Assembly (NCBI GenBank): GCA_002269645.1
Contig: NIVC01001917.1
Location: forward strand, 124,001-188,000
DNA from: Macrostomum lignano
Lineage: Eukaryota
Direction of reading: 5' to 3'
DNA: 64,000 bases
Shown here: in pieces, positions 1 to 64,000 of the stretch
How the letters are laid out: each line of letters begins with the position of its first letter
Position numbering within the stretch: position 1 is the stretch's first letter
Notes under the pieces: model-generated
What the model saw: the letters and a program-made list of their open reading frames with translations, nothing else
What the model was told of the DNA's origin: nothing
Databases searched by the model: none
Program-made: the position numbers and the translations under genes

Positions 1-230
1 AAGTGTACATGCCTAACGATAAATACAGTTAGGGCCGCTGTACACTCCTGTGTGTGTGTGCCTGTGCGTATGACTGCGTACGTATCTGCGCGCTTGTGTG
101 CCTGCTCAGGGGAGTCGGCGGAACGGCAGTAATGCCTCTCGCCGGTTGTGTGACAATGTTGCTTAAAGTGCGCCAGGGTGCACACAGCCCCCTGCCCCAA
201 ATAAAAAATAGGTCGTACACCCTTAACCTT
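1..230 (+). mobile_element. 3' part of tRNA-derived SINE family A (cut by the window edge)
   Basis: Near-identical to 32360-32580 (+) and to the reverse complement of 41330-41540. Confidence 0.75.
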
Positions 231-1039
231 ACTTTCTCATTAGCTTCAGAAGCGCGGCTCCATTATTTAGTAAACAAAACCAGTCAAAGTTTAGTCGTAG
301 TTAGAAAAAAATTGACTACTCAACAGTGCAATATATTATTAGTATAGATAGCTCTTGTAGATATGCGATGCAGAAATATCCACCTATCCACTTAATTGAT
401 GCTGCTTTATTGTATCCATATGAATTGCATAATTTTTGCACCTGTGTTAGGCAGCTGTGCAGACAGACTAGCTATTGATGCAGTTTTAGTCACGTCACAT
501 AACAGAATCTCGTTGAACTTTCTGAGACAAATTGCACTTGTACCCTCCCCCTTAAATTATTTTATTAATTACCTGTTATTTTAAATGAATGAAATTATAT
601 TCAAACAAGCAGTTTCTATGCGGAAGACTCGACATTTTCCATATCGCATGCTGGCAGTATTAATTATTTATTCGACCTAATAAAAATTGAAAAGAATTAA
701 TCCAAGTACTAGAAATCAATAAAACGCTGGTTAAAAAGAAATTTCTTAGCCAGAAAAGATTTTGCAAAATCAAGACCCTAAGAAAACTAATTGGTACAGT
801 AAAATTCTGAATAAAACATTGTCTCGCACTACTAAAAGTAGAATGGGCGAGTGGAATGTGCAACACGCCTGTTTTAAATCAGAAAATCAAATTAAGTCAG
901 GTATGTTATTGATTGTAAAGCAATAAAAATATTGAAAATCAATGTCAAGGCAATCAAGGCGATTCGAATCAGAATCTGAATTTTAAGCAAAAATCAATTA
1001 AGTTATCAGTATTCATATTTGCTGTGTTTCTCAAATTTC

Positions 1040-1600
1040 TCATAGAAATCTAGAGGGCAATTCCTCATAGAAATCTAGAGGGCGATATCTCATAGAAATC
1101 TAGAGGGCGATATCTCATACGCTCGTAGAAATCTAGAGGGCAATTCCTCATAGAAATCTAGAGGGCGATATCTCATAGAAATCTAGAGGGCGATATCTTA
1201 TAGAAATCTAGAGGGCGATATCTCATAGAAATCTAGAGGGCGATATCTCATTGAAATCTAGAGGGCGATATCTCATAGAAATCTAGAGGGCAATTCCTCA
1301 TAGAAATCTAGAGGGCGATTTCTCATAGAAATCTAGAGGGCAATTCCTCATAGAAATCTAGAGGGCGATATCTCATTGAAATCTAGAGGGCAATTCCTCA
1401 TAGAAATCTAGAGGGCAATTCCTCATAGAAATCTAGAGGGCAATTCCTCATAGAAATCTAGAGGGCGATATCTCATTGAAATCTAGAAGGCGATATCTTA
1501 TAGAAATCTAAAGGGCGATTTCTCATAGAAATCTAGAGGGCAATTCCTCATAGAAATCTAGAGGGCGATTCCTCATTGAAATCTAGAAGGCGATATTTAG
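1040..1600. repeat. 25-bp minisatellite (tctcatagaaatctagagggcgata)n
   Basis: About 20 tandem units read directly. Confidence 0.95.
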
Positions 1601-1739
1601 CGATCTAGAGAAAAATTTCTTGAATGATTTTAAAAGGCAAATCTTATTATGATTTGAAATAAATTCTTGCAATTTTCAACAGAGTACCAAATAGACACTT
1701 CAGTTTTTAGACACCACAAAAATGTTCTGCTATTAAAAA

Positions 1740-4813
<3,074 letters not shown>

Positions 4814-4827
4814 CTGTTTTCAAGGGT

Positions 4828-4876
<49 letters not shown>
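4828..4876. repeat. (CA)n microsatellite
   Basis: Read directly. Confidence 0.95.
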
Positions 4877-4877
<1 letters not shown>

Positions 4878-5529
4878 GGTAGAATAGAGTTGAACATTAG
4901 CTGGCAGAGAGGTGTATAGAAGAGATAAAACACAAACTGGCTGGTGCAAGACTGACTGTAATTAAAATTAATTGTTATATTTTCGTTTAAAAAAGCGGCA
5001 TTTTTTCGACCTGCTAATATCGGAGAATAAAACTGCTGTATTACTTTACTGAAATGAAAGTACATTTTGTAAGAGAAGTGTCTGAAAAATGTCAACAATT
5101 GTGCAATGGAATAGAGGGAAAAATACTTCCATTTGGAGTGCACTCAATCATACTCAATCAAACAGAAAACTCTACGCGACACTAGTAGCTGAGAGTCGAC
5201 TACTCTTAATCTCCCTTATATCTAACTGGCGAATTTTTTAAACCAAAATGACTGAGAAAAAGGAAGTTATAAAAATAAATATTTCACTCTTTAATAGCAA
5301 TAGCGAGGACCCACACAGATAGGGAACGGCGGCAAGTAATATAAAATCTGATTTTAGATTCTTACTATCTATCTAGTAAGAATATAATTATAAAATCTAA
5401 TTATAGAAAGCAAATGTCGTTAATAAAGGTATAAATTAGGACTATAAAAAGCTTGTCAAAGTAAAAACTTTAGAATCGCTTGGAGCTGACAATCAATTGC
5501 GGTAAAGAAGGGAACGAAAGACGGGAAGT

Positions 5530-7375
5530 GGAAGAGAGGGAGGGGGAGACAGGGAGAGAGGAGAACAGGGAGGGGAAGTCAGGGAGAAGGGAGAACAGGG
5601 AGAGGGGAGAACAGGGAGGGGAAGTCAGGAAGAGGGGAGAACAGAGAGAAGGGAGAACAGGGAGAGGGGAGAACAGGGAGGGGAAGTCAGGGAGAGGGGA
5701 GAACAGGGAGGGGAAGTCAGGAAGAGGGGAGAACAGGGAGGGGAAGACAGGAAGAGGGGAGAACAGGGAGGGGAAGTCAGGGAGAGAGGAGAACAGGGAG
5801 GGGAAGTCAGGAAGAGGGGAGAACAGGGAGGGGAAGTCAGGAAGAGGGGAGAACAGGGAGGGGAAGTCAGGGAGAGGGGAGAACAGGGAGAGGGGAGAAC
5901 AGGGAGGGGAAGTCAGGAAGAGGGGAGAACAGAGAGAAGGGAGAACAGGGAGAGGGGAGAACAGGGAGGGGAAGTCAGGAAGAGGGGAGAACAGGGAGGG
6001 GAAGTCAGGGAGAGGGGAGAACAGGGAGAGGGGAGAACAGGGAGGGGAAGTCAGGGAGAGAGGAGAACAGGGAGGGGAAGTCAGGAAGAGGGGAGAACAG
6101 GGAGGGGAAGTCAGGAAGAGGGGAGAACAGGGAGGGGAAGTCAGGGAGAGGGGAGAACAGGGAGAGGGGAGAACAGGGAGGGGAAGTCAGGAAGAGGGGA
6201 GAAAAGAGAGAAGGGAGAACAGGGAGAGGGGAGAACAGGGAGGGGAAGTCAGGAAGAGGGGAGAACAGGGAGAAGGGAGAACAGGGAGAGGGGAGAACAG
6301 GGAGGGGAAGTCAGGGAGAGGGGAGAACAGGGAGGGGAAGTCAGGAAGAGGGGAGAACAGGGAGGGGAAGTCAGGAAGAGGGGAGAACAGGGAGGGGAAG
6401 TCAGGGAGAGGGGAGAACAGGGAGGGGAAGACAGGAAGAGGGGAGAACAGGGAGGGGAAGTCAGGGAGAGAGGAGAACAGGGAGGGGAAGTCAGGAAGAG
6501 GGGAGAACAGGGAGAAGGGAGAACAGGGAGAGGGGAGAACAGGGAGGGGAAGTCAGGGAGAGGGAGAACAGGGAGGGGAAGTCAGGAAGAGGGGAGAACA
6601 GGGAGGGGAAGTCAGGAAGAGGGGAGAACAGGGAGGGGAAGTCAGGAAGAGGGGAGAACAGGGAGGGGAAGTCAGGAAGAGGGGAGAACAGGGAGGGGAA
6701 GTCAGGGAGAGGGGAGAACAGGGAGGGGAAGACAGGAAGAGGGGAGAACAGGGAGGGGAAGTCAGGGAGAGAGGAGAACAGGGAGGGGAAGTCAGGAAGA
6801 GGGGAGAACAGGGAGAAGGGAGAACAGGGAGAGGGGAGAACAGGGAGGGGAAGTCAGGAAGAGGGGAGAACAGGGAGGGGAAGTCAGGGAGAGAGGAGAA
6901 CAGGGAGGGGAAGTCAGGAAGAGGGGAGAACAGGGAGAAGGGAGAACAGGGAGAGGGGAGAACAGGGAGGGGAAGTCAGGAAGAGGGGAGAACAGGGAGG
7001 GGAAGTCAGGAAGAGGGGAGAACAGGGAGGGGAAGTCAGGGAGAGAGGAGAACAGGGAGGGGAAGTCAGGAAGAGGGGAGAACAGGGAGAAGGGAGAACA
7101 GGGAGAGGGGAGAACAGGGAGGGGAAGTCAGGGAGAGGGGAGAACAGGGAGGGGAAGTCAGGAAGAGGGGAGAACAGGGAGGGGAAGTCAGGGAGAGAGG
7201 AGAACAGGGAGGGGAAGTCAGGAAGAGGGGAGAACAGGGAGAAGGGAGAACAGGGAGAGGGGAGAACAGGGAGGGGAAGTCAGGAAGAGGGGAGAACAGG
7301 GAGGGGAAGTCAGGGAGAGGGGAGAACAGGGAGGGGAAGTCAGGGAGAGGGAAACAGGGGGAGGGGACGGTGAGA
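5530..7375. repeat. Purine-rich 30-bp (15-bp subunit) satellite gagaacagggaggggaagtcaggaagaggg
   Basis: About 1.85 kb, almost all G/A on the + strand; source of the 639-aa artefact ORF. Confidence 0.95.
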
Positions 7376-7799
7376 AAGGGCAACAAAAATCTAAACTAGC
7401 CAGTAAAAATCAAGATTCGCGCCCTCATTCTGGCCGTATGAATAAATAAATGACATAAAAATACAAGCCAAAAAGCTACTGCCGCTGTGCGAAGATTATG
7501 CTTTCATCAATATGCGCAATGGAGCATTCATTCTTACTGAGGGGGAGTGGACAAAATACGCAATAGAGATGAATAAACTTGGCAAAAATAAATACAATAG
7601 AGGAGATTTATTAAAAAGGTTATTTTAGTCAGTACCTAAGCTGTGCAAAGAATGATCTGTCAGTACAAAGCGAACTCTGACTTGTCAAGCGAGAGAACAG
7701 GGCGAGCTCTGAAGTGAAACACTACTCTGGAGTCTAAAGCGGAGGATTGGGGGGAGGGGGTGGGAGATGCAGCACGCATGGAATACTGCTGAGCCGTGG

Positions 7800-10700
7800 C
7801 TACCAATAGGGCGGCTGCTGATGCTGATAGGCCGCTGTGTGGGGCGGCAATGGGCCGGGCCAAGCGGCTCCGGGCGGCACGCCGAATTGAATATAATAGC
7901 CAGCGCCGACAGGTGAATAGGGATACACCTGTGGCTGCTGCTGCTGATGCTGCTGACTCTGCGCCATCATCTGAAGGCGAACCGGTATCTGTGTCGCCAG
8001 TTGAGCATAGCCTTGATTATGATGATGATGTTGATGACGAGGCTGCTGTTGTTGTTGAGGCGGCGAGAAATAGCGAGTTACATTCGGCTGCGGAAACTGC
8101 AACAAGTGATGCAACTGCGGTGGAAACTGCTGCGCCGGATGCGGCTGCTGCCGAGCCTGAGTTGGCACCGGCGACTGCGGCGACTGTGGAGCAGCAGCAG
8201 TGGCAGCCTCCGACGATCCGGCGCCGGATGACGCCGCCTCCAGATCGATGAGCTTCAATTGGCGCTGCAGTTCGTCTAGCGGAGTCCGGACAGGCGACAG
8301 CAGGTCGGCCTGACGCTGATCCCGGCCGCAGTCCCGGCCAGCGTGACCGATCCGGCCGCAGCGCTGGCAGCCGCGATCTCTCGGCTCGTCCTGCGGTCGC
8401 AAATCGGCGGACAATAGCGGCCCGTTAATCTGGTGAGGCCTGGCCCGGCCGCAGGAGCGGGCCAGAGCGTTGCGGAATGTGGTGAGAATGAACCAGGCCA
8501 TCTTTTTAGTCATGCCGCTGGCCAGGTTGTGACTCAGATCGAACGGATCTTCAATCGCTAGCGGAGTTGTCCACAGCTTCTCCTGGCGGGGCAGCGGCCG
8601 TGACTGCCTGATAGTGACCACGCTGGTTGCCCAGTCAAAGTACAAGCAGTGATGCAAGAAGCCTAGCCACAATTCGCCCAGGCTTTTCCTACAGGCCGGC
8701 TTCCAGTGTCGGGAAATTTCTGCTGGATCCTCCTGAAACCAGGCGTTCCAGCCGTCTATGAGCAGCTCGGGCCGGCGGGAGCCGCTGTGCAGCTCCTGCA
8801 GGCAGGGCAGCACGCCCTCCGACTGCAGGTAGTGGATGAGCAGGATTAGATAGGCATAGGACGACAGGCTGCCACGGCTGGCATCACCGATGCTGCACAG
8901 TCTGGCCAGAGTCTGCGGGGGCATTTATATGACAGTCAGAGTGCGTGACTGACCATTGTGTGACTGTCACCATATGACTAACCATTGTGTGACTGTCACC
9001 ATGTGTGACTGTCACCATGCGTGACTAACCATTGTGTGACTGTCACCATGTGTGACTAGCTATTGTGACTGTCACCATGTGACTAACCATTTTGTGACTG
9101 TCACCATGTGACTAACCATTGTGTGACTGTCACCATGTGACTAACCATTGTGTGACTGTCACCATGTGTGCTAACCATTGTGTGACTGTCATCATGTGTG
9201 ACTAGCTATTGTGACTGTCACCATGTGTGACTAACTATTGTGTGACTGTCACCATGTGTGCTAACCATTGTGTGACTGTCACCATGTGGGACTAGCTATT
9301 GTGACTGTCACCATGTGTGACTAACGATTGTGTGACTGTCACCATGTGTGCTAACCATTGTGTGACTGTCACCATTTGCGTGACTAATAATGGGACTTAT
9401 ACATGTGATATATAGGTTTAAATATAGCATGCCAGATTACAAATAACATGGGAGAACATTGTGCACACTATAACAGTGACAATGACCTCGTCCCCTCTCC
9501 TGCAAATGACGATTTGAAAATTTAAGACTCAGCTTACTATTCGTAAAACTTTGCAGGTATAAAACTAGCTAAAACTGTTATCTAAGAACATTACCGATAA
9601 GAATATAAGATATTTCATTTTGCCTGCCTTGCTAAGCCAAACTAAAATGACAGGAACGAGAAGAAAGCGAGGTTTCGAACGAGAGGTCAATACTGTTGAA
9701 ATTAACTGTTGGTAGGGCCATCTGATTCACATGAAGAGAGTAAGGGCCATCTGATTCACATGAAGAGAGTAAGGGCCATCTGATTCACATGAAGAGAGTA
9801 AGGGCCATCTGATTCACATGAAGAGAGTAAGGGCCATCTGATTCACATGAAGAGAGTAAGGGCCATCTGATTCACATGAAGAGAGTAAGGGCCATCTGAT
9901 TCACATGAAGAGAGTAAGGGCCATCTGATTCACATGAAGAGAGTAAGGGCCATCTGATTCACATGAAGAGAGTAAGGGCCATCTGATTCACATGAAGAGA
10001 GTAAGGGCCATCTGATTCACCTGAAGAGGGTAGGGGCCATCTGAGGATCCACTTGAAGAGGAACTAGAGGCCAACAGTTATGAATAAACACGAACCTTGA
10101 CAGCATAGCCCAGTGGCCGGACCCTCTGGTCCAGAGCGGCATAGGCCCTGAGCATGCGGGTATTGTGCACAGCCAGCAGATTGTACAAGCTCAAATCGCC
10201 TTCCATATCGAAGCGTCGGTGCTTAAATTTAACAATAGGCACTTTGGCGCTGTGTACGGGTAGCACAGAGTCGTAATTGCCGCCAGGCGCTCCTTTCAAT
10301 ATGGCGGCCACCCGATCTATCAGGCCGGGCGCAACAAGGCGCGGCGGCAGGGCGGATGGGCTGGAGTACTCAGAGAACGTCAGGCACATGTCCAGGTCGC
10401 TGTCCCGAAACGCGAATCCGTTGCAGCAGGAGCCGAACAGTTCCAGACAGCAGGTCACGCCAGTCAGATGGACTCGAAGTAGGCCCAGAATCTCTCGCCG
10501 AACATTCTCTCGCCTATTCTCTTCCTCGGGCGTGGCGGCCAGCTCATCCGGAAGCGACATCAACGCTTTGCCTAGCCAGTGAAGCCTCTGCTGCGAAGTT
10601 TGCAGATGCCAAGAAGCGGCAGCGGCGGCGGCGGCGGCAACAGCGGCGGCGGCGGGCCCGGTAGCTGAGGATGGCACAGGCAGCTCATATAAACCGCAGG

Positions 10701-13700
10701 TGTCGCGCAGGTGACCAGAGCCTCGGCAGGCGGAACATTTCAACGGTGGATCAACAGCCAGAGTGCAACGACCCTTTGTCAGAGCGGTGAATCGCAGGGC
10801 GGACTTGGGCACCGAGTTCACCAGGGCCCGGTTGTAGTAGCCAGGATCTTCGCTGTCAACAATGGCTCGGCACTCAGTACTAGCTGGCTTGGTCAGCTTT
10901 ACTTTTTCGCTGTCTTGTTCAACATCTGCGACGACCGCTGCTCCGTCTTCAGCGTCGTTGTCTTCATCGTCAGCAAAGTCCGCCTCCGCCCTCGTACTGG
11001 CAACGTTATTCTCGGCATCAACAAGCTCTCTATTGCCATCTCCATTATCAACCTCTTCACTGTCAGCTTCAAAATCTGCGTCTCCATCATTGTCTTTGAT
11101 GTCATCAGTTTCATCAGCTACTTTGACTTCAGGTTCTTTGTCATCAGCTTCCGTGCTATTACCTTTTTTGTCCTCAGCACCTCTCCCGTCAGTTTCTCCG
11201 CAATGGGCAGGCTCGCCACCGCCATCCGCTCTGGTTTTGACTTCGGCGGCGACCGTCGCCCAGCGGCCCCATTCAAAAGCGGCAGCTTCCTCCTCCTCTT
11301 TGCTGATAACAACGCGCAGGACGCAGCTGCTAGTGTCGTTGCTGCCGCTGCCAGCACATTCGGGTGCATCGGCGGTGGCAGCAAGTCGCAGCCGGCCGTA
11401 CACTGGGCCCCGAGCAGTTCGAGGCACAGCAAAATAGGCGAAAGCGGCCCGCAGCTGAGTCAGGGTGTAATCAATGAGCTCAACAGTGGCTGCGGCTCGT
11501 GTTAAATTGCACCTAGGCTGGAACGGATCCTCGATATTAATTGGCCTAGGCGGCCAGTCCTTGTCAGAGCAGGTCAGGGCAGACGGCTCCGAGCTGGTCA
11601 CTGTGACAACTGCGGTCTCCCGGCCGGGCATGGAATAGTAGCGCAGCAGGTCCACCCACTGCCGGCCGAGGCCTTCGCTGCCGCAGACGCCGGCTCCGAC
11701 GCCGCGCGGTCGGCGCCAGATTCCGTCTAAACGACCGTCGGCCCTAGCGGCGTCCAGATACACTAGGCGAACTCCGTCCTCGCCGACGCCTTCAACTCGG
11801 CCCAGATGAGGCGGCGCAGTCTCAGCTAGGCGATTGAGCACAGGCAGGTGGCCAGTAAGCTGCATGTAGTGCACAACCATCAGATCGAAGGCGTGCGGCG
11901 GCAGAGTGCCGTTCCGCTCCGGAGAGGCCAGGCCAGCCCTCCCAGCTACTAAGCGTAGGGCCAAACAGAGCCGACGGCATCGGCGCCTGAGGCCCGAGTA
12001 GGCGCCAATAAGGCGAGCAACTGAGGCCCTGTGAAATTTGTGCACGCCAGTGTGTTGGGCCATTGTTAACACAAATCTTAACTTCCTCTGTGAAATGTGT
12101 CTATGCCAGTGTGTTGGGCCATTGTTAACTCAAATCTTAACTTCCTCTGTGAAATGTGTCTATGCCAGTGTGTTGGGCCATTGTTAACACAAATCTTAAC
12201 TTCCTCTGTGAAATGTGTCTATGCCAGTGTGTTGGGCCATTGTTAACACAAATCTTAACTTCCTCTGTGAAATGTGTCTATGCCAGTGTGTTGGGCCATT
12301 GTTAACTCAAATCTTAACTTCCTCTGTGAAATGTGTCTATGCCAGTGTGTTGGGCCATTGTTAACTCAAATCTTAACTTCCTCTGTGAAATGTGTCTATG
12401 CCAGTGTGTTGGGCCATTGTTAAAACAAATCTTAACTTCCTCTGTGAAATGTGTCTATGCCAGTGTGTTGGGCCATTGTTAACACAAATCTTAACTTCCT
12501 TCCTAATCTGAACGGTCCGTTGGATTTATACCGGCATCATCCGGCCCAGTATCACATACGCGAGTCTCATCTGGACTAGCGTGCTGGAGCAGAAGGCCGC
12601 CCGTCAGCGGCTGTACCAGCTTCAGGGCAGCATTTGCCGTGCCATCACAGGTGCGTACCCGTCCACCCCTTACGAGGGGCTGAACACTATCCTTAACCTA
12701 CCTCCGCTTCACCTATTTATTAGGGCGGAGGCTATGAAGTCTGCCTCCCGGCTTATCAGAGATAAAACGTTAAATAACGCGCCCTCTGGCTTTATGCCAA
12801 TGAAAACATTAATCCCGCATATGGACTTTGTCCGCCGCGACCTTAACAACATCCACATGGACCTGGGCAATGTGGATAGTCGACCTCCCGCCCTCAACAT
12901 CAGGAGGGGCTTCAAGACCGCCATCCCTGGCCGAGACAACATTCCGCTGGATGTCGGTGTGAACCGGCGCAGCCAGGGCATTCACTGCTTCACCGACGGC
13001 TCGCTGTTCAACGGCCGCGCTGGAGCGGGTATTGCCATTTTCCACGAGGGTAAGATGCTTCTCCAGGAAAGTCTGCACCTCGGTGAGAACACCTCAGTTT
13101 TCCAAGCTGAAATTTGCGCCATTGAGCAGTGTGCCCAGCAACTGTTTCAGGCGAACATTAATAATTTTGACATTAATTTCTACACTGATAGCCAAGCTGC
13201 TATTAAGGCCTTAACCACTGAGAATATCTCCGCTGCTACAGTATCTCAATGCCACCGCAGTGTGCAATCTCTCTCAGTCCTTAACAGGATTAGAATTATC
13301 TGGACACCTGGTCACAGCAACATCCTGGGCAACGAGCTCGCGGACTCTCTCGCCAAGGAGGGCAGCAACCCAGACGGCAACCACCGTCTGATGAGGCTAC
13401 CCACCCCCAGGTCGCAAGTCACCCGCCATATCAACAGGTGGCTCCATCAGCAGCACCAGCTCCACTGGAACAGCTGCACCGAGTACAGGCAGAGCCGCTC
13501 TGCCATGCCTAACCTGAACAGGAAAGTCTCTGATTATCTGATTTCGCTTAACAAAACCGACCTCAGGGAGATGTGCATGGTCCTAACCGGCCACGGATTC
13601 TTCCAGAGACATATATCGTTGCAAACCGGTTGCCCTCCCACCTGTCCCTTCTGTGGCATAGGAGAGGAGACCGCGGAGCATCACGTCACCTTCTGCCCTT

Positions 13701-16195
13701 ACTTCAACAAGGCGCGGCACAAATACCTCGGCCACCCCCAGCGGATGGACGAGCTGACCACCGCGGACAATATCCGAGACCTCCGCGCCTTCGTCCGGGA
13801 CTCCGGCCGGATGAGGGTCGCCGATGCCTCCACTGCGGACCTGCCGACTACTGGCGGGGACTGGGCGCACCCCCAAGGCTAATCCTTGTGCTCTTTTACC
13901 TTGGGGTTGCGATAGGGGCCTCGCGGCCTATTCGCGGCGCCTGCGCCCCCCGTCAGTAGTAAGTAAGTAAGTAAGTAACTTCCTCTGTGAAATGTGTCTA
14001 TGCCAGTGTTGTCGGGCCATTGTTAACTCAAATCTTAACTTCCTCTGTGAAATGTGTCTATGCCAGTGTGTTGGGCCATTGTTAACACAAATCTTAACTT
14101 CCTCTGTGAAATGTGTCTATGCCAGTGTGTTGGGCCATTGTTAACACAAATCTTAACTTCCTCTGTGAAATGTGTCTATGCCAGTGTTGTCGGGCCTTTG
14201 TTAACACAAATCTTAACTTCCTCTGTGAAATGTGTCTATGCCAGTGTTGTCGGGCCTTTGTTAACACAAATCTTAACTTCCTCTGTGAAATGTGTCTATG
14301 CCAGTGTGTTGGGCCATTGTTAACTCAAATCTTAACTTCCTCTGTGAAATGTGTCTATGCCAGTGTGTTGGGCCATTGTTAACACAAATCTTAACTTCCT
14401 CTGTGAAATGTGTCTGAAGGTTAAAAAAGCCATGCTTGAAAGACAATTGGACCAATTCATATTAATCTGGATTTATACCTGGCCAGACTGGAGGCGCACA
14501 GGAAGCGATAGGCAACGCCAGCCCGATCGCTACAGACGATGCCCGGCATGGCCAGGTCCGGTTGAATAACGGCGAAGCAGCCTTTGCGGTGCAGCGCCGA
14601 TAAGCACAGGTCGAATGCGTCCTGGCGCTGTCGCAGGTTCAACACTAGGCAGACGTTGACGTCGCTGCGGGCGGTGGAGAGGCCGCTAGCCAGGCTGCCG
14701 CACAGGTTGGCGCTGATGGCGCCAGGAGCGGCGGCCAACACGGCTGCCATGGCGACTTCGGCTAGTTGGCGACGTCTGGCAGCCTCGGCGGGGTCCAAGG
14801 CGGCCGTGTCAGCTAGGGCTGCCAGCTGGTCGCCAAGCGCCGCGGCATGGTCTGGCGTCGGCTCCGGCAGAAGGCTGGCCAGGCGGCCAAGCCGGGTAGC
14901 GTCGGATTTGACGCGATGCCGCTGGTCCCTGGCGTGCTGCCAGCACTTCGGCAGGGAGTCGCAGTGATAGTCGCAGGCCCGGCAGTGGTACTTGGCCCGC
15001 GGGAATCTGTCCGACACTCTAGGCAGAGGATAAATAGCCTCGGCCTCCAATTCGTCCAACTCGGCGTCTGTTGGACAGCCAGCGTCCAATGGCGCGCGAG
15101 CATTCTTAGTTGCACAGTGAGGCGCCGGTCTCGCCTGCAGATAAGTAAATTTGTAAATTACAGTAACAATTTGAGATACTATGTCAGAACAATGGAAAAG
15201 TATGAAAGTAAGAGGACCATTAACGAAATAAAACTTTCATGTGCTATGTATCATTTTTAATCAAGGCAGTGACTGCTGTCTATGGCTTGATTGAAACAAT
15301 AGTCACAGGCCTTTAATTCTGACAGCAGACACCAATTTTGCCATAGAAATTTAGTCTATGACTTAGTCATAACAAACAACTTTGAACATTAGGCACTGCA
15401 GCACAAATGGAAGTTTTATTCAACTATTTGCATTGAAGTTTTGAATTTTAAGCAAAATGGCAAGACATTTTAATATGCAACAATGACAAGAAAAAGAGAT
15501 CTAGTTCTAGTCAAAAAGGATTGGTAGAGAAGTAAACTTATGAGTGACACTTATGATTTTATATTTTAAGCAAGTTATTTCACATAATACTTTTATACAT
15601 TGATATTGAAGAAAGATGTTACACTTTACCTAAAGGGCAGCCATGATACAAACTTACTCAGTAGATGAACAACCATTTGCTAGCTATAATAGCAGATAAT
15701 AACAATCATATTGCTAAAGTTTCATAATGCTTAAGCCAAGTTCAATAGCATATTGGAAATTGTTGGCATTTTAACCATCTCAAAAATATAGATAGCTACC
15801 TTTTTATATTTAAAAATGTGTGTACTTTCAAAATGTGTTTAGTTTAATGAAATATCATAGGATATCTTTGAACTAAATTTAATTATTATAATACATTTTA
15901 TAAATAATTCATTGTTTATTCATTATTGTTTAATCTTTATTGCTTTAATTTAAAAAAAATTCTATAACAAAATAGTCCAATGGCTAAATTGGAGTCTGCT
16001 ATTATGATTAAATGCATGTGTCCTATGATAATTATTTCAATTAAGCCATTGGAAATATCTATGACAATAGTTGCTATTTTGATAGGCAAAACTATATTAA
16101 AATTGAAATGCTATTATCTTTGATATAAAATTTTAAGAACAATATTTAATGGATATATACCATCGTCCCACCTTTGAAGACGACAGCGTCTTCAT
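7800..16195 (-). CDS. TUT4/7: Terminal uridylyltransferase TUT4/TUT7 (ZCCHC11/ZCCHC6)-like; exons 16195-16172 (tentative), 15134-14479, 12028-10096, 8912-7800
   Basis: C2H2 finger [23 protein letters not shown]; pseudo-NTase [16 protein letters not shown]; PAP-associated [11 protein letters not shown]; [18 protein letters not shown]; active NTase [20 protein letters not shown]...GDLSL; [11 protein letters not shown]; [18 protein letters not shown]. Splice phases join cleanly (AG|gtataa...tttcacag|G; AAG|gttcgt...cgcag|ACT). Confidence 0.93.
8945..9385. repeat. ~26-30-bp degenerate minisatellite (ccattgtgtgactgtcaccatgtgtgactaa), TUT intron
   Basis: Read directly. Confidence 0.9.
9716..10030. 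repeat. 29-bp minisatellite (agggccatctgattcacatgaagagagta)n, TUT intron
   Basis: About 10 near-perfect units. Confidence 0.95.
12030..14415. repeat. 59-bp minisatellite (cttcctctgtgaaatgtgtctatgccagtgtgttgggccattgttaacacaaatcttaa)n, split by a LINE
   Basis: About 8 units at 12030-12500 and about 7 at 13976-14415. Confidence 0.95.
12501..13975 (+). mobile_element. 5'-truncated non-LTR retrotransposon with RNase H (LOA/R1/I group), (GTAA)n tail, 9-bp TSD
   Basis: [18 protein letters not shown]; RNase H FTDGS...[10 protein letters not shown]...FYTDSQAA...[18 protein letters not shown]; C-terminal [28 protein letters not shown] at 12492-12500 and 13976-13984. RT core absent. Confidence 0.93.
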
Positions 16196-17507
16196 TCACT
16201 AGTTTTTATGAAACACTCTGACAAAAGTCTATAACAATTTTCTATAAAGGAAAAGAAAGGAATGTCTACAAAAGAAACAAAGGAATTTCTACAAAGAAAT
16301 GAAATTACAATTAAATTACATGTTTATATGTCATGGTTGAATAGGACTAGACTACCTAGCTGACTTGGTTATAGGTTGAAAATATCATGCACAATACAAA
16401 CACAGTACAGTACTTAAAGACTTCTTTAAAGGTTTTAAATAATTTTTGCAATATATAGGCCTATATACTGTATAGAATTAAAAAGCAATTCATTTATACT
16501 ATACGTTCCAAGAGATGGAACTTTATTCTATTATTATGGAAATATATATAATAAATATAAAACAGACATAAAATAACATACTCAAAGTTTCAGAATTTAA
16601 GAATAATGTGTTCACTAAAGTCTGTCACTAGTGTGTCGGGATCGTGCCTTTTCTATTTTCGTTTTGGTTCTTACAAACAAATCTTTCTCTAGTTATACTT
16701 TTATAAAAACTTTTGTTACCACATGATAAACTTTATTCCTACTTGGATTAGAAGCGCTACATTAGCTTGATAGTTTTTATTTGTTTTCTATGTCACGAAA
16801 TTTTAGGCACCAATTCGACATTTACCAAGTGGCGATGCCGACTCGACGCGAACTCTTAAATTTATACTACACGCTCTCCCTCTCCAAATATTTTTCTCAC
16901 ATTCAAAACCATATACTCATTTTAATCGCTTTAATTCCGTTTCTGTTAATTTGAGTTTTGAGTCGGACTCGGAATTTTGCGTACTTGTAAGATTTAAAGC
17001 GAATCAGCATATTGATATTGTGTGACTTTGCGATCGTGAATATGTGCATTTAAAATTTCCAGATGAAATTCCAAAATTTCCTTATAAAGCTTTCCATATG
17101 TCAGAATTTTTTAGAATTTATAAAGTTACTTCCGTCAATTTTTTAATTGTTTACTTTCATTATAGGAAAAATATCATGTTGCATTTAAAATTTTCATTAA
17201 GCATTCTTCTATAAAATTATAATCTTTTCAGTAATTTTTAAAATAAAATGATTTCGAAAGCTAATAAATTCTAGAGCATGTATTTTATAAAGAAAAAGTA
17301 AGAAATTAAAACTCTTGCATATTCAACTTGGCACTATGAGATTTACATTAATTTTTTTACTCGTATTGAAAGAAAAACAAGAGGACATTTCACAAAGTGA
17401 ATTTAATGTATCAACTGTGTTTTTGAATCAAACAATCGTTGCTCTGACAGCAAGGATTGCGCTTTGATAATTTTTTATATGCTTTTAATACTTTTCAGCA
17501 AGTTGCA

Positions 17508-20500
17508 ATGGGTAAAATCAGTTCTGCTCTAGTTCTGCTGATGATGGTCATGTCCTGCATGGCTGACACGGAAGAAAGGGCTCAAATTGTGGCTCTCAAA
17601 ACAATTCTCAACAACTTAGTTGTCAAGGGAAAAGACATTACAGTCCAATACGATTTGTACAATGTTGGTTCAAAGTAAGTTTCGTCAATCTTCCATTCAA
17701 ATTATTTTTAACAGAGTGCATGCATGCAGATCTTAGTAGCTGGAAATTTGCGTTTATTGTTATTCTAGATTTGTATTTTAATACTATAAAGCAATACCTA
17801 CTTGGCGAATACAGGGCTGCTCGGAATCTTCAGCTGGAAGAGGAGGGCTTCCCTAGCGACTATTTCGAATTGAAGGCCGGCTTGCTGCGCGCCCGTTGGG
17901 CCAGTCTGCCGGCAGGCGCCAATGTCAGTCACTCGGTGGTGCTGACGCCGCTGCAAAGTGTCGTGTTCAATGTTAGCCAGGCTACTGTTCGCTACAGAGC
18001 CAGCGAGGACTCTCGCGGCTTCACAGTTGGTCAGACTAGCGGCTTTGGAGAAGTGGTTATTTATGATACAGCCGCTTACGATCGACAGTTTTCTGCTCAT
18101 GCCGTGAGTTCAATGTCATGATGTATAGGGGCTCCATCTCAGTGAGTGAGACTTTTGCGTCTCATTGACCAATAACAGATCAAGTCAGTAAAAGATCCTC
18201 CAGAAAATCAGGATTGTGACTTCCTCATAGCTGTAAAAATCTATCACTAGTCTTTTAATAATTTTTCTCTTTAGGTCGTCTGAGCATGCAGGTCTTTATC
18301 GCTGTCTGTTTTTATGGACGGGGGGGTCAAAAAGGGTCGAGTGACCACCTCGGGGAAAAATTCTGGATCGGTCGTTTAGTCTGCTTGGCCTAGAGAATCC
18401 ACTATACTAAAATATATTGTCTAGTTAAAATCAGTTCTAGGATTGGTGTGAACCAACTGTAGATTCACTTGAGCAATCCTGGATGTCCCGCGGATTGTTA
18501 GTTAGCAAGTTAGCAAAATATATGTATGATGCCTATACAACACAGATAGTGCAAATGACCCATCTAGTTCAACAAAGGTTTTCTTCGAAATTAATGACAA
18601 CACACTCTAATCTCAATCTCACACTCAACACCACACATTAATGACAGCCCACCCGACCGAAAATATTTGTCCTTTCAAAAACAGTAAGTGTGCCAGTTGT
18701 GCCACAAATATGCCCTTTGACAGAGTTATAAATGTCTTTGTATGTCATATTTGGCACACTTGATACAATTGTACCAATTGTGCCGTAGCTATGCCATTTG
18801 GCACAGTTTGTAAATGTCGATGTATGTCCTATTTGGCACACTTGACACAAATAGTATTTTTACTGCTAATTGGCCAATGAAACCAATTGGCACACTTGGC
18901 ACACTTGCTACAATTGTGCCAGTTGTGCCACAGCTATACCATTTAGCACAGTTATAAATGTCTTTGTATGTCCTATTTGGCACACCTGGCACAAATAACC
19001 TTTTTATAGCTAATTCCTCTTGGAAACCATTTGGCACACTTGGCGCACTTACTACAAGTGTACCAGTTGTGCCACAGCTATACTATTTGACACAGTTATA
19101 TAACTGTCTTGGACTGTCCTTCTTGGCACACTTGGCACGAATATCCTTTTTATAGCTAATTGGTTATTAAAACAGACTGGCACACTTGGCACACTTGTTA
19201 CAATTGTACCAGTTGTGCCACAGCTATGACATTTGGCACAGTTATATGTCTTTGTCCTTCTTGGCACACTTGGCTCAAATAACCTTTTTTATTGCTAATT
19301 ACCTAACAAAACTGTTTGACGCACACCCGGTGCAACTTGCACTGAGGCTGCGACGTCAGTAGCTTCGATTTTGGCAGATGACCGGCAGGTTTTCACTCCC
19401 AACTTGCGGCATGATCTGCTCAGACGCTCGAAAATGGCGCAACCGCGTTTGATTGACGCCATTACAAAAGAACTAAAGCAGCAGATCACGCAGCATCTCG
19501 CCGTCCATCTAGATCAGCTCGTGGACCCAGCCGTCACAGTTGACAACATGCTGGTCGACGACAATGGAAAGAAATTATACTACGGTAAGAAATTAATAGT
19601 CCTTCATTTATGATCGCGCAAATATCCTATTGTTACTCTCAAACGCTCTTCAATCCTTAAAAAACACCTCTGCAGCCAATCGGTTTCGCCTTTACGTCCA
19701 ACGTCGCTCGGACCAGGGTCATGGCCAGTAAGGATATATCAAGAACCAACGACTCCGGCCAACCTCAATGCACTTCTCCGCGAGATGGTGCGGGGGTGCT
19801 TCAGCGACGACGAGATTTTGGTAACGTCGTTGAGCGGTCGCGCTACTGAGCCTGGTCGGCCACGCCTGCTACCTGGCTGGAATCGACATCCCAACCAATG
19901 AAAGCGATTGAAAAGGCCTACGTCCGATGCTCCATCACCGTCAGTCGGCGTGAAAAGCAATCCGGACGTTTGCCTGTAAAGAAACTTCGTCAAGGTGCGG
20001 CTGCCAATGTCACTGACACTGTGCAGTCGGAGGCGGCTAATGCACTCGCGAGGACTGAGCGCGGGATATCTGCTGTTGCATCTAGCAAAACTAAACTTGT
20101 TTGGCAGATGCGGGACCCGTCTAGCTTGGTCTGTCTCCCTCATGTTTCTGGTTTTGTTTTCCCCTGGAAATATGCTCTTTCCCACATAAAGTAACCAACT
20201 ACATTACTATAGTTACTTCCAGACTCGTAAATTACAATAGCACCAGGAATCAGACTTGTTGTCTAACTAGAAAAGTATAGGGGAACAGAGGTATTGGAGT
20301 TGGTTTCACTAATTGCTTGTTTTTTATCTAGTTGTTTGTTTGTGCTTTTTAAATTAATACATTAGATGTATACATGTTGTTACATTAAAATCCTGTGCCA
20401 CGTGTAGTCGACTCAGTAGTTAATTTGTTACATTGCATGTTTTAGTTTCAAATGTATTAGAAGTGTAAACTCTTTGGCTGGCACCACAATTTTCATGCAC

Positions 20501-22348
20501 CGCGCTTTTTAATTACGTTGTTTTTTGTTTCCTGTCCAATGTCCGCTGTCTGTTATGTTTCTTTCCGTTAACTTCTAGTATGCATTTTTTAATTCCGCAG
20601 CCTCCCCTTTTTCCTGTTTTATACATGTTTTTTTGTCCTATTTGCTACTTCCCATTAAATATATACGTATTTATGCAACATCCCTTTTTCCAACTGTTTT
20701 AATCTGTTTATGTTCGCGCTCAACATTATTTTAAAGTTTAATTTACATTAACAACTCTTTTCAATTTGTCTTCCCTCATTTAAACATGAGAAGGACCTCT
20801 CGCAAATCTTAGCTACTTCATACACTTCATAACTCGTAGTTGACTAACGGGTCAACTATAACAGCATCAGATAGCACATGCGCTTAGTTCAACTGCTTTA
20901 AACTGCAAATTCACTCGTCTGGAGAATTTACGCTAAATGGCACAGTACGCGCTAGTTTAACTGCTTCTAGCTGCACATTTACTCGTATGGTGCCAAATGG
21001 TACATTTATGGCACAGTTGTGCACAATTATAAGCACTCAAAAATAGCTGAGACAACTGGCACAGTTGTGGCACAGCAGTGCACAATTAAAAATTTGATTC
21101 TTAATTGTGTCACATGTGCCAATTGGCACAGCTTGGCACAGTTATATTTGTGCCAAGCTGTGCCACCAATTGTCGATTCTCACAAATTTCGTGTCGTTTC
21201 GACAGTTATTTTGGGATTCCCCCCAATTCATTTTTTATGTGCTATTTGACGCATTTAAAGAACAATTATTTCCGGTCGGGCATTTCAATCGATTCAAAAT
21301 TTTGTTTTTTACTTTTAATGCCCATATTTGTAGGCTTTAAGGTGTCTTACTCGTAATCAGAGGCGTCACAACTATAGTGGGACAGGGGGACATGCCTCCA
21401 ATCAAAAGCTATGGGGATACATGCTAATGCTTTGTCCCCACTCCCACCACCCCACCTTGTAACCCTTATGGAAATCAATAGTTCTGCTTCAGGTCGCCAA
21501 AATATAAGCGCCTTTGGGGTCAGAATGAGTGCCTGTCTGTAGCGCCAAGTGACTGTCTATGGCGCCAAAATGAGTGTCTGCGGCGCCAAAATTAGTGCTA
21601 ACAACATCGATTCCCAAAAAATATAGGAATTTAGGTCATGTAGAATTCTTGGAATATTGGCTTTGTTACCGCCACCATAAAATCTATGGTGACGCCCCTG
21701 CTCATAATGCCTAAAGGTACATATGGTCAACGCCAAGCCAAGAATTATGCAGTTGTTACATTTTTACAATGCTTAATATTGTTTCCCACAGCAATGTCTG
21801 TACGCACCAACTCAAGATAAGCCTTGCTTGGTCTCGTAGCTGAATTAGGGAAGAGGCAATACAGCGAAAAGAAAATCCTCAGATCTCTCACTTATTGTTA
21901 AACTGGACAGGACAAAAAAAGTGAGCTAGCGAAGTAGCGGACGCATGCCGCCACGTGCCAACAATGTAAACTCACACCCCACACCCCATGAGAGAATTCT
22001 ATCTAGGTACATTGCCGCGAGTGTACATTTTCAACCCCCCCCCAGCGCCCTCAAACCCCACAGCTTTCAGTTCAAGCGTTAACTGTGCACAGTGGAAATT
22101 GCTGAATCATGCGAAGCTTACTGAATTTTCGCTATTTCCATGCCGTGGAGCAAGGGAGAATCGCTTCAGACTTCAATAAAGAAGCTTTAATCAACGTTTT
22201 ATATTTATTAATGAATGGTGTTTTTTTATTTCAGACCGAATGGCTGACATTCGGCCTGATGTCGCTGCCTTCGATCGCTATTCCCATGGCTCTGTGGTAC
22301 AAATCGCACAGAAAGTATGCCGCCCTAGCAACCAGGAAGCTCGATTAA
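17508..22348 (+). CDS. SSR2: Translocon-associated protein beta (TRAP-beta); exons 17508-17674, 17815-18103, 22235-22348
   Basis: Signal peptide; KTILNNLVVKGKDITVQYDLYNVGS; WASLPAGANVSHSVVLTP; DRQFSAHA|TEWLTFGLMSLPSIAIPMALWYKSHRKY. Canonical splice sites with matching phases. Confidence 0.95.
18670..19290 (+). repeat. Degenerate ttggcacacttg/gttgtgccac array; related inverted array at ~20990-21175
   Basis: Recurring motifs read directly; reverse-complement motifs (gtgccaa, tggcacagttg) at 21000-21170. Confidence 0.7.
19371..20000 (+). pseudogene. Degraded two-exon gene fragment with a BEN-like domain in the SSR2 intron
   Basis: Intron tacg|gtaaga (19585) ... ctgcag| (19675). LLREMVRGCFSDDEILVTSLSGR then, after a 1-nt shift, HPNQMKAIEKAY resembles the BEN consensus. 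At least two frameshifts are needed. Confidence 0.4.
21358..21700. mobile_element. hAT-type MITE, 343 bp
   Basis: TIR CAGAGGCGTCAC / GTGACGCCCCTG; flanking 8-mers CTCGTAAT and CTCATAAT (7/8) fit an 8-bp TSD. Confidence 0.8.
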
Positions 22349-22959
22349 TAAAACTTCTAGCTGGATAGTGGCTATAAAAACCTTTAATCAATGTCAAAAA
22401 CTGTCATTTGATGTCATTGCAGTTTCAAATTAAAGCTTCATCATTTTACTCGTAATAGCCATCAATAGTGTAATGGGTGACGGGTCAGTCTATTTAAATC
22501 ATGATGGATATGATACATGTATTCGAGTTCTCGTATGCTTTTAATTGTTCTCACTTAGTAGCTCGTAAATGGACTCATACTGCCATTTGATAGTCTCTAA
22601 ATGTATTGTTTTACATTTTAAAACTGATTCCAACTGCATGATAAACAAATCCGTTGAATATGTTTACTCTTCAGTAATGACGCTATTCCGTGATTCGAAA
22701 ACAAATGATCCGCTAACTTTCTTCCCCAGCATCCCAATGTTGTCGAAATCTTCTTCATTAACGTTTAATTAGTATTTGTTGCATTTTTTCTGTGCAAGTT
22801 TCCATAACCCGATATGCTAATAATAATTATTATTTGCTGGGGAGAATCGGTTACTTTCTGAATTGACTACTGAAAGCAATATGAACGGAACATTTTGCTA
22901 TGCAAGTCTTGCTGTACTCGTGTATCTAATTTAAATGGATGTTTTGACATTTTAGCCAA

Positions 22960-23720
22960 TAACAAGAAATCTACACCCCCGTTGGGGAGGCAACAAAAAT
23001 AACAAACATTTTTTAATAAACTACATGTAGGTTTTGACCTTGTACAGTATACTATTTTAGTTTCCCAAGGAAAATGATGTTTAAAGCAAAAAAAGCATCC
23101 GCCCTGTAAGCCAGCTATCTCAGCTCATCTCAGCAACCCCCCTCCATGAGCCTTGACATTTCAGCAACTCCCCCACAAGCCTTGACATCTCAGCAACCCC
23201 CACAAGCCTTGACATTTCAGCAACTCCCCCACAAGCCTTGACATCTCAGCAACCCCCACAAGCCTTGACATCTCAGCAACCCCCTTCCTATGAGACTTGA
23301 CATCTCAGCAACCCCCTTCCTATGAGACTTGACATCTCAGCAACCCCCTTCCTATGAGACTTGACATCTTAGCAATTCAACCATGAAACTTAAAATCTCA
23401 GTAACTCCCCACATGAGCCTTGGCATCTCAGCAATTTCTCATAAGATTTGGCATCGTAGCAATTCCTCATGACCCTTGGACCACAGAATTTAAGCATTTC
23501 ATTTCATTTCATTTCATTCCATGAGCCTTGGAATTTCAGCAATTCCCACCCCCCCCCCCTGGAGTCTTGGCAACTCAGAAATTCCCACCATGAGCCATGA
23601 AATCTTAGCAGTTCCCCCAATGAGCGTTGAGCCACAGAATTCCATCAATTTCCCCCATGAGTCTCGACATCTTAGCACTTCCCTAATGAGTCTTTTATGG
23701 TTGGCATGACAATTCCTTTA
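22960..23720 (+). mobile_element. Dispersed satellite-carrying element (ccttgacatctcagcaattcccc units); further copies at ~39475-39610, 39985-40690, 41690-42090 (+) and 62620-63560 (-)
   Basis: Shared leader gccaacaaa...aataaactacatgtag followed by 25-30-bp units in several copies. Confidence 0.75.
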
Positions 23721-23724
23721 TCCA

Positions 23725-23868
23725 CACTCAGCAATAGTCAAAACCGCCACCCCAGACCCAGTGCGCCTGAACGAGAATTGGAAAACCTTGGCGTCATTGC
23801 AGTGTAGTGAGCTGAAATCGATCGCTCTGCCAATTCTCTCGGGTGGCGGTTTTGACTGCTCCTGAGTG
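23725..23868. mobile_element. 144-bp foldback/MITE with ~28-bp TIRs (CACTCAG...CTGAGTG)
   Basis: cactcagcaatagtcaaaaccgccaccc versus gggtggcggttttgactgctcctgagtg; no clear TSD. Confidence 0.65.
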
Positions 23869-24149
23869 ATTTTGTTATTCCTTATTTCATCAAGTCTGCT
23901 TCAGTTGAAAAAAACATATCTAGGCTAGCTTCTCATGAACATATATGAATTTTAGCATTTATAATAATTCAATTCTTACATCAAATCCGTTAATCATCAT
24001 TCATAGTCGAAAATTCTGATTGATCTGCGCAAAAAGAATGTTTTCTGGAATATTAAATCCTATTAGCACTGATCAATTTCTCAGCCATGAGAATAACACA
24101 ACCATAGCAACCAAATACGCTATCAGCCAGTCAAGCAAGTCATAAGAGG

Positions 24150-24790
24150 CAAAGACAACGAACGTCACAGGGCGCGTTTCAGGGCCTGGTCGCGAATGTA
24201 GGGCCGCACCAGGCCGCCGGCATCAGCCAGCAGGCAGTCGATGAAACGCCTAGTGCGCGCCTGTCCCTGCTGGCAGGGTGCCTGCAGCGTCAGCAACAGA
24301 ACCTCCTAAACTATTGATAGCTGCGGGTGTAGTAGGACTCGGCGCGGATGATTTGGCCTGCCAGCTGGAGTCGCCGACGGCGCAACAGTTCGCTGGGATG
24401 TGGTAGGCCGATGCGGCGATAGCTAGAGTGCCGCATTGGTCTTGAAGGCGGCGCGTAGCAGGCCAGCGCGCGCCACATCGACCTGCTGCTGCTCGAGCGA
24501 GTCTGTCAGCGTCCAGATCTCGGCGTTGTACAGCAGGACGATCTCGATCATCGCCTGGAACAAGGGCCTCGGACTGCAGGACAGCCATCACGGAACGGAA
24601 GGCAGCCCAGGCAAGTCCGCGGCGACGTCGCAGATCCTCGCAAACGTCAGGCACCAGACCGTCGAGGTAGACGAACTGCTGACAGTGCGGAAGCTTCGTC
24701 ACCTGTCCATCGGCACCTCGGCAGAAAATCGTAGCCTTGATGTCGTCCGGCAACGCAGAGCACCAGGCCGACGCTTGCAGCAACGCTCAG
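24150..24790 (-). mobile_element. Degenerate RTE-like LINE reverse transcriptase fragment
   Basis: QQFVYLDG...DLRRRRGLAWAAFRSV and, in a shifted frame, FQAMIEIVLLYNAEIWTLT; frameshifted. Confidence 0.75.
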
Positions 24791-24869
24791 CACGCTCACA
24801 AGTTTGTTTTTTTTAGTGAGGCGATAGCCGACCCGCAGCCGGTGAGGGAACCCGCAGTCACGTCCATTC

Positions 24870-25010
24870 CGCTGACCCCTGAGCACGCACTCGGATACCT
24901 TGGAGTTTGCAATTGGCCCTCATGGGCGAGAATCGCACAGACCCACAAGGCCAATTTTCGTGCACAAGCCCCAAATTAATGTGGCTCCACATGGAATCCA
25001 ACCAAGCCAT
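24870..25010 (-). mobile_element. Old, diverged SINE family A relative
   Basis: agccccaaattaatgtggctccacatggaatcc and cccctgagcacgcactcggatac match segments of the 41325-41690 copy. Confidence 0.5.
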
Positions 25011-26549
25011 TGTGATGCGAGAGTAAGTCGCGTTAGCCATGACGCATGTACTGTTACCGAGAAAAAATGTCTGATCGAACGGTGCACGTTTCATGAAAAT
25101 CAATTGATACAGTCGCGCGCATAGATACAGACAAATCACTCATTTTAGTATAGTTTACATTGAAAAAAAGAATTTTGAGTTTTGATTATGATCATCTAAC
25201 CAGCTTTAAAATTAATGATTGCAGGCATGGAGCTTCATGTACTTTGTATTTGAAGGAAAGAAACTTGCAAACAATAGAGTTATTCAGAGAGACACTTTGT
25301 CACTTGTCAGGGAACTGCGACATTGCTGAATACCTCGTGGAGTACAGCTCACATCTTCCTGAGTATATGCGACACCAGATCAAGTCCCATTTGGGTACGA
25401 CGAACTAAGTGCACTCTAGGCCCGTTTAACCCGAAATTAATTGCCATCAACGAGGCTACAATAATTGTTAACATGTGTATTATAACCATTAGTTCATATC
25501 TGTTCTTTGCAAAGCAAGTTGGGTTTTATTAAATGCCAATGAATGCACTCGCTATCTGAAACAAAATGCTTGAAGAGAGCGCTTCGTCTCTAAATTATTT
25601 TGCAGAAATTATTTTTTTTCATTCAACTTTTCCAGTTTGCACAGCCGGAGCCAATGCATTAAGTCTTAAAGCACCTACCGTAGACTAGGGAATCCTTCAA
25701 GTTGAAAATCAATCAATACGCGTCATTAGGCTGTTAGTACGTCTGCTGTACTTTGCAGTCGTGGCATTAATTTCGCCGCGGTCCCTACTACGGTTTTGTT
25801 AGTTAACTTGGTCCCAAGTTTAAATTTGCTATAAAACCCGGAGATTTTACGCTTAACTGAACTGCCCCAATGTATATTTGCCTCAAGTACAAATTTCATC
25901 ACGTGACTCCTTTCCTACATTTATTAACTATCCAATTCAATCCTCCTTATCTTTGCATTGTATTTTGTTGTATTTTTGGGCAAAATACAAACGTTCAGCA
26001 TGTAGCTTTGCTGAACAATGGCCGGAACACTCGCGCCAGTCACAGGGTGTGATGCATAGTTTTCAGCGTAAAAAAAATAGTAACGGTTCTTGACCCCAAT
26101 CCAATCAATGGTTGTCGTAATAGCATCCTGCTCACACTGACCTCAACTCTTTATCGCCAAAATTGTGCGCATAAACATTGTCCTCTTACTCATTGGACTA
26201 CTCGTACACAATTGTCGAATGAGCCAGAGTTGGTCGGTGCTATTTCAGCCGAAGCAATAAAACTGAGTAGCTTCTCCGCTAGCTGAATTGGACCAAAAAG
26301 TTCACTAATAATCGGCAACTGATTTGCTGTGCAAATAACAGTCAAAGCCTCCATAAACTCTTTCTGGCTCTGTCCGGCTTCAATCCGTGTCTGGCTTGCG
26401 TTGGTTGCTAAGCGGCCCCAGTCAGTTTGTTGTGGGCACAGGCATTTTTTGGGCGAGTACTCACGCCACTATGGATAAATTTGCTTCCCATTTAGGCTTG
26501 CTAATGCTTTTGAGAGAAAATTAGCCTGACATCGCACCACCTGCACCCA

Positions 26550-26575
26550 GTAACGATTGGTCCGGCTATAAAATA
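26550..26575 (+). promoter_or_regulatory. Candidate TRPM core promoter (inverted CCAAT plus TATAAAA)
   Basis: gattggtccggctataaaa ~600 bp upstream of the splice acceptor that precedes the ATG at 27175. Motif evidence only. Confidence 0.3.
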
Positions 26576-27174
26576 CCTATTTATACAGAGCAAATCCAGC
26601 TGAGTACTGAGAATATTGGACTCTGATCTGTCAATCTTAACCGGAGACCCAACTGGTTAGCTATAGATTGCTGCGGAAGGCGTCAGGTAGCATCTTCGGT
26701 ATAGCTTCTGCAGCCAAATTTTAGCCGACACAGAGGACGAGAGGACCACGCGTAAGAATTCGGGTCGGATCTGTGAGTTCTTCCCAACGTTTTGGGTGAA
26801 TACATGCATATTTTAAAGCAGAACAATGGGAAGTTCACCCTCTTGACTTTACACATGAGCGAAACCAAATGAATTTCGCTGATACAGTACTAAAGGTTCT
26901 AAATGGTCCATCATGATTACAAAATCCTATCGTAATTGATGCCAATGTACTCTTAAAACTTCTCTTTTAAATTTGTGTCAACATCTCGTTGTACTCGTCA
27001 AACTCGCTCGACAAGTTTAGATGCTGTATTAGCGCGTTTGATGAAGTAAACAGTTGTTGAGGTGAGATGTTGGGTATCAAAACCTCGGGTGAAAATAGTT
27101 GCTATGGTATTGCTGTGATTAACTATTAAACTAATCAACAGAGCTTAAAATTTTTGTTTCACATCGGACAGGCG

Positions 27175-28294
27175 ATGAATTCTTCTCAGACTCGTCTCAC
27201 CGACAGTCTGGAGTTGAACGAGAGCGCCGCTCTGACCGGCAGTAACGCTCGCCAGGCCGCGGCAACAACAACAAAAACAACAAAAACAACAACATCCTCA
27301 GTAACGGATATCGGCAGCGTTCTTCGCGGAGACAACGATGCATTCCAGGAGCTCGAGCGACAGCAACTCCTGTCGCCCGGCGCCAGCTTTCGTCTAGAGC
27401 TGACCGAGGACGAACGGGCGCGACTCGCCTGCCGCGGCGCGCCAGCCCTGACGGAGGGGTCGCAATCGCCGCCGCCGGCTGTCCTCGACGACTGTCCGCT
27501 GATGCACGCAGCCGTCGTCACGCGGAACTATCACGTGATCCGTAGACTAATTGAACGGAACGAGCAGTTTCCCAATCAGGTGGATCAGGTAAGGATCGAC
27601 GCAAAGACTTGTGAGGAACGAGGAGTGTCCAATTAACAGGGTCCGAGCGTAATTGGGAGCCCATAAGACACCCATCCAGCACCCATACAATCTCACGCAG
27701 AGCCCACCAGACACCCATCCAGCACCCATACAATCTCCCGCAGACCCCATAAGACACCCATCCAGCACCCATACAATCTCACGCAGACCCCATCAGACAC
27801 CCATCCAGCACCCATACAATCTCACGCAGACCCCATGAGACAGCCATTAAGAACGAACTGTTGAAATACAGGGTACAGACAAAATTCTCACCCCCTGTCA
27901 GCGCACAGAAAGTTACCCTTTCGCGATACCCGCTATGCATGCATTAGCAGCATCCGCTCCACCAATCCAGGCTGGTCAGCTGCCGTTGCACGTGGCCTGC
28001 CGCACCGGAGACCCGGTCTCCTTGCGCCTGCTGGCCCCGGCAACCAGGCCGGCTGGCCGAGCCTTGGCCGACCGTTCTCACGGTCGCACGCCCCTGCACT
28101 GGGCACTGGCGGCCGAGAGTGCCTCCTGTGTAGCTGAGCTGATCTTGGCCTGCTGCCGCAGCTGCTCAACCGGCACTGACGGCCTTGCAGACGAGGCTCG
28201 ACTGCTGCCGCTTGATTTGCCTGATTCGGTGCGTCTAACAAAGTCTTAAGCATTTACTAGATAGTTAGTTCGTTAGTTAGTTAGTTAGTCAGTC

Positions 28295-28389
<95 letters not shown>

Positions 28390-28406
28390 AAGTCAGTCAG
28401 TCAGTC

Positions 28407-28497
<91 letters not shown>

Positions 28498-28498
28498 C

Positions 28499-28531
<33 letters not shown>

Positions 28532-28660
28532 TTTAGAGTTAGTTAGTTAGTTAGTTAGTTATTTAGTTAGTTAGTTAATTAGTAAGTCAGTCAGTCAGTC
28601 AGTTAGTTAGTTAGTTAGTCAGTTAGTTAGTTAGTTAGTTAGTTAGTAAGTCAGTCAGTC

Positions 28661-28699
<39 letters not shown>

Positions 28700-28700
28700 C

Positions 28701-28766
<66 letters not shown>

Positions 28767-29404
28767 CTAGTCAGGTAGTTAGTTAGTTAGTCAGTTAGTT
28801 GTTTAGTTAGTTCACTGCTCTACCCTAAATATTACTGTTGCAAATCAATCATCCGCATTGCAGGAAGGCAAAACGATTCTCAATTATCTGGAGGATGAAA
28901 GCTCGGACGATGGTGGCGAGATAAATCCGGCCGTTCAGTTGCTGGGTCAGCTGGTGAGCCCGGAGACTGGGGCCCTGCTGACCCAGATGCCGGCGCAGCT
29001 GCGCTTGACTCGGCTGGTGTGCACCTACCGGATGCCGCCGCAGCCGCTGTTAGAGGCCGGCCTTGAGTGAGTAGGAAGAAAATGAATGAGTAGCATAAGA
29101 GAAGCTGTCTTTACGAGTTTGAGAATGGAGTGGAGGTAGAATTGGCGTCTCATGGGGTCTGCGTGAGACTGTGTGGGTGCTGGATGGGTGTCTGATGGTG
29201 TCTGCGTGAGACTGTGTGGATGCTGGATGGGTGTCTTATGGAGTCTGCGTGAGACTGTGTGGGTGCTGGATGGGTGTCTGATGGGGTCTGCGTGAGACTG
29301 TGTGGGTGCTGGATGGTTGTCTTATGGGCTCTGCGTGAGACTGTGTGGATGCTGGATGTGTGGTGACTGCGTTTCGCTTTCTGTGCAGAGTGGGGGATGG
29401 GGGG

Positions 29405-29440
<36 letters not shown>

Positions 29441-32400
29441 TTGTACTCGCGCATGTGCATACTCTGGAGCGCGAGCACGCCAGAGGTAGCGGCTGATTGG
29501 TCAGCCTAGTCAGGCTGGAAAATAAACTGGTATTTATTGAGAGAGCTAGGCTTGGCCAGCTCTAAGAGGTTTTTTTCTCTCTGCAAGCCACACAGACTTT
29601 GTTACAGGATGGGTGTCTTATGGAGTCTGCGTGAGACTGTGTGGATGCTGGATGGGTGTCTTATGGAGTCTGCGTGAGACTGTGTGAGTGCTGGACGGGT
29701 GTCTTATCGGGTCTAACAGAGTTATACAACTAACGACACCCGTAGCAACGGCTCGACCTCCCCGGTGTGTCCGTGCGGCCAGCCGGCGGACACGCACGAG
29801 CTGCCAGCCTCTCAGCTGCCCAGCCGGCACGCGTGGAGTCGCGAAGGTGACACAGTCGAGCTGGTGAACAACTGCTTCGGCGAAATGGAATTCTCCGGAT
29901 TGGGTAACACAGCTCAGGTGTGTGGATTGGAATGTGAAAGTTAGGGCGAGAGGTGGAAAATCCAAAGAAAAATATTCTGGTGATTGGGTTGGGGTTGACT
30001 TATAAGAGTGGTGAGGGAAAATGAGGACAGGTGAGGAGTATGAGGACAGGTGAGAGAGTACGAGAACAGGTGAGAGAGTATGAGGACAGGTGAGGAGTAT
30101 GAGGACAGGTGAGAGAGTACGAGAACAGGTGAGAGAGTATGAGGACAGGTGAGAGAGTACGAGAACAGGTGACAGAGTATGATGACAGATAAGCGAGTAT
30201 GAGAACAGGTGAGAGAGTATGAGAACAGGTGAGAGAGTATGAGAACAGGTGAAGAGAGAATGAGAATAGTTGAGAGAGTATGAAAACAGGTGAGAGAGTA
30301 TGAGAACAGGTGAGAGAGTATGAGAACAGGTGAGAGAGTATGAGAACAGGAGAAGAGAGAATGAGAACAGTTGAGAGAGTATGAGAACAGGTGAGAGAGT
30401 ATGAGAACAGGTGAGAGAGTACGAGAACAGGTGACAGATATGAGAACAGGTGAAAGAGTATGAGAACAGGTGAGAGAGTACGAGAACAGGTGACAGACTA
30501 TGAGAACAGGTGAAAGAGTATGAGAACAGGTGAGAGAGTACGAGAACAGGTGACAGACTATGAGAACAGGTGAAAGAGTATGAGAACAGGTGAGAGAGTA
30601 CGAGAACAGGTGACAGACTATGAGAACAGGTGAAAGAGTATGAGAACAGGTGACAGACTATGAGAACAGGTGAAAGAGTATGAGAACAGGTGAGACAGTA
30701 TGATGACAGATGAGAGAGTATGATGACAGATGAGAGAGTATGAGAACAGGTAAGAGAGAATGAGAACAGTTTAAGACAGATGAGGGAAAGGGAGGTAATT
30801 TAATAAAGTCTATTGTTTAATAACTCTATAAAAAGCAAAATGGCAACAAAAAGCAACGTACTTTTTTACAGTACTTCCGAGTCAGCCAGAGCACAGCGGA
30901 CGAAGCCCTGATGTCGGTGCTAACGGGGCACTGGGGCCTCGTCAAACCCTCCCTGGTGATCAGCGTCTATGGCACTGAGATCGACAAGACTGCCTTCAAG
31001 AGCGTCTGGCAGAAGGGCCTGTGGAAGGCGGCCGGTGGATCGGGTATGTGAAATCAAGTTCTTGGCCATTGCATGTCTCAGACTCAAATCAGCTAAGTCT
31101 ACATGTAGCAACTGATCTTGCCCGAAGGCGCCTGGGTCGTCACGGACGGATACGGCGGCCTGTCCGAGCTGTCCGGCCAGGCTGTCCGAGATTATTGCGA
31201 TGCCTACGGCGAAGACTCAATCTTGGCCATCGGCATCAGCCCTTGGGGCCGGGTGGCCAACAGGCCCAGCCTGGCTTCGGACACCTACATGGTGAGAGAT
31301 TGGCACCATAGGAATCGCCTTACTTATTTTCGCAACTGTGAGATTCGGTCCTTGTGAGATTCGGTCCCTGTGAGATTCGGTCTCTGTGAGATTCGGTCCC
31401 TGTGAGATTCGGTCCCTGTGAGATTCGGTCTCTGTGAGATTCGGTCTCTGTGAGATTCGGTCTCTGTGAGATTCGGTCCCTGTGAGATTCGGTCCCTGTG
31501 AGATTCGGTCTCTGTGAGATTCGGTCCCTGTGAGATTCGGTCTCTGTGAGATTCGGTCCCTGTGAGATTCGGTCCCTGTGAGATTCCCCACTGTGAGATT
31601 CACTAAACGATATTCACTCCTGTGTGATTCGTTTATTTTGTTTAAACTGTCTTTTATGGATTCGAGAGGACACTGTGAAACTGTACCCAATGTGACTCGC
31701 CTGAATGGTAAATTGCTAAGATATGCCTGAAAAGAATGAAAATATAATTCTAGCGCTGTTACTTACCATCAGTAGACTATGCATCCACAGGCGGAAAAAT
31801 TTGCAATCTTCAAAAAAAATTACTCGTAGGGCTGCTACCCGGCCAAGTACTTGATGGAGAGCGATGATCAATCCAGCATCAGCCTGGACCACAACCATTC
31901 GCACTTCCTCCTGCCGGACTCCGGTCGCTATGGCGACGCCGCGATCGACGACGCCCGAAGCTTCCGCAGCCGATTCGAACTATTAGTCAAAGATTGGCCC
32001 TCGGTGACCAGCTCAGACAGGATTGGCAGCTCCGTGAATTTGGATGGTCTGTGATTTTAATGGCATTGCTTGAATCTGAAAAACCTGTGAGGGAATTGGG
32101 CAGTTTCCAGGAAAGTACGAGCGAACGATGGAATTGATCATGACAATAGCCTCTATCGCTGTTGATGAGGAGACCACAAGTAAAAAGAACCACTGGTAAA
32201 GAGGGGTGCCGTAGCCCAGTAGTCCAGCCTGGCGCTCTGATGTGCCAGCGGCCCAGGCTCGATTCCAAGTGCAGTCACATTAATTTGGGGCTGAATTGGA
32301 ATCTCGGCTTGGCTCTGCTCGTGCAATTAACGTCATTGAGGCCCAACCCTCAAGGCACTGTGAAATGTACATGCCTAAAGATAAATAAGATAAATAGTTA

Positions 32401-35400
32401 GGGCCGCTGTACACTCCTGTGTGAGTGTGTGCCTGTGCGTGTGACTGCGTACGTATCCGCGCGCTTGTGTGCCTGCTCAGGGGAGTCGGCGGAATGGGCA
32501 GCAATGCCTCTCGCCGGTTGTGACAATGTCGCTTAAAGGGCGCCAGGGTGCACACAGCCCCTGCCTCTAATAAAAAATTTTGGTCGCAGAACTTCATTTC
32601 TACGAGAGGATGATTCCACCAGATGAGAGAATGATTATTTAACTAGCTGAGAAGCGGATTATTGCGCTGATGAAAAAGAGAATTTTGCGCTAGCTGAGGT
32701 ATGGATTATTGCACGACCTTAGAAAGCGATTGTTGGATTAGTGGAGGAAATATTTGCACTAGCTACTTGCTGTCTGATGTTGCTTACTATCGGGGGGATG
32801 CTTGCTCTCGAGGGGAGGGGTTACTTGCTATTAGGGAGAGGGGGGGACTGGCTACATGTACCTACATGTATGGGATTTCTCTATCCAGGGATGCTTGCTA
32901 TTTATACTCGTAGATTCTTGCTATATGCAGGATGCTTGCTATCTGCAGGATGCTTGCTATTTATACTCGTAGATTCTTGCTATATGCAGGATGCTTGCTA
33001 TCTGCAGGATGCTTGCTATCTGGGGGATGCTTGCTATCTGGGGGATGCTTGCTATCTGGGGGATGCTTGCTATCTGGGGGATGCTTGCTATCCGGGGGAA
33101 GCTTGCTATCTGGGTGGATGCTTGCTATCTGGGGGGATGCTTGCTATCTGGGGGATGCTTGCTATCTGGGGGATGCTTGCTATCTGGGTGGATGCTTGCT
33201 ATCTGGGTGGATGCTTGCTATCTGGGTGGATGCTTGCTATCTGGGTGGATGCTTGCTATCTGGGTGGATGCTTGCTATCTGGGGGATGCTTGCTATCTGG
33301 GGGATGCTTGCTATCTGGGTGGATGCTTGCTATCTGGGGGATGCTTGCTATCTGGGGGATGCTTGCTATCTGGGTAGATGCTTGCTATCCGGGGGATGCT
33401 TGCTATCTGGGGGGATGCTTGCTATCTGGGGGGATGCTTGCTATCCGGGGATGCTTGCTACCTGGGGGATGCTTGCTATCTGGGGGGATGCTTGCTATCC
33501 GGGGGATGCTTGCTATCCGGGGGATGCTTGCTATCTGGGAGGATGCTTGCTATCTGGGGGGATGCTTGCTATCCGGGGGATGCTTGCTATCCGGGGGATG
33601 CTTGCTATCTGGGTGGATGCTTGCTATCTGGAGGATGCTTGCTATCTGGGTGGATGCTTGCTATCTGGGTGGATGCTTGCTATCTGGGGGATGCTTGCTA
33701 TCTGGGGGATGCTTGCTATCTGGGGGGATGCTTGCTATCTGGGTGGATGCTTGCTATCTGGGTGGATGCTTGCTATCTGGGTGGATGCTTGCTATCTGGG
33801 TGGATGCTTGCTATCTGGGAGGATGCTTGCTATCTGGGGGGATGCTTGCTATCTGGGGGGATGCTTGCTATCCGGGGGGATGCTTGCTATCCGGGGTAGG
33901 CTTGCTATCTGGGTGGATGCTTGCTATCTGGGGGGATGCTTGCTATCTGGGGGATGCTTGCTATCTGGGCGGATGCTTGCTATCTGGGGGGATGCTTGCT
34001 ATCTGGGAGGATGCTTGCTATCTGGGGGATGCTTGCTATCTGGGGGATGCTTGCTATCTGGGTGGATGCTTGCTATCCGGGGGATGCTTGCTATCTGGGG
34101 GGATGCTTGCTATCTGGGGGATGCTTGCTATCCGGGGGATGCTTGCTATCTGGGGGATGCTTGCTATCTGGGGGATGCTTGCTATCCGGGGGATGCTTGC
34201 TATCTGGGAGGATGCTTGCTATCTGGGTGGATGCTTGCTATCTGGGTGGATGCTTGCTATCTGGGGGATGCTTGCTATCTGGGGGGATGCTTGCTATCTG
34301 GGGGATGCTTGCTATCTGGGGGATGCTTGCTATCTGGGTGGATGCTTGCTATCCGGGGGATGCTTGCTATCTGGGGGATGCTTGCTATCCGGGGGATGCT
34401 TGCTATCTGGGGGGATGCTTGCTATCTGGGTGGATGCTTGCTATCCGGGGGATGCTTGCTATCTGGGGGATGCTTGCTATCCGGGGGATGCTTGCTATCT
34501 GGGGGGATGCTTGCTATCTGGGTGGATGCTTGCTATCTGGGGGATGCTTGCTATCCGGGGGGATGCTTGCTATCTGGGTGGATGCTTGCTATCCGGGGGA
34601 TGCTTGCTATCTGGGGGGATGCTTGCTATCCGGGGGATGCTTGCTATCTGGGTGGATGCTTGCTATCTGGGTGGATGCTTGCTATCCGGGGGATGCTTGC
34701 TATCTGGGGGGATGCTTGCTATCTGGGGGGATGCTTGCTATCTGGGGGGATGCTTGCTATCCGGGGATGCTTGCTATCTGGGGGATGCTTGCTATCCGGG
34801 GGATGCTTGCTATCTGGGGGATGCTTGCTATCTGGGTGGATGCTTGCTATCCGGGGGATGCTTGCTATCTGGGGGATGCTTGCTATCTGGGGGGATGCTT
34901 GCTATCTGGGGGATGCTTGCTATCTGGGGGGATGCTTGCTATCCGGGGGATGCTTGCTATCTGGGGGGATGCTTGCTATCTGGGGGGATGCTTGCTGTCT
35001 TGGGGATGTTTTCTTGCTGTCTTGGAGAAGGAAGAAGGAAAGAAGGAAATGCGCTTAAGAAAAGAAAATGTGCTTTTTTAATTGTTTTCCATGAATAATT
35101 TTTGCTCCTTGCTTATCGCAAGACTGCTAGCTTGGTGCTGATTTTTAAAGAAATTATTATCCACTGCGATTGCCTTTACTAGCTATGGTTGAATGCAGTT
35201 GCCAGGGTGCACACAGCCACTGCCTCTCAGTGCTGAAGACATGGTCAGTGAGCAGAGGGGCAAAGCGCTGGGAGGAGAGATGCTGGGAGGCTGACAGGGA
35301 AAAAGATTGGGGGAGAATAGCAAGAGCATCATTAGCGAGGCGGGATTTTTCAGGGACTTCTTGAAATGGCGACGGTGGACTGGAAGCTGGAGTAAATTGA

Positions 35401-38400
35401 ACGCTAATGTGGCCCCGGTTTCCGTCCATTTGAACTTTACCAGCGGTCCTGAGCAGGCACACAAGCGCGCGGATACGTACGCAGTCATACGCACAGGCAC
35501 GCACTCACACAGGAGTGTACAGCGGCCCTAATTTTATTTATCGTTAGGCATGTACACTTCACTGTGCCTTAGGGGGTTGGCCTGCCAGTCCTGCAGCATC
35601 AGCCGTCTAATCCACGCTCTGATTCTCATTTATATTCGGCAATTGAAATCATGTATGAAAAATATTCCCAAATATCTGAATGTTGCAAAATATCTGATTA
35701 TTATTTATTAACTTTGCGCAGAAGAGCATGAGAAATCACGCCGTCTTCAGTGGTGCATCTTGCAGTAAACAGGAATATGGGTAGAAATGCATACTATTGT
35801 CGAGTGTCGCTGGACTTATTAAATGCGCAAATATGGAAAATAATGCCTATTTGGCACGCACACCCCATTTGCAATTTGGGGGAAGTGAGCAGGAGGAGGG
35901 AAGGAGAAATTGGAACAATGGGGAAGGCAGCAAACTACGACCTAAAAAAGCGAGGGAGGTGGTTGACCCAGCTTTTTTCAGAATCAGAATATTTGCCAGT
36001 TTGCGCTTATGATGGTGGGTGTCCAGAATCTTTTTTCGAATGCTATATAATAATGATAGTAATAATACATTGCACCTGCCCTGATGAGCGGATGTGCAGC
36101 CGACAGCTCAGCCGCAGCTATTGCGCGGCGTATCTGAAGGCTGCGTACGGCTGTTCAGTCCGAGGACTGGGGGGTCGCCACACACCCTCAATAACCCCAG
36201 CTAATGCTGGCACCCATTTTACAGCTAGGTGAACTGAAGCAATGCAGAGTTAAGTGTCTTGCTCAAGGACACAAATTGTTCCGAGTGGGATCGGAAATCG
36301 AACCCCCGACCTTCAAGTCGTGATTCCGACGCTCTAACCACTAGGCTAGAGCCCCCTCCAGATACTATTGACCGGTTACACTGTTCCACCCAAAAGGCAA
36401 AAGGTATTTCCCAGAAATTAAAATATGCTTATTAATCCTTACAGGTGGGACTAAAATCCTCAACCTGCCACTTACCGTTCTCTCAAGTCAGTTTGAGAAC
36501 AGTTTAGTTTTGCAAGTTTCAAATCGGGAGGAAAGCTGGACGTGCACTATCATCAGCGCAAACTGGCACAGGTGGCAGTGATCCCCCTTGCCAACTGCTA
36601 TGAACATTTGAATTCGTTCATAGCGCCTAAATCTGAATCAAAAGGCACTGCAGACAGAGGAAAGCAAAATAATACGAGATTGCAATTACTGCTGGCGGCA
36701 CGTACAAGTGAGCGCGCGTGGATTGAAGGACTAATTTGACTGTAAACAGCGTTTTGAATTTTAGTCACGACTCTTTACTGCTTATTGATCGCTGCCTGTC
36801 TGCAAGGCGCTGCTCCCTTTCAGGAGCGCTGCTGGGGTGGTGAGGGAAGTATGAGCTACATTGTAAATAAAATGCGGTCTCCATGACAACCAGTGACTGT
36901 ACTGAGTGCAACCGGAGAGAACCGGTCCTAGGAAAATAGACAGGAATATTTCCTAAAAGGCTCCCATCCCCCAGCTATTGTTCTGAATTGACGCGATAAA
37001 TATAACGAACAGAATGAGACTCGCACGGCCAAGGAGACTCTTTATTGCCTTATTCGTTAGCTATTAAACGAAAACAGGATGCACCGCCAATGCCAGAAAG
37101 TCAAGCTGCTGCTGTTGCTGCTGGGCTGCACAGCCGCCGGGCTGCTGTTCGCAAAGCTGCAAGCTCTGAGGGACCTTCAAGAGGCCAGCGCGACCCAGCT
37201 TGAAGGCGCATTCGCTAAGCAAGCTGTCCTTACTGGCAGGTCAGCTGCTGTCATCACAACTGAGCCAACGGTCCCGAACCTGACGGTGCCGCTGAAAACC
37301 CTGCCGCCTTCAACTGTGGAAACCGGATGCAAAAGCTTCAAAGAGCTGCGCGATCTGGACTTCCAACAGCCGGCTCTGCGGCGCGTCCTGTGCAGCGGGG
37401 TCAACGCGTACGAGAAGACAGCCGACCGCTTCCCATTGTGCCAACTGCGGAATCCCTTCGACGAGAGACTCCTCGGGGTTGTGCGCTCGGGCAGCGCCAC
37501 CGCGGACCTGCTGGACGCGAGCAATTCCAAGGTGAAGATATTCGTCTACCCTGACACAGACATGATCTCCGAGGCCATCAAGAAGAATCACCAGGGAAAA
37601 GGACCTGGTCCACGCCACCATGAAACTGGTGCAGAGGGTGCCGAACGTGACCTTCCTGGACGCTGGCTGCAACATTGGCGTGTACAGCCTGCTGGCGGCG
37701 AGGCTCGGCCTGCCCGTCGTGTCGCTGGACGCGAACATCCGCAACCTGCTTCGACTCCGCCTGAGCCTAAAAGCGTCTGCGCTGGACGCTGCTCTTGTGT
37801 GGAACTTCATCGGGTCCGGAGACACGCTGAGCTACCTCAACTTCCCCGGGGACTGCAACGTCGGCGGAGCGACCAAGTTCGGCCGGGCCGTGACCGACTC
37901 GATTCCCGTGATGCCGGTACGCAGCGAGCGGTTGTGTGGTCTCATCGGCACGCAGAACGTCGTCATCAAGCTGGACATCGAGGGCGGTGAGGCCGACTTC
38001 CTGAGAACTTCCGGCTGCCTGTTCAGCCAGTTCACCATAGCGGCAGTGCAGATGGAGTTCCTCTCCGGCCACATGCAGGGCAACGACAGGGCCTTTATTA
38101 TCGACTTTTTCACTAGCAGGAACTACACTGTGTGGAAGTCGGTGTCCTTGAAAGCGCTGGACGCTAGGACGATGAAAGAATCTGATGTGATTTGGATTCA
38201 GAAGAAATTCGAGTACCTGCTGCCGCTGCTTAAGTCTTGAGTATGCGAGCCGATAGTGTCTGAGGACTTTTCTAATGCTCTTTTTAGAATTGACTATGCG
38301 TCAAAAACGTTTTTAGTTTTTCAATATTACACGTAGCACCAACCTTGCGCTTAGCCTGCCAATTAGTTTATTCCGTCAAATTATTATTTTAATATTTTCT

Positions 38401-41400
38401 CATCAACGTTAAGTAACGGTCTTAGTGACAATATTTTGTAAATCCGCGTTTTTTGTGTTTTAGCTTTTTGCGTCAATTTTTGTAATTTCTGTATCTGTCT
38501 GTACGTCGTATTTATCCATAGCTGTAACACCCAAGGTTGTAGGCCAATAGATAGTAAAGACAGGTTGGGCCATAGACAACACGCAGCACGCAGATTTCTG
38601 ACTAAAAAACTCGACTGAGAGACTTGCAAGCCTAGGGTAGGGCATTCAAACTCATGCTAAACGAGCCGATAGTCATCCGTGCTACGGATTGTGCTGGCTC
38701 TCATCAGTCCTTGGCAGGACTCTGTGGCCCATTAATTGCATGTTTGGGTTTCTAATCCTGGGCTTGCTGGTCTTTCAGTCGAGTTTCTCACTCTGAAATT
38801 TGCTTGTTGTCGAGGGCCTAACCTGTCTTTGTACTATATTGGTTTTTAACTTTGGGTGTCCGTTTTTTATAGCTCAACAAAAGCTGTACTGTTTTTTGTT
38901 TACAAGTTTGACTGTTTCGATTTCAGTGTAAGACCTTCAAATAAGCAAGAGAGTTCTTGGGGTTGGAAGCCATAGTCACAAAAGCCGTAGTTGCAAAAGC
39001 CATAGCCATAGAAGCCATAGCCATAAAAAACAATAGCCAAAGAATTCATAGCCACAGAAGCCATAGCCACAGAAGCCATAGCCATAAAAGCCATAGTCGC
39101 AGAAGCCATAGCCATAAAAGCCACAGAAGCCATAGCTATAGAAGCCATAGCCATAAAAGCCATAGTCGCAGAAGCCATAGCCATAAAAGCTATAGCCATA
39201 GAAGTCATAGCCACAGAAGCTATAGCCACAGAAGCCATAGCCATAAAAGCCATAGTCGCAGAAGCCATAGCCATAAAAGCCGCAGAAGCCATAGCCGTAG
39301 AAGCCATAGCCATAAAAGCCATAGCCATAGAAGTCAAAGCCGATGCCGCTTGAGTGTCTGTTTCCTCATTTTCTCTTCATTCTCTGTAGCAATTCACAAG
39401 TTCCTGTTCGAATACACTTGCTCGAATAAACTGCTGTTTTTTATTATATCACAGAACTGCGAAATTTAACTTTCCCTAGCAATCAGCGCCCCCTTTGGGG
39501 GGCCAACAAAGAATGCAATACAAATTTTAAAATAAACTACGTGTAGCTTCTTCTCTCAATACCCCTGCAATTCCCTTGTAAGCCTTGACATCTCAGTAAT
39601 TCCACCAGTAAGCCAGTTGAGTGAAATCTATAAACAGCAATTGTCTATGCAGTCCGCCAGCCAGTCAGCCAGGGTCAGAATGTACACACGCAGCCAGCAT
39701 TGAGGCCCACACAGTGGAGAGAGAAAAGTGCCGCAATCTCAATTGGAATTGCAAATCAGTCAGTCGAGATTCTTACAATGCATTTAAAAAAAAGGAATTT
39801 TGCTTGACCTTTGCAAAAATCATGTTTTTCGAACATTTAATCATCTTTCCATTCGACTTTTTCAAAAAACAATGAGATCCAGACAATTTCACAAGAATTT
39901 CTATTTGAATAAAGAAAGTTCGATAAAAATCGGTTCAGGCATTCAGTATATTTTATATAGAGTATATTGTGAAGATTTAGTGACTAGCAATCAGCGCACA
40001 AAGGAGCCAACAAAGATGTACAATATACAAGATGTATACAAGATGTATCCAAGTATACAAGATGTACAATGTACAATAATGATAAAAAATTACATGTAGC
40101 TTTTTACCACAGCCTTTATATATTAGCAATTCCCCTCCAAGCCTTGCCATCTCAGCAATCCCCCCAAGCCTTGACGTCTCAGCAATCCCCCCAAGCCTTG
40201 CCATCTCAGCAATCCCCCCAAGCCTTGACGTCTCAGCAATTCCCCTCCAAGCCTTGCCATCTCAGCAATCCCCCCAAGCCTTGACGTCTCAGCAATCCCC
40301 CCAAGCCTTGACGTCTCAGCAATCCCCTCAAGCCTTGACGTCTCAGCAATCCCCTCAAGCCTTGACGTCTCAGCAATCCCCCAAGCCTTGACGTCTCAGC
40401 AATTCCCCCAAGCCTTGACGTCTCAGCAATTCCCCTCAAGCCTTGACGTCTCAGCAATTCCCCTCAAGCCTTGACGTCTCAGCAATTCCCCTCAAGCCTT
40501 GACGTCTCAGCAATTCCCCTCAAGCCTTGACGTCTCAGCAATTCCCCTCAAGCCTTGACGTCTCAGCAATTCCCCCCAAGCCTTGACGTCTCAGCAATTC
40601 CCCTCAAGCCTTGACGTCTCAGCAATCCCCCCCAAGCCTTGACGTCTCAGCAATTCCCCCCAAGCCTTGACGTCTCAGCAACTCCCTCAAATATCAGAGT
40701 TTGCAGTTGCCAAGATCAATGTTTGCATGTCGCACCAACCCGATGCTGGAGGCCAACTCTCACAAGTAAAGTTGCTGCTGCATGTGGATTGCTCATTTGA
40801 ATTTTACAACCGGATCTGAATTTTGCTCAAATTATAAAGCCTAACCTGGGTTTGGATTGGGAAAAAAACTGTCTCTAACGGAATTTGCACAATTTTAACT
40901 ACAATTCTGTATAAAACTGCATGGGTTACAACTGCAGTATCGAGATCAGGTTCCACTAAGTAATTTAAGAGTGTGGAAATTAACAAACAGTGGAGAAAAA
41001 CAATTAATTAATATTGGATATATTTTTTTTTCTAAGAAGTAAAATGACTTGTCTAAATTCTATAAAGAAAGCCCTGCAAAGTTTGCTTGCTAATGGCAAT
41101 AGTGTGATTTCATTTTGCAAAGATTTTGCGGGACTTTTTCACATGTTTTTTAACGTAGAAAAGGCGAATTATATATTCTTGGTATAGCAAACAAACAAGC
41201 TATGAAGATGCTTTGAGTTACCAAGAATGTCGTTTTAATCTCTAATATAATATCCAAGCAGTTTTAAACATCCTTGTCATTTAGTGCGAGTAAGTCGCTT
41301 TGACAATGAAAAGATTTTTGCCACCCATTTTTTATTAGAGGCAGGGGGTTGTGTGCACCCTGGCGCCCTTTAAGCGACATTGTCACTCAACCGGCGAGAG

Positions 41401-44400
41401 GCATTGCTGCCCATTCCGCCGACTCCCCTGAGCAAGCAAGCGCGCGGATACGTACGCAGTCATACGCACAGGCACACACTCACACAGGAGTGTACAGCGG
41501 CCCTGACTGTATTTATCGTTAGGCATGTACACTTCACTGTGCCTTGGGGGTTGGGCCTTAAGGGCGTTAATTGCACGAGCAGAGCCAAGCCGAAATTCCA
41601 GTTTAGCCCCAAATTAATGTGACTGCACTTGGAATCGAGCCTGGGCCGCTGGCACATCAGAGCGCCGCGCTGGACCACTGGGCAATAGCAATTCCCTCAT
41701 GCATAAGACTTTTTTATTCAGTCGACAAGGGATTTTTTATGGATTAACCCTAGCCCTAACTTAACCCTAATCCTGCTGAAACCTCAACATTTCAGGCATT
41801 CCCCCATGAGCAAAAGCATTTCAGTAATTCCCCACATAAGTCTTGGAATCTCAGCAGCTCCCATGGACCTTGAGCCTAAGCATTCCAGATAATTCCCCCA
41901 TGAGACCTAACAACTCTGCAGTTCACCCCCCGCGCAAAAGCCTTGACATTTTAGCAATTCCCCCAACAGCCACAGAATTTCAGTAACTATTTCCATGAGC
42001 CTGACATCTCAGCAATTTCCGCCCTAAGCCTTGACTCTTAGAGATTCCCCCCATTTGTCTTGACATCTTAGCAATTCCCAATGAGTCTCATATTCGACAG
42101 GGCGCTTTTTTGGTTGACATCGCTTTCATTGAGTTTTCTCTTTACAAATAGCTTTTATTTAAGAAATTTGCGACATTTCACTAACAGTTTAGCAATGATT
42201 CACCAGCACAGTTTCCCACAATCCCTGAGCAGATAGCCACAAATCTACATATTTCTCAATAAATCGAAATCATTTGAAACGTTTGCAACTTGCAATTAAA
42301 GATTGATTTGCAATCCTCTCGAACTTATCACTTTACTGTACAAGACAGATTAGCAAAGCTCCCTCAAATTAGTGCTGCTCACCCCGATTAGCACAGCTCC
42401 CTCAAATTAGTGCTGCTCACCCCGATTAGCACAGCTCCCCCAAATTAGTGCTGCTCACCCCGATTAGCACAGCTCCCTCAAATTAGTGCTGCTCACCCCG
42501 ATTAGCACTATCCCAGTAAATTAGCACTTACTCATATCAGCTTTGCACTGATTAACGCATGAATTGAAATTGAATTGATAAAAAAATCTGCATGAATCTG
42601 CACGGGAGACAACCATTATTGTCACAGGTTGCAGAGATCAATTCTCTGCTTCAATGTAGACTCGAACTGTCAATCTTCTGCTTAGGCTGCTCCATCTGCC
42701 TACATACAGTTGCAACGTACAGTGAAGGCAGCTGCACATTAATGAGTTGGCTGAGTCACTGCCATTCAGACAGGGTCAGAGAATCTGAATGTACACACGC
42801 GACCATTGGTTATTTTTCTCACCTTTGCACCCAGTCAGCATTTCACTCTGCCCCTCCAATTCACGCAGTTTTCTGCAAGCTGTGATGCAATAAACTTTAT
42901 TGCGATTTAGACAGTCACAAGTCACATTAAGCAAATTTGATCTTTGCAAAAACAGGTTTCCGAATTTTTAAAGCACTGAACATTTAAGCAGACGGACTAA
43001 ATTTTAACCAAAGAAATCTTAAATCTTTTGCAGAAAACGCGATCAGAATTGGTTCAGGCATTCAGTCTGTTCCATATAGCGAAAATTCTGTAGACAGGGA
43101 AAGGACCATAAATGTACATAATACGAGTATTGTACACAATCAATAAGTTTATTACTTTTCAACTGCACTGGCAGATTTCTCTTTCGCCAGAGTGAATGCG
43201 CAATGCTTGGCACACCGTCTCCACATAAAAAAGTTCAGAGTCAATTTATAGCGGGAATATTCAGAACGCAGTCATGACTGTAGTTATGATTATTGGAACG
43301 CAGTTATGATTATTGGAATTGGAATTCAGCCAGTCAAGAATTCAACTTGGTTTGGTCTCCCATTAAAAGCATTGGGAAAACTCGTTTTTCGAATATTTCG
43401 GTTCAATCTCTAAAGCGTTACAGACAGACAAACAGATATTTAGTATAGGTAAAAAGATAAAAGATATATTAGAAGATTAGAAGAAGAAGAAGAAGAAGAT
43501 ACTCGTAGATTAGAAGATAGATTTGATTAGAGATTTAGTATATTTAGGTTTGTGCAGCAAGTTTTGTTTCATGGAAAACCTAAACCGAAATCGTAGCCTT
43601 CAGAAGCCATCATAGCAGTTGCTCGAAATAACTTATCAACTTATGCAGTGCACATACACTCAGCAACATGTTAAAGATTCCACCCCGAAGCCAGTGGTCA
43701 GCAAGTGGCAGCAGCTTTAATCCAGCCCAAGCCATAACTCTCCACTCTCTCCTCACTCCATATTCTATGGCTTAAACTGGCTGACGGGTAGGTGCACACA
43801 GAGACACAAAACCAGGTGCCAATTCCACCATCCTTCAGGTACAGTGCCCATCTGCGGCCTGCTGTCTGGTGGCAGCCGGCACGCACTGCGGGGCGTCCAC
43901 GCCAGCCTGTGCCGCAACCAGGTGCCGCTGGTGCTCATCAAAGGAACCGGCGGCCTCGCCGACCTTCTAGCCGTCCTCATCGATGACCTCGCCGAAGTTG
44001 AGCACGCTAAGCACAAGAAGAAGAACATCGAACGCGAGCAGGACATTCTCGAGTTCAACCGGCTGCGCAACCTCATGCTGGACATCTGGACCCTGCCGCT
44101 GGGCACGGATCTCGACCGGGAGGTGGCCACGCTTGTCGACATACTCCGCCGGAAGCAGAGCATCGAGATCTTCAGCCTTGACGAGGACGCGCCGTCGGAT
44201 TTGGACGCGAAAATTCTGGCCTCTCTGCTCAACTCGGCCGGCACCGACGGCCACGAAGAGTCGGAGCGGTTCAACAAAGCGCAGCTGAAGATCGCCCTGG
44301 CACTGGATCGCAGCGACGTCGCCAAGCAGAAAGTGTTCGGCGAGAACAAGAAATGGCGCAAAGGCGACCTGGACAACTTCATGCGAGACGCGCTGCGGGA

Positions 44401-47400
44401 CAACAAGGTGGCCTTCGTGAAGCTGTTTGTACAGCAGGGCTTCAGCCTGGAGCAGTTCGTCACCATCCAGCTGCTGGAGGATTTGTACACCGAGGATGTC
44501 ACAACTGGGGTGGGTTTACGAACGCGTGGACCCCTGGAACTGCTCCCAGTATTGCTAGATAATAGCTGTGAACAGACAGTTCAAACTTAGTCAAACAATA
44601 ATAGTCCGATAAGCAGAAACTTCTCGCTCTGTTCTTTTTTGTGCCAGAAGGACAGACTAATGCCTTTCTGACTTGAATACAAAATTTGCAATAAAAGTTG
44701 TTGCAAAAAATTTCAGAGTCAAACAATTGGAATCCTGAGAAACGGACTGCAGGCTGCGGTCGGGAAGACGGTACGAATTTTTTCCTAATCTTGTTTGATA
44801 GTCACTCTATCGGCATGAAATCTGAAGGAAAAGTGCAGTTTCCACTCTAGATTCTAAGTCTACAACTCCATGGTTTAGTCAGCAGTTTCCACTCTAGATT
44901 CTAAGTCTAAAACTCCATGGTTTAGTCAGCAGTTTCCACTCTAGATTCTAAGTCTACAACTCCATGGTTTAGTCAGCAGTTTCCACTCTAGATTCTAAGT
45001 CTAAAACTCCATGGTTTAGTCAGCAGTTTCCGCTCTAGACTCTAAGTCTAAAACTCCATGGTTTAGTCAGCAGTTTCCACTCTAGATTCTAAGTCTAAAA
45101 CTCCATGGTTTAGTCAGCAGTTTCCACTCTAGATTCTAGGTCTAAAACTCCATGGTTTAGTCAGCAATTTCTATTCCAGATTTCTAGATCTAAAAATCTA
45201 CGGTTTCGAAGCTTTTCACTCCAGATTTTGTCACGAACTTCATACTCACCTAGTATTCTCCTGTTATTCCAGGGGGTCGTTAACGTCACCATGGAAGACA
45301 TTGGCAGAGTGCTGCTGCACATGATGGGCTCATTCTACAAGCCATTCTATCTCAGCAAAGAGTTTCAGAGAGACTTTCGAATTGGCGGTGAGTGACAAAT
45401 TAAATTTTCTTTGTTGCTAAGTTAGTAAATATAATTAAAGTCATAAAGGCGGTACAGCATCTAATCGACTTCCATTGCAGATTCGGCCAAAGGCAAACAC
45501 GGTCTTGGCTTTAGTAATGCCGCCTATGTTAAATTCAGCTCGAACGAGATTGACAGAAAAACATCTGGTAGGTTTGAGCGACGGCAAACTACGGATAAAT
45601 GATGACCCACAGTGGAAGGTGCAGATGACCCACAGTGGAAGGTGCAGATGACCCACAGTGGAAGGTGCAGATGACCCACAGTGGAAGGTGCAGATGACCC
45701 ACAGTGGAAGGTGCAGATGACCCACAGTGGAAGGTGCAGATGACCCATAATGGAAGGTGCAGATGGCCCACAGTGGAAGGTGCAGATGACCCACAGTGGA
45801 AGGTGCAGATGACCCACAGTGAAATGTGCAGATGACCCACAGTGAAATGTGCAGATGACCCACAGTGAAATGTGCAGATGATCCACAGTGGAAGCTGCTA
45901 ACCCCGAAATGTCCCCCCCACCTAGACGCGGGCAGCCACATCTCCATGGAGCGACCGGCGCTGGACCTGTTCACCTGGAGCCTGCTCACTCAGCGTACCG
46001 CACTGGCCGAGTTCTTCTGGAGCCTAGAGAAGGAGTGCATTGCCGGGGCGCTGTTTGCGGCCATGCTGCTCAGAGAGTCCAGAGCGTTTAGTGACGATCT
46101 CACAGAGAAAGAGCAGCTGGAGGCGTTGGCCAAGTGAGACCGGATCTCGGATCTACTCTACTCTACTCTACTCTACTCTACTCTACTCCATTCTACTCTA
46201 CTCTACTCTACTCTACTCAACTCTACTCTGCTCTACTCTACTCTACTCTACTCTACTCTACTCTACTCTACTCTACTCTACTCTACTCTACTCTACTCTA
46301 CTCTACTCTACTCTACTCTACTCTACTCTACTCTATTCTACTCTACTCTACTTCATTCTACTCTACTCTACTTTACTCTACTCTACTCTACTCTACTTTA
46401 CTCTACTCTACTCTACTCTACTCTACTCTACTCTACTCTACTCTACTCTACTCTACTCTACTCTACTCTACTCTACTCCATTCTACTCTACTCTACTTTA
46501 CTTTACTCTACTCTCTACTCAGTACTCAACTTCAAATTCCACAGCGCATTCGAGGCCCGAGCCGAAGGCGTCCTCGAGGAGTGCTACCGAGACAACCAGA
46601 GCAACACCCAGGAGAACCTGGTCCGCGAGCTGCCCTTCTACGGCCAGAGCACCTGTTTCGTGCTGGCTGCCGAAGGCGGCTCAATCAAGTTCATCTCCCA
46701 TCGCTGCTGCCAGGAGATGCTGGACATCATCTGGAAAGGCAATTTGTCCACGAAGAAGAACAGCTCGCTTAGGGTGAGGCTGGCAGCTGCAGAGTGGGAT
46801 ATCGCTTCCGACATTGTAACGTTTCAAATTTTCGGTCTTCGGGCACTGCCGCAAATCAAGGCAGCGGTCGATGCAGTCATGCACGCCCCATTCTGCTGAG
46901 CCATGAGCACGCATTTTGAGGGTGCTTGAGTAGCTGAGATGTCAATACTCATAAGGGGATTGCTGAAATGCTGTGGCTCATGGGGGGCAGTATCAAATCG
47001 ACCGTTGAGCTACTCTGAGTCATAAAAAAACTTTTTAACTGCTCAACTAACGCAGTTTTTTTGCGGTCTCGGCTGCGGCCTCGCCTGCCCTCCGCTGCTG
47101 GCGCTGGTGATCAAGTTCAGCTGCGACGAGCTCGATGGCGTCGGCAGCTCGCCCAAACGCCCCTCTGAGACCTCCGGCGGCGGCTCAGCCGGTGCCGCCA
47201 GACGGAAAAGCATCGCCGCCGCCGCAGCGGCCGCCACGGCGACTGGGCGAAAGTCGGGCTTAAAGAAAAACAAAGTAGACCCGGAGACTGGAGACCGGCT
47301 GCCTGACAGGTGATGAGGAGAGTCACGGAGTTGGGATATAGGCACATTGGGATATAGGCACATTGGGATATAGGCACATTGGGATATAGGCACATTGGGA

Positions 47401-50400
47401 TATAGGCACATTGGGATATAGGCACATTGGGATATAGGCACATTGGGATATAGGCACATTGGGATATAGGCACATTGGGATATAGGCACATTGGGATATA
47501 GGCACATTGGGATATAGGCACATTGGGATATAGGCACATTGGGATATAGGCACATTGGGATATAGGCACATTGGGATATAGGCACATTGGGATATAGGCA
47601 CATTGGGATATAGGCACATTGGGATATAGGCACATTGGGATATAGGCACATTGGGATATAGGCACATTGGGATATAGGCACATTGGGATATAGGCACATT
47701 GGGATATAGGCACATTGGGATATAGGCACATTGGGATATAGGCACATTGGGATATAGGCACATTGGGATATAGGCACATTGGGATATAGGCACATTGGGA
47801 TATAGGCACATTGGGATATAGGCACATTGGGATATAGGCACATTGGGATATAGGCACATTGGGATATAGGCACATTGGGATATAGGCACATTGGGATATA
47901 GGCACATTGGGATATAGGCACATTGGGATATAGGCACATTGGGATATAGGCACATTGGGATATAGACACATTGGGATATAGGCACATTGGGATATAGACA
48001 CATTGGGATATAGGCACATTGGTGGGAAGCAGACATATTGGGAAGCAGATACATTGGTGGGAAGCAGACACATTGGGAAGCAGACACATTGGGAAGCAGA
48101 CACATTGGTGGGAAGCAGACACATTGGGAAGCAGACACATTGGGAAGCAGACACACTGGGAAGCAGACACATTGAGCAATGAACAAAGAAATCCCTGATT
48201 TGCCTTCTCTGTCATTATGTCAAAATTTCTAAATCCTACAAACCGACAGAATTATAACTGGATTTGTTTCAACCAAAACCATGATTCGCAGAAGTCGCCG
48301 CTGCCGTTGCCTGTCGCCCCGAGAATTCGCAACCCGCATTCTGGATTTCTACTTCGCTCCGGTGGTTCGATTCATTTACTCTACTGTGAGTAGTGCAGTG
48401 AAGGAATTCTTCTACTGACAAGATTTAAAGAGCGAAATGTTTTGAAATTTTATTACGCTCGTAAAATGAGATTTGACGCTATTTACTATAACAAAAATTG
48501 ATGGGTAATATGTTTCGAAACTTTAAAATATCGAAACGTCATAAACTCGACATTTTTTTATTGTCGACGCTCGTGACGTTTTTGAAGTTTACAGTCTTCG
48601 AGCTTGTGTTGTTTTAAACTTGTGAATCTTCGAGCTTGTGTTGTTTTAAACTTGTGAGTCTTCGAGCTTGTGTTGTTTTAAACTTGTGAATCTTCGAGCT
48701 TGTGTTGTTTTAAACTTGTGAGTCTTCGAGCTTGTGTTGTTTTAAACTTGTGAATCTTCGAGCTTGTGTTGTTTTAAACTTGTGAGTCTTCGAGCTTGTG
48801 TTGTTTTAAACTTGTGAGTCTTCGGGCTTGTGTTGTTTTAAACTTGTGAGTCTTCGGGCTTGTGTTGTTTTAAACTTGTGAGTCTTCGGGGTTGTGTTGT
48901 TTTAAACTTGTGAGTCTTCGAGCTTGTGTTGTTTTAAACTTGTGAGTCTTCGAGCTTGTGTTGTTTTAAACTTGTGAGTCTTCGAGCTTGTGTTGTTTTA
49001 AACTTGTGAGTCTTCGAGCTTGTGTTGTTTTAAACTTGTGAGTCTTCGAGCTTGTGTTGTTTTAAACTTGTGAGTCTTCGAGCTTGTGTTGTTTTAAACT
49101 TGTGAGTCTTCGAGCTTGTGTTGTTTTAAACTTGTGAGTCTTCGAGCTTGTGTTGTTTTAAACTTGTGAGTCTTCGAGCTTGTGGAGTTTCTAGTTTGTG
49201 AAGCTTCGAGCTTGTGATGTTTTGATCTTGTGAAATTTCGAGCTTGTGATGTTTTGATCTTGTGAAATTTCGAGCTTGTGATGTTTTGATCTTGTAAAAT
49301 TTCGAGCTTGTGATGTTTTGATCTTGTGAAGTTTCGAGCTTGTGATGTTTTGATCTTGTAAAATTTTGAGCTTGTGATGTTTTGATCTTGTGAAGTTTCG
49401 AGCTTGTGATGTTTTGATCTTGTGAAGTTTCGAGCTTGTGATGTTTTGATCTTGTAAAGTTTCGAGCTTGTGATGTTTTGATCTTGTGAAATTTTGAGCT
49501 TGTGATGTTTTGGTCTTGTGAAATTTCGAGCTTGTGAAATTTCGAGCTGATGGAGTTTCGAGCTTGTGAAGTTTCGAGCTTGTGAAATTTCGAGCTTGTG
49601 AACTTTCGAGCATTCAAAAATTTTCATAATTTGACGGGCTGCACCCTCTTTAACGCTAGTCTTACACGCACTTCGCACGCAGCTGGCGTACCTGATCTTC
49701 CTGGGAATTTACTCCTACGTCATGCTATTCCTATTCGACAACGGCATGGACAACTGGTCGGCGATCCACCTGCTGCTCCTAGTCTGGGTGGTGTCCCTCG
49801 GCCTTGAGGAGATCCGTCAGGCCGCCCTGTCCGGGACCTCGTTCCGGTCGTACGTGTCGGACATGTGGAACATCATGGACATTATGGCCGTGCTGCTGTT
49901 CCTCATCGGCAGCTGTTTCTTCATAATGCGATCGATGGACAGCGTGGTGCAGCAGCTGTTCGTCACCGGCACTGACGTTGCCGCGTTGAAGAGCGCCAAG
50001 GAGACGCTGATCCGGTTGAGCAGAATCTGCCTGTGCATAGCGCTCTTCATCTTCTATATTCGTATACTGCAGGTGTTCTCCATTCACGTCAGCTTGGGCC
50101 CCAAAGTTGTCATGATTCAAAATATGGTGAGTGCTGCGCTAATGCTGGTTGCTGCAATCTGAACAGATCATAAACAGTTAGATAAGTTGAGTCATAGACT
50201 AATTGAGTCATAGACAAATTGAGTCATAGAAACACTGAATAATAAACAAATTGAGTCATAGACCAATTAGATAATAAATTGAGCCATAGACACATTGAGT
50301 TATAGACAAATTAGTTAATAGATAAATTGAGTCATAGACCCATTGAGTCATAGATAAGTCATAGACATTGAGTCGTAGACAAGTCATAGACACTGAGTCG

Positions 50401-53400
50401 TAGATAAGTCATAGACATTGAGTCGTAGAAAAGTCATCGACATTGAGTCATAGACACATTAGTTAATAAATCAAATGAGTCATAGACAGATTTAGTCAGA
50501 GGTACGTTAGGCATTAGATTAATTTAATCATGGACGTATTGGATCAATTAGGTAATAGATTAGATTAGATAATTGACAAATTACGTCAAAGACACATTAA
50601 GTCATTAAAGCATATGTCATAGACACATTGGTTCACAGAAATATTGGATCATAGAAATACTGAGTCATAGAAAAAAGGTCATAGACACATTAGGTAATAG
50701 ATTAATTTAGTCATAGAAACATTGGGTAATAGATAAATTGAGTCCGACACATGAGTCATAGACACATTGAGTCATAGACACATTGAGTCATAGAAAAATC
50801 AAGTCATAGACACATTGAGTCATAGACACATTGAGTCATAGACACATTGAGTCATAGACACATTGAGTCATAGACACATTGAGTCATAGAAAAATCAAGT
50901 CATAGACACATGAGTCATAGACACATTGAGTCATAGACACATTGAGTCATAGAAAAATCAAGTCATAGACACATTGAGTCATAGACACATTGAGTCATAG
51001 ACACATTGAGTCATAGAAACATCAAGTCATGGACATATTGAGTCATTAAAACTGGGTTATAGACACAAAATAACTCTAAATGAGTACATAAGCTCGTAAG
51101 ATTCCTGAGATTCCTTCGTCCAAATCCCCTGGCGTTGCGCACAGATCGTCAAAGACCTGCTGCCATTTCTGGTCATCTTTCTGCTGTTTATCCTGGCCTA
51201 CGCCATCATGTGGTCCAGCATCCTGTTCCCTAAGAGCAGCCTGTCAATCGCCGAGTCAATGAGCGAACTTATGGCAATAATGAAGACGTCATATTTTCAG
51301 GTGTTCGGCGAACTCAAAGTGGATATGATGTCTGGGGATGGTGAGCCACTTCTAGATTATTAATTTACGAGCGTAATTAGCTGGAAACAAAGCAAACCAA
51401 TTTTATAATCCATTCCGAATTTCCCCTTTCAGTGACTACTTTAAGTAAGTGATTTTCTATATGTAAATAAAAAGCATGAATATTATTTGTACGATTGCCA
51501 CGATAACAAGGATAATCAGCTAGAGACAGGGGCATCACACTGAGATGACAAAGATAATCAGCTAGAGACAGGGGCATCACACTGAGATGACAAAGATAAT
51601 CATGCTAGTGACAGGAGCAGCACACTGAGAAAACAAAGATAATCATGCTAGTGACAGGAGCATCACACTGAGATGACAAAGATAATCATGCTAGTGACAG
51701 GGGCATCACACTGAGATGACAAAGATAATCATGCTAGTGACAGGAGCATCACACTGAGAAAACAAAGATAATCATGCTAGTGACAGGAGCATCACACTGA
51801 GAAAACAATGATAATCATGCTAGTGATAGGGGCATCACACTGAGAAAACAAAGATAATGATGCTAGTGATAGGGGCATCACACTGAGATAACAAAGATAA
51901 TGATGCTAGTGACAGGAGTATCACACTGAGAAAACAAAGATAATCATGCTAGTGACAGGGGCATCACACTGAGAAAACAATGATAATCATGCTAGTGACA
52001 GGGGCATCACACTGAGATAACAAAGAGATAATCACGCTATATGTACTATCACAAAGATAGTACAAATAGTCACCGAATTTATCTTACCCACTCAACATTC
52101 CAAACTGACTGATAACGCCAAATAATTTATTTCTAAGCCGACCAGTGCAAAACCTCAAGCGTGGGCTGTCCAGACATCTGGGGCAAATGGCTGGCACCGA
52201 TTCTGCTAGGAGTTCACATTGTGCTCACCAATGTGCTCCTGCTCAACCTGCTGATCGCAACGTTTTCGTGAGTTTTCTATTGTGGATAGCTTACCCCCCA
52301 TTATGGATAGCCTACCCTCATTGTGGATAGCCTACCCCCGGCCCCATTATGGATAGACTACCCCCCTCCCCATTGTGGATAGCCTACCCCCCATTGTGGA
52401 TAGCCTACCCCCATTGTGGATAGCCTACCCTCATTGTGGATAGCCTAACCTCATTGTGGATAGCCTACCCCCGGCCCCATTATGGATAGCCTACCCCCCA
52501 TTGTGGATAGCTTACCCCCCATTGTGGATAGCCTACCCTCATTGTGGATAGCCTACCCTCATTGTGGATAGCCTACCCCCCATTGTGGATAGCCTACCCC
52601 CATTATTGATAGCCTACCCTCATTGTGGATAGCCTACCCCCCACTGTGGATAGCCTACCCCCATTGTGGATAGCCTACCCCATTGTGGATAGCCGCAGAC
52701 ACTCCTACCCCCCCCCATCCATTCTGGATAACCCCCACTCAATGCCGCAGACACGTTACTAAAGCCACCAACACTCCACCAACACAACCAGGCACACCTA
52801 CGAGGAGATACAGAGCTCCAGCACACAGCACTGGACCCTGCAGCGGTACATGATCATGCGAGAATACACCGAACGCAGTCCGATAGCTCCGCCTCTAATT
52901 ATAGTGTGGCACCTGGTCTTTGTACTGTACGTGCTCGTGCAGCGCTGTCGCGGACATCGGGTATTCGAAAACGGACCATTTAGTAAGTGCTTGGGTCGAG
53001 GTTACTGTTACTAAGGTGACAGTAGCAGCACTGTTTACTACTAATATTCCCAACCTTTTGTGCATCAAAATATCAACCAGTGATACTACGAGTAGACTGC
53101 CAGATATATCACTTTCAAGTAAAGTTGTTGAAAAGCATAACGTCTACTCTTTTTTCAGTAGTTTTCTGCACATTGGCACCTAAAGTTGATGTGGCAGCTA
53201 AAATTTCCTTCCTTCCTCCGGGTTTTCGGCCTCAGGAGCGTACGGGGCATTTAACTCTATGTACACAAGTAAACACAGGACGGACGAAACTCAGCCTAGG
53301 GGGCAGGCCCAATCTACTTGTAGCTCAGCCAATGAGAGAACAGTAAGGATCGAGAGAGGTCAAAGTTAGACGGACGAAGCCCAGCTTAGAGAGGGGGCCC

Positions 53401-56400
53401 AATCTGGCTCAGCCAATCAGAGAACAGTAAGATAGAGGTTAAAGTCAGACTAAGTAGCTTACCCAGACTGAGGGATCCTTGATTCGGAAAATTAAGCTTC
53501 CAATACAGACGCCTAGCTTTTAGACGTCTATGGCCAACAATCTCAATATTCCAGAGCGCAGTTACTCTGGCAACAGGCAGCGAGAGCGTCAGCTGATGCA
53601 GTGGGAGCACATTCGTGCCGTTGAGTTTCTGCGCGGCCAGGACGATCCGAAACGACGGCGCAAGTCGGACACCAGGACCATTGTCCGGGCTGGCGGGGTG
53701 GGCGGCAACGCCACCAACATGAAGAAGGAGCTGGACTCAGTTCAGGAAGGCCTTGGCGACCTGTTTCGCGATTCGATTCGCGAAGTCGAGGTGAATGTGA
53801 AGCGAATCGATAATGTTGAGCGACGGCTTGAGGAGCTGGCGGAGATGGTGGCCAATCTGGCCAAATCTATGGGTGAGAAGCATTACGAGGTGAGTCCGGG
53901 ACTCGAGCCTGTGTTTCTAAGGATTGTGTCAGCTGGTTAGTGTCGGAGCTGTTGTGTCTGTTCTAGTGACTGTTGTGTCTGTTCTAGTGACTGTTGTGTC
54001 TGTTCTAGTGTCTCTCTGTTGTGTCTGTTCTAGTGACTGTTGTGTCTGTTCTAGTGTCTCTCTGTTGTGTCTGTTCTAGTGACTGTTGTGTCTGTTCTAG
54101 TGTCTCTCTGGTGTGTCTGTTCTAGTGACTGTTGTGTCTGTTCTAGTGTCTCTCTGGTGTGTCTGTTCTAGTGACTGTTGTGTCTGATCTAGTGTCTGTT
54201 GTGTCTGTTCTAGTGTCTCTCTGTTGTGTCTGTTCTAGTGACTGTTGTGTCTGATCTAGTCTGTTGTGTCTGTTCTAGTGACTGTTGTGTCTGATCTAGT
54301 CTGTTGTGTCTGTTCTAGTGACTGTTGTGTCTGTTCTAGTGTCTCTCTGTTGTGTCTGTTCTAGTGACTGTTGTGTCTGATCTAGTGACTGGTGTGTCTG
54401 TTCTAGTGTCTCTCTGTTGTGTCTGTTCTAGTGACTGTTGTGTCTGTTCTAGTGACTGTTGTGTCTGTTCTAGTGACTGTTGTGTCTGTTCTAGTGTCTC
54501 TCTGGTGTGTCTGTTCTAGTGACTGTTGTGTCTGTTCTAGTGACTGTTGTGTCTGTTCTAGTGACTGTTGTGTCTGTTCTAGTGTCTCTGTTGTGTCTGT
54601 TCTAGTGACTGTTGTGTCTGTTCTAGTGACTGTTGTGTCTGTTCTAGTGACTGTTGTGTCTGTTCTAGTGACTGTTGTGTCTGTTCTAGTGACTGTTGTG
54701 TCTGTTCTAGTGACTGTTGTGTCTGTTCTAGTGACTGTTGTGTCTGTTCTAGTGACTATTGTGTCTCTTCTAGTGACAGTTGTGTCTGTTCTAGTGTCTG
54801 CTGTGTCTGTTCTAGTGTCTGTTGTGTCTGTTCTAGTGACTGTTGTGTCTGTTCTAGTGTCTGTTGTGTCTGTTCTAGTGACTGTTGTGTCTGTTCTAGT
54901 GACTGTTGTGTCTGATCTAGTGTCTGTTGTGTCTGTTCTAGTGTCTCTCTGGTGTGTCTGTTCTAGTGTCTGTTGTGTCTGTTCTTGTGACTGTTGGGTC
55001 TATTTCAGTATATTTTTTGTCTAATTTCTAGACTTTCTGTTGCTGTGAAGAATCAAAATGCTATTGAATAGCTGCTTGCATTATTCAGTTGGTTACAAAC
55101 TCAGCCTTCGCAAATGCATGCTCACGATCGGATTCTGATCCCTCCCCCCCCAGATGGTGACCATCATCCAGCACCAGTACGAGCAGTCCGAGGAGCGCAC
55201 CCGTCGCCAGGCCATGACGCTGTCCGGAGGCTCTCGCAGCGATCGCCGGACCACATCGCAGCCGGTCGCGGTGGACGACGACTTGAGCGTCCATCTGGGC
55301 AGCGAGGACTCGACCGAGGAGGAGCAGCGGCCGCGAGTTTGGCGCGGCAAACTGCAGCACCACCAGCTGGCCAGGCTAGTGCCGTACCAGCTGGACTCCG
55401 GCTCGGCCAGAGTGGCCGAGATGCCTGAAGTCTGGAGCAGCTCCGACTGGCCGGACAGAGCCGAGGCGGCCGGAGCTTTTAACGGATTCGACTCGAGCAG
55501 CGGGTTCCACAGGGGCTCGCATGCTGGGCGGTAAGACATTTCGTCCCGAGTGGTACAGTGACACTTTGTCCCAGGGAAATCGGACATTTCGTCCCGAGTG
55601 GTACAGTGACACTTTGTCCCAGGGAAATCGGACATTACGTCCCAGACTTACTGGAACATATCTTCCGAGGGGCAATCGGACACTTTCGTCCCAGGGGCAT
55701 TTGAAAATTTTTGGCGAAGACCAAATTTGTGCATAGCGGCGAAATTTAAATGCACAATGGTAGAAAATGTAGTGACTACATTGTGAATGTATTTCACAAT
55801 TATAATAATTGAGAATGAAGTGTCGATGGATTACCATTTGAAGTTATTAAATTTTATAATCAGAAATATCAACACCATCGCTAGCAAAAGAAGATGCAGC
55901 TACTCAGTTTCACTTTTACAGGAATCAGCTAATTTAATATTTTTAACCGACTGTTTCTTTAGTGCTCATTTGTCATTCGTTTTGAATTTAGACGATGTCA
56001 GAGTTAAACAAAATATATCAATAAATATAATATACATGAGCCTCTTTGAGTTAATTAAAACTAAGTCAGTAATTTGAAGCAGAAATTGAAAGCAAATTTC
56101 AACAAGAAGTTGGAACCCCACCCACCGCCGCCGCCACCCAGCTACGTGACTGACGAGGCCGGCCGCCCGATGAACCCCAGCGGCAAGCCGGGGGCACCGG
56201 ACCGCAACCGGCTGCCGCTGTGGGGTCCCAACCACTGCCTCCACTTGGCCGTCACTCGTTGGCGACGAGACGATCGTCAGAACATCGCCAAGAAGGCTGG
56301 ACGGCCGGTGCTGCAGGTTGCGGCGGTGCTGGACCGTCGGGGCGGCATGCAGCTGCCGTGGTATCACGTCAAGCACTGCCTGCCGAGCTGTATCGGTCCA

Positions 56401-56814
56401 GCCTCCGTGTCAGCTTCATCGGCTTCTTCGTCGACAGTTGGCCAGTGCGGCCTGCAGAACCTGCTGCGGGCCTGGCTGCGGGAGCGCATCGAGGCTCTGG
56501 ACGCTGGCAGGCTGGGCGCCAAACGGCTGCACATTCAGCAGGAGGCGGTCACCGCCGCGGCCTGCAGCACAGTGTACACCGGCTTGCTCGACGACAGGGT
56601 GAACGGCGACAACGCCTGGCTGGAGACCGACTTGGTTAATTTGCACGAACACTTCAATTATAATTTTGAAGACGACGTTGTGACCGAGTGCCTGCGCGAG
56701 GGCGGCAGCGGCGAGCGGGTTGCCTGGATCGACGTGGCCAATCGGAGGCTGATGCGACAGTCGCACAACACTCTGCTGCGGCTGGTGGCGCAGCAGCACG
56801 GAGCGTACTTTTGA
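27175..56814 (+). CDS. TRPM: TRPM-family cation channel (~1,900 aa) with N-terminal ankyrin repeats and C-terminal NUDT9H. Exons 27175-27588, 27971-28228, 28864-29066, 29588-29612?, 29720-29917, 30872-31043, 31128-31291, 31830-~32046, ~43845-44509, 44717-44770, 45273-45387, 45926-46133, 46545-46773, 47056-47309, 48292-48385, 49683-50126, 51145-51340, 52138-52267, 52792-52982, 53555-53889, 55154-55530, 56070-56814
   Basis: MHR/SLOG motifs CPCG, HWGLVKPSLVISVYG, GAWVVTDG, LDHNHSHFLL, VPLVLIKGTGGLADLL; MERPALDLFTW; FYFAPVVRF; S2-S3 EEIRQ/WNIMD; SLGPKVVMIQNM; pore QVFGE; S6 NVLLLNLLIATFS; TRP box WTLQRY...EY; WGPNH and DNAWLET. Phases are consistent from 43845 to 56814. The 32046/43845 junction and the 25-nt exon are uncertain. 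Confidence 0.93.
27500..28150 (+). CDS. Ankyrin-repeat exons (about 3 repeats) at the 5' end of the TRPM model
   Basis: PLMHAAVVTRNYHVIRRLI / AGQLPLHVACRTGDPVSLRLL / GRTPLHWALAAESASCVAELI; phase-0 junction CAG|gtaagg...tccag|GCT. Confidence 0.85.
27655..27845 (+). repeat. 42-bp array (agacacccatccagcacccatacaatctcacgcagaccccat); inverted copies at 29145-29360 and 29610-29710
   Basis: Reverse-complement match read directly. Confidence 0.9.
28262..28812. repeat. (GTTA)n / (GTCA)n microsatellite
   Basis: Read directly. Confidence 0.97.
30015..30780. repeat. ~20-bp array (gagaacaggtgagagagtat)n
   Basis: About 35 units read directly. Confidence 0.93.
31340..31600. repeat. 16-bp array (tgtgagattcggtccc)n
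   Basis: Read directly. Confidence 0.93.
32208..32590 (+). mobile_element. tRNA-derived SINE family A, near full length
   Basis: A-box-like TAGCCCAGTAG and B-box-like GGCTCGATTCC; multiple dispersed copies. Confidence 0.75.
32880..35010. repeat. 18-19-bp satellite (ggatgcttgctatctggg[g])n, ~2.1 kb
   Basis: Read directly; source of the 785- and 708-aa artefact ORFs. Confidence 0.97.
35447..35585 (-). mobile_element. Partial SINE family A
   Basis: Near-identical to 41430-41560. Confidence 0.75.
36046..36354 (-). mobile_element. tRNA-derived SINE family B with a MIR/CORE-like central domain
   Basis: Minus strand: TAGCCTAGTGG (A box) ... GGTTCGATTTCC (B box), then gtgtccttgagcaagacacttaactct...ctgtaaaatggg, and a (TAT)n-like tail. 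Confidence 0.75.
37079..38240 (+). CDS. FkbM-family SAM-dependent methyltransferase with N-terminal signal anchor; intronless; one frameshift at ~37592-37595
   Basis: Anchor KLLLLLLGCTAAGLLFAKL; DMISEAIKKNHQ/(W)EKDLV; TFLDAGCNIGVYSLLAA; VVSLDAN; VIKLDIEGGE; VQMEF. ORF 37079 joins ORF 37620 by a +1 shift. Confidence 0.82.
38985..39335. repeat. Short-period (agccatagcc-based) array
   Basis: Read directly. Confidence 0.9.
39655..39975 (+). mobile_element. Dispersed non-autonomous repeat (possibly Helitron/INE-like); copies at ~42740-43100 (+) and 58720-58990 (-)
   Basis: Shared blocks gggtcagaatgtacacacg, gacctttgcaaaaatcatg and cggttcaggcattcagt. The superfamily assignment is inferred. Confidence 0.55.
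40125..40690. repeat. ~27-bp array (aagccttgacgtctcagcaattcccctc)n
   Basis: Expanded module of the dispersed element first seen at 22960. Confidence 0.92.
41325..41689 (-). mobile_element. tRNA-derived SINE family A, near full length, inverted relative to the 32208 copy
   Basis: Minus-strand head gctattgcccagtggtccagc...ggctcgattcc; body matches 32208-32590. Confidence 0.78.
42355..42510. repeat. ~38-bp array x4 (gcacagctccctcaaattagtgctgctcaccccgatta)
   Basis: Read directly. Confidence 0.9.
44835..45175. repeat. 47-bp array (agcagtttccactctagattctaagtctaaaactccatggtttagtc)n
   Basis: About 7 units. Confidence 0.93.
45600..45892. repeat. 23-bp array (gatgacccacagtggaaggtgca)n
   Basis: About 12 units. 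Confidence 0.93.
46150..46520. repeat. (CTCTA)n pentanucleotide repeat
   Basis: Read directly. Confidence 0.96.
47330..48175. repeat. 16-bp array (gggatataggcacatt)n grading into (gggaagcagacacatt)n
   Basis: About 40 near-perfect units plus variants. Confidence 0.97.
48590..49610. repeat. 32-bp array (cttcgagcttgtgttgttttaaacttgtgagt)n with a polarised variant half
   Basis: Read directly. Confidence 0.95.
50185..51055. repeat. 16-bp array (ttgagtcatagacaca)n containing TGAGTCA
   Basis: Read directly; degenerate in the middle. Confidence 0.88.
51505..52030. repeat. 43-bp array (gataatcatgctagtgacaggagcatcacactgagaaaacaaa)n
   Basis: About 12 units. Confidence 0.92.
52280..52735. repeat. 21-22-bp array (cccattgtggatagcctaccc)n
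   Basis: Read directly. Confidence 0.92.
53945..55010. repeat. 21-bp array (ctagtgactgttgtgtctgtt)n
   Basis: About 48 units. Confidence 0.95.
55535..55700. repeat. 48-bp repeat x2-3 starting just after the donor at 55531
   Basis: gacatttcgtcccgagtggtacagtgacactttgtcccagggaaatcg. Confidence 0.85.
56070..56814 (+). CDS. Terminal TRPM exon: NUDT9-homology (ADPR pyrophosphatase-like) domain with a degenerate Nudix box
   Basis: GRPMNPSG...LWGPNH...TRWRRD...LQVAAV...VYTGLLDDRVNGDNAWLETDLVNLHE. Confidence 0.9.
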
Positions 56815-56844
56815 GAGCTGGGGCACGAGTTTGGTGTAGAGTGA

Positions 56845-57335
56845 GGCGGGTGAGTAGTGAGGTGGGAGAGGAGTGAGTTGAGTGAGGAGTGAGGCGGGTG
56901 AAGAGTGAGGTGGGTGAGGAGTGAGGTGGGTGAGGAGTAAGGCGGGTGAGAAGTGGGGCGGGTGAGAAGTGGGGCGGGTGAGAAGTGGGGCGGGTGAGGA
57001 GTGAGGTGGGTGAGGAGTAAGGCGGGTTAGAAGTGAGACGGGTGAGGAGTGAGGTGGGTGAGGAGTGAGGTGGGTGAGGAGTAAGGCGGGTGAGGAGTTA
57101 GGTGGGTGAGGAGTGAGGTGGGTGAGGAGTGAGGTGGGTGAGGAGTAAGGCGGGTGAGGAGTGAGGTGGGTGAGGAGTGAGGTGGGTGAGGAGTGAGTTG
57201 AGTGAGGAGTGAGGCGGGTGAGGAGTGAGGTGGGTGAGGAGTGAGGTGGGTAGAGTAAGACGGGTTAGGAGTGAGGTGGGTGCGGAGTGAGGTGGGTGAG
57301 GAGCGGGGTGGGTGCGGAGTGAGGTGGGCAAACAA
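56845..57335. repeat. G-rich 16-bp array (ggtgaggagtgaggtg)n just after the TRPM stop
   Basis: Read directly. Confidence 0.93.
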
Positions 57336-57844
57336 AGCAACGTTCCTATTGAAGAAGACGGCTGTGTAACGTATAGGGGGAGTTTGAGCTGAGTTTGCTG
57401 TCCGGTGTTCGGGTTCACTGTAGCTCTCCGTTCTCTTATGAGTGGAGTTTTCCTAATGACATTATTTTATAACTGAGATGTCGCTCGTATTACAGTAAAC
57501 TTATAAAGTACACTCGTTCTTATACTGAAGTACATTTTAAATTGACTGTTTTCGAGGAACTGACATGTTGTGCCTCTATTAATTAGTTTAAGTAATTTTA
57601 TTCTAATACCGAAATTTAACTCGATTTACCTTGGTGTGTTGTCACGTGACTCTAAAATACATATAATAAATACATTTAGGCATAGACAGCCCAGCACAAA
57701 CAATGCTTTTGTGTCCTGTTTGTTAATTTATTTTTCCGACAAACCCTGTGCTAAAGAAAGATCGTCTTGTACAAGTCCTTATTTGGCCAGTTCAACAGGT
57801 GTGGGCGGTTGTGAAGCCGTATGCAGTAACTGTATGAGGACATG

Positions 57845-57912
57845 AACTCTATTGGATAGACACAAAGCTGCATTGGCCAATCAGTGTAGCTGAGGAATCG
57901 TAAATATAAATG
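57845..57912 (+). promoter_or_regulatory. Candidate promoter (ATTGG/CCAAT boxes plus TATAAAT) of the downstream signal-peptide gene
   Basis: ctattggat, gcattggccaatcag and tataaat just upstream of the exon that ends at 58013. Confidence 0.4.
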
Positions 57913-58012
57913 AAGGCTTTCCAGACTTCGACTTCGGCATCTATCGGAGTTGAATCAAAAGAGAAGACCAACTGCTGATCTTTCTACTACCGAAAATTTC
58001 CAAATCCTAACC

Positions 58013-58183
58013 AGTAAGTGAGCCGCTGTGTCGGTCTGTGTTGATCCCGAAAAGTTAAAATTTGTAATTAAATTTCCATTCATTTTTCAGTGTCCACGCG
58101 AAGCTCCCTACTGGCTTTAGTTCTGGGATTTTACCTGCTGCTGCAGCTGATAAGCGCCGCCCAGTACCAAGGTGACATTCCAG
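58013..58183 (+). CDS. 5' end of a secreted or membrane protein gene (signal peptide); ATG split by intron 58014-58090
   Basis: ACC A|gtaagt ... tttttcag|TG gives MSTRSSLLALVLGFYLLLQLISAAQYQGDIP. Downstream exons were not identified in the window. Confidence 0.6.
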
Positions 58184-58299
58184 GTAGACACAGGCTCGTA
58201 CGAGTATATTAATCTCGTGTTGTTGTTTTTAGTATCAGGAATCTTTTTAACTCTATCCATTTTTTGTGCTGAGAATTTTCTTAACTACTACCATTTAAA

Positions 58300-58620
58300 C
58301 AAATAACAAATACACGGATTAGATAAACAAATCTAAAACTTACGTAAACAAATTTAACATTCAGATAAACAAATTTAACAATCATATTAAAAAATCTAAC
58401 AACCAGATTAATAAATCTGACAATCAGATAAACAAATCTAAAAATTACGGAAACAAATTTAACATTCAGATAAACAAATTTAACAACCTGATAAACAAAT
58501 CTAACAACCGAATGAACAAATCTAACAACCAGACAAACAAATCTAACAACTAGATAAACATATATAACAATCAAATTAACAAATTTAACAATCACATAAA
58601 CAAATCTAACAAACAGATTA
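58300..58620. repeat. Degenerate AT-rich array (cagataaacaaatctaacaa-like)
   Basis: Read directly. Confidence 0.75.
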
Positions 58621-59255
58621 ACAGGTTAGAATTAGATATTAGAGTTATTTTAAAAATGTGCTAATGCAGATAAAAGTTGCCGGTCTTAAGTGGCACATCA
58701 TAAATAAAAATCAATATTCTAATATACTAAAAATGAAATGCTTGGTTGCTTGCTTGTAATTGATTTTCTCTCGAACGGCTCAACCGATTTTCTTCAAACT
58801 TGCACCATTCGATCAGAAATTTTCCCGGGACGGTACATGCATATTGGCTAAGAAATTGCTCAATGTTAAAGGGATTAAATATTCGAAAAACATGATTTTT
58901 TGCAAAGGTCAAGCAGCTCTTTCGACCTGAAATGCATTGTAAGAATGCTAGAGAAAAATCTGACTGGTTGAATTCTGATTCTGAAATAGATTGCATCACA
59001 ATACACTTTATTTATCGTCTGTGTACTGGCTGAATTTGACACTCAATTGAATTGCGTCACAGCTTTGAGGGTGAAAGTATAGTGCAGTACTGAATTTATA
59101 TTACGTAACCATATTGTTAACTTTCATAGACACTGGTACTGACTTGCCTAAGAAATTGATTATGTCATAACTGCTTCGCGTGACTTTTTACTCTACCTGA
59201 CTTGGTGTGAGTGTTGAATTAATTATATAAGTGGTACAAATTCACTGATAACTTC

Positions 59256-59320
59256 GATGAGAGCTAGCCTAGAGCTGAGCAGACCAGACTGCTAATGCAG
59301 CGACCTGGGTTCGAATCTAA
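59256..59320 (+). mobile_element. tRNA-like (Pol III A/B box) head; second copy at 61432-61495
   Basis: gagagctagcctagag...gactgctaatgcag...ggttcgaat in both copies; no intact cloverleaf. Confidence 0.5.
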
Positions 59321-59387
59321 GTAGTTTAAAAGTAGTAGTGTAAAATTTTTTATTAAAAGCTTTTATTAAAGGACTAAATAAAAACAC

Positions 59388-61145
59388 TTAGATTACTGCA
59401 CTCGATAAGCTAAGGATTATTGCTCTTGGCAAACCAAGGAATACTGCACTCGATAAGCCAAGGATTATTGCTCTTGGCAAACCAAGGATTACTGCACTCG
59501 ATAAGCCATGGATTATTGCTATTAATAAACCAAGGATTACTGCACTCGATAAGCCAAGGATTATTGCTATTAATAAACCATGAATTACTGCACTCGATAA
59601 GCCAAGGATTATTGCTATTAATAAACCAAGGATTACTGCACTCATAAGCCATGGATTATTGCTATTAATAAACCAAGGATTACTGCACTCGATAAGCCAA
59701 GGACTATTGCTATTAATAAACCAAGGATTACTGCACTCAATAAACCAAGGACTATTGCTCTTGGCAAACCAAGGATTACTGCACTCGATAAGCCAAGGAC
59801 TATTGCTCTTGGCAAACCAAGGATTACTGCACTCGATAAGCCATGGATTATTGCTATTAATAAACCAAGGATTACTGCACTCGATAAGCCAAGGATTATT
59901 GCTATTAATAAACTAAGGATTACTGCACTCGATAAACCAAGGATTATTGCTATTAATAAACCAAGGATTATGCACTTGGCAAACCAAGGATTACTGCAAT
60001 CGATAAGCCAAGGATTATTGCTATTAATAAACCAAGCATTACTGCACTCAATAAACCAATGACTATTGCTATTAATAAACCAAGGATTACTGCACTCAAA
60101 AAACCAAGGACTATTGCTCTTGGCAAACCAAGGATTACTGCACTCGATAAGCCAAGGATTATTGCTATTAATAAACCAAGGATTACTGCACTCGATAAAC
60201 CAAGGATTATTGCTATTAATAAACCAAGGATTACTGCACTCGATAAGCCAAGGATTATTGCTATTAATAAACCAAGGATTATGCACTTGGCAAACCAAGG
60301 ATTACTGCACTCGATAAGCCAAGGATTATTGCTATTAATAAACCAAGGATTACTGCACTCAATAAACCAAGGACTATTGCTATTAATAAACCAAGGATTA
60401 CTGCACTCAATAAACCAAGGACTATTGCTCTTGGCAAACCAAGGATTACTGCACTCGATAAGCCAAGGACTATTGCTCTTGGCAAACCAAGGATTACTGC
60501 ACTCGATAAGCCATGGATTATTGCTATTAATAAACCAAGGATTACTGCACTCGATAAGCCAAGGATTATTGCTATTAATAAACCAAGGATTACTGCACTC
60601 GATAAACCAAGGATTATGCACTTGGCAAACCAAGGATTACTGCACTCGATAAGCCAAGGATTATTGCTATTAATAAACCAAGGATTACTGCACTCAATAA
60701 ACCAAGGACTATTGCTATTAATAAACCAAGGATTACTGCACTCAATAAACCAAGGACTATTGCTCTTGGCAAACCAAGGATTACTGCACTCGATAAGCCA
60801 AGGACTATTGCTCTTGGCAAACCAAGGATTACTGCACTCGATAAGCCATGGATTATTGCTATTAATAAACCAAGGATTACTGCACTCGATAAGCCAAGGA
60901 TTATTGCTATTAATAAACCAAGGATTACTGCACTCGATAAGGCATGGATTATTGCTATTAATAAACCAAGGATTACTGCACTCGATAAGCCAAGGATTAT
61001 TGCTATTAATAAACCATGAATTACTGCACTCGATAAGCCAAGGATTATTGCTATTAATAAACCAAGGATTACTGCACTCGATAAGCCATGGATTATTGCT
61101 ATTAATAAACCAAGGATTACTGCACTCGATAGCCAAGGATTACTG
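59388..61145. repeat. 27/30-bp alternating higher-order array (ggattactgcactcgataagccaa / ggattattgctattaataaaccaa)
   Basis: About 1.75 kb, read directly. Confidence 0.95.
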
Positions 61146-61149
61146 CGCT

Positions 61150-61400
61150 TGATAAGCTTGGCTACATGTATAGGATTATTTCTATCCAGGGATGCTTGCT
61201 ATTTAGGGATTCTTGCTATGTGCAGGATGCTTGCTATCTGGAAGGATGCTTCTACATTATTTGGGGTATGCTTGCTATCTGCAAGATGCTTGCTATCTGC
61301 AAGATGCTTGCTATCTGCAGATGCTTGCTATCTGGGTGGATGCTTGCTAGGAGTATTAGGGGATGCTTGCTACTGGGGGGATGCTTGCTGTCTTGGGAAT
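61150..61400. repeat. Short diverged copy of the ggatgcttgctatct satellite
   Basis: Same unit and same flanks as 32850-35010. Confidence 0.85.
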
Positions 61401-61554
61401 ATTTTCTATTTAGGGGTAATGACTAAAATTCATGAGAGCTAGCCTAGAGGTAAACAGACTAAACTGCTAAATGCAGGGACGATGGTTCGAATTTTTAGAG
61501 AGTAGAGTTTTTTTAATTAAAGCCTTTTAACGCCAAGACAAAAAAAATTATGGA

Positions 61555-62600
61555 AGCGTCATGTAAACAATCATACAAGCGTCATGTAAACAATCATAGA
61601 AGCGTCATGTAAACAATCATAGAAGCGTCATGTAAAAATCATAGAAGCGTCATGTAAAAATCATAGAAGCGTAATGTAAACAATCATAGAAGCGTCATGT
61701 TAAAATCATAAAAGCGTCATGTAAACAATCATACAAGCGTCATGTAAACAATCATAGAAGCGTCATGTAAAAAAATCATAGAAGCGTCATGTTAAAATCA
61801 TAAAAGCGTCATAAAAAATCATAGAAGCGTCATGCAAGCAATCATAGAAGCGTAATGTAAACAATCATAGAAGCGTCATGTTAAAATCATACAAGCGTCA
61901 TGTAAACAATCATACAAGCGTCATGTAAACAATCATAGAAGCGTCATGTAAAAAAATCATAGAAGCGTCATGTTAAAATCATAGAAGCGTCATGTAAACA
62001 ATCATAGAAGCGTCATGTAAACAATCATAGAAGCGTCATGTAAAAATCATAGAAGCGTCATGTAAAAATCATAGAAGCGTCATGTAAACAATCATAAAAG
62101 CGTCATGTAAACAATCATAGAAGCGTCATGTATACAATCATAGAAGCGTCATGTAAACAATCATAGAAGCGTCATGTAAAAAATCATAGAAGCGTCATGT
62201 AAAAATCATAGAAGCGTCATGTAAAAATCATAGAAGCGTCATGTAAAAATCATAGAAGCGTCATGTAAAAATCATAGAAGCGTCAGGTAAAAAATCATAG
62301 AAGCGTCATGTAAAAATCATAAAAGCGTCATGTAAAAAATCATAGAAGCGTCATGTAAACAATCATACAAGCGTCATGTAAACAATCATAGAAGCGTCAT
62401 GTAAAAATCATACAAGCGTCATGTAAACAAGCATAGAAGCGTCATGAAAAAATTATAGAAGCCTCATATAAAAACTAATGAAAGTGTGTCATTTAAAAAA
62501 TTAAGAAGCATCATGGAAGAATAAAAGAAGCGTAACGTAAAAATCAAAAGAAGCGTCATGTCAGACATGAAAGAAATGTCATATAAAAATTAAATGAAGC
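61555..62600. repeat. 22-24-bp array (catagaagcgtcatgtaaacaat)n
   Basis: About 40 units. Confidence 0.95.
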
Positions 62601-63412
62601 TATAGTACAGTGCTGTGCTGGGGAGAATTACTGAGACGTCAAGGCTCACAGAGAATAACTGAGATTGCAGGGGGGTTTCTGAGATGTTAAAGCAAAAGTC
62701 AGAAGCTACTTCAAAGTACATGTACTTTACTTAAGTTTTTTATTGCATTCTTTGTTGGCTTGCCACGGTGGGGGGGCGCTGATAGAAGAAGAGTCATGTA
62801 AAAATAAAAGGAGCACTATGTATACATAAAATAAAAGTCATGTCAAAGTTAAAAGATTCATTTGGGAATTGCTACGATGTCAAAGCTTGGAGGGAATCGT
62901 TATAGTGCTGTGATTCTTAAAGAAGGAATCACTTAAATGCCAAGGCTTAGGGAAGAAGAATTGCTGTGATTTCAAGGCTTTAGGTTGGGTGAAAGTTAGG
63001 TTTACGTCAGGTTTGGGTTGAGGGTTAGATTTTAGCGCGTTTCAAGGTTAACAGGGGATTTTTTAGATTTCAAGGTTTATGGGGGGCATCGCTGACATGT
63101 CAAGGCTTACGAGGGGAATCTATCTATCTATCTATAGCTGAGATGTCAAGGCTCACGGGGGAATAAATGAGATGTCAAGGCTAATGTCAGAAGCTACATG
63201 TAGTTTATTGGAAAAAAGTTATTACATTATTTGTTGGCTCCTCACGGGAGGGATCGCTGATAGAAAAAGCGTAATGTAAAAAAAAAAGAAGCTTCATGTC
63301 AAAGTTAAGAGATTCATTTGGGAATCCCTACGATGTCGAGGCTTGCAGGGAATCGCTATAATGCTGTAGTAGTGCTATAGACTCTTAGAGAGAATTACTG
63401 AAATTTCAATGC

Positions 63413-63440
63413 TTTAGGGTTAGGGTTAGGGTTAGGGTTA
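63413..63440 (+). repeat. Interstitial (TTAGGG)4
   Basis: ttagggttagggttagggttagggttag; degenerate inverse at ~41745-41775. Confidence 0.85.
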
Positions 63441-64000
63441 GAAAATAGACAGATTTTTTAAGATTTCAAGGCTTGTGGGAGCATTGCTGAGATGTCAAGG
63501 GGGGAGTTGATATGTTAAGGCTTGTGGGGGGATTGCTGACATGTCAAGGCTTACAAGGGTACTGGTAGCGTACTGAAGCATACTGGTAGAAGTAGCTCTG
63601 AAAGAAGGCAAGTATGGTTGAATTTCAATGTCTGTTATAAAATTCTGCACAAACATGTTTTATTGGTACATAAGCCTGGAATTAAAATGAGAATTCGATT
63701 CCTAGCCCCCCTCCCTAAGAATTTTTTTTCATTTAAAAGGATTCGTCCCTTGCTTATTGGCCACCCCGAAGGCCATTTTTTATCAAAAATGATAAAAATA
63801 ATTTTTATCAAACACGTTGACATATACAGGGCTCTAAACTAAAAACTGTAAAAAGTTGATAGTTTTGTTTTACCTAAAATGCGTTATTAACGATCTCCAA
63901 AAATTCCTATTTTAAGCTTAAGCTTAAGAAAAACACTTAAAGTACTCCTGCTAAAAGGTATATTATATTAGACGAATATTAATTATTTCTGCTCCCCGAA

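What the first reader, a model, noticed from the sequence alone, without database searches (positions are those of the whole stretch)
27175..56814. Chimeric ankyrin-repeat + TRPM + NUDT9H channel
Seen: three ankyrin repeats in exons 27175-28228 splice in consistent phase through 28864-29066 and a 25-nt exon into the CPCG...FGEMEF start of the TRPM homology region. The gene then runs through a complete TRPM body and ends in NUDT9H. Established: ankyrin repeats define TRPA/N/V/C channels, while canonical TRPMs lack them. Inference: a domain-shuffled TRPM with a new N-terminal gating or tether module (mechano-, thermo- or electrophile sensing). I cannot exclude that such fusions are already noted in flatworms. 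Caveat: exon 3 could instead end at TGA 29068-29070, which overlaps the GTGAGT donor, making the ankyrin part a separate gene.
Basis: partly seen in the sequence, partly recalled or inferred. Interest (0 to 1): 0.8.

Follow-up and report, generated by a model that had tools for sequence, protein, structure and literature searches.

The report
Flatworm TRPM2-like channel with ankyrin N-terminus
This is one intact 23-exon gene of the flatworm Macrostomum lignano that encodes a TRPM2-type ion channel carrying ankyrin repeats in front of its usual N-terminal domain, an old flatworm-wide variant that sits next to the praziquantel-target channel on the family tree and that I found described in no paper.

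Summary
The window is Macrostomum lignano contig NIVC01001917.1:124001-188000. Positions 27175-56814 carry an intact 23-exon gene with GT-AG introns throughout, encoding 1889 aa. The domain order is 3 clear ankyrin repeats plus 1 degenerate one, a Cys motif, SLOG/MHR1-2, MHR3-4, S1-S6, TRP helix, then NUDT9H.

Exon 3 (ends 29066) splices directly to 29746, in frame. The proposed 25-nt exon is not needed: 66 such bridging mini-exons arise by chance. The model is collinear, with 11 substitutions, with GenBank PAA68780.1. That protein comes from a sister copy whose gene name follows the published RNA-seq-based annotation.

In the paralog Mlig003066, one uninterrupted exon encodes the ankyrin tail, the linker and the TRPM FGEVEF motif. 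Ank+SLOG channels also occur in Clonorchis, Opisthorchis and Schistosoma, with weaker ankyrin signal in two cestodes. They form a 100%-bootstrap clade beside the TRPM_PZQ clade. None of about 140 other TRPM relatives has the module.

So the fusion is real, ancient and flatworm-specific. It is already in databases as an unnamed protein, but I found no paper describing it. The sensory role proposed for the ankyrins is untested.

The parts
27175..27588 (+). Exon 1: start codon, low-complexity N-terminus, ankyrin repeat 1 (aa 107-138, 27493-27588)
   Evidence: In-frame stop 45 nt upstream; donor CAG|gtaagg. Pfam Ank_2/Ank_4 start at aa 109-110. Same start as PAA68780.1.
27971..28228 (+). Exon 2: ankyrin repeats 2 and 3 (aa 140-200) and the start of degenerate repeat 4
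   Evidence: Pfam Ank E=1e-08 at aa 175-196. 100% identical to the g2 copy. Aligns with the Ank module of Mlig003066 and of trematode and cestode orthologs.
28864..29066 (+). Exon 3: end of degenerate repeat 4, acidic linker, and 'LRLTRLVCTYRM' (29011-29034). Ends in phase 2 at donor GA|GTGAGT, which overlaps TGA 29068-29070.
   Evidence: In the family alignment, 'RLVCTY' lines up with 'WIPxNxKxxxC' of the trematode orthologs. That trematode motif matches a profile of the canonical TRPM pre-SLOG region built from 41 relatives without ankyrins. Exon 3 alone is not significant against that profile.
29746..29917 (+). Exon 4: Cys motif CPCG...H (29768-29797) and FGEMEF (29876-29893), the start of the TRPM homology region
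   Evidence: Acceptor ccgtag|C with CTAAC 12 nt upstream. Direct in-frame junction to exon 3. Matches the canonical pre-SLOG profile, E=2e-8. PDB TRPM2/TRPM8 alignments start here.
30872..32046 (+). Exons 5-7 (30872-31043, 31128-31291, 31830-32046): SLOG / MHR1-2
   Evidence: Pfam LSDAT_euk 2.6e-34. Human TRPM2 6e-56. Splice sites.
43839..44509 (+). Exon 8, after the 11.8-kb intron 7: end of SLOG and MHR2-3
   Evidence: 100% identical to PAA68780.1 residues 534-757.
44717..46773 (+). Exons 9-13 (44717-44770, 45273-45387, 45481-45567, 45926-46133, 46545-46773): MHR3-4 / pre-S1
   Evidence: Pfam PF25508 TRPM2-like domain 2.4e-44. Exons 9 and 11 were found by mapping PAA68780.1 and have AG/GT borders.
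47056..52982 (+). Exons 14-20 (47056-47309, 48292-48385, 49683-50126, 51145-51340, 51433-51444, 52138-52267, 52792-52982): S1-S6, pore and TRP helix. Candidate Ca2+-site residues: EEIRQ at 49806-49820, WNIMD at 49866-49880, and the Glu of ...REY in the TRP helix at 52832-52867. Pore FGELKVD at 51304-51324.
   Evidence: Ion_trans 2.7e-12. Nematostella TRPM2 6co7 E=2.5e-49, with these motifs aligned. 12-nt microexon.
53555..53889 (+). Exon 21: post-TRP helices and a heptad-rich stretch read as a coiled coil (53719-53871)
   Evidence: The coiled-coil assignment is by eye only.
55154..56814 (+). Exons 22-23 (55154-55530, 56142-56814): linker and NUDT9H domain; stop at 56812-56814
   Evidence: Human NUDT9 1q33 E=6e-21; TRPM2 NUDT9H about 1e-17. 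The C-terminal 460 aa are identical to PAA62601.1, the only annotated piece at this locus.

Best explanation
Positions 27175-56814 (+) hold one protein-coding gene. It is a copy of Macrostomum lignano Mlig025325 (copy g3), and it encodes a single 1889-aa channel subunit.

Shown here:
- The domain order is: short ankyrin module (three clear repeats plus one degenerate capping repeat, aa ~105-236), a ~60-aa linker, the TRPM N-terminal Cys motif, SLOG/MHR1-2, MHR3-4, six transmembrane helices with pore, TRP helix, and a C-terminal NUDT9H domain. A stretch between the TRP helix and NUDT9H reads as a coiled coil by eye only.
- Exon 3 splices directly to 29746. The TGA at 29068 is intronic.
- The ankyrin module was gained once, in one TRPM2-like paralog of an early flatworm. 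It is kept in Macrostomum (two genes), trematodes and cestodes.
- This clade is sister to the clade that holds the praziquantel-target-like channels (TRPM_PZQ).

Inferred, not shown:
- The protein most likely assembles as a tetrameric, Ca2+-dependent, non-selective cation channel of the TRPM2 type. The S2/S3/TRP residues that bind Ca2+ in nvTRPM2 are conserved.
- The NUDT9H domain looks like a non-catalytic nucleotide-binding or structural module, because the Nudix box is degenerate.
- The ankyrin module probably hangs off the cytoplasmic MHR1/2 layer, where NUDT9H docks in TRPM2 structures. There it would act as a protein-docking or regulatory surface (partner binding, localisation, or tuning of the MHR1/2-NUDT9H interface) rather than as a mechanical spring.
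For: Gene model:
- 23 exons, all introns GT-AG, open frame of 1889 aa.
- Same length as GenBank PAA68780.1 (BOX15_Mlig025325g2), collinear, with only 11 substitutions. The junction ...EAGLDNGSTSPVCPCG... is identical.
- The model includes a 12-nt microexon, which ab initio predictors rarely find.
- The published Mlig_3_7 annotation is a genome-guided RNA-seq assembly. Transcripts were cut at experimentally mapped trans-splice and poly(A) sites (PMC5730564).

Domains.

The paralog Mlig003066 (locus L001): one exon, 4771-5022, encodes the ankyrin tail, the linker and NNCFGEVEFPGLGNTAQ without interruption.

Same architecture elsewhere:
- Ank_2 above Pfam's cutoff together with LSDAT_euk in Clonorchis KAG5447154, Opisthorchis XP_009171463, Schistosoma mekongi KAK4474030 and Mlig003066.
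- In the cestodes the signal is weaker. Mesocestoides has only sub-threshold Pfam ankyrin hits. Anoplocephala has none and is detected only by the family HMM.

Distribution and phylogeny:
- A family HMM sensitive enough to hit generic ankyrin proteins finds the module in no other of about 140 TRPM relatives.
- A neighbour-joining tree on 951 channel-body columns, with the ankyrin region excluded, gives 100% bootstrap (200 replicates) for the ankyrin clade, the PZQ-like clade and their union.
Against: - No RNA data were examined for this very locus. GenBank annotates only the last three exons here. The full-length transcript model belongs to the ~99.5%-identical g2 copy, and reads cannot be assigned between the copies with these tools.
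- That BOX15 GenBank proteins derive from the RNA-seq assembly rests on matching gene names, not on a direct check.
- The acceptor at 29746 has a weak polypyrimidine tract.
- An intron-3-retained or 29720-acceptor isoform giving an ankyrin-only protein cannot be excluded.
- Exon 3 alone shows no significant similarity to the canonical TRPM N-terminus.
- Channel function, gating ligands and the role of the ankyrins are inference only.
- The Pfam NUDIX model itself does not hit. NUDT9H rests on PDB sequence matches.
Confidence: 0.85

Rival explanations
1. There are two genes. Exons 1-3 would make a 292-aa ankyrin-only protein ending at TGA 29068. The TRPM would be a separate mRNA starting at or after 29720, either trans-spliced to the flatworm spliced leader or driven by a promoter in intron 3.
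For: - The TGA overlaps the donor, so intron retention would end the frame at once.
- M. lignano trans-splices 38.8% of genes, and almost 7% of assembled transcripts are multi-gene precursors (PMC5730564).
- An AATAAA lies about 455 nt downstream of the TGA (read).
- An in-frame Met (FGEMEF) could start a TRPM-only protein.
Against: - The annotated transcript-based protein of the g2 copy reads through the junction. The annotation pipeline cuts at detected trans-splice and poly(A) sites.
- The paralog encodes both sides of the junction in one exon.
- The architecture is kept in trematodes and cestodes.
- The donor GTGAGT is consensus and is identical in g2.
- A TRPM starting at Met339 would lack the conserved Cys motif.
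Confidence: 0.06
2. The fused reading frame is real in the family, but this particular copy (g3) is a silent or decaying duplicate in a recently duplicated genome. Only the g2 copy would make the channel.
For: - Only a 460-aa 3' fragment is annotated at this locus, and only a 1273-aa fragment at g1. Just g2 has a full-length model.
- The assembly is known to be highly redundant (PMC5730564).
- The 3 differences in the ankyrin exons between the copies are all non-synonymous.
Against: - All 23 exons are open and all 22 introns keep GT-AG.
- Exons are ~99.5% identical to g2, while the megablast blocks across the two loci, which are mostly intron and flank, run about 93-98%.
- Fragmentary models are expected when multi-mapping reads are split among near-identical copies.
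Confidence: 0.08
3. The fusion is an annotation artefact: read-through or mis-joined models of an ankyrin gene that merely lies next to a TRPM gene.
For: Genome-guided assemblers do merge neighbouring genes. Several flatworm models are automatic and unreviewed.
Against: - The same order and the same linker motifs recur in independently annotated genomes of at least five genera.
- The junction lies within a single exon in Mlig003066.
- The ankyrin-bearing proteins form a clade on the channel body alone. That is not expected from random neighbour merging.
Confidence: 0.02

Closest known systems
TRPM2 / TRPM2-like channels with NUDT9H (human TRPM2, Nematostella nvTRPM2)
   Same: - SLOG/MHR1-2, MHR3-4, 6TM pore, TRP helix and C-terminal NUDT9H are all present.
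- The best transmembrane-domain match is nvTRPM2 6co7 (2.5e-49).
- The S2 E/Q, S3 N/D and TRP-helix E positions are conserved.
   Different: - About 290 extra N-terminal residues carrying Pfam-detectable ankyrin repeats lie upstream of the Cys motif and SLOG.
- The Nudix box region is degenerate.
- Gating by ADPR and Ca2+ is untested.
Flatworm TRPM_PZQ (praziquantel target, Smp_246790) and the 'nudix subclade' of schistosome TRPMs
   Same: - Same flatworm TRPM2-like radiation. The sister clade has 100% bootstrap.
- Both carry NUDT9H.
- The literature lists two orphan nudix-subclade paralogs beside TRPM_PZQ (PMC11731825). The Schistosoma ankyrin ortholog found here is probably one of them (inference).
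   Different: - The TRPM_PZQ-like proteins in my set have no ankyrin module. They are longer, with large inserts.
- This gene is not Ml.TRPM_PZQ. The TRP-helix Glu is E1389 here, against E1495 in the published construct (PMC9910428).
- In the tree, Mlig001812, not this gene, groups with the PZQ-like clade.
TRPM_MCLZ (meclonazepam target, Smp_333650)
   Same: It is a flatworm TRPM-like channel for which N-terminal ankyrin repeats have been pointed out in print (PMC10788528, PMC11731825, PMC12861061).
   Different: According to those papers, TRPM_MCLZ lacks MHR1/2-SLOG and any C-terminal enzyme domain, is encoded by 3 exons and has 1380 aa. The present channel has ankyrins in addition to a full SLOG and NUDT9H, and 23 exons.
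Ankyrin-bearing TRP families (TRPA, TRPN/NOMPC, TRPV, TRPC)
   Same: Ankyrin repeats lie N-terminal to a 6TM TRP pore.
   Different: - Those families have no SLOG and no NUDT9H, and their repeats abut the pre-S1 region.
- Here there are only 3-4 repeats, separated from the pore by about 800 aa of melastatin homology region.
- The ankyrin part matches only generic ankyrin proteins such as Ankyrin-1, E~1e-11, so its donor gene is unknown.

Membership tests
TRPM (melastatin) channels | N-terminal SLOG / MHR1-2 domain | tested here: met
   Pfam LSDAT_euk E=2.6e-34, aa 348-589. Human TRPM2 6e-56 over aa 296-749.
TRPM (melastatin) channels | MHR3-4 / TRPM2-like domain before S1 | tested here: met
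   Pfam PF25508 E=2.4e-44.
TRPM (melastatin) channels | Six-TM pore domain followed by a TRP helix (W-x-x-Q-R) | tested here: met
   Ion_trans 2.7e-12. WTLQRY aligns with WKFQRY of nvTRPM2.
TRPM (melastatin) channels | No sequence-detectable N-terminal ankyrin repeat domain (textbook trait; PMC7306681) | tested here: not met
   Ank_2 E=2e-10 to 2.9e-9 at aa 109-196, above Pfam's cutoff. This is a negative, descriptive trait rather than a structural requirement, so I still file the protein as TRPM on phylogeny.
TRPM2-like / NUDT9H-bearing subgroup | C-terminal NUDT9 homology domain | tested here: met
   Human NUDT9 1q33 E=6e-21. TRPM2 and nvTRPM2 C-termini 1e-17 and 6e-16.
TRPM2-like / NUDT9H-bearing subgroup | Intact Nudix box (catalytic REFGEE-type motif), as in NUDT9 and nvTRPM2 | tested here: inconclusive
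   In the HMMER alignment the box region aligns poorly (STVGQCGL opposite REFGEEAL), which suggests loss of catalysis. No structure-based alignment was made.
TRPM2-like / NUDT9H-bearing subgroup | Ca2+-coordinating residues in S2 (E, Q), S3 (N, D) and the TRP helix (E) | tested here: met
   EEIRQ, WNIMD and ...REY align with the same residues of nvTRPM2. Their identity as the Ca2+ site is from my knowledge of the nvTRPM2 structure.
TRPM2-like / NUDT9H-bearing subgroup | Gating by ADP-ribose plus Ca2+ | not testable with these tools
   Needs electrophysiology.
Flatworm TRPM_PZQ orthologs | Falls inside the TRPM_PZQ clade | tested here: not met
   It sits in the sister (ankyrin) clade, and each clade has 100% bootstrap.
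Flatworm ankyrin-SLOG TRPM clade (defined here) | Ankyrin module, then linker with the conserved Cys motifs, then SLOG, in one polypeptide; monophyly on the channel body | tested here: met
   Family alignment, family HMM, Pfam on orthologs, bootstrap 100%.

The most novel reading that the evidence does not exclude
One TRPM2-like lineage re-acquired an N-terminal ankyrin domain at the base of the flatworms. This created a flatworm-only channel class (ankyrin + SLOG + NUDT9H) in which the ankyrin module controls gating or localisation, for example by binding a partner at the MHR1/2-NUDT9H layer. As the closest relative of the praziquantel target, present in schistosomes, liver flukes and tapeworms and not found among the non-flatworm relatives sampled here, it would be a distinct orphan drug target. 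It would also be a counter-example to the rule that TRPMs are the ankyrin-free TRP family.
Probability: 0.4. Interest if true: 0.6.

Novelty: new variant of a known kind. Interest (0 to 1): 0.5.

Why it matters
TRPM is described in the literature as the TRP family without N-terminal ankyrin repeats (PMC7306681). A 2026 survey of TRPM domain gains and losses does not mention flatworms or an N-terminal ankyrin gain (PMC13143021). Here a conserved flatworm clade breaks that rule while keeping the full melastatin and NUDT9H architecture.

The clade is sister to the praziquantel target. Its parasite members are among the orphan TRPM paralogs that the field has named a priority for deorphanisation (PMC11731825).

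Macrostomum lignano is transgenic-tractable, so the role of the module can be tested directly. There is also a practical point: at this locus the public annotation covers only the last 3 of 23 exons.

Tried and rejected
- **The 25-nt exon.** Enumeration gives 66 chance in-frame bridges, three of them 25 nt long. The transcript-based protein uses none.
- **Acceptor at 29720 used directly.** It shifts the frame into a stop (reasoned).
- **Word-indexed protein searches.**
  - The ankyrin part alone found only generic ankyrin proteins.
  - The SLOG part found only one garbled M. lignano entry.
  - The family alignment was swamped by TRPN1 and generic ankyrin proteins, so it gave no taxonomic distribution.
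- **Spliced proteins handed to restricted tools.** I used exon 8 alone instead.
- **dN/dS between this copy and g2.** The copies differ at only about 0.5% of exon positions (3 changes in the ankyrin exons). One exon was also mis-registered in my script. The result is uninformative.
- **Profile of the canonical TRPM pre-SLOG region against exon 3 alone.** It scored no better than shuffles. Only exon 4 and the trematode linkers match. So the homology of exon 3's 'VCTYRM' to the canonical strand is only transitive.
- **Identity with the published Ml.TRPM_PZQ.** Rejected on residue numbering and on the tree.
- **Structure prediction.** Not run.
Full report
**Origin of the window.** The last 20,444 bases of the window are identical, base for base, to locus L003. 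That locus is GenBank NIVC01001917.1:167557-190814 of the Macrostomum lignano Mlig_3_7 assembly. The window is therefore NIVC01001917.1:124001-188000. Exons are GC-rich, and nearly every intron holds its own satellite-like tandem array.

**Checking the observation.**
They have AG/GT borders and phases 0, 0 and 2.
- Their translation hits Pfam Ank_2 (E=2e-10), Ank (1e-08), Ank_3 and Ank_4 above the curated cutoffs.
- Three repeats are clear: aa 107-138, 140-174 and 175-200. A fourth, degenerate repeat spans the exon 2/3 border.
- The one wrong detail is the 25-nt exon. The two leftover bases of exon 3 plus the first base after the acceptor ccgtAG|C at 29746 make Asp292, and the frame runs on into NGSTSPVCPCG...FGEMEF.
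- If the 29720 acceptor is assumed instead, 66 different in-frame mini-exons can be drawn in intron 3, three of them 25 nt long. Such a bridge carries no evidential weight.

**Gene model.**
- I paired donors and acceptors for each open stretch. I then mapped the GenBank protein PAA68780.1 onto the window.
- The result is 23 exons, all 22 introns GT-AG, and an open frame of 1889 aa ending at 56812-56814.
- The model has the same length as PAA68780.1 (BOX15_Mlig025325g2, on another contig). It is collinear with it and differs at 11 residues.
- The last 460 aa are identical to PAA62601.1 (Mlig025325g3, partial). That is the only gene called at this locus within the 10 kb upstream that I could see.
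- The model contains a 12-nt microexon (51433-51444) and two small exons (44717-44770, 45481-45567) that I would not have found without the reference protein.
- Wudarski et al. 2017 describe the Mlig_3_7 annotation as follows. It is a genome-guided RNA-seq assembly (StringTie and TACO). Transcripts were cut at experimentally mapped spliced-leader and poly(A) sites, and ORFs were called by TransDecoder (PMC5730564).
- That the BOX15 proteins come from this annotation is my inference from the matching gene names. The microexon fits a transcript-based origin.

**Domains.**
- Pfam on the first, 1838-aa model gives Ank_2 (aa 109-196), LSDAT_euk/SLOG (2.6e-34), the TRPM2-like MHR3-4 domain (2.4e-44) and Ion_trans (2.7e-12).
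- Against solved structures, the region from aa 296 on matches human TRPM2 (6e-56) and TRPM8.
- The transmembrane part matches Nematostella TRPM2 best (2.5e-49). EEIRQ in S2, WNIMD in S3 and the TRP helix WTLQRYMIMREY align with the corresponding nvTRPM2 residues.
- The C-terminal 349 aa match human NUDT9 (1q33, 6e-21) and the NUDT9H of TRPM2. The Nudix-box stretch aligns poorly, so catalysis is probably lost.

**Is the ankyrin part really joined to the TRPM?** Four lines of evidence say yes.
1. The full-length annotated protein of the g2 copy reads ...PLLEAGLDNGSTSPVCPCG..., exactly the 29066^29746 junction. The donor context is identical in both copies.
2. An exhaustive HMMER search with exon 8 found a paralog, Mlig003066 (PAA85706.1, 1781 aa). 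It is 39% identical over aa 107-525 and carries the same ankyrin module in front of SLOG.
3. At the paralog's genomic locus, a single exon (L001:4771-5022, acceptor cccag|, donor |gtgagt) encodes the tail of the ankyrin module, the linker and NNCFGEVEFPGLGNTAQ. There the two parts cannot be separate genes.
4. The same order recurs in other flatworms. The order is ankyrin repeats, a linker with a conserved Cys, the C-x-C...H motif, FGE, then SLOG.
   - Clonorchis sinensis KAG5447154, Opisthorchis viverrini XP_009171463 and Schistosoma mekongi KAK4474030 all have Ank_2 above Pfam's cutoff.
   - The cestodes Mesocestoides corti and Anoplocephala perfoliata have a reduced module: two repeats in Mesocestoides and one aligned repeat in Anoplocephala. 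Mesocestoides shows only sub-threshold Pfam ankyrin hits, and Anoplocephala none.
   - For Clonorchis, the precomputed Pfam list also shows NUDT9_N.

**Distribution and origin.**
- An HMM of the family's ankyrin module is sensitive enough to hit unrelated ankyrin proteins. It finds the module only in these flatworm proteins among the ~170 TRPM-related sequences collected.
- I built a neighbour-joining tree on 951 columns of the channel body, with the ankyrin region excluded.
- In that tree all flatworm TRPM2-like proteins fall into one clade with two branches. One branch holds the TRPM_PZQ-like proteins plus Mlig001812. The other holds all the ankyrin-bearing proteins.
- In the ankyrin branch the two Macrostomum genes pair as sisters, and the trematode and cestode proteins group together. 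Every one of these nodes has 100% support in 200 bootstraps.
- The simplest reading is a single gain of the module in an early flatworm, in one NUDT9H-bearing TRPM paralog, followed by a duplication in the Macrostomum line.
- The donor of the ankyrin repeats is unknown. The module matches only generic ankyrin proteins.

**The linker.**
- A profile of the canonical pre-SLOG region, built from 41 relatives without ankyrins, matches the window protein from TSPVCPCG onward (E=2e-8).
- In the trematode orthologs the match also covers the upstream W-I-x-x-N-I-K-x-x-x-C strand.
- In the family alignment that strand lines up with 'LRLTRLVCTYRM' of exon 3. Exon 3 alone is no better than shuffled sequence.
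- So the idea that exon 3 carries the start of the TRPM Cys-rich N-terminal region (described in PMC13143021) is suggestive only.

**How it most likely works (inference).**
- By homology the protein should form a tetrameric, Ca2+-dependent, non-selective cation channel of the TRPM2 type.
- Whether ADPR or a related nucleotide gates it cannot be read from sequence.
- In TRPM2 structures the MHR1/2 layer lies at the cytoplasmic bottom and contacts NUDT9H (my knowledge).
- An N-terminal extension of 3-4 ankyrin repeats would project from that layer. I think its most likely role is a docking or regulatory surface.
- A NOMPC-like spring is unlikely with so few repeats. Nothing here speaks for electrophile or temperature sensing.

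**Rivals.**
- An ankyrin-only product (intron-3 retention, or the 29720 acceptor) remains possible as a minor isoform. As the sole product it conflicts with the points above.
- This copy could be silent, because only fragments are annotated at g1 and g3. Against that, the frame and all splice sites are intact.
- Exons are about 99.5% identical to g2, while the blocks across the two loci, mostly intron and flank, run about 93-98%.

**Comparison with the literature.**
- Himmel et al. [quoted passage not shown]
- The Marchant group notes ankyrin repeats in TRPM_MCLZ. That channel lacks SLOG and any enzyme domain (PMC10788528, PMC11731825, PMC12861061).
- The same review lists two orphan 'nudix subclade' schistosome paralogs without commenting on ankyrins in its text.
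- A 2026 survey of TRPM domain gains and losses does not mention flatworms or this gain (PMC13143021).
- Full-text searches for the domain combination found nothing else.
- Public databases do hold the proteins. UniProt auto-labels one garbled copy as an ANK_REP_REGION protein.

**Verdict.** The fusion is real, ancient and conserved. It is a new variant of a known kind, of moderate interest.

Noticed in passing
window 27657-27848 versus 29140-29331 and 29607-29714: A 192-nt inverted repeat, 91% complementary, is built from a 43-nt tandem unit. It lies in intron 1 and, reverse-complemented, in intron 3, so it brackets ankyrin exons 2-3. In pre-mRNA the arms could pair and loop out these exons. 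Flanking inverted repeats of this kind are known to favour back-splicing or exon skipping. Skipping exons 2-3 would break the frame.
   Followed up: partly
window 51433-51444: A 12-nt microexon (TGACTACTTTAA; acceptor ccctttcag|, donor |gtaagt) lies in the pore-loop region between the S5/pore exon and the S6 exon. It reproduces 'VTTL' of the GenBank protein of the sister copy.
   Followed up: yes
window 43557-56814 (NIVC01001917.1): At this locus the public annotation calls only exons 21-23 (PAA62601.1, 460 aa, partial). Exons 8-20 have no called gene. I could not see the annotation over exons 1-7. The sister copy g1 is annotated from an internal Met (1273 aa), and only g2 is full length.
   Followed up: partly
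window 37061-38237 (+), inside intron 7 (32047-43838): A same-strand ORF has a weak FkbM-type methyltransferase match (Pfam Methyltransf_21, E=2.2e-4, just under the cutoff). It is preceded by an ORF in another frame with a hydrophobic N-terminus. This may be a frameshifted or intron-containing nested gene, or a pseudogene. The region is 97.6% conserved in the g2 locus, where no gene is called.
   Followed up: partly
window 28258-28812, 30010-30769, 32913-35008, 47331-48174, 48595-49600, 53949-55001 and others: Almost every intron of the gene carries its own long tandem array: (TAGT)x139, a 20-mer x38, a 19-mer x113, 16-mers x43-51, a 32-mer x31 and a 21-mer x48. Copy numbers differ between this locus and the g2 copy, which accounts for part of the 29.6 versus 35.3 kb gene span.
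   Followed up: partly
window about 14789-23400: By collinearity with the g2 locus (L002), the upstream neighbours are a terminal uridylyltransferase-like gene on the minus strand (ending near 15135) and a TRAP-beta gene on the plus strand (about 17.5-22.3 kb). The window has a ~2.6-kb insertion (18651-21281) relative to g2. A 438-aa gene without Pfam hits lies downstream in L002, probably near 60-63 kb of the window.
   Followed up: no
window 6001-8000: This stretch has very strong strand asymmetry (GC skew 0.62, AT skew 0.61, GC 57%), which suggests a purine-rich repeat. I did not examine it.
   Followed up: no
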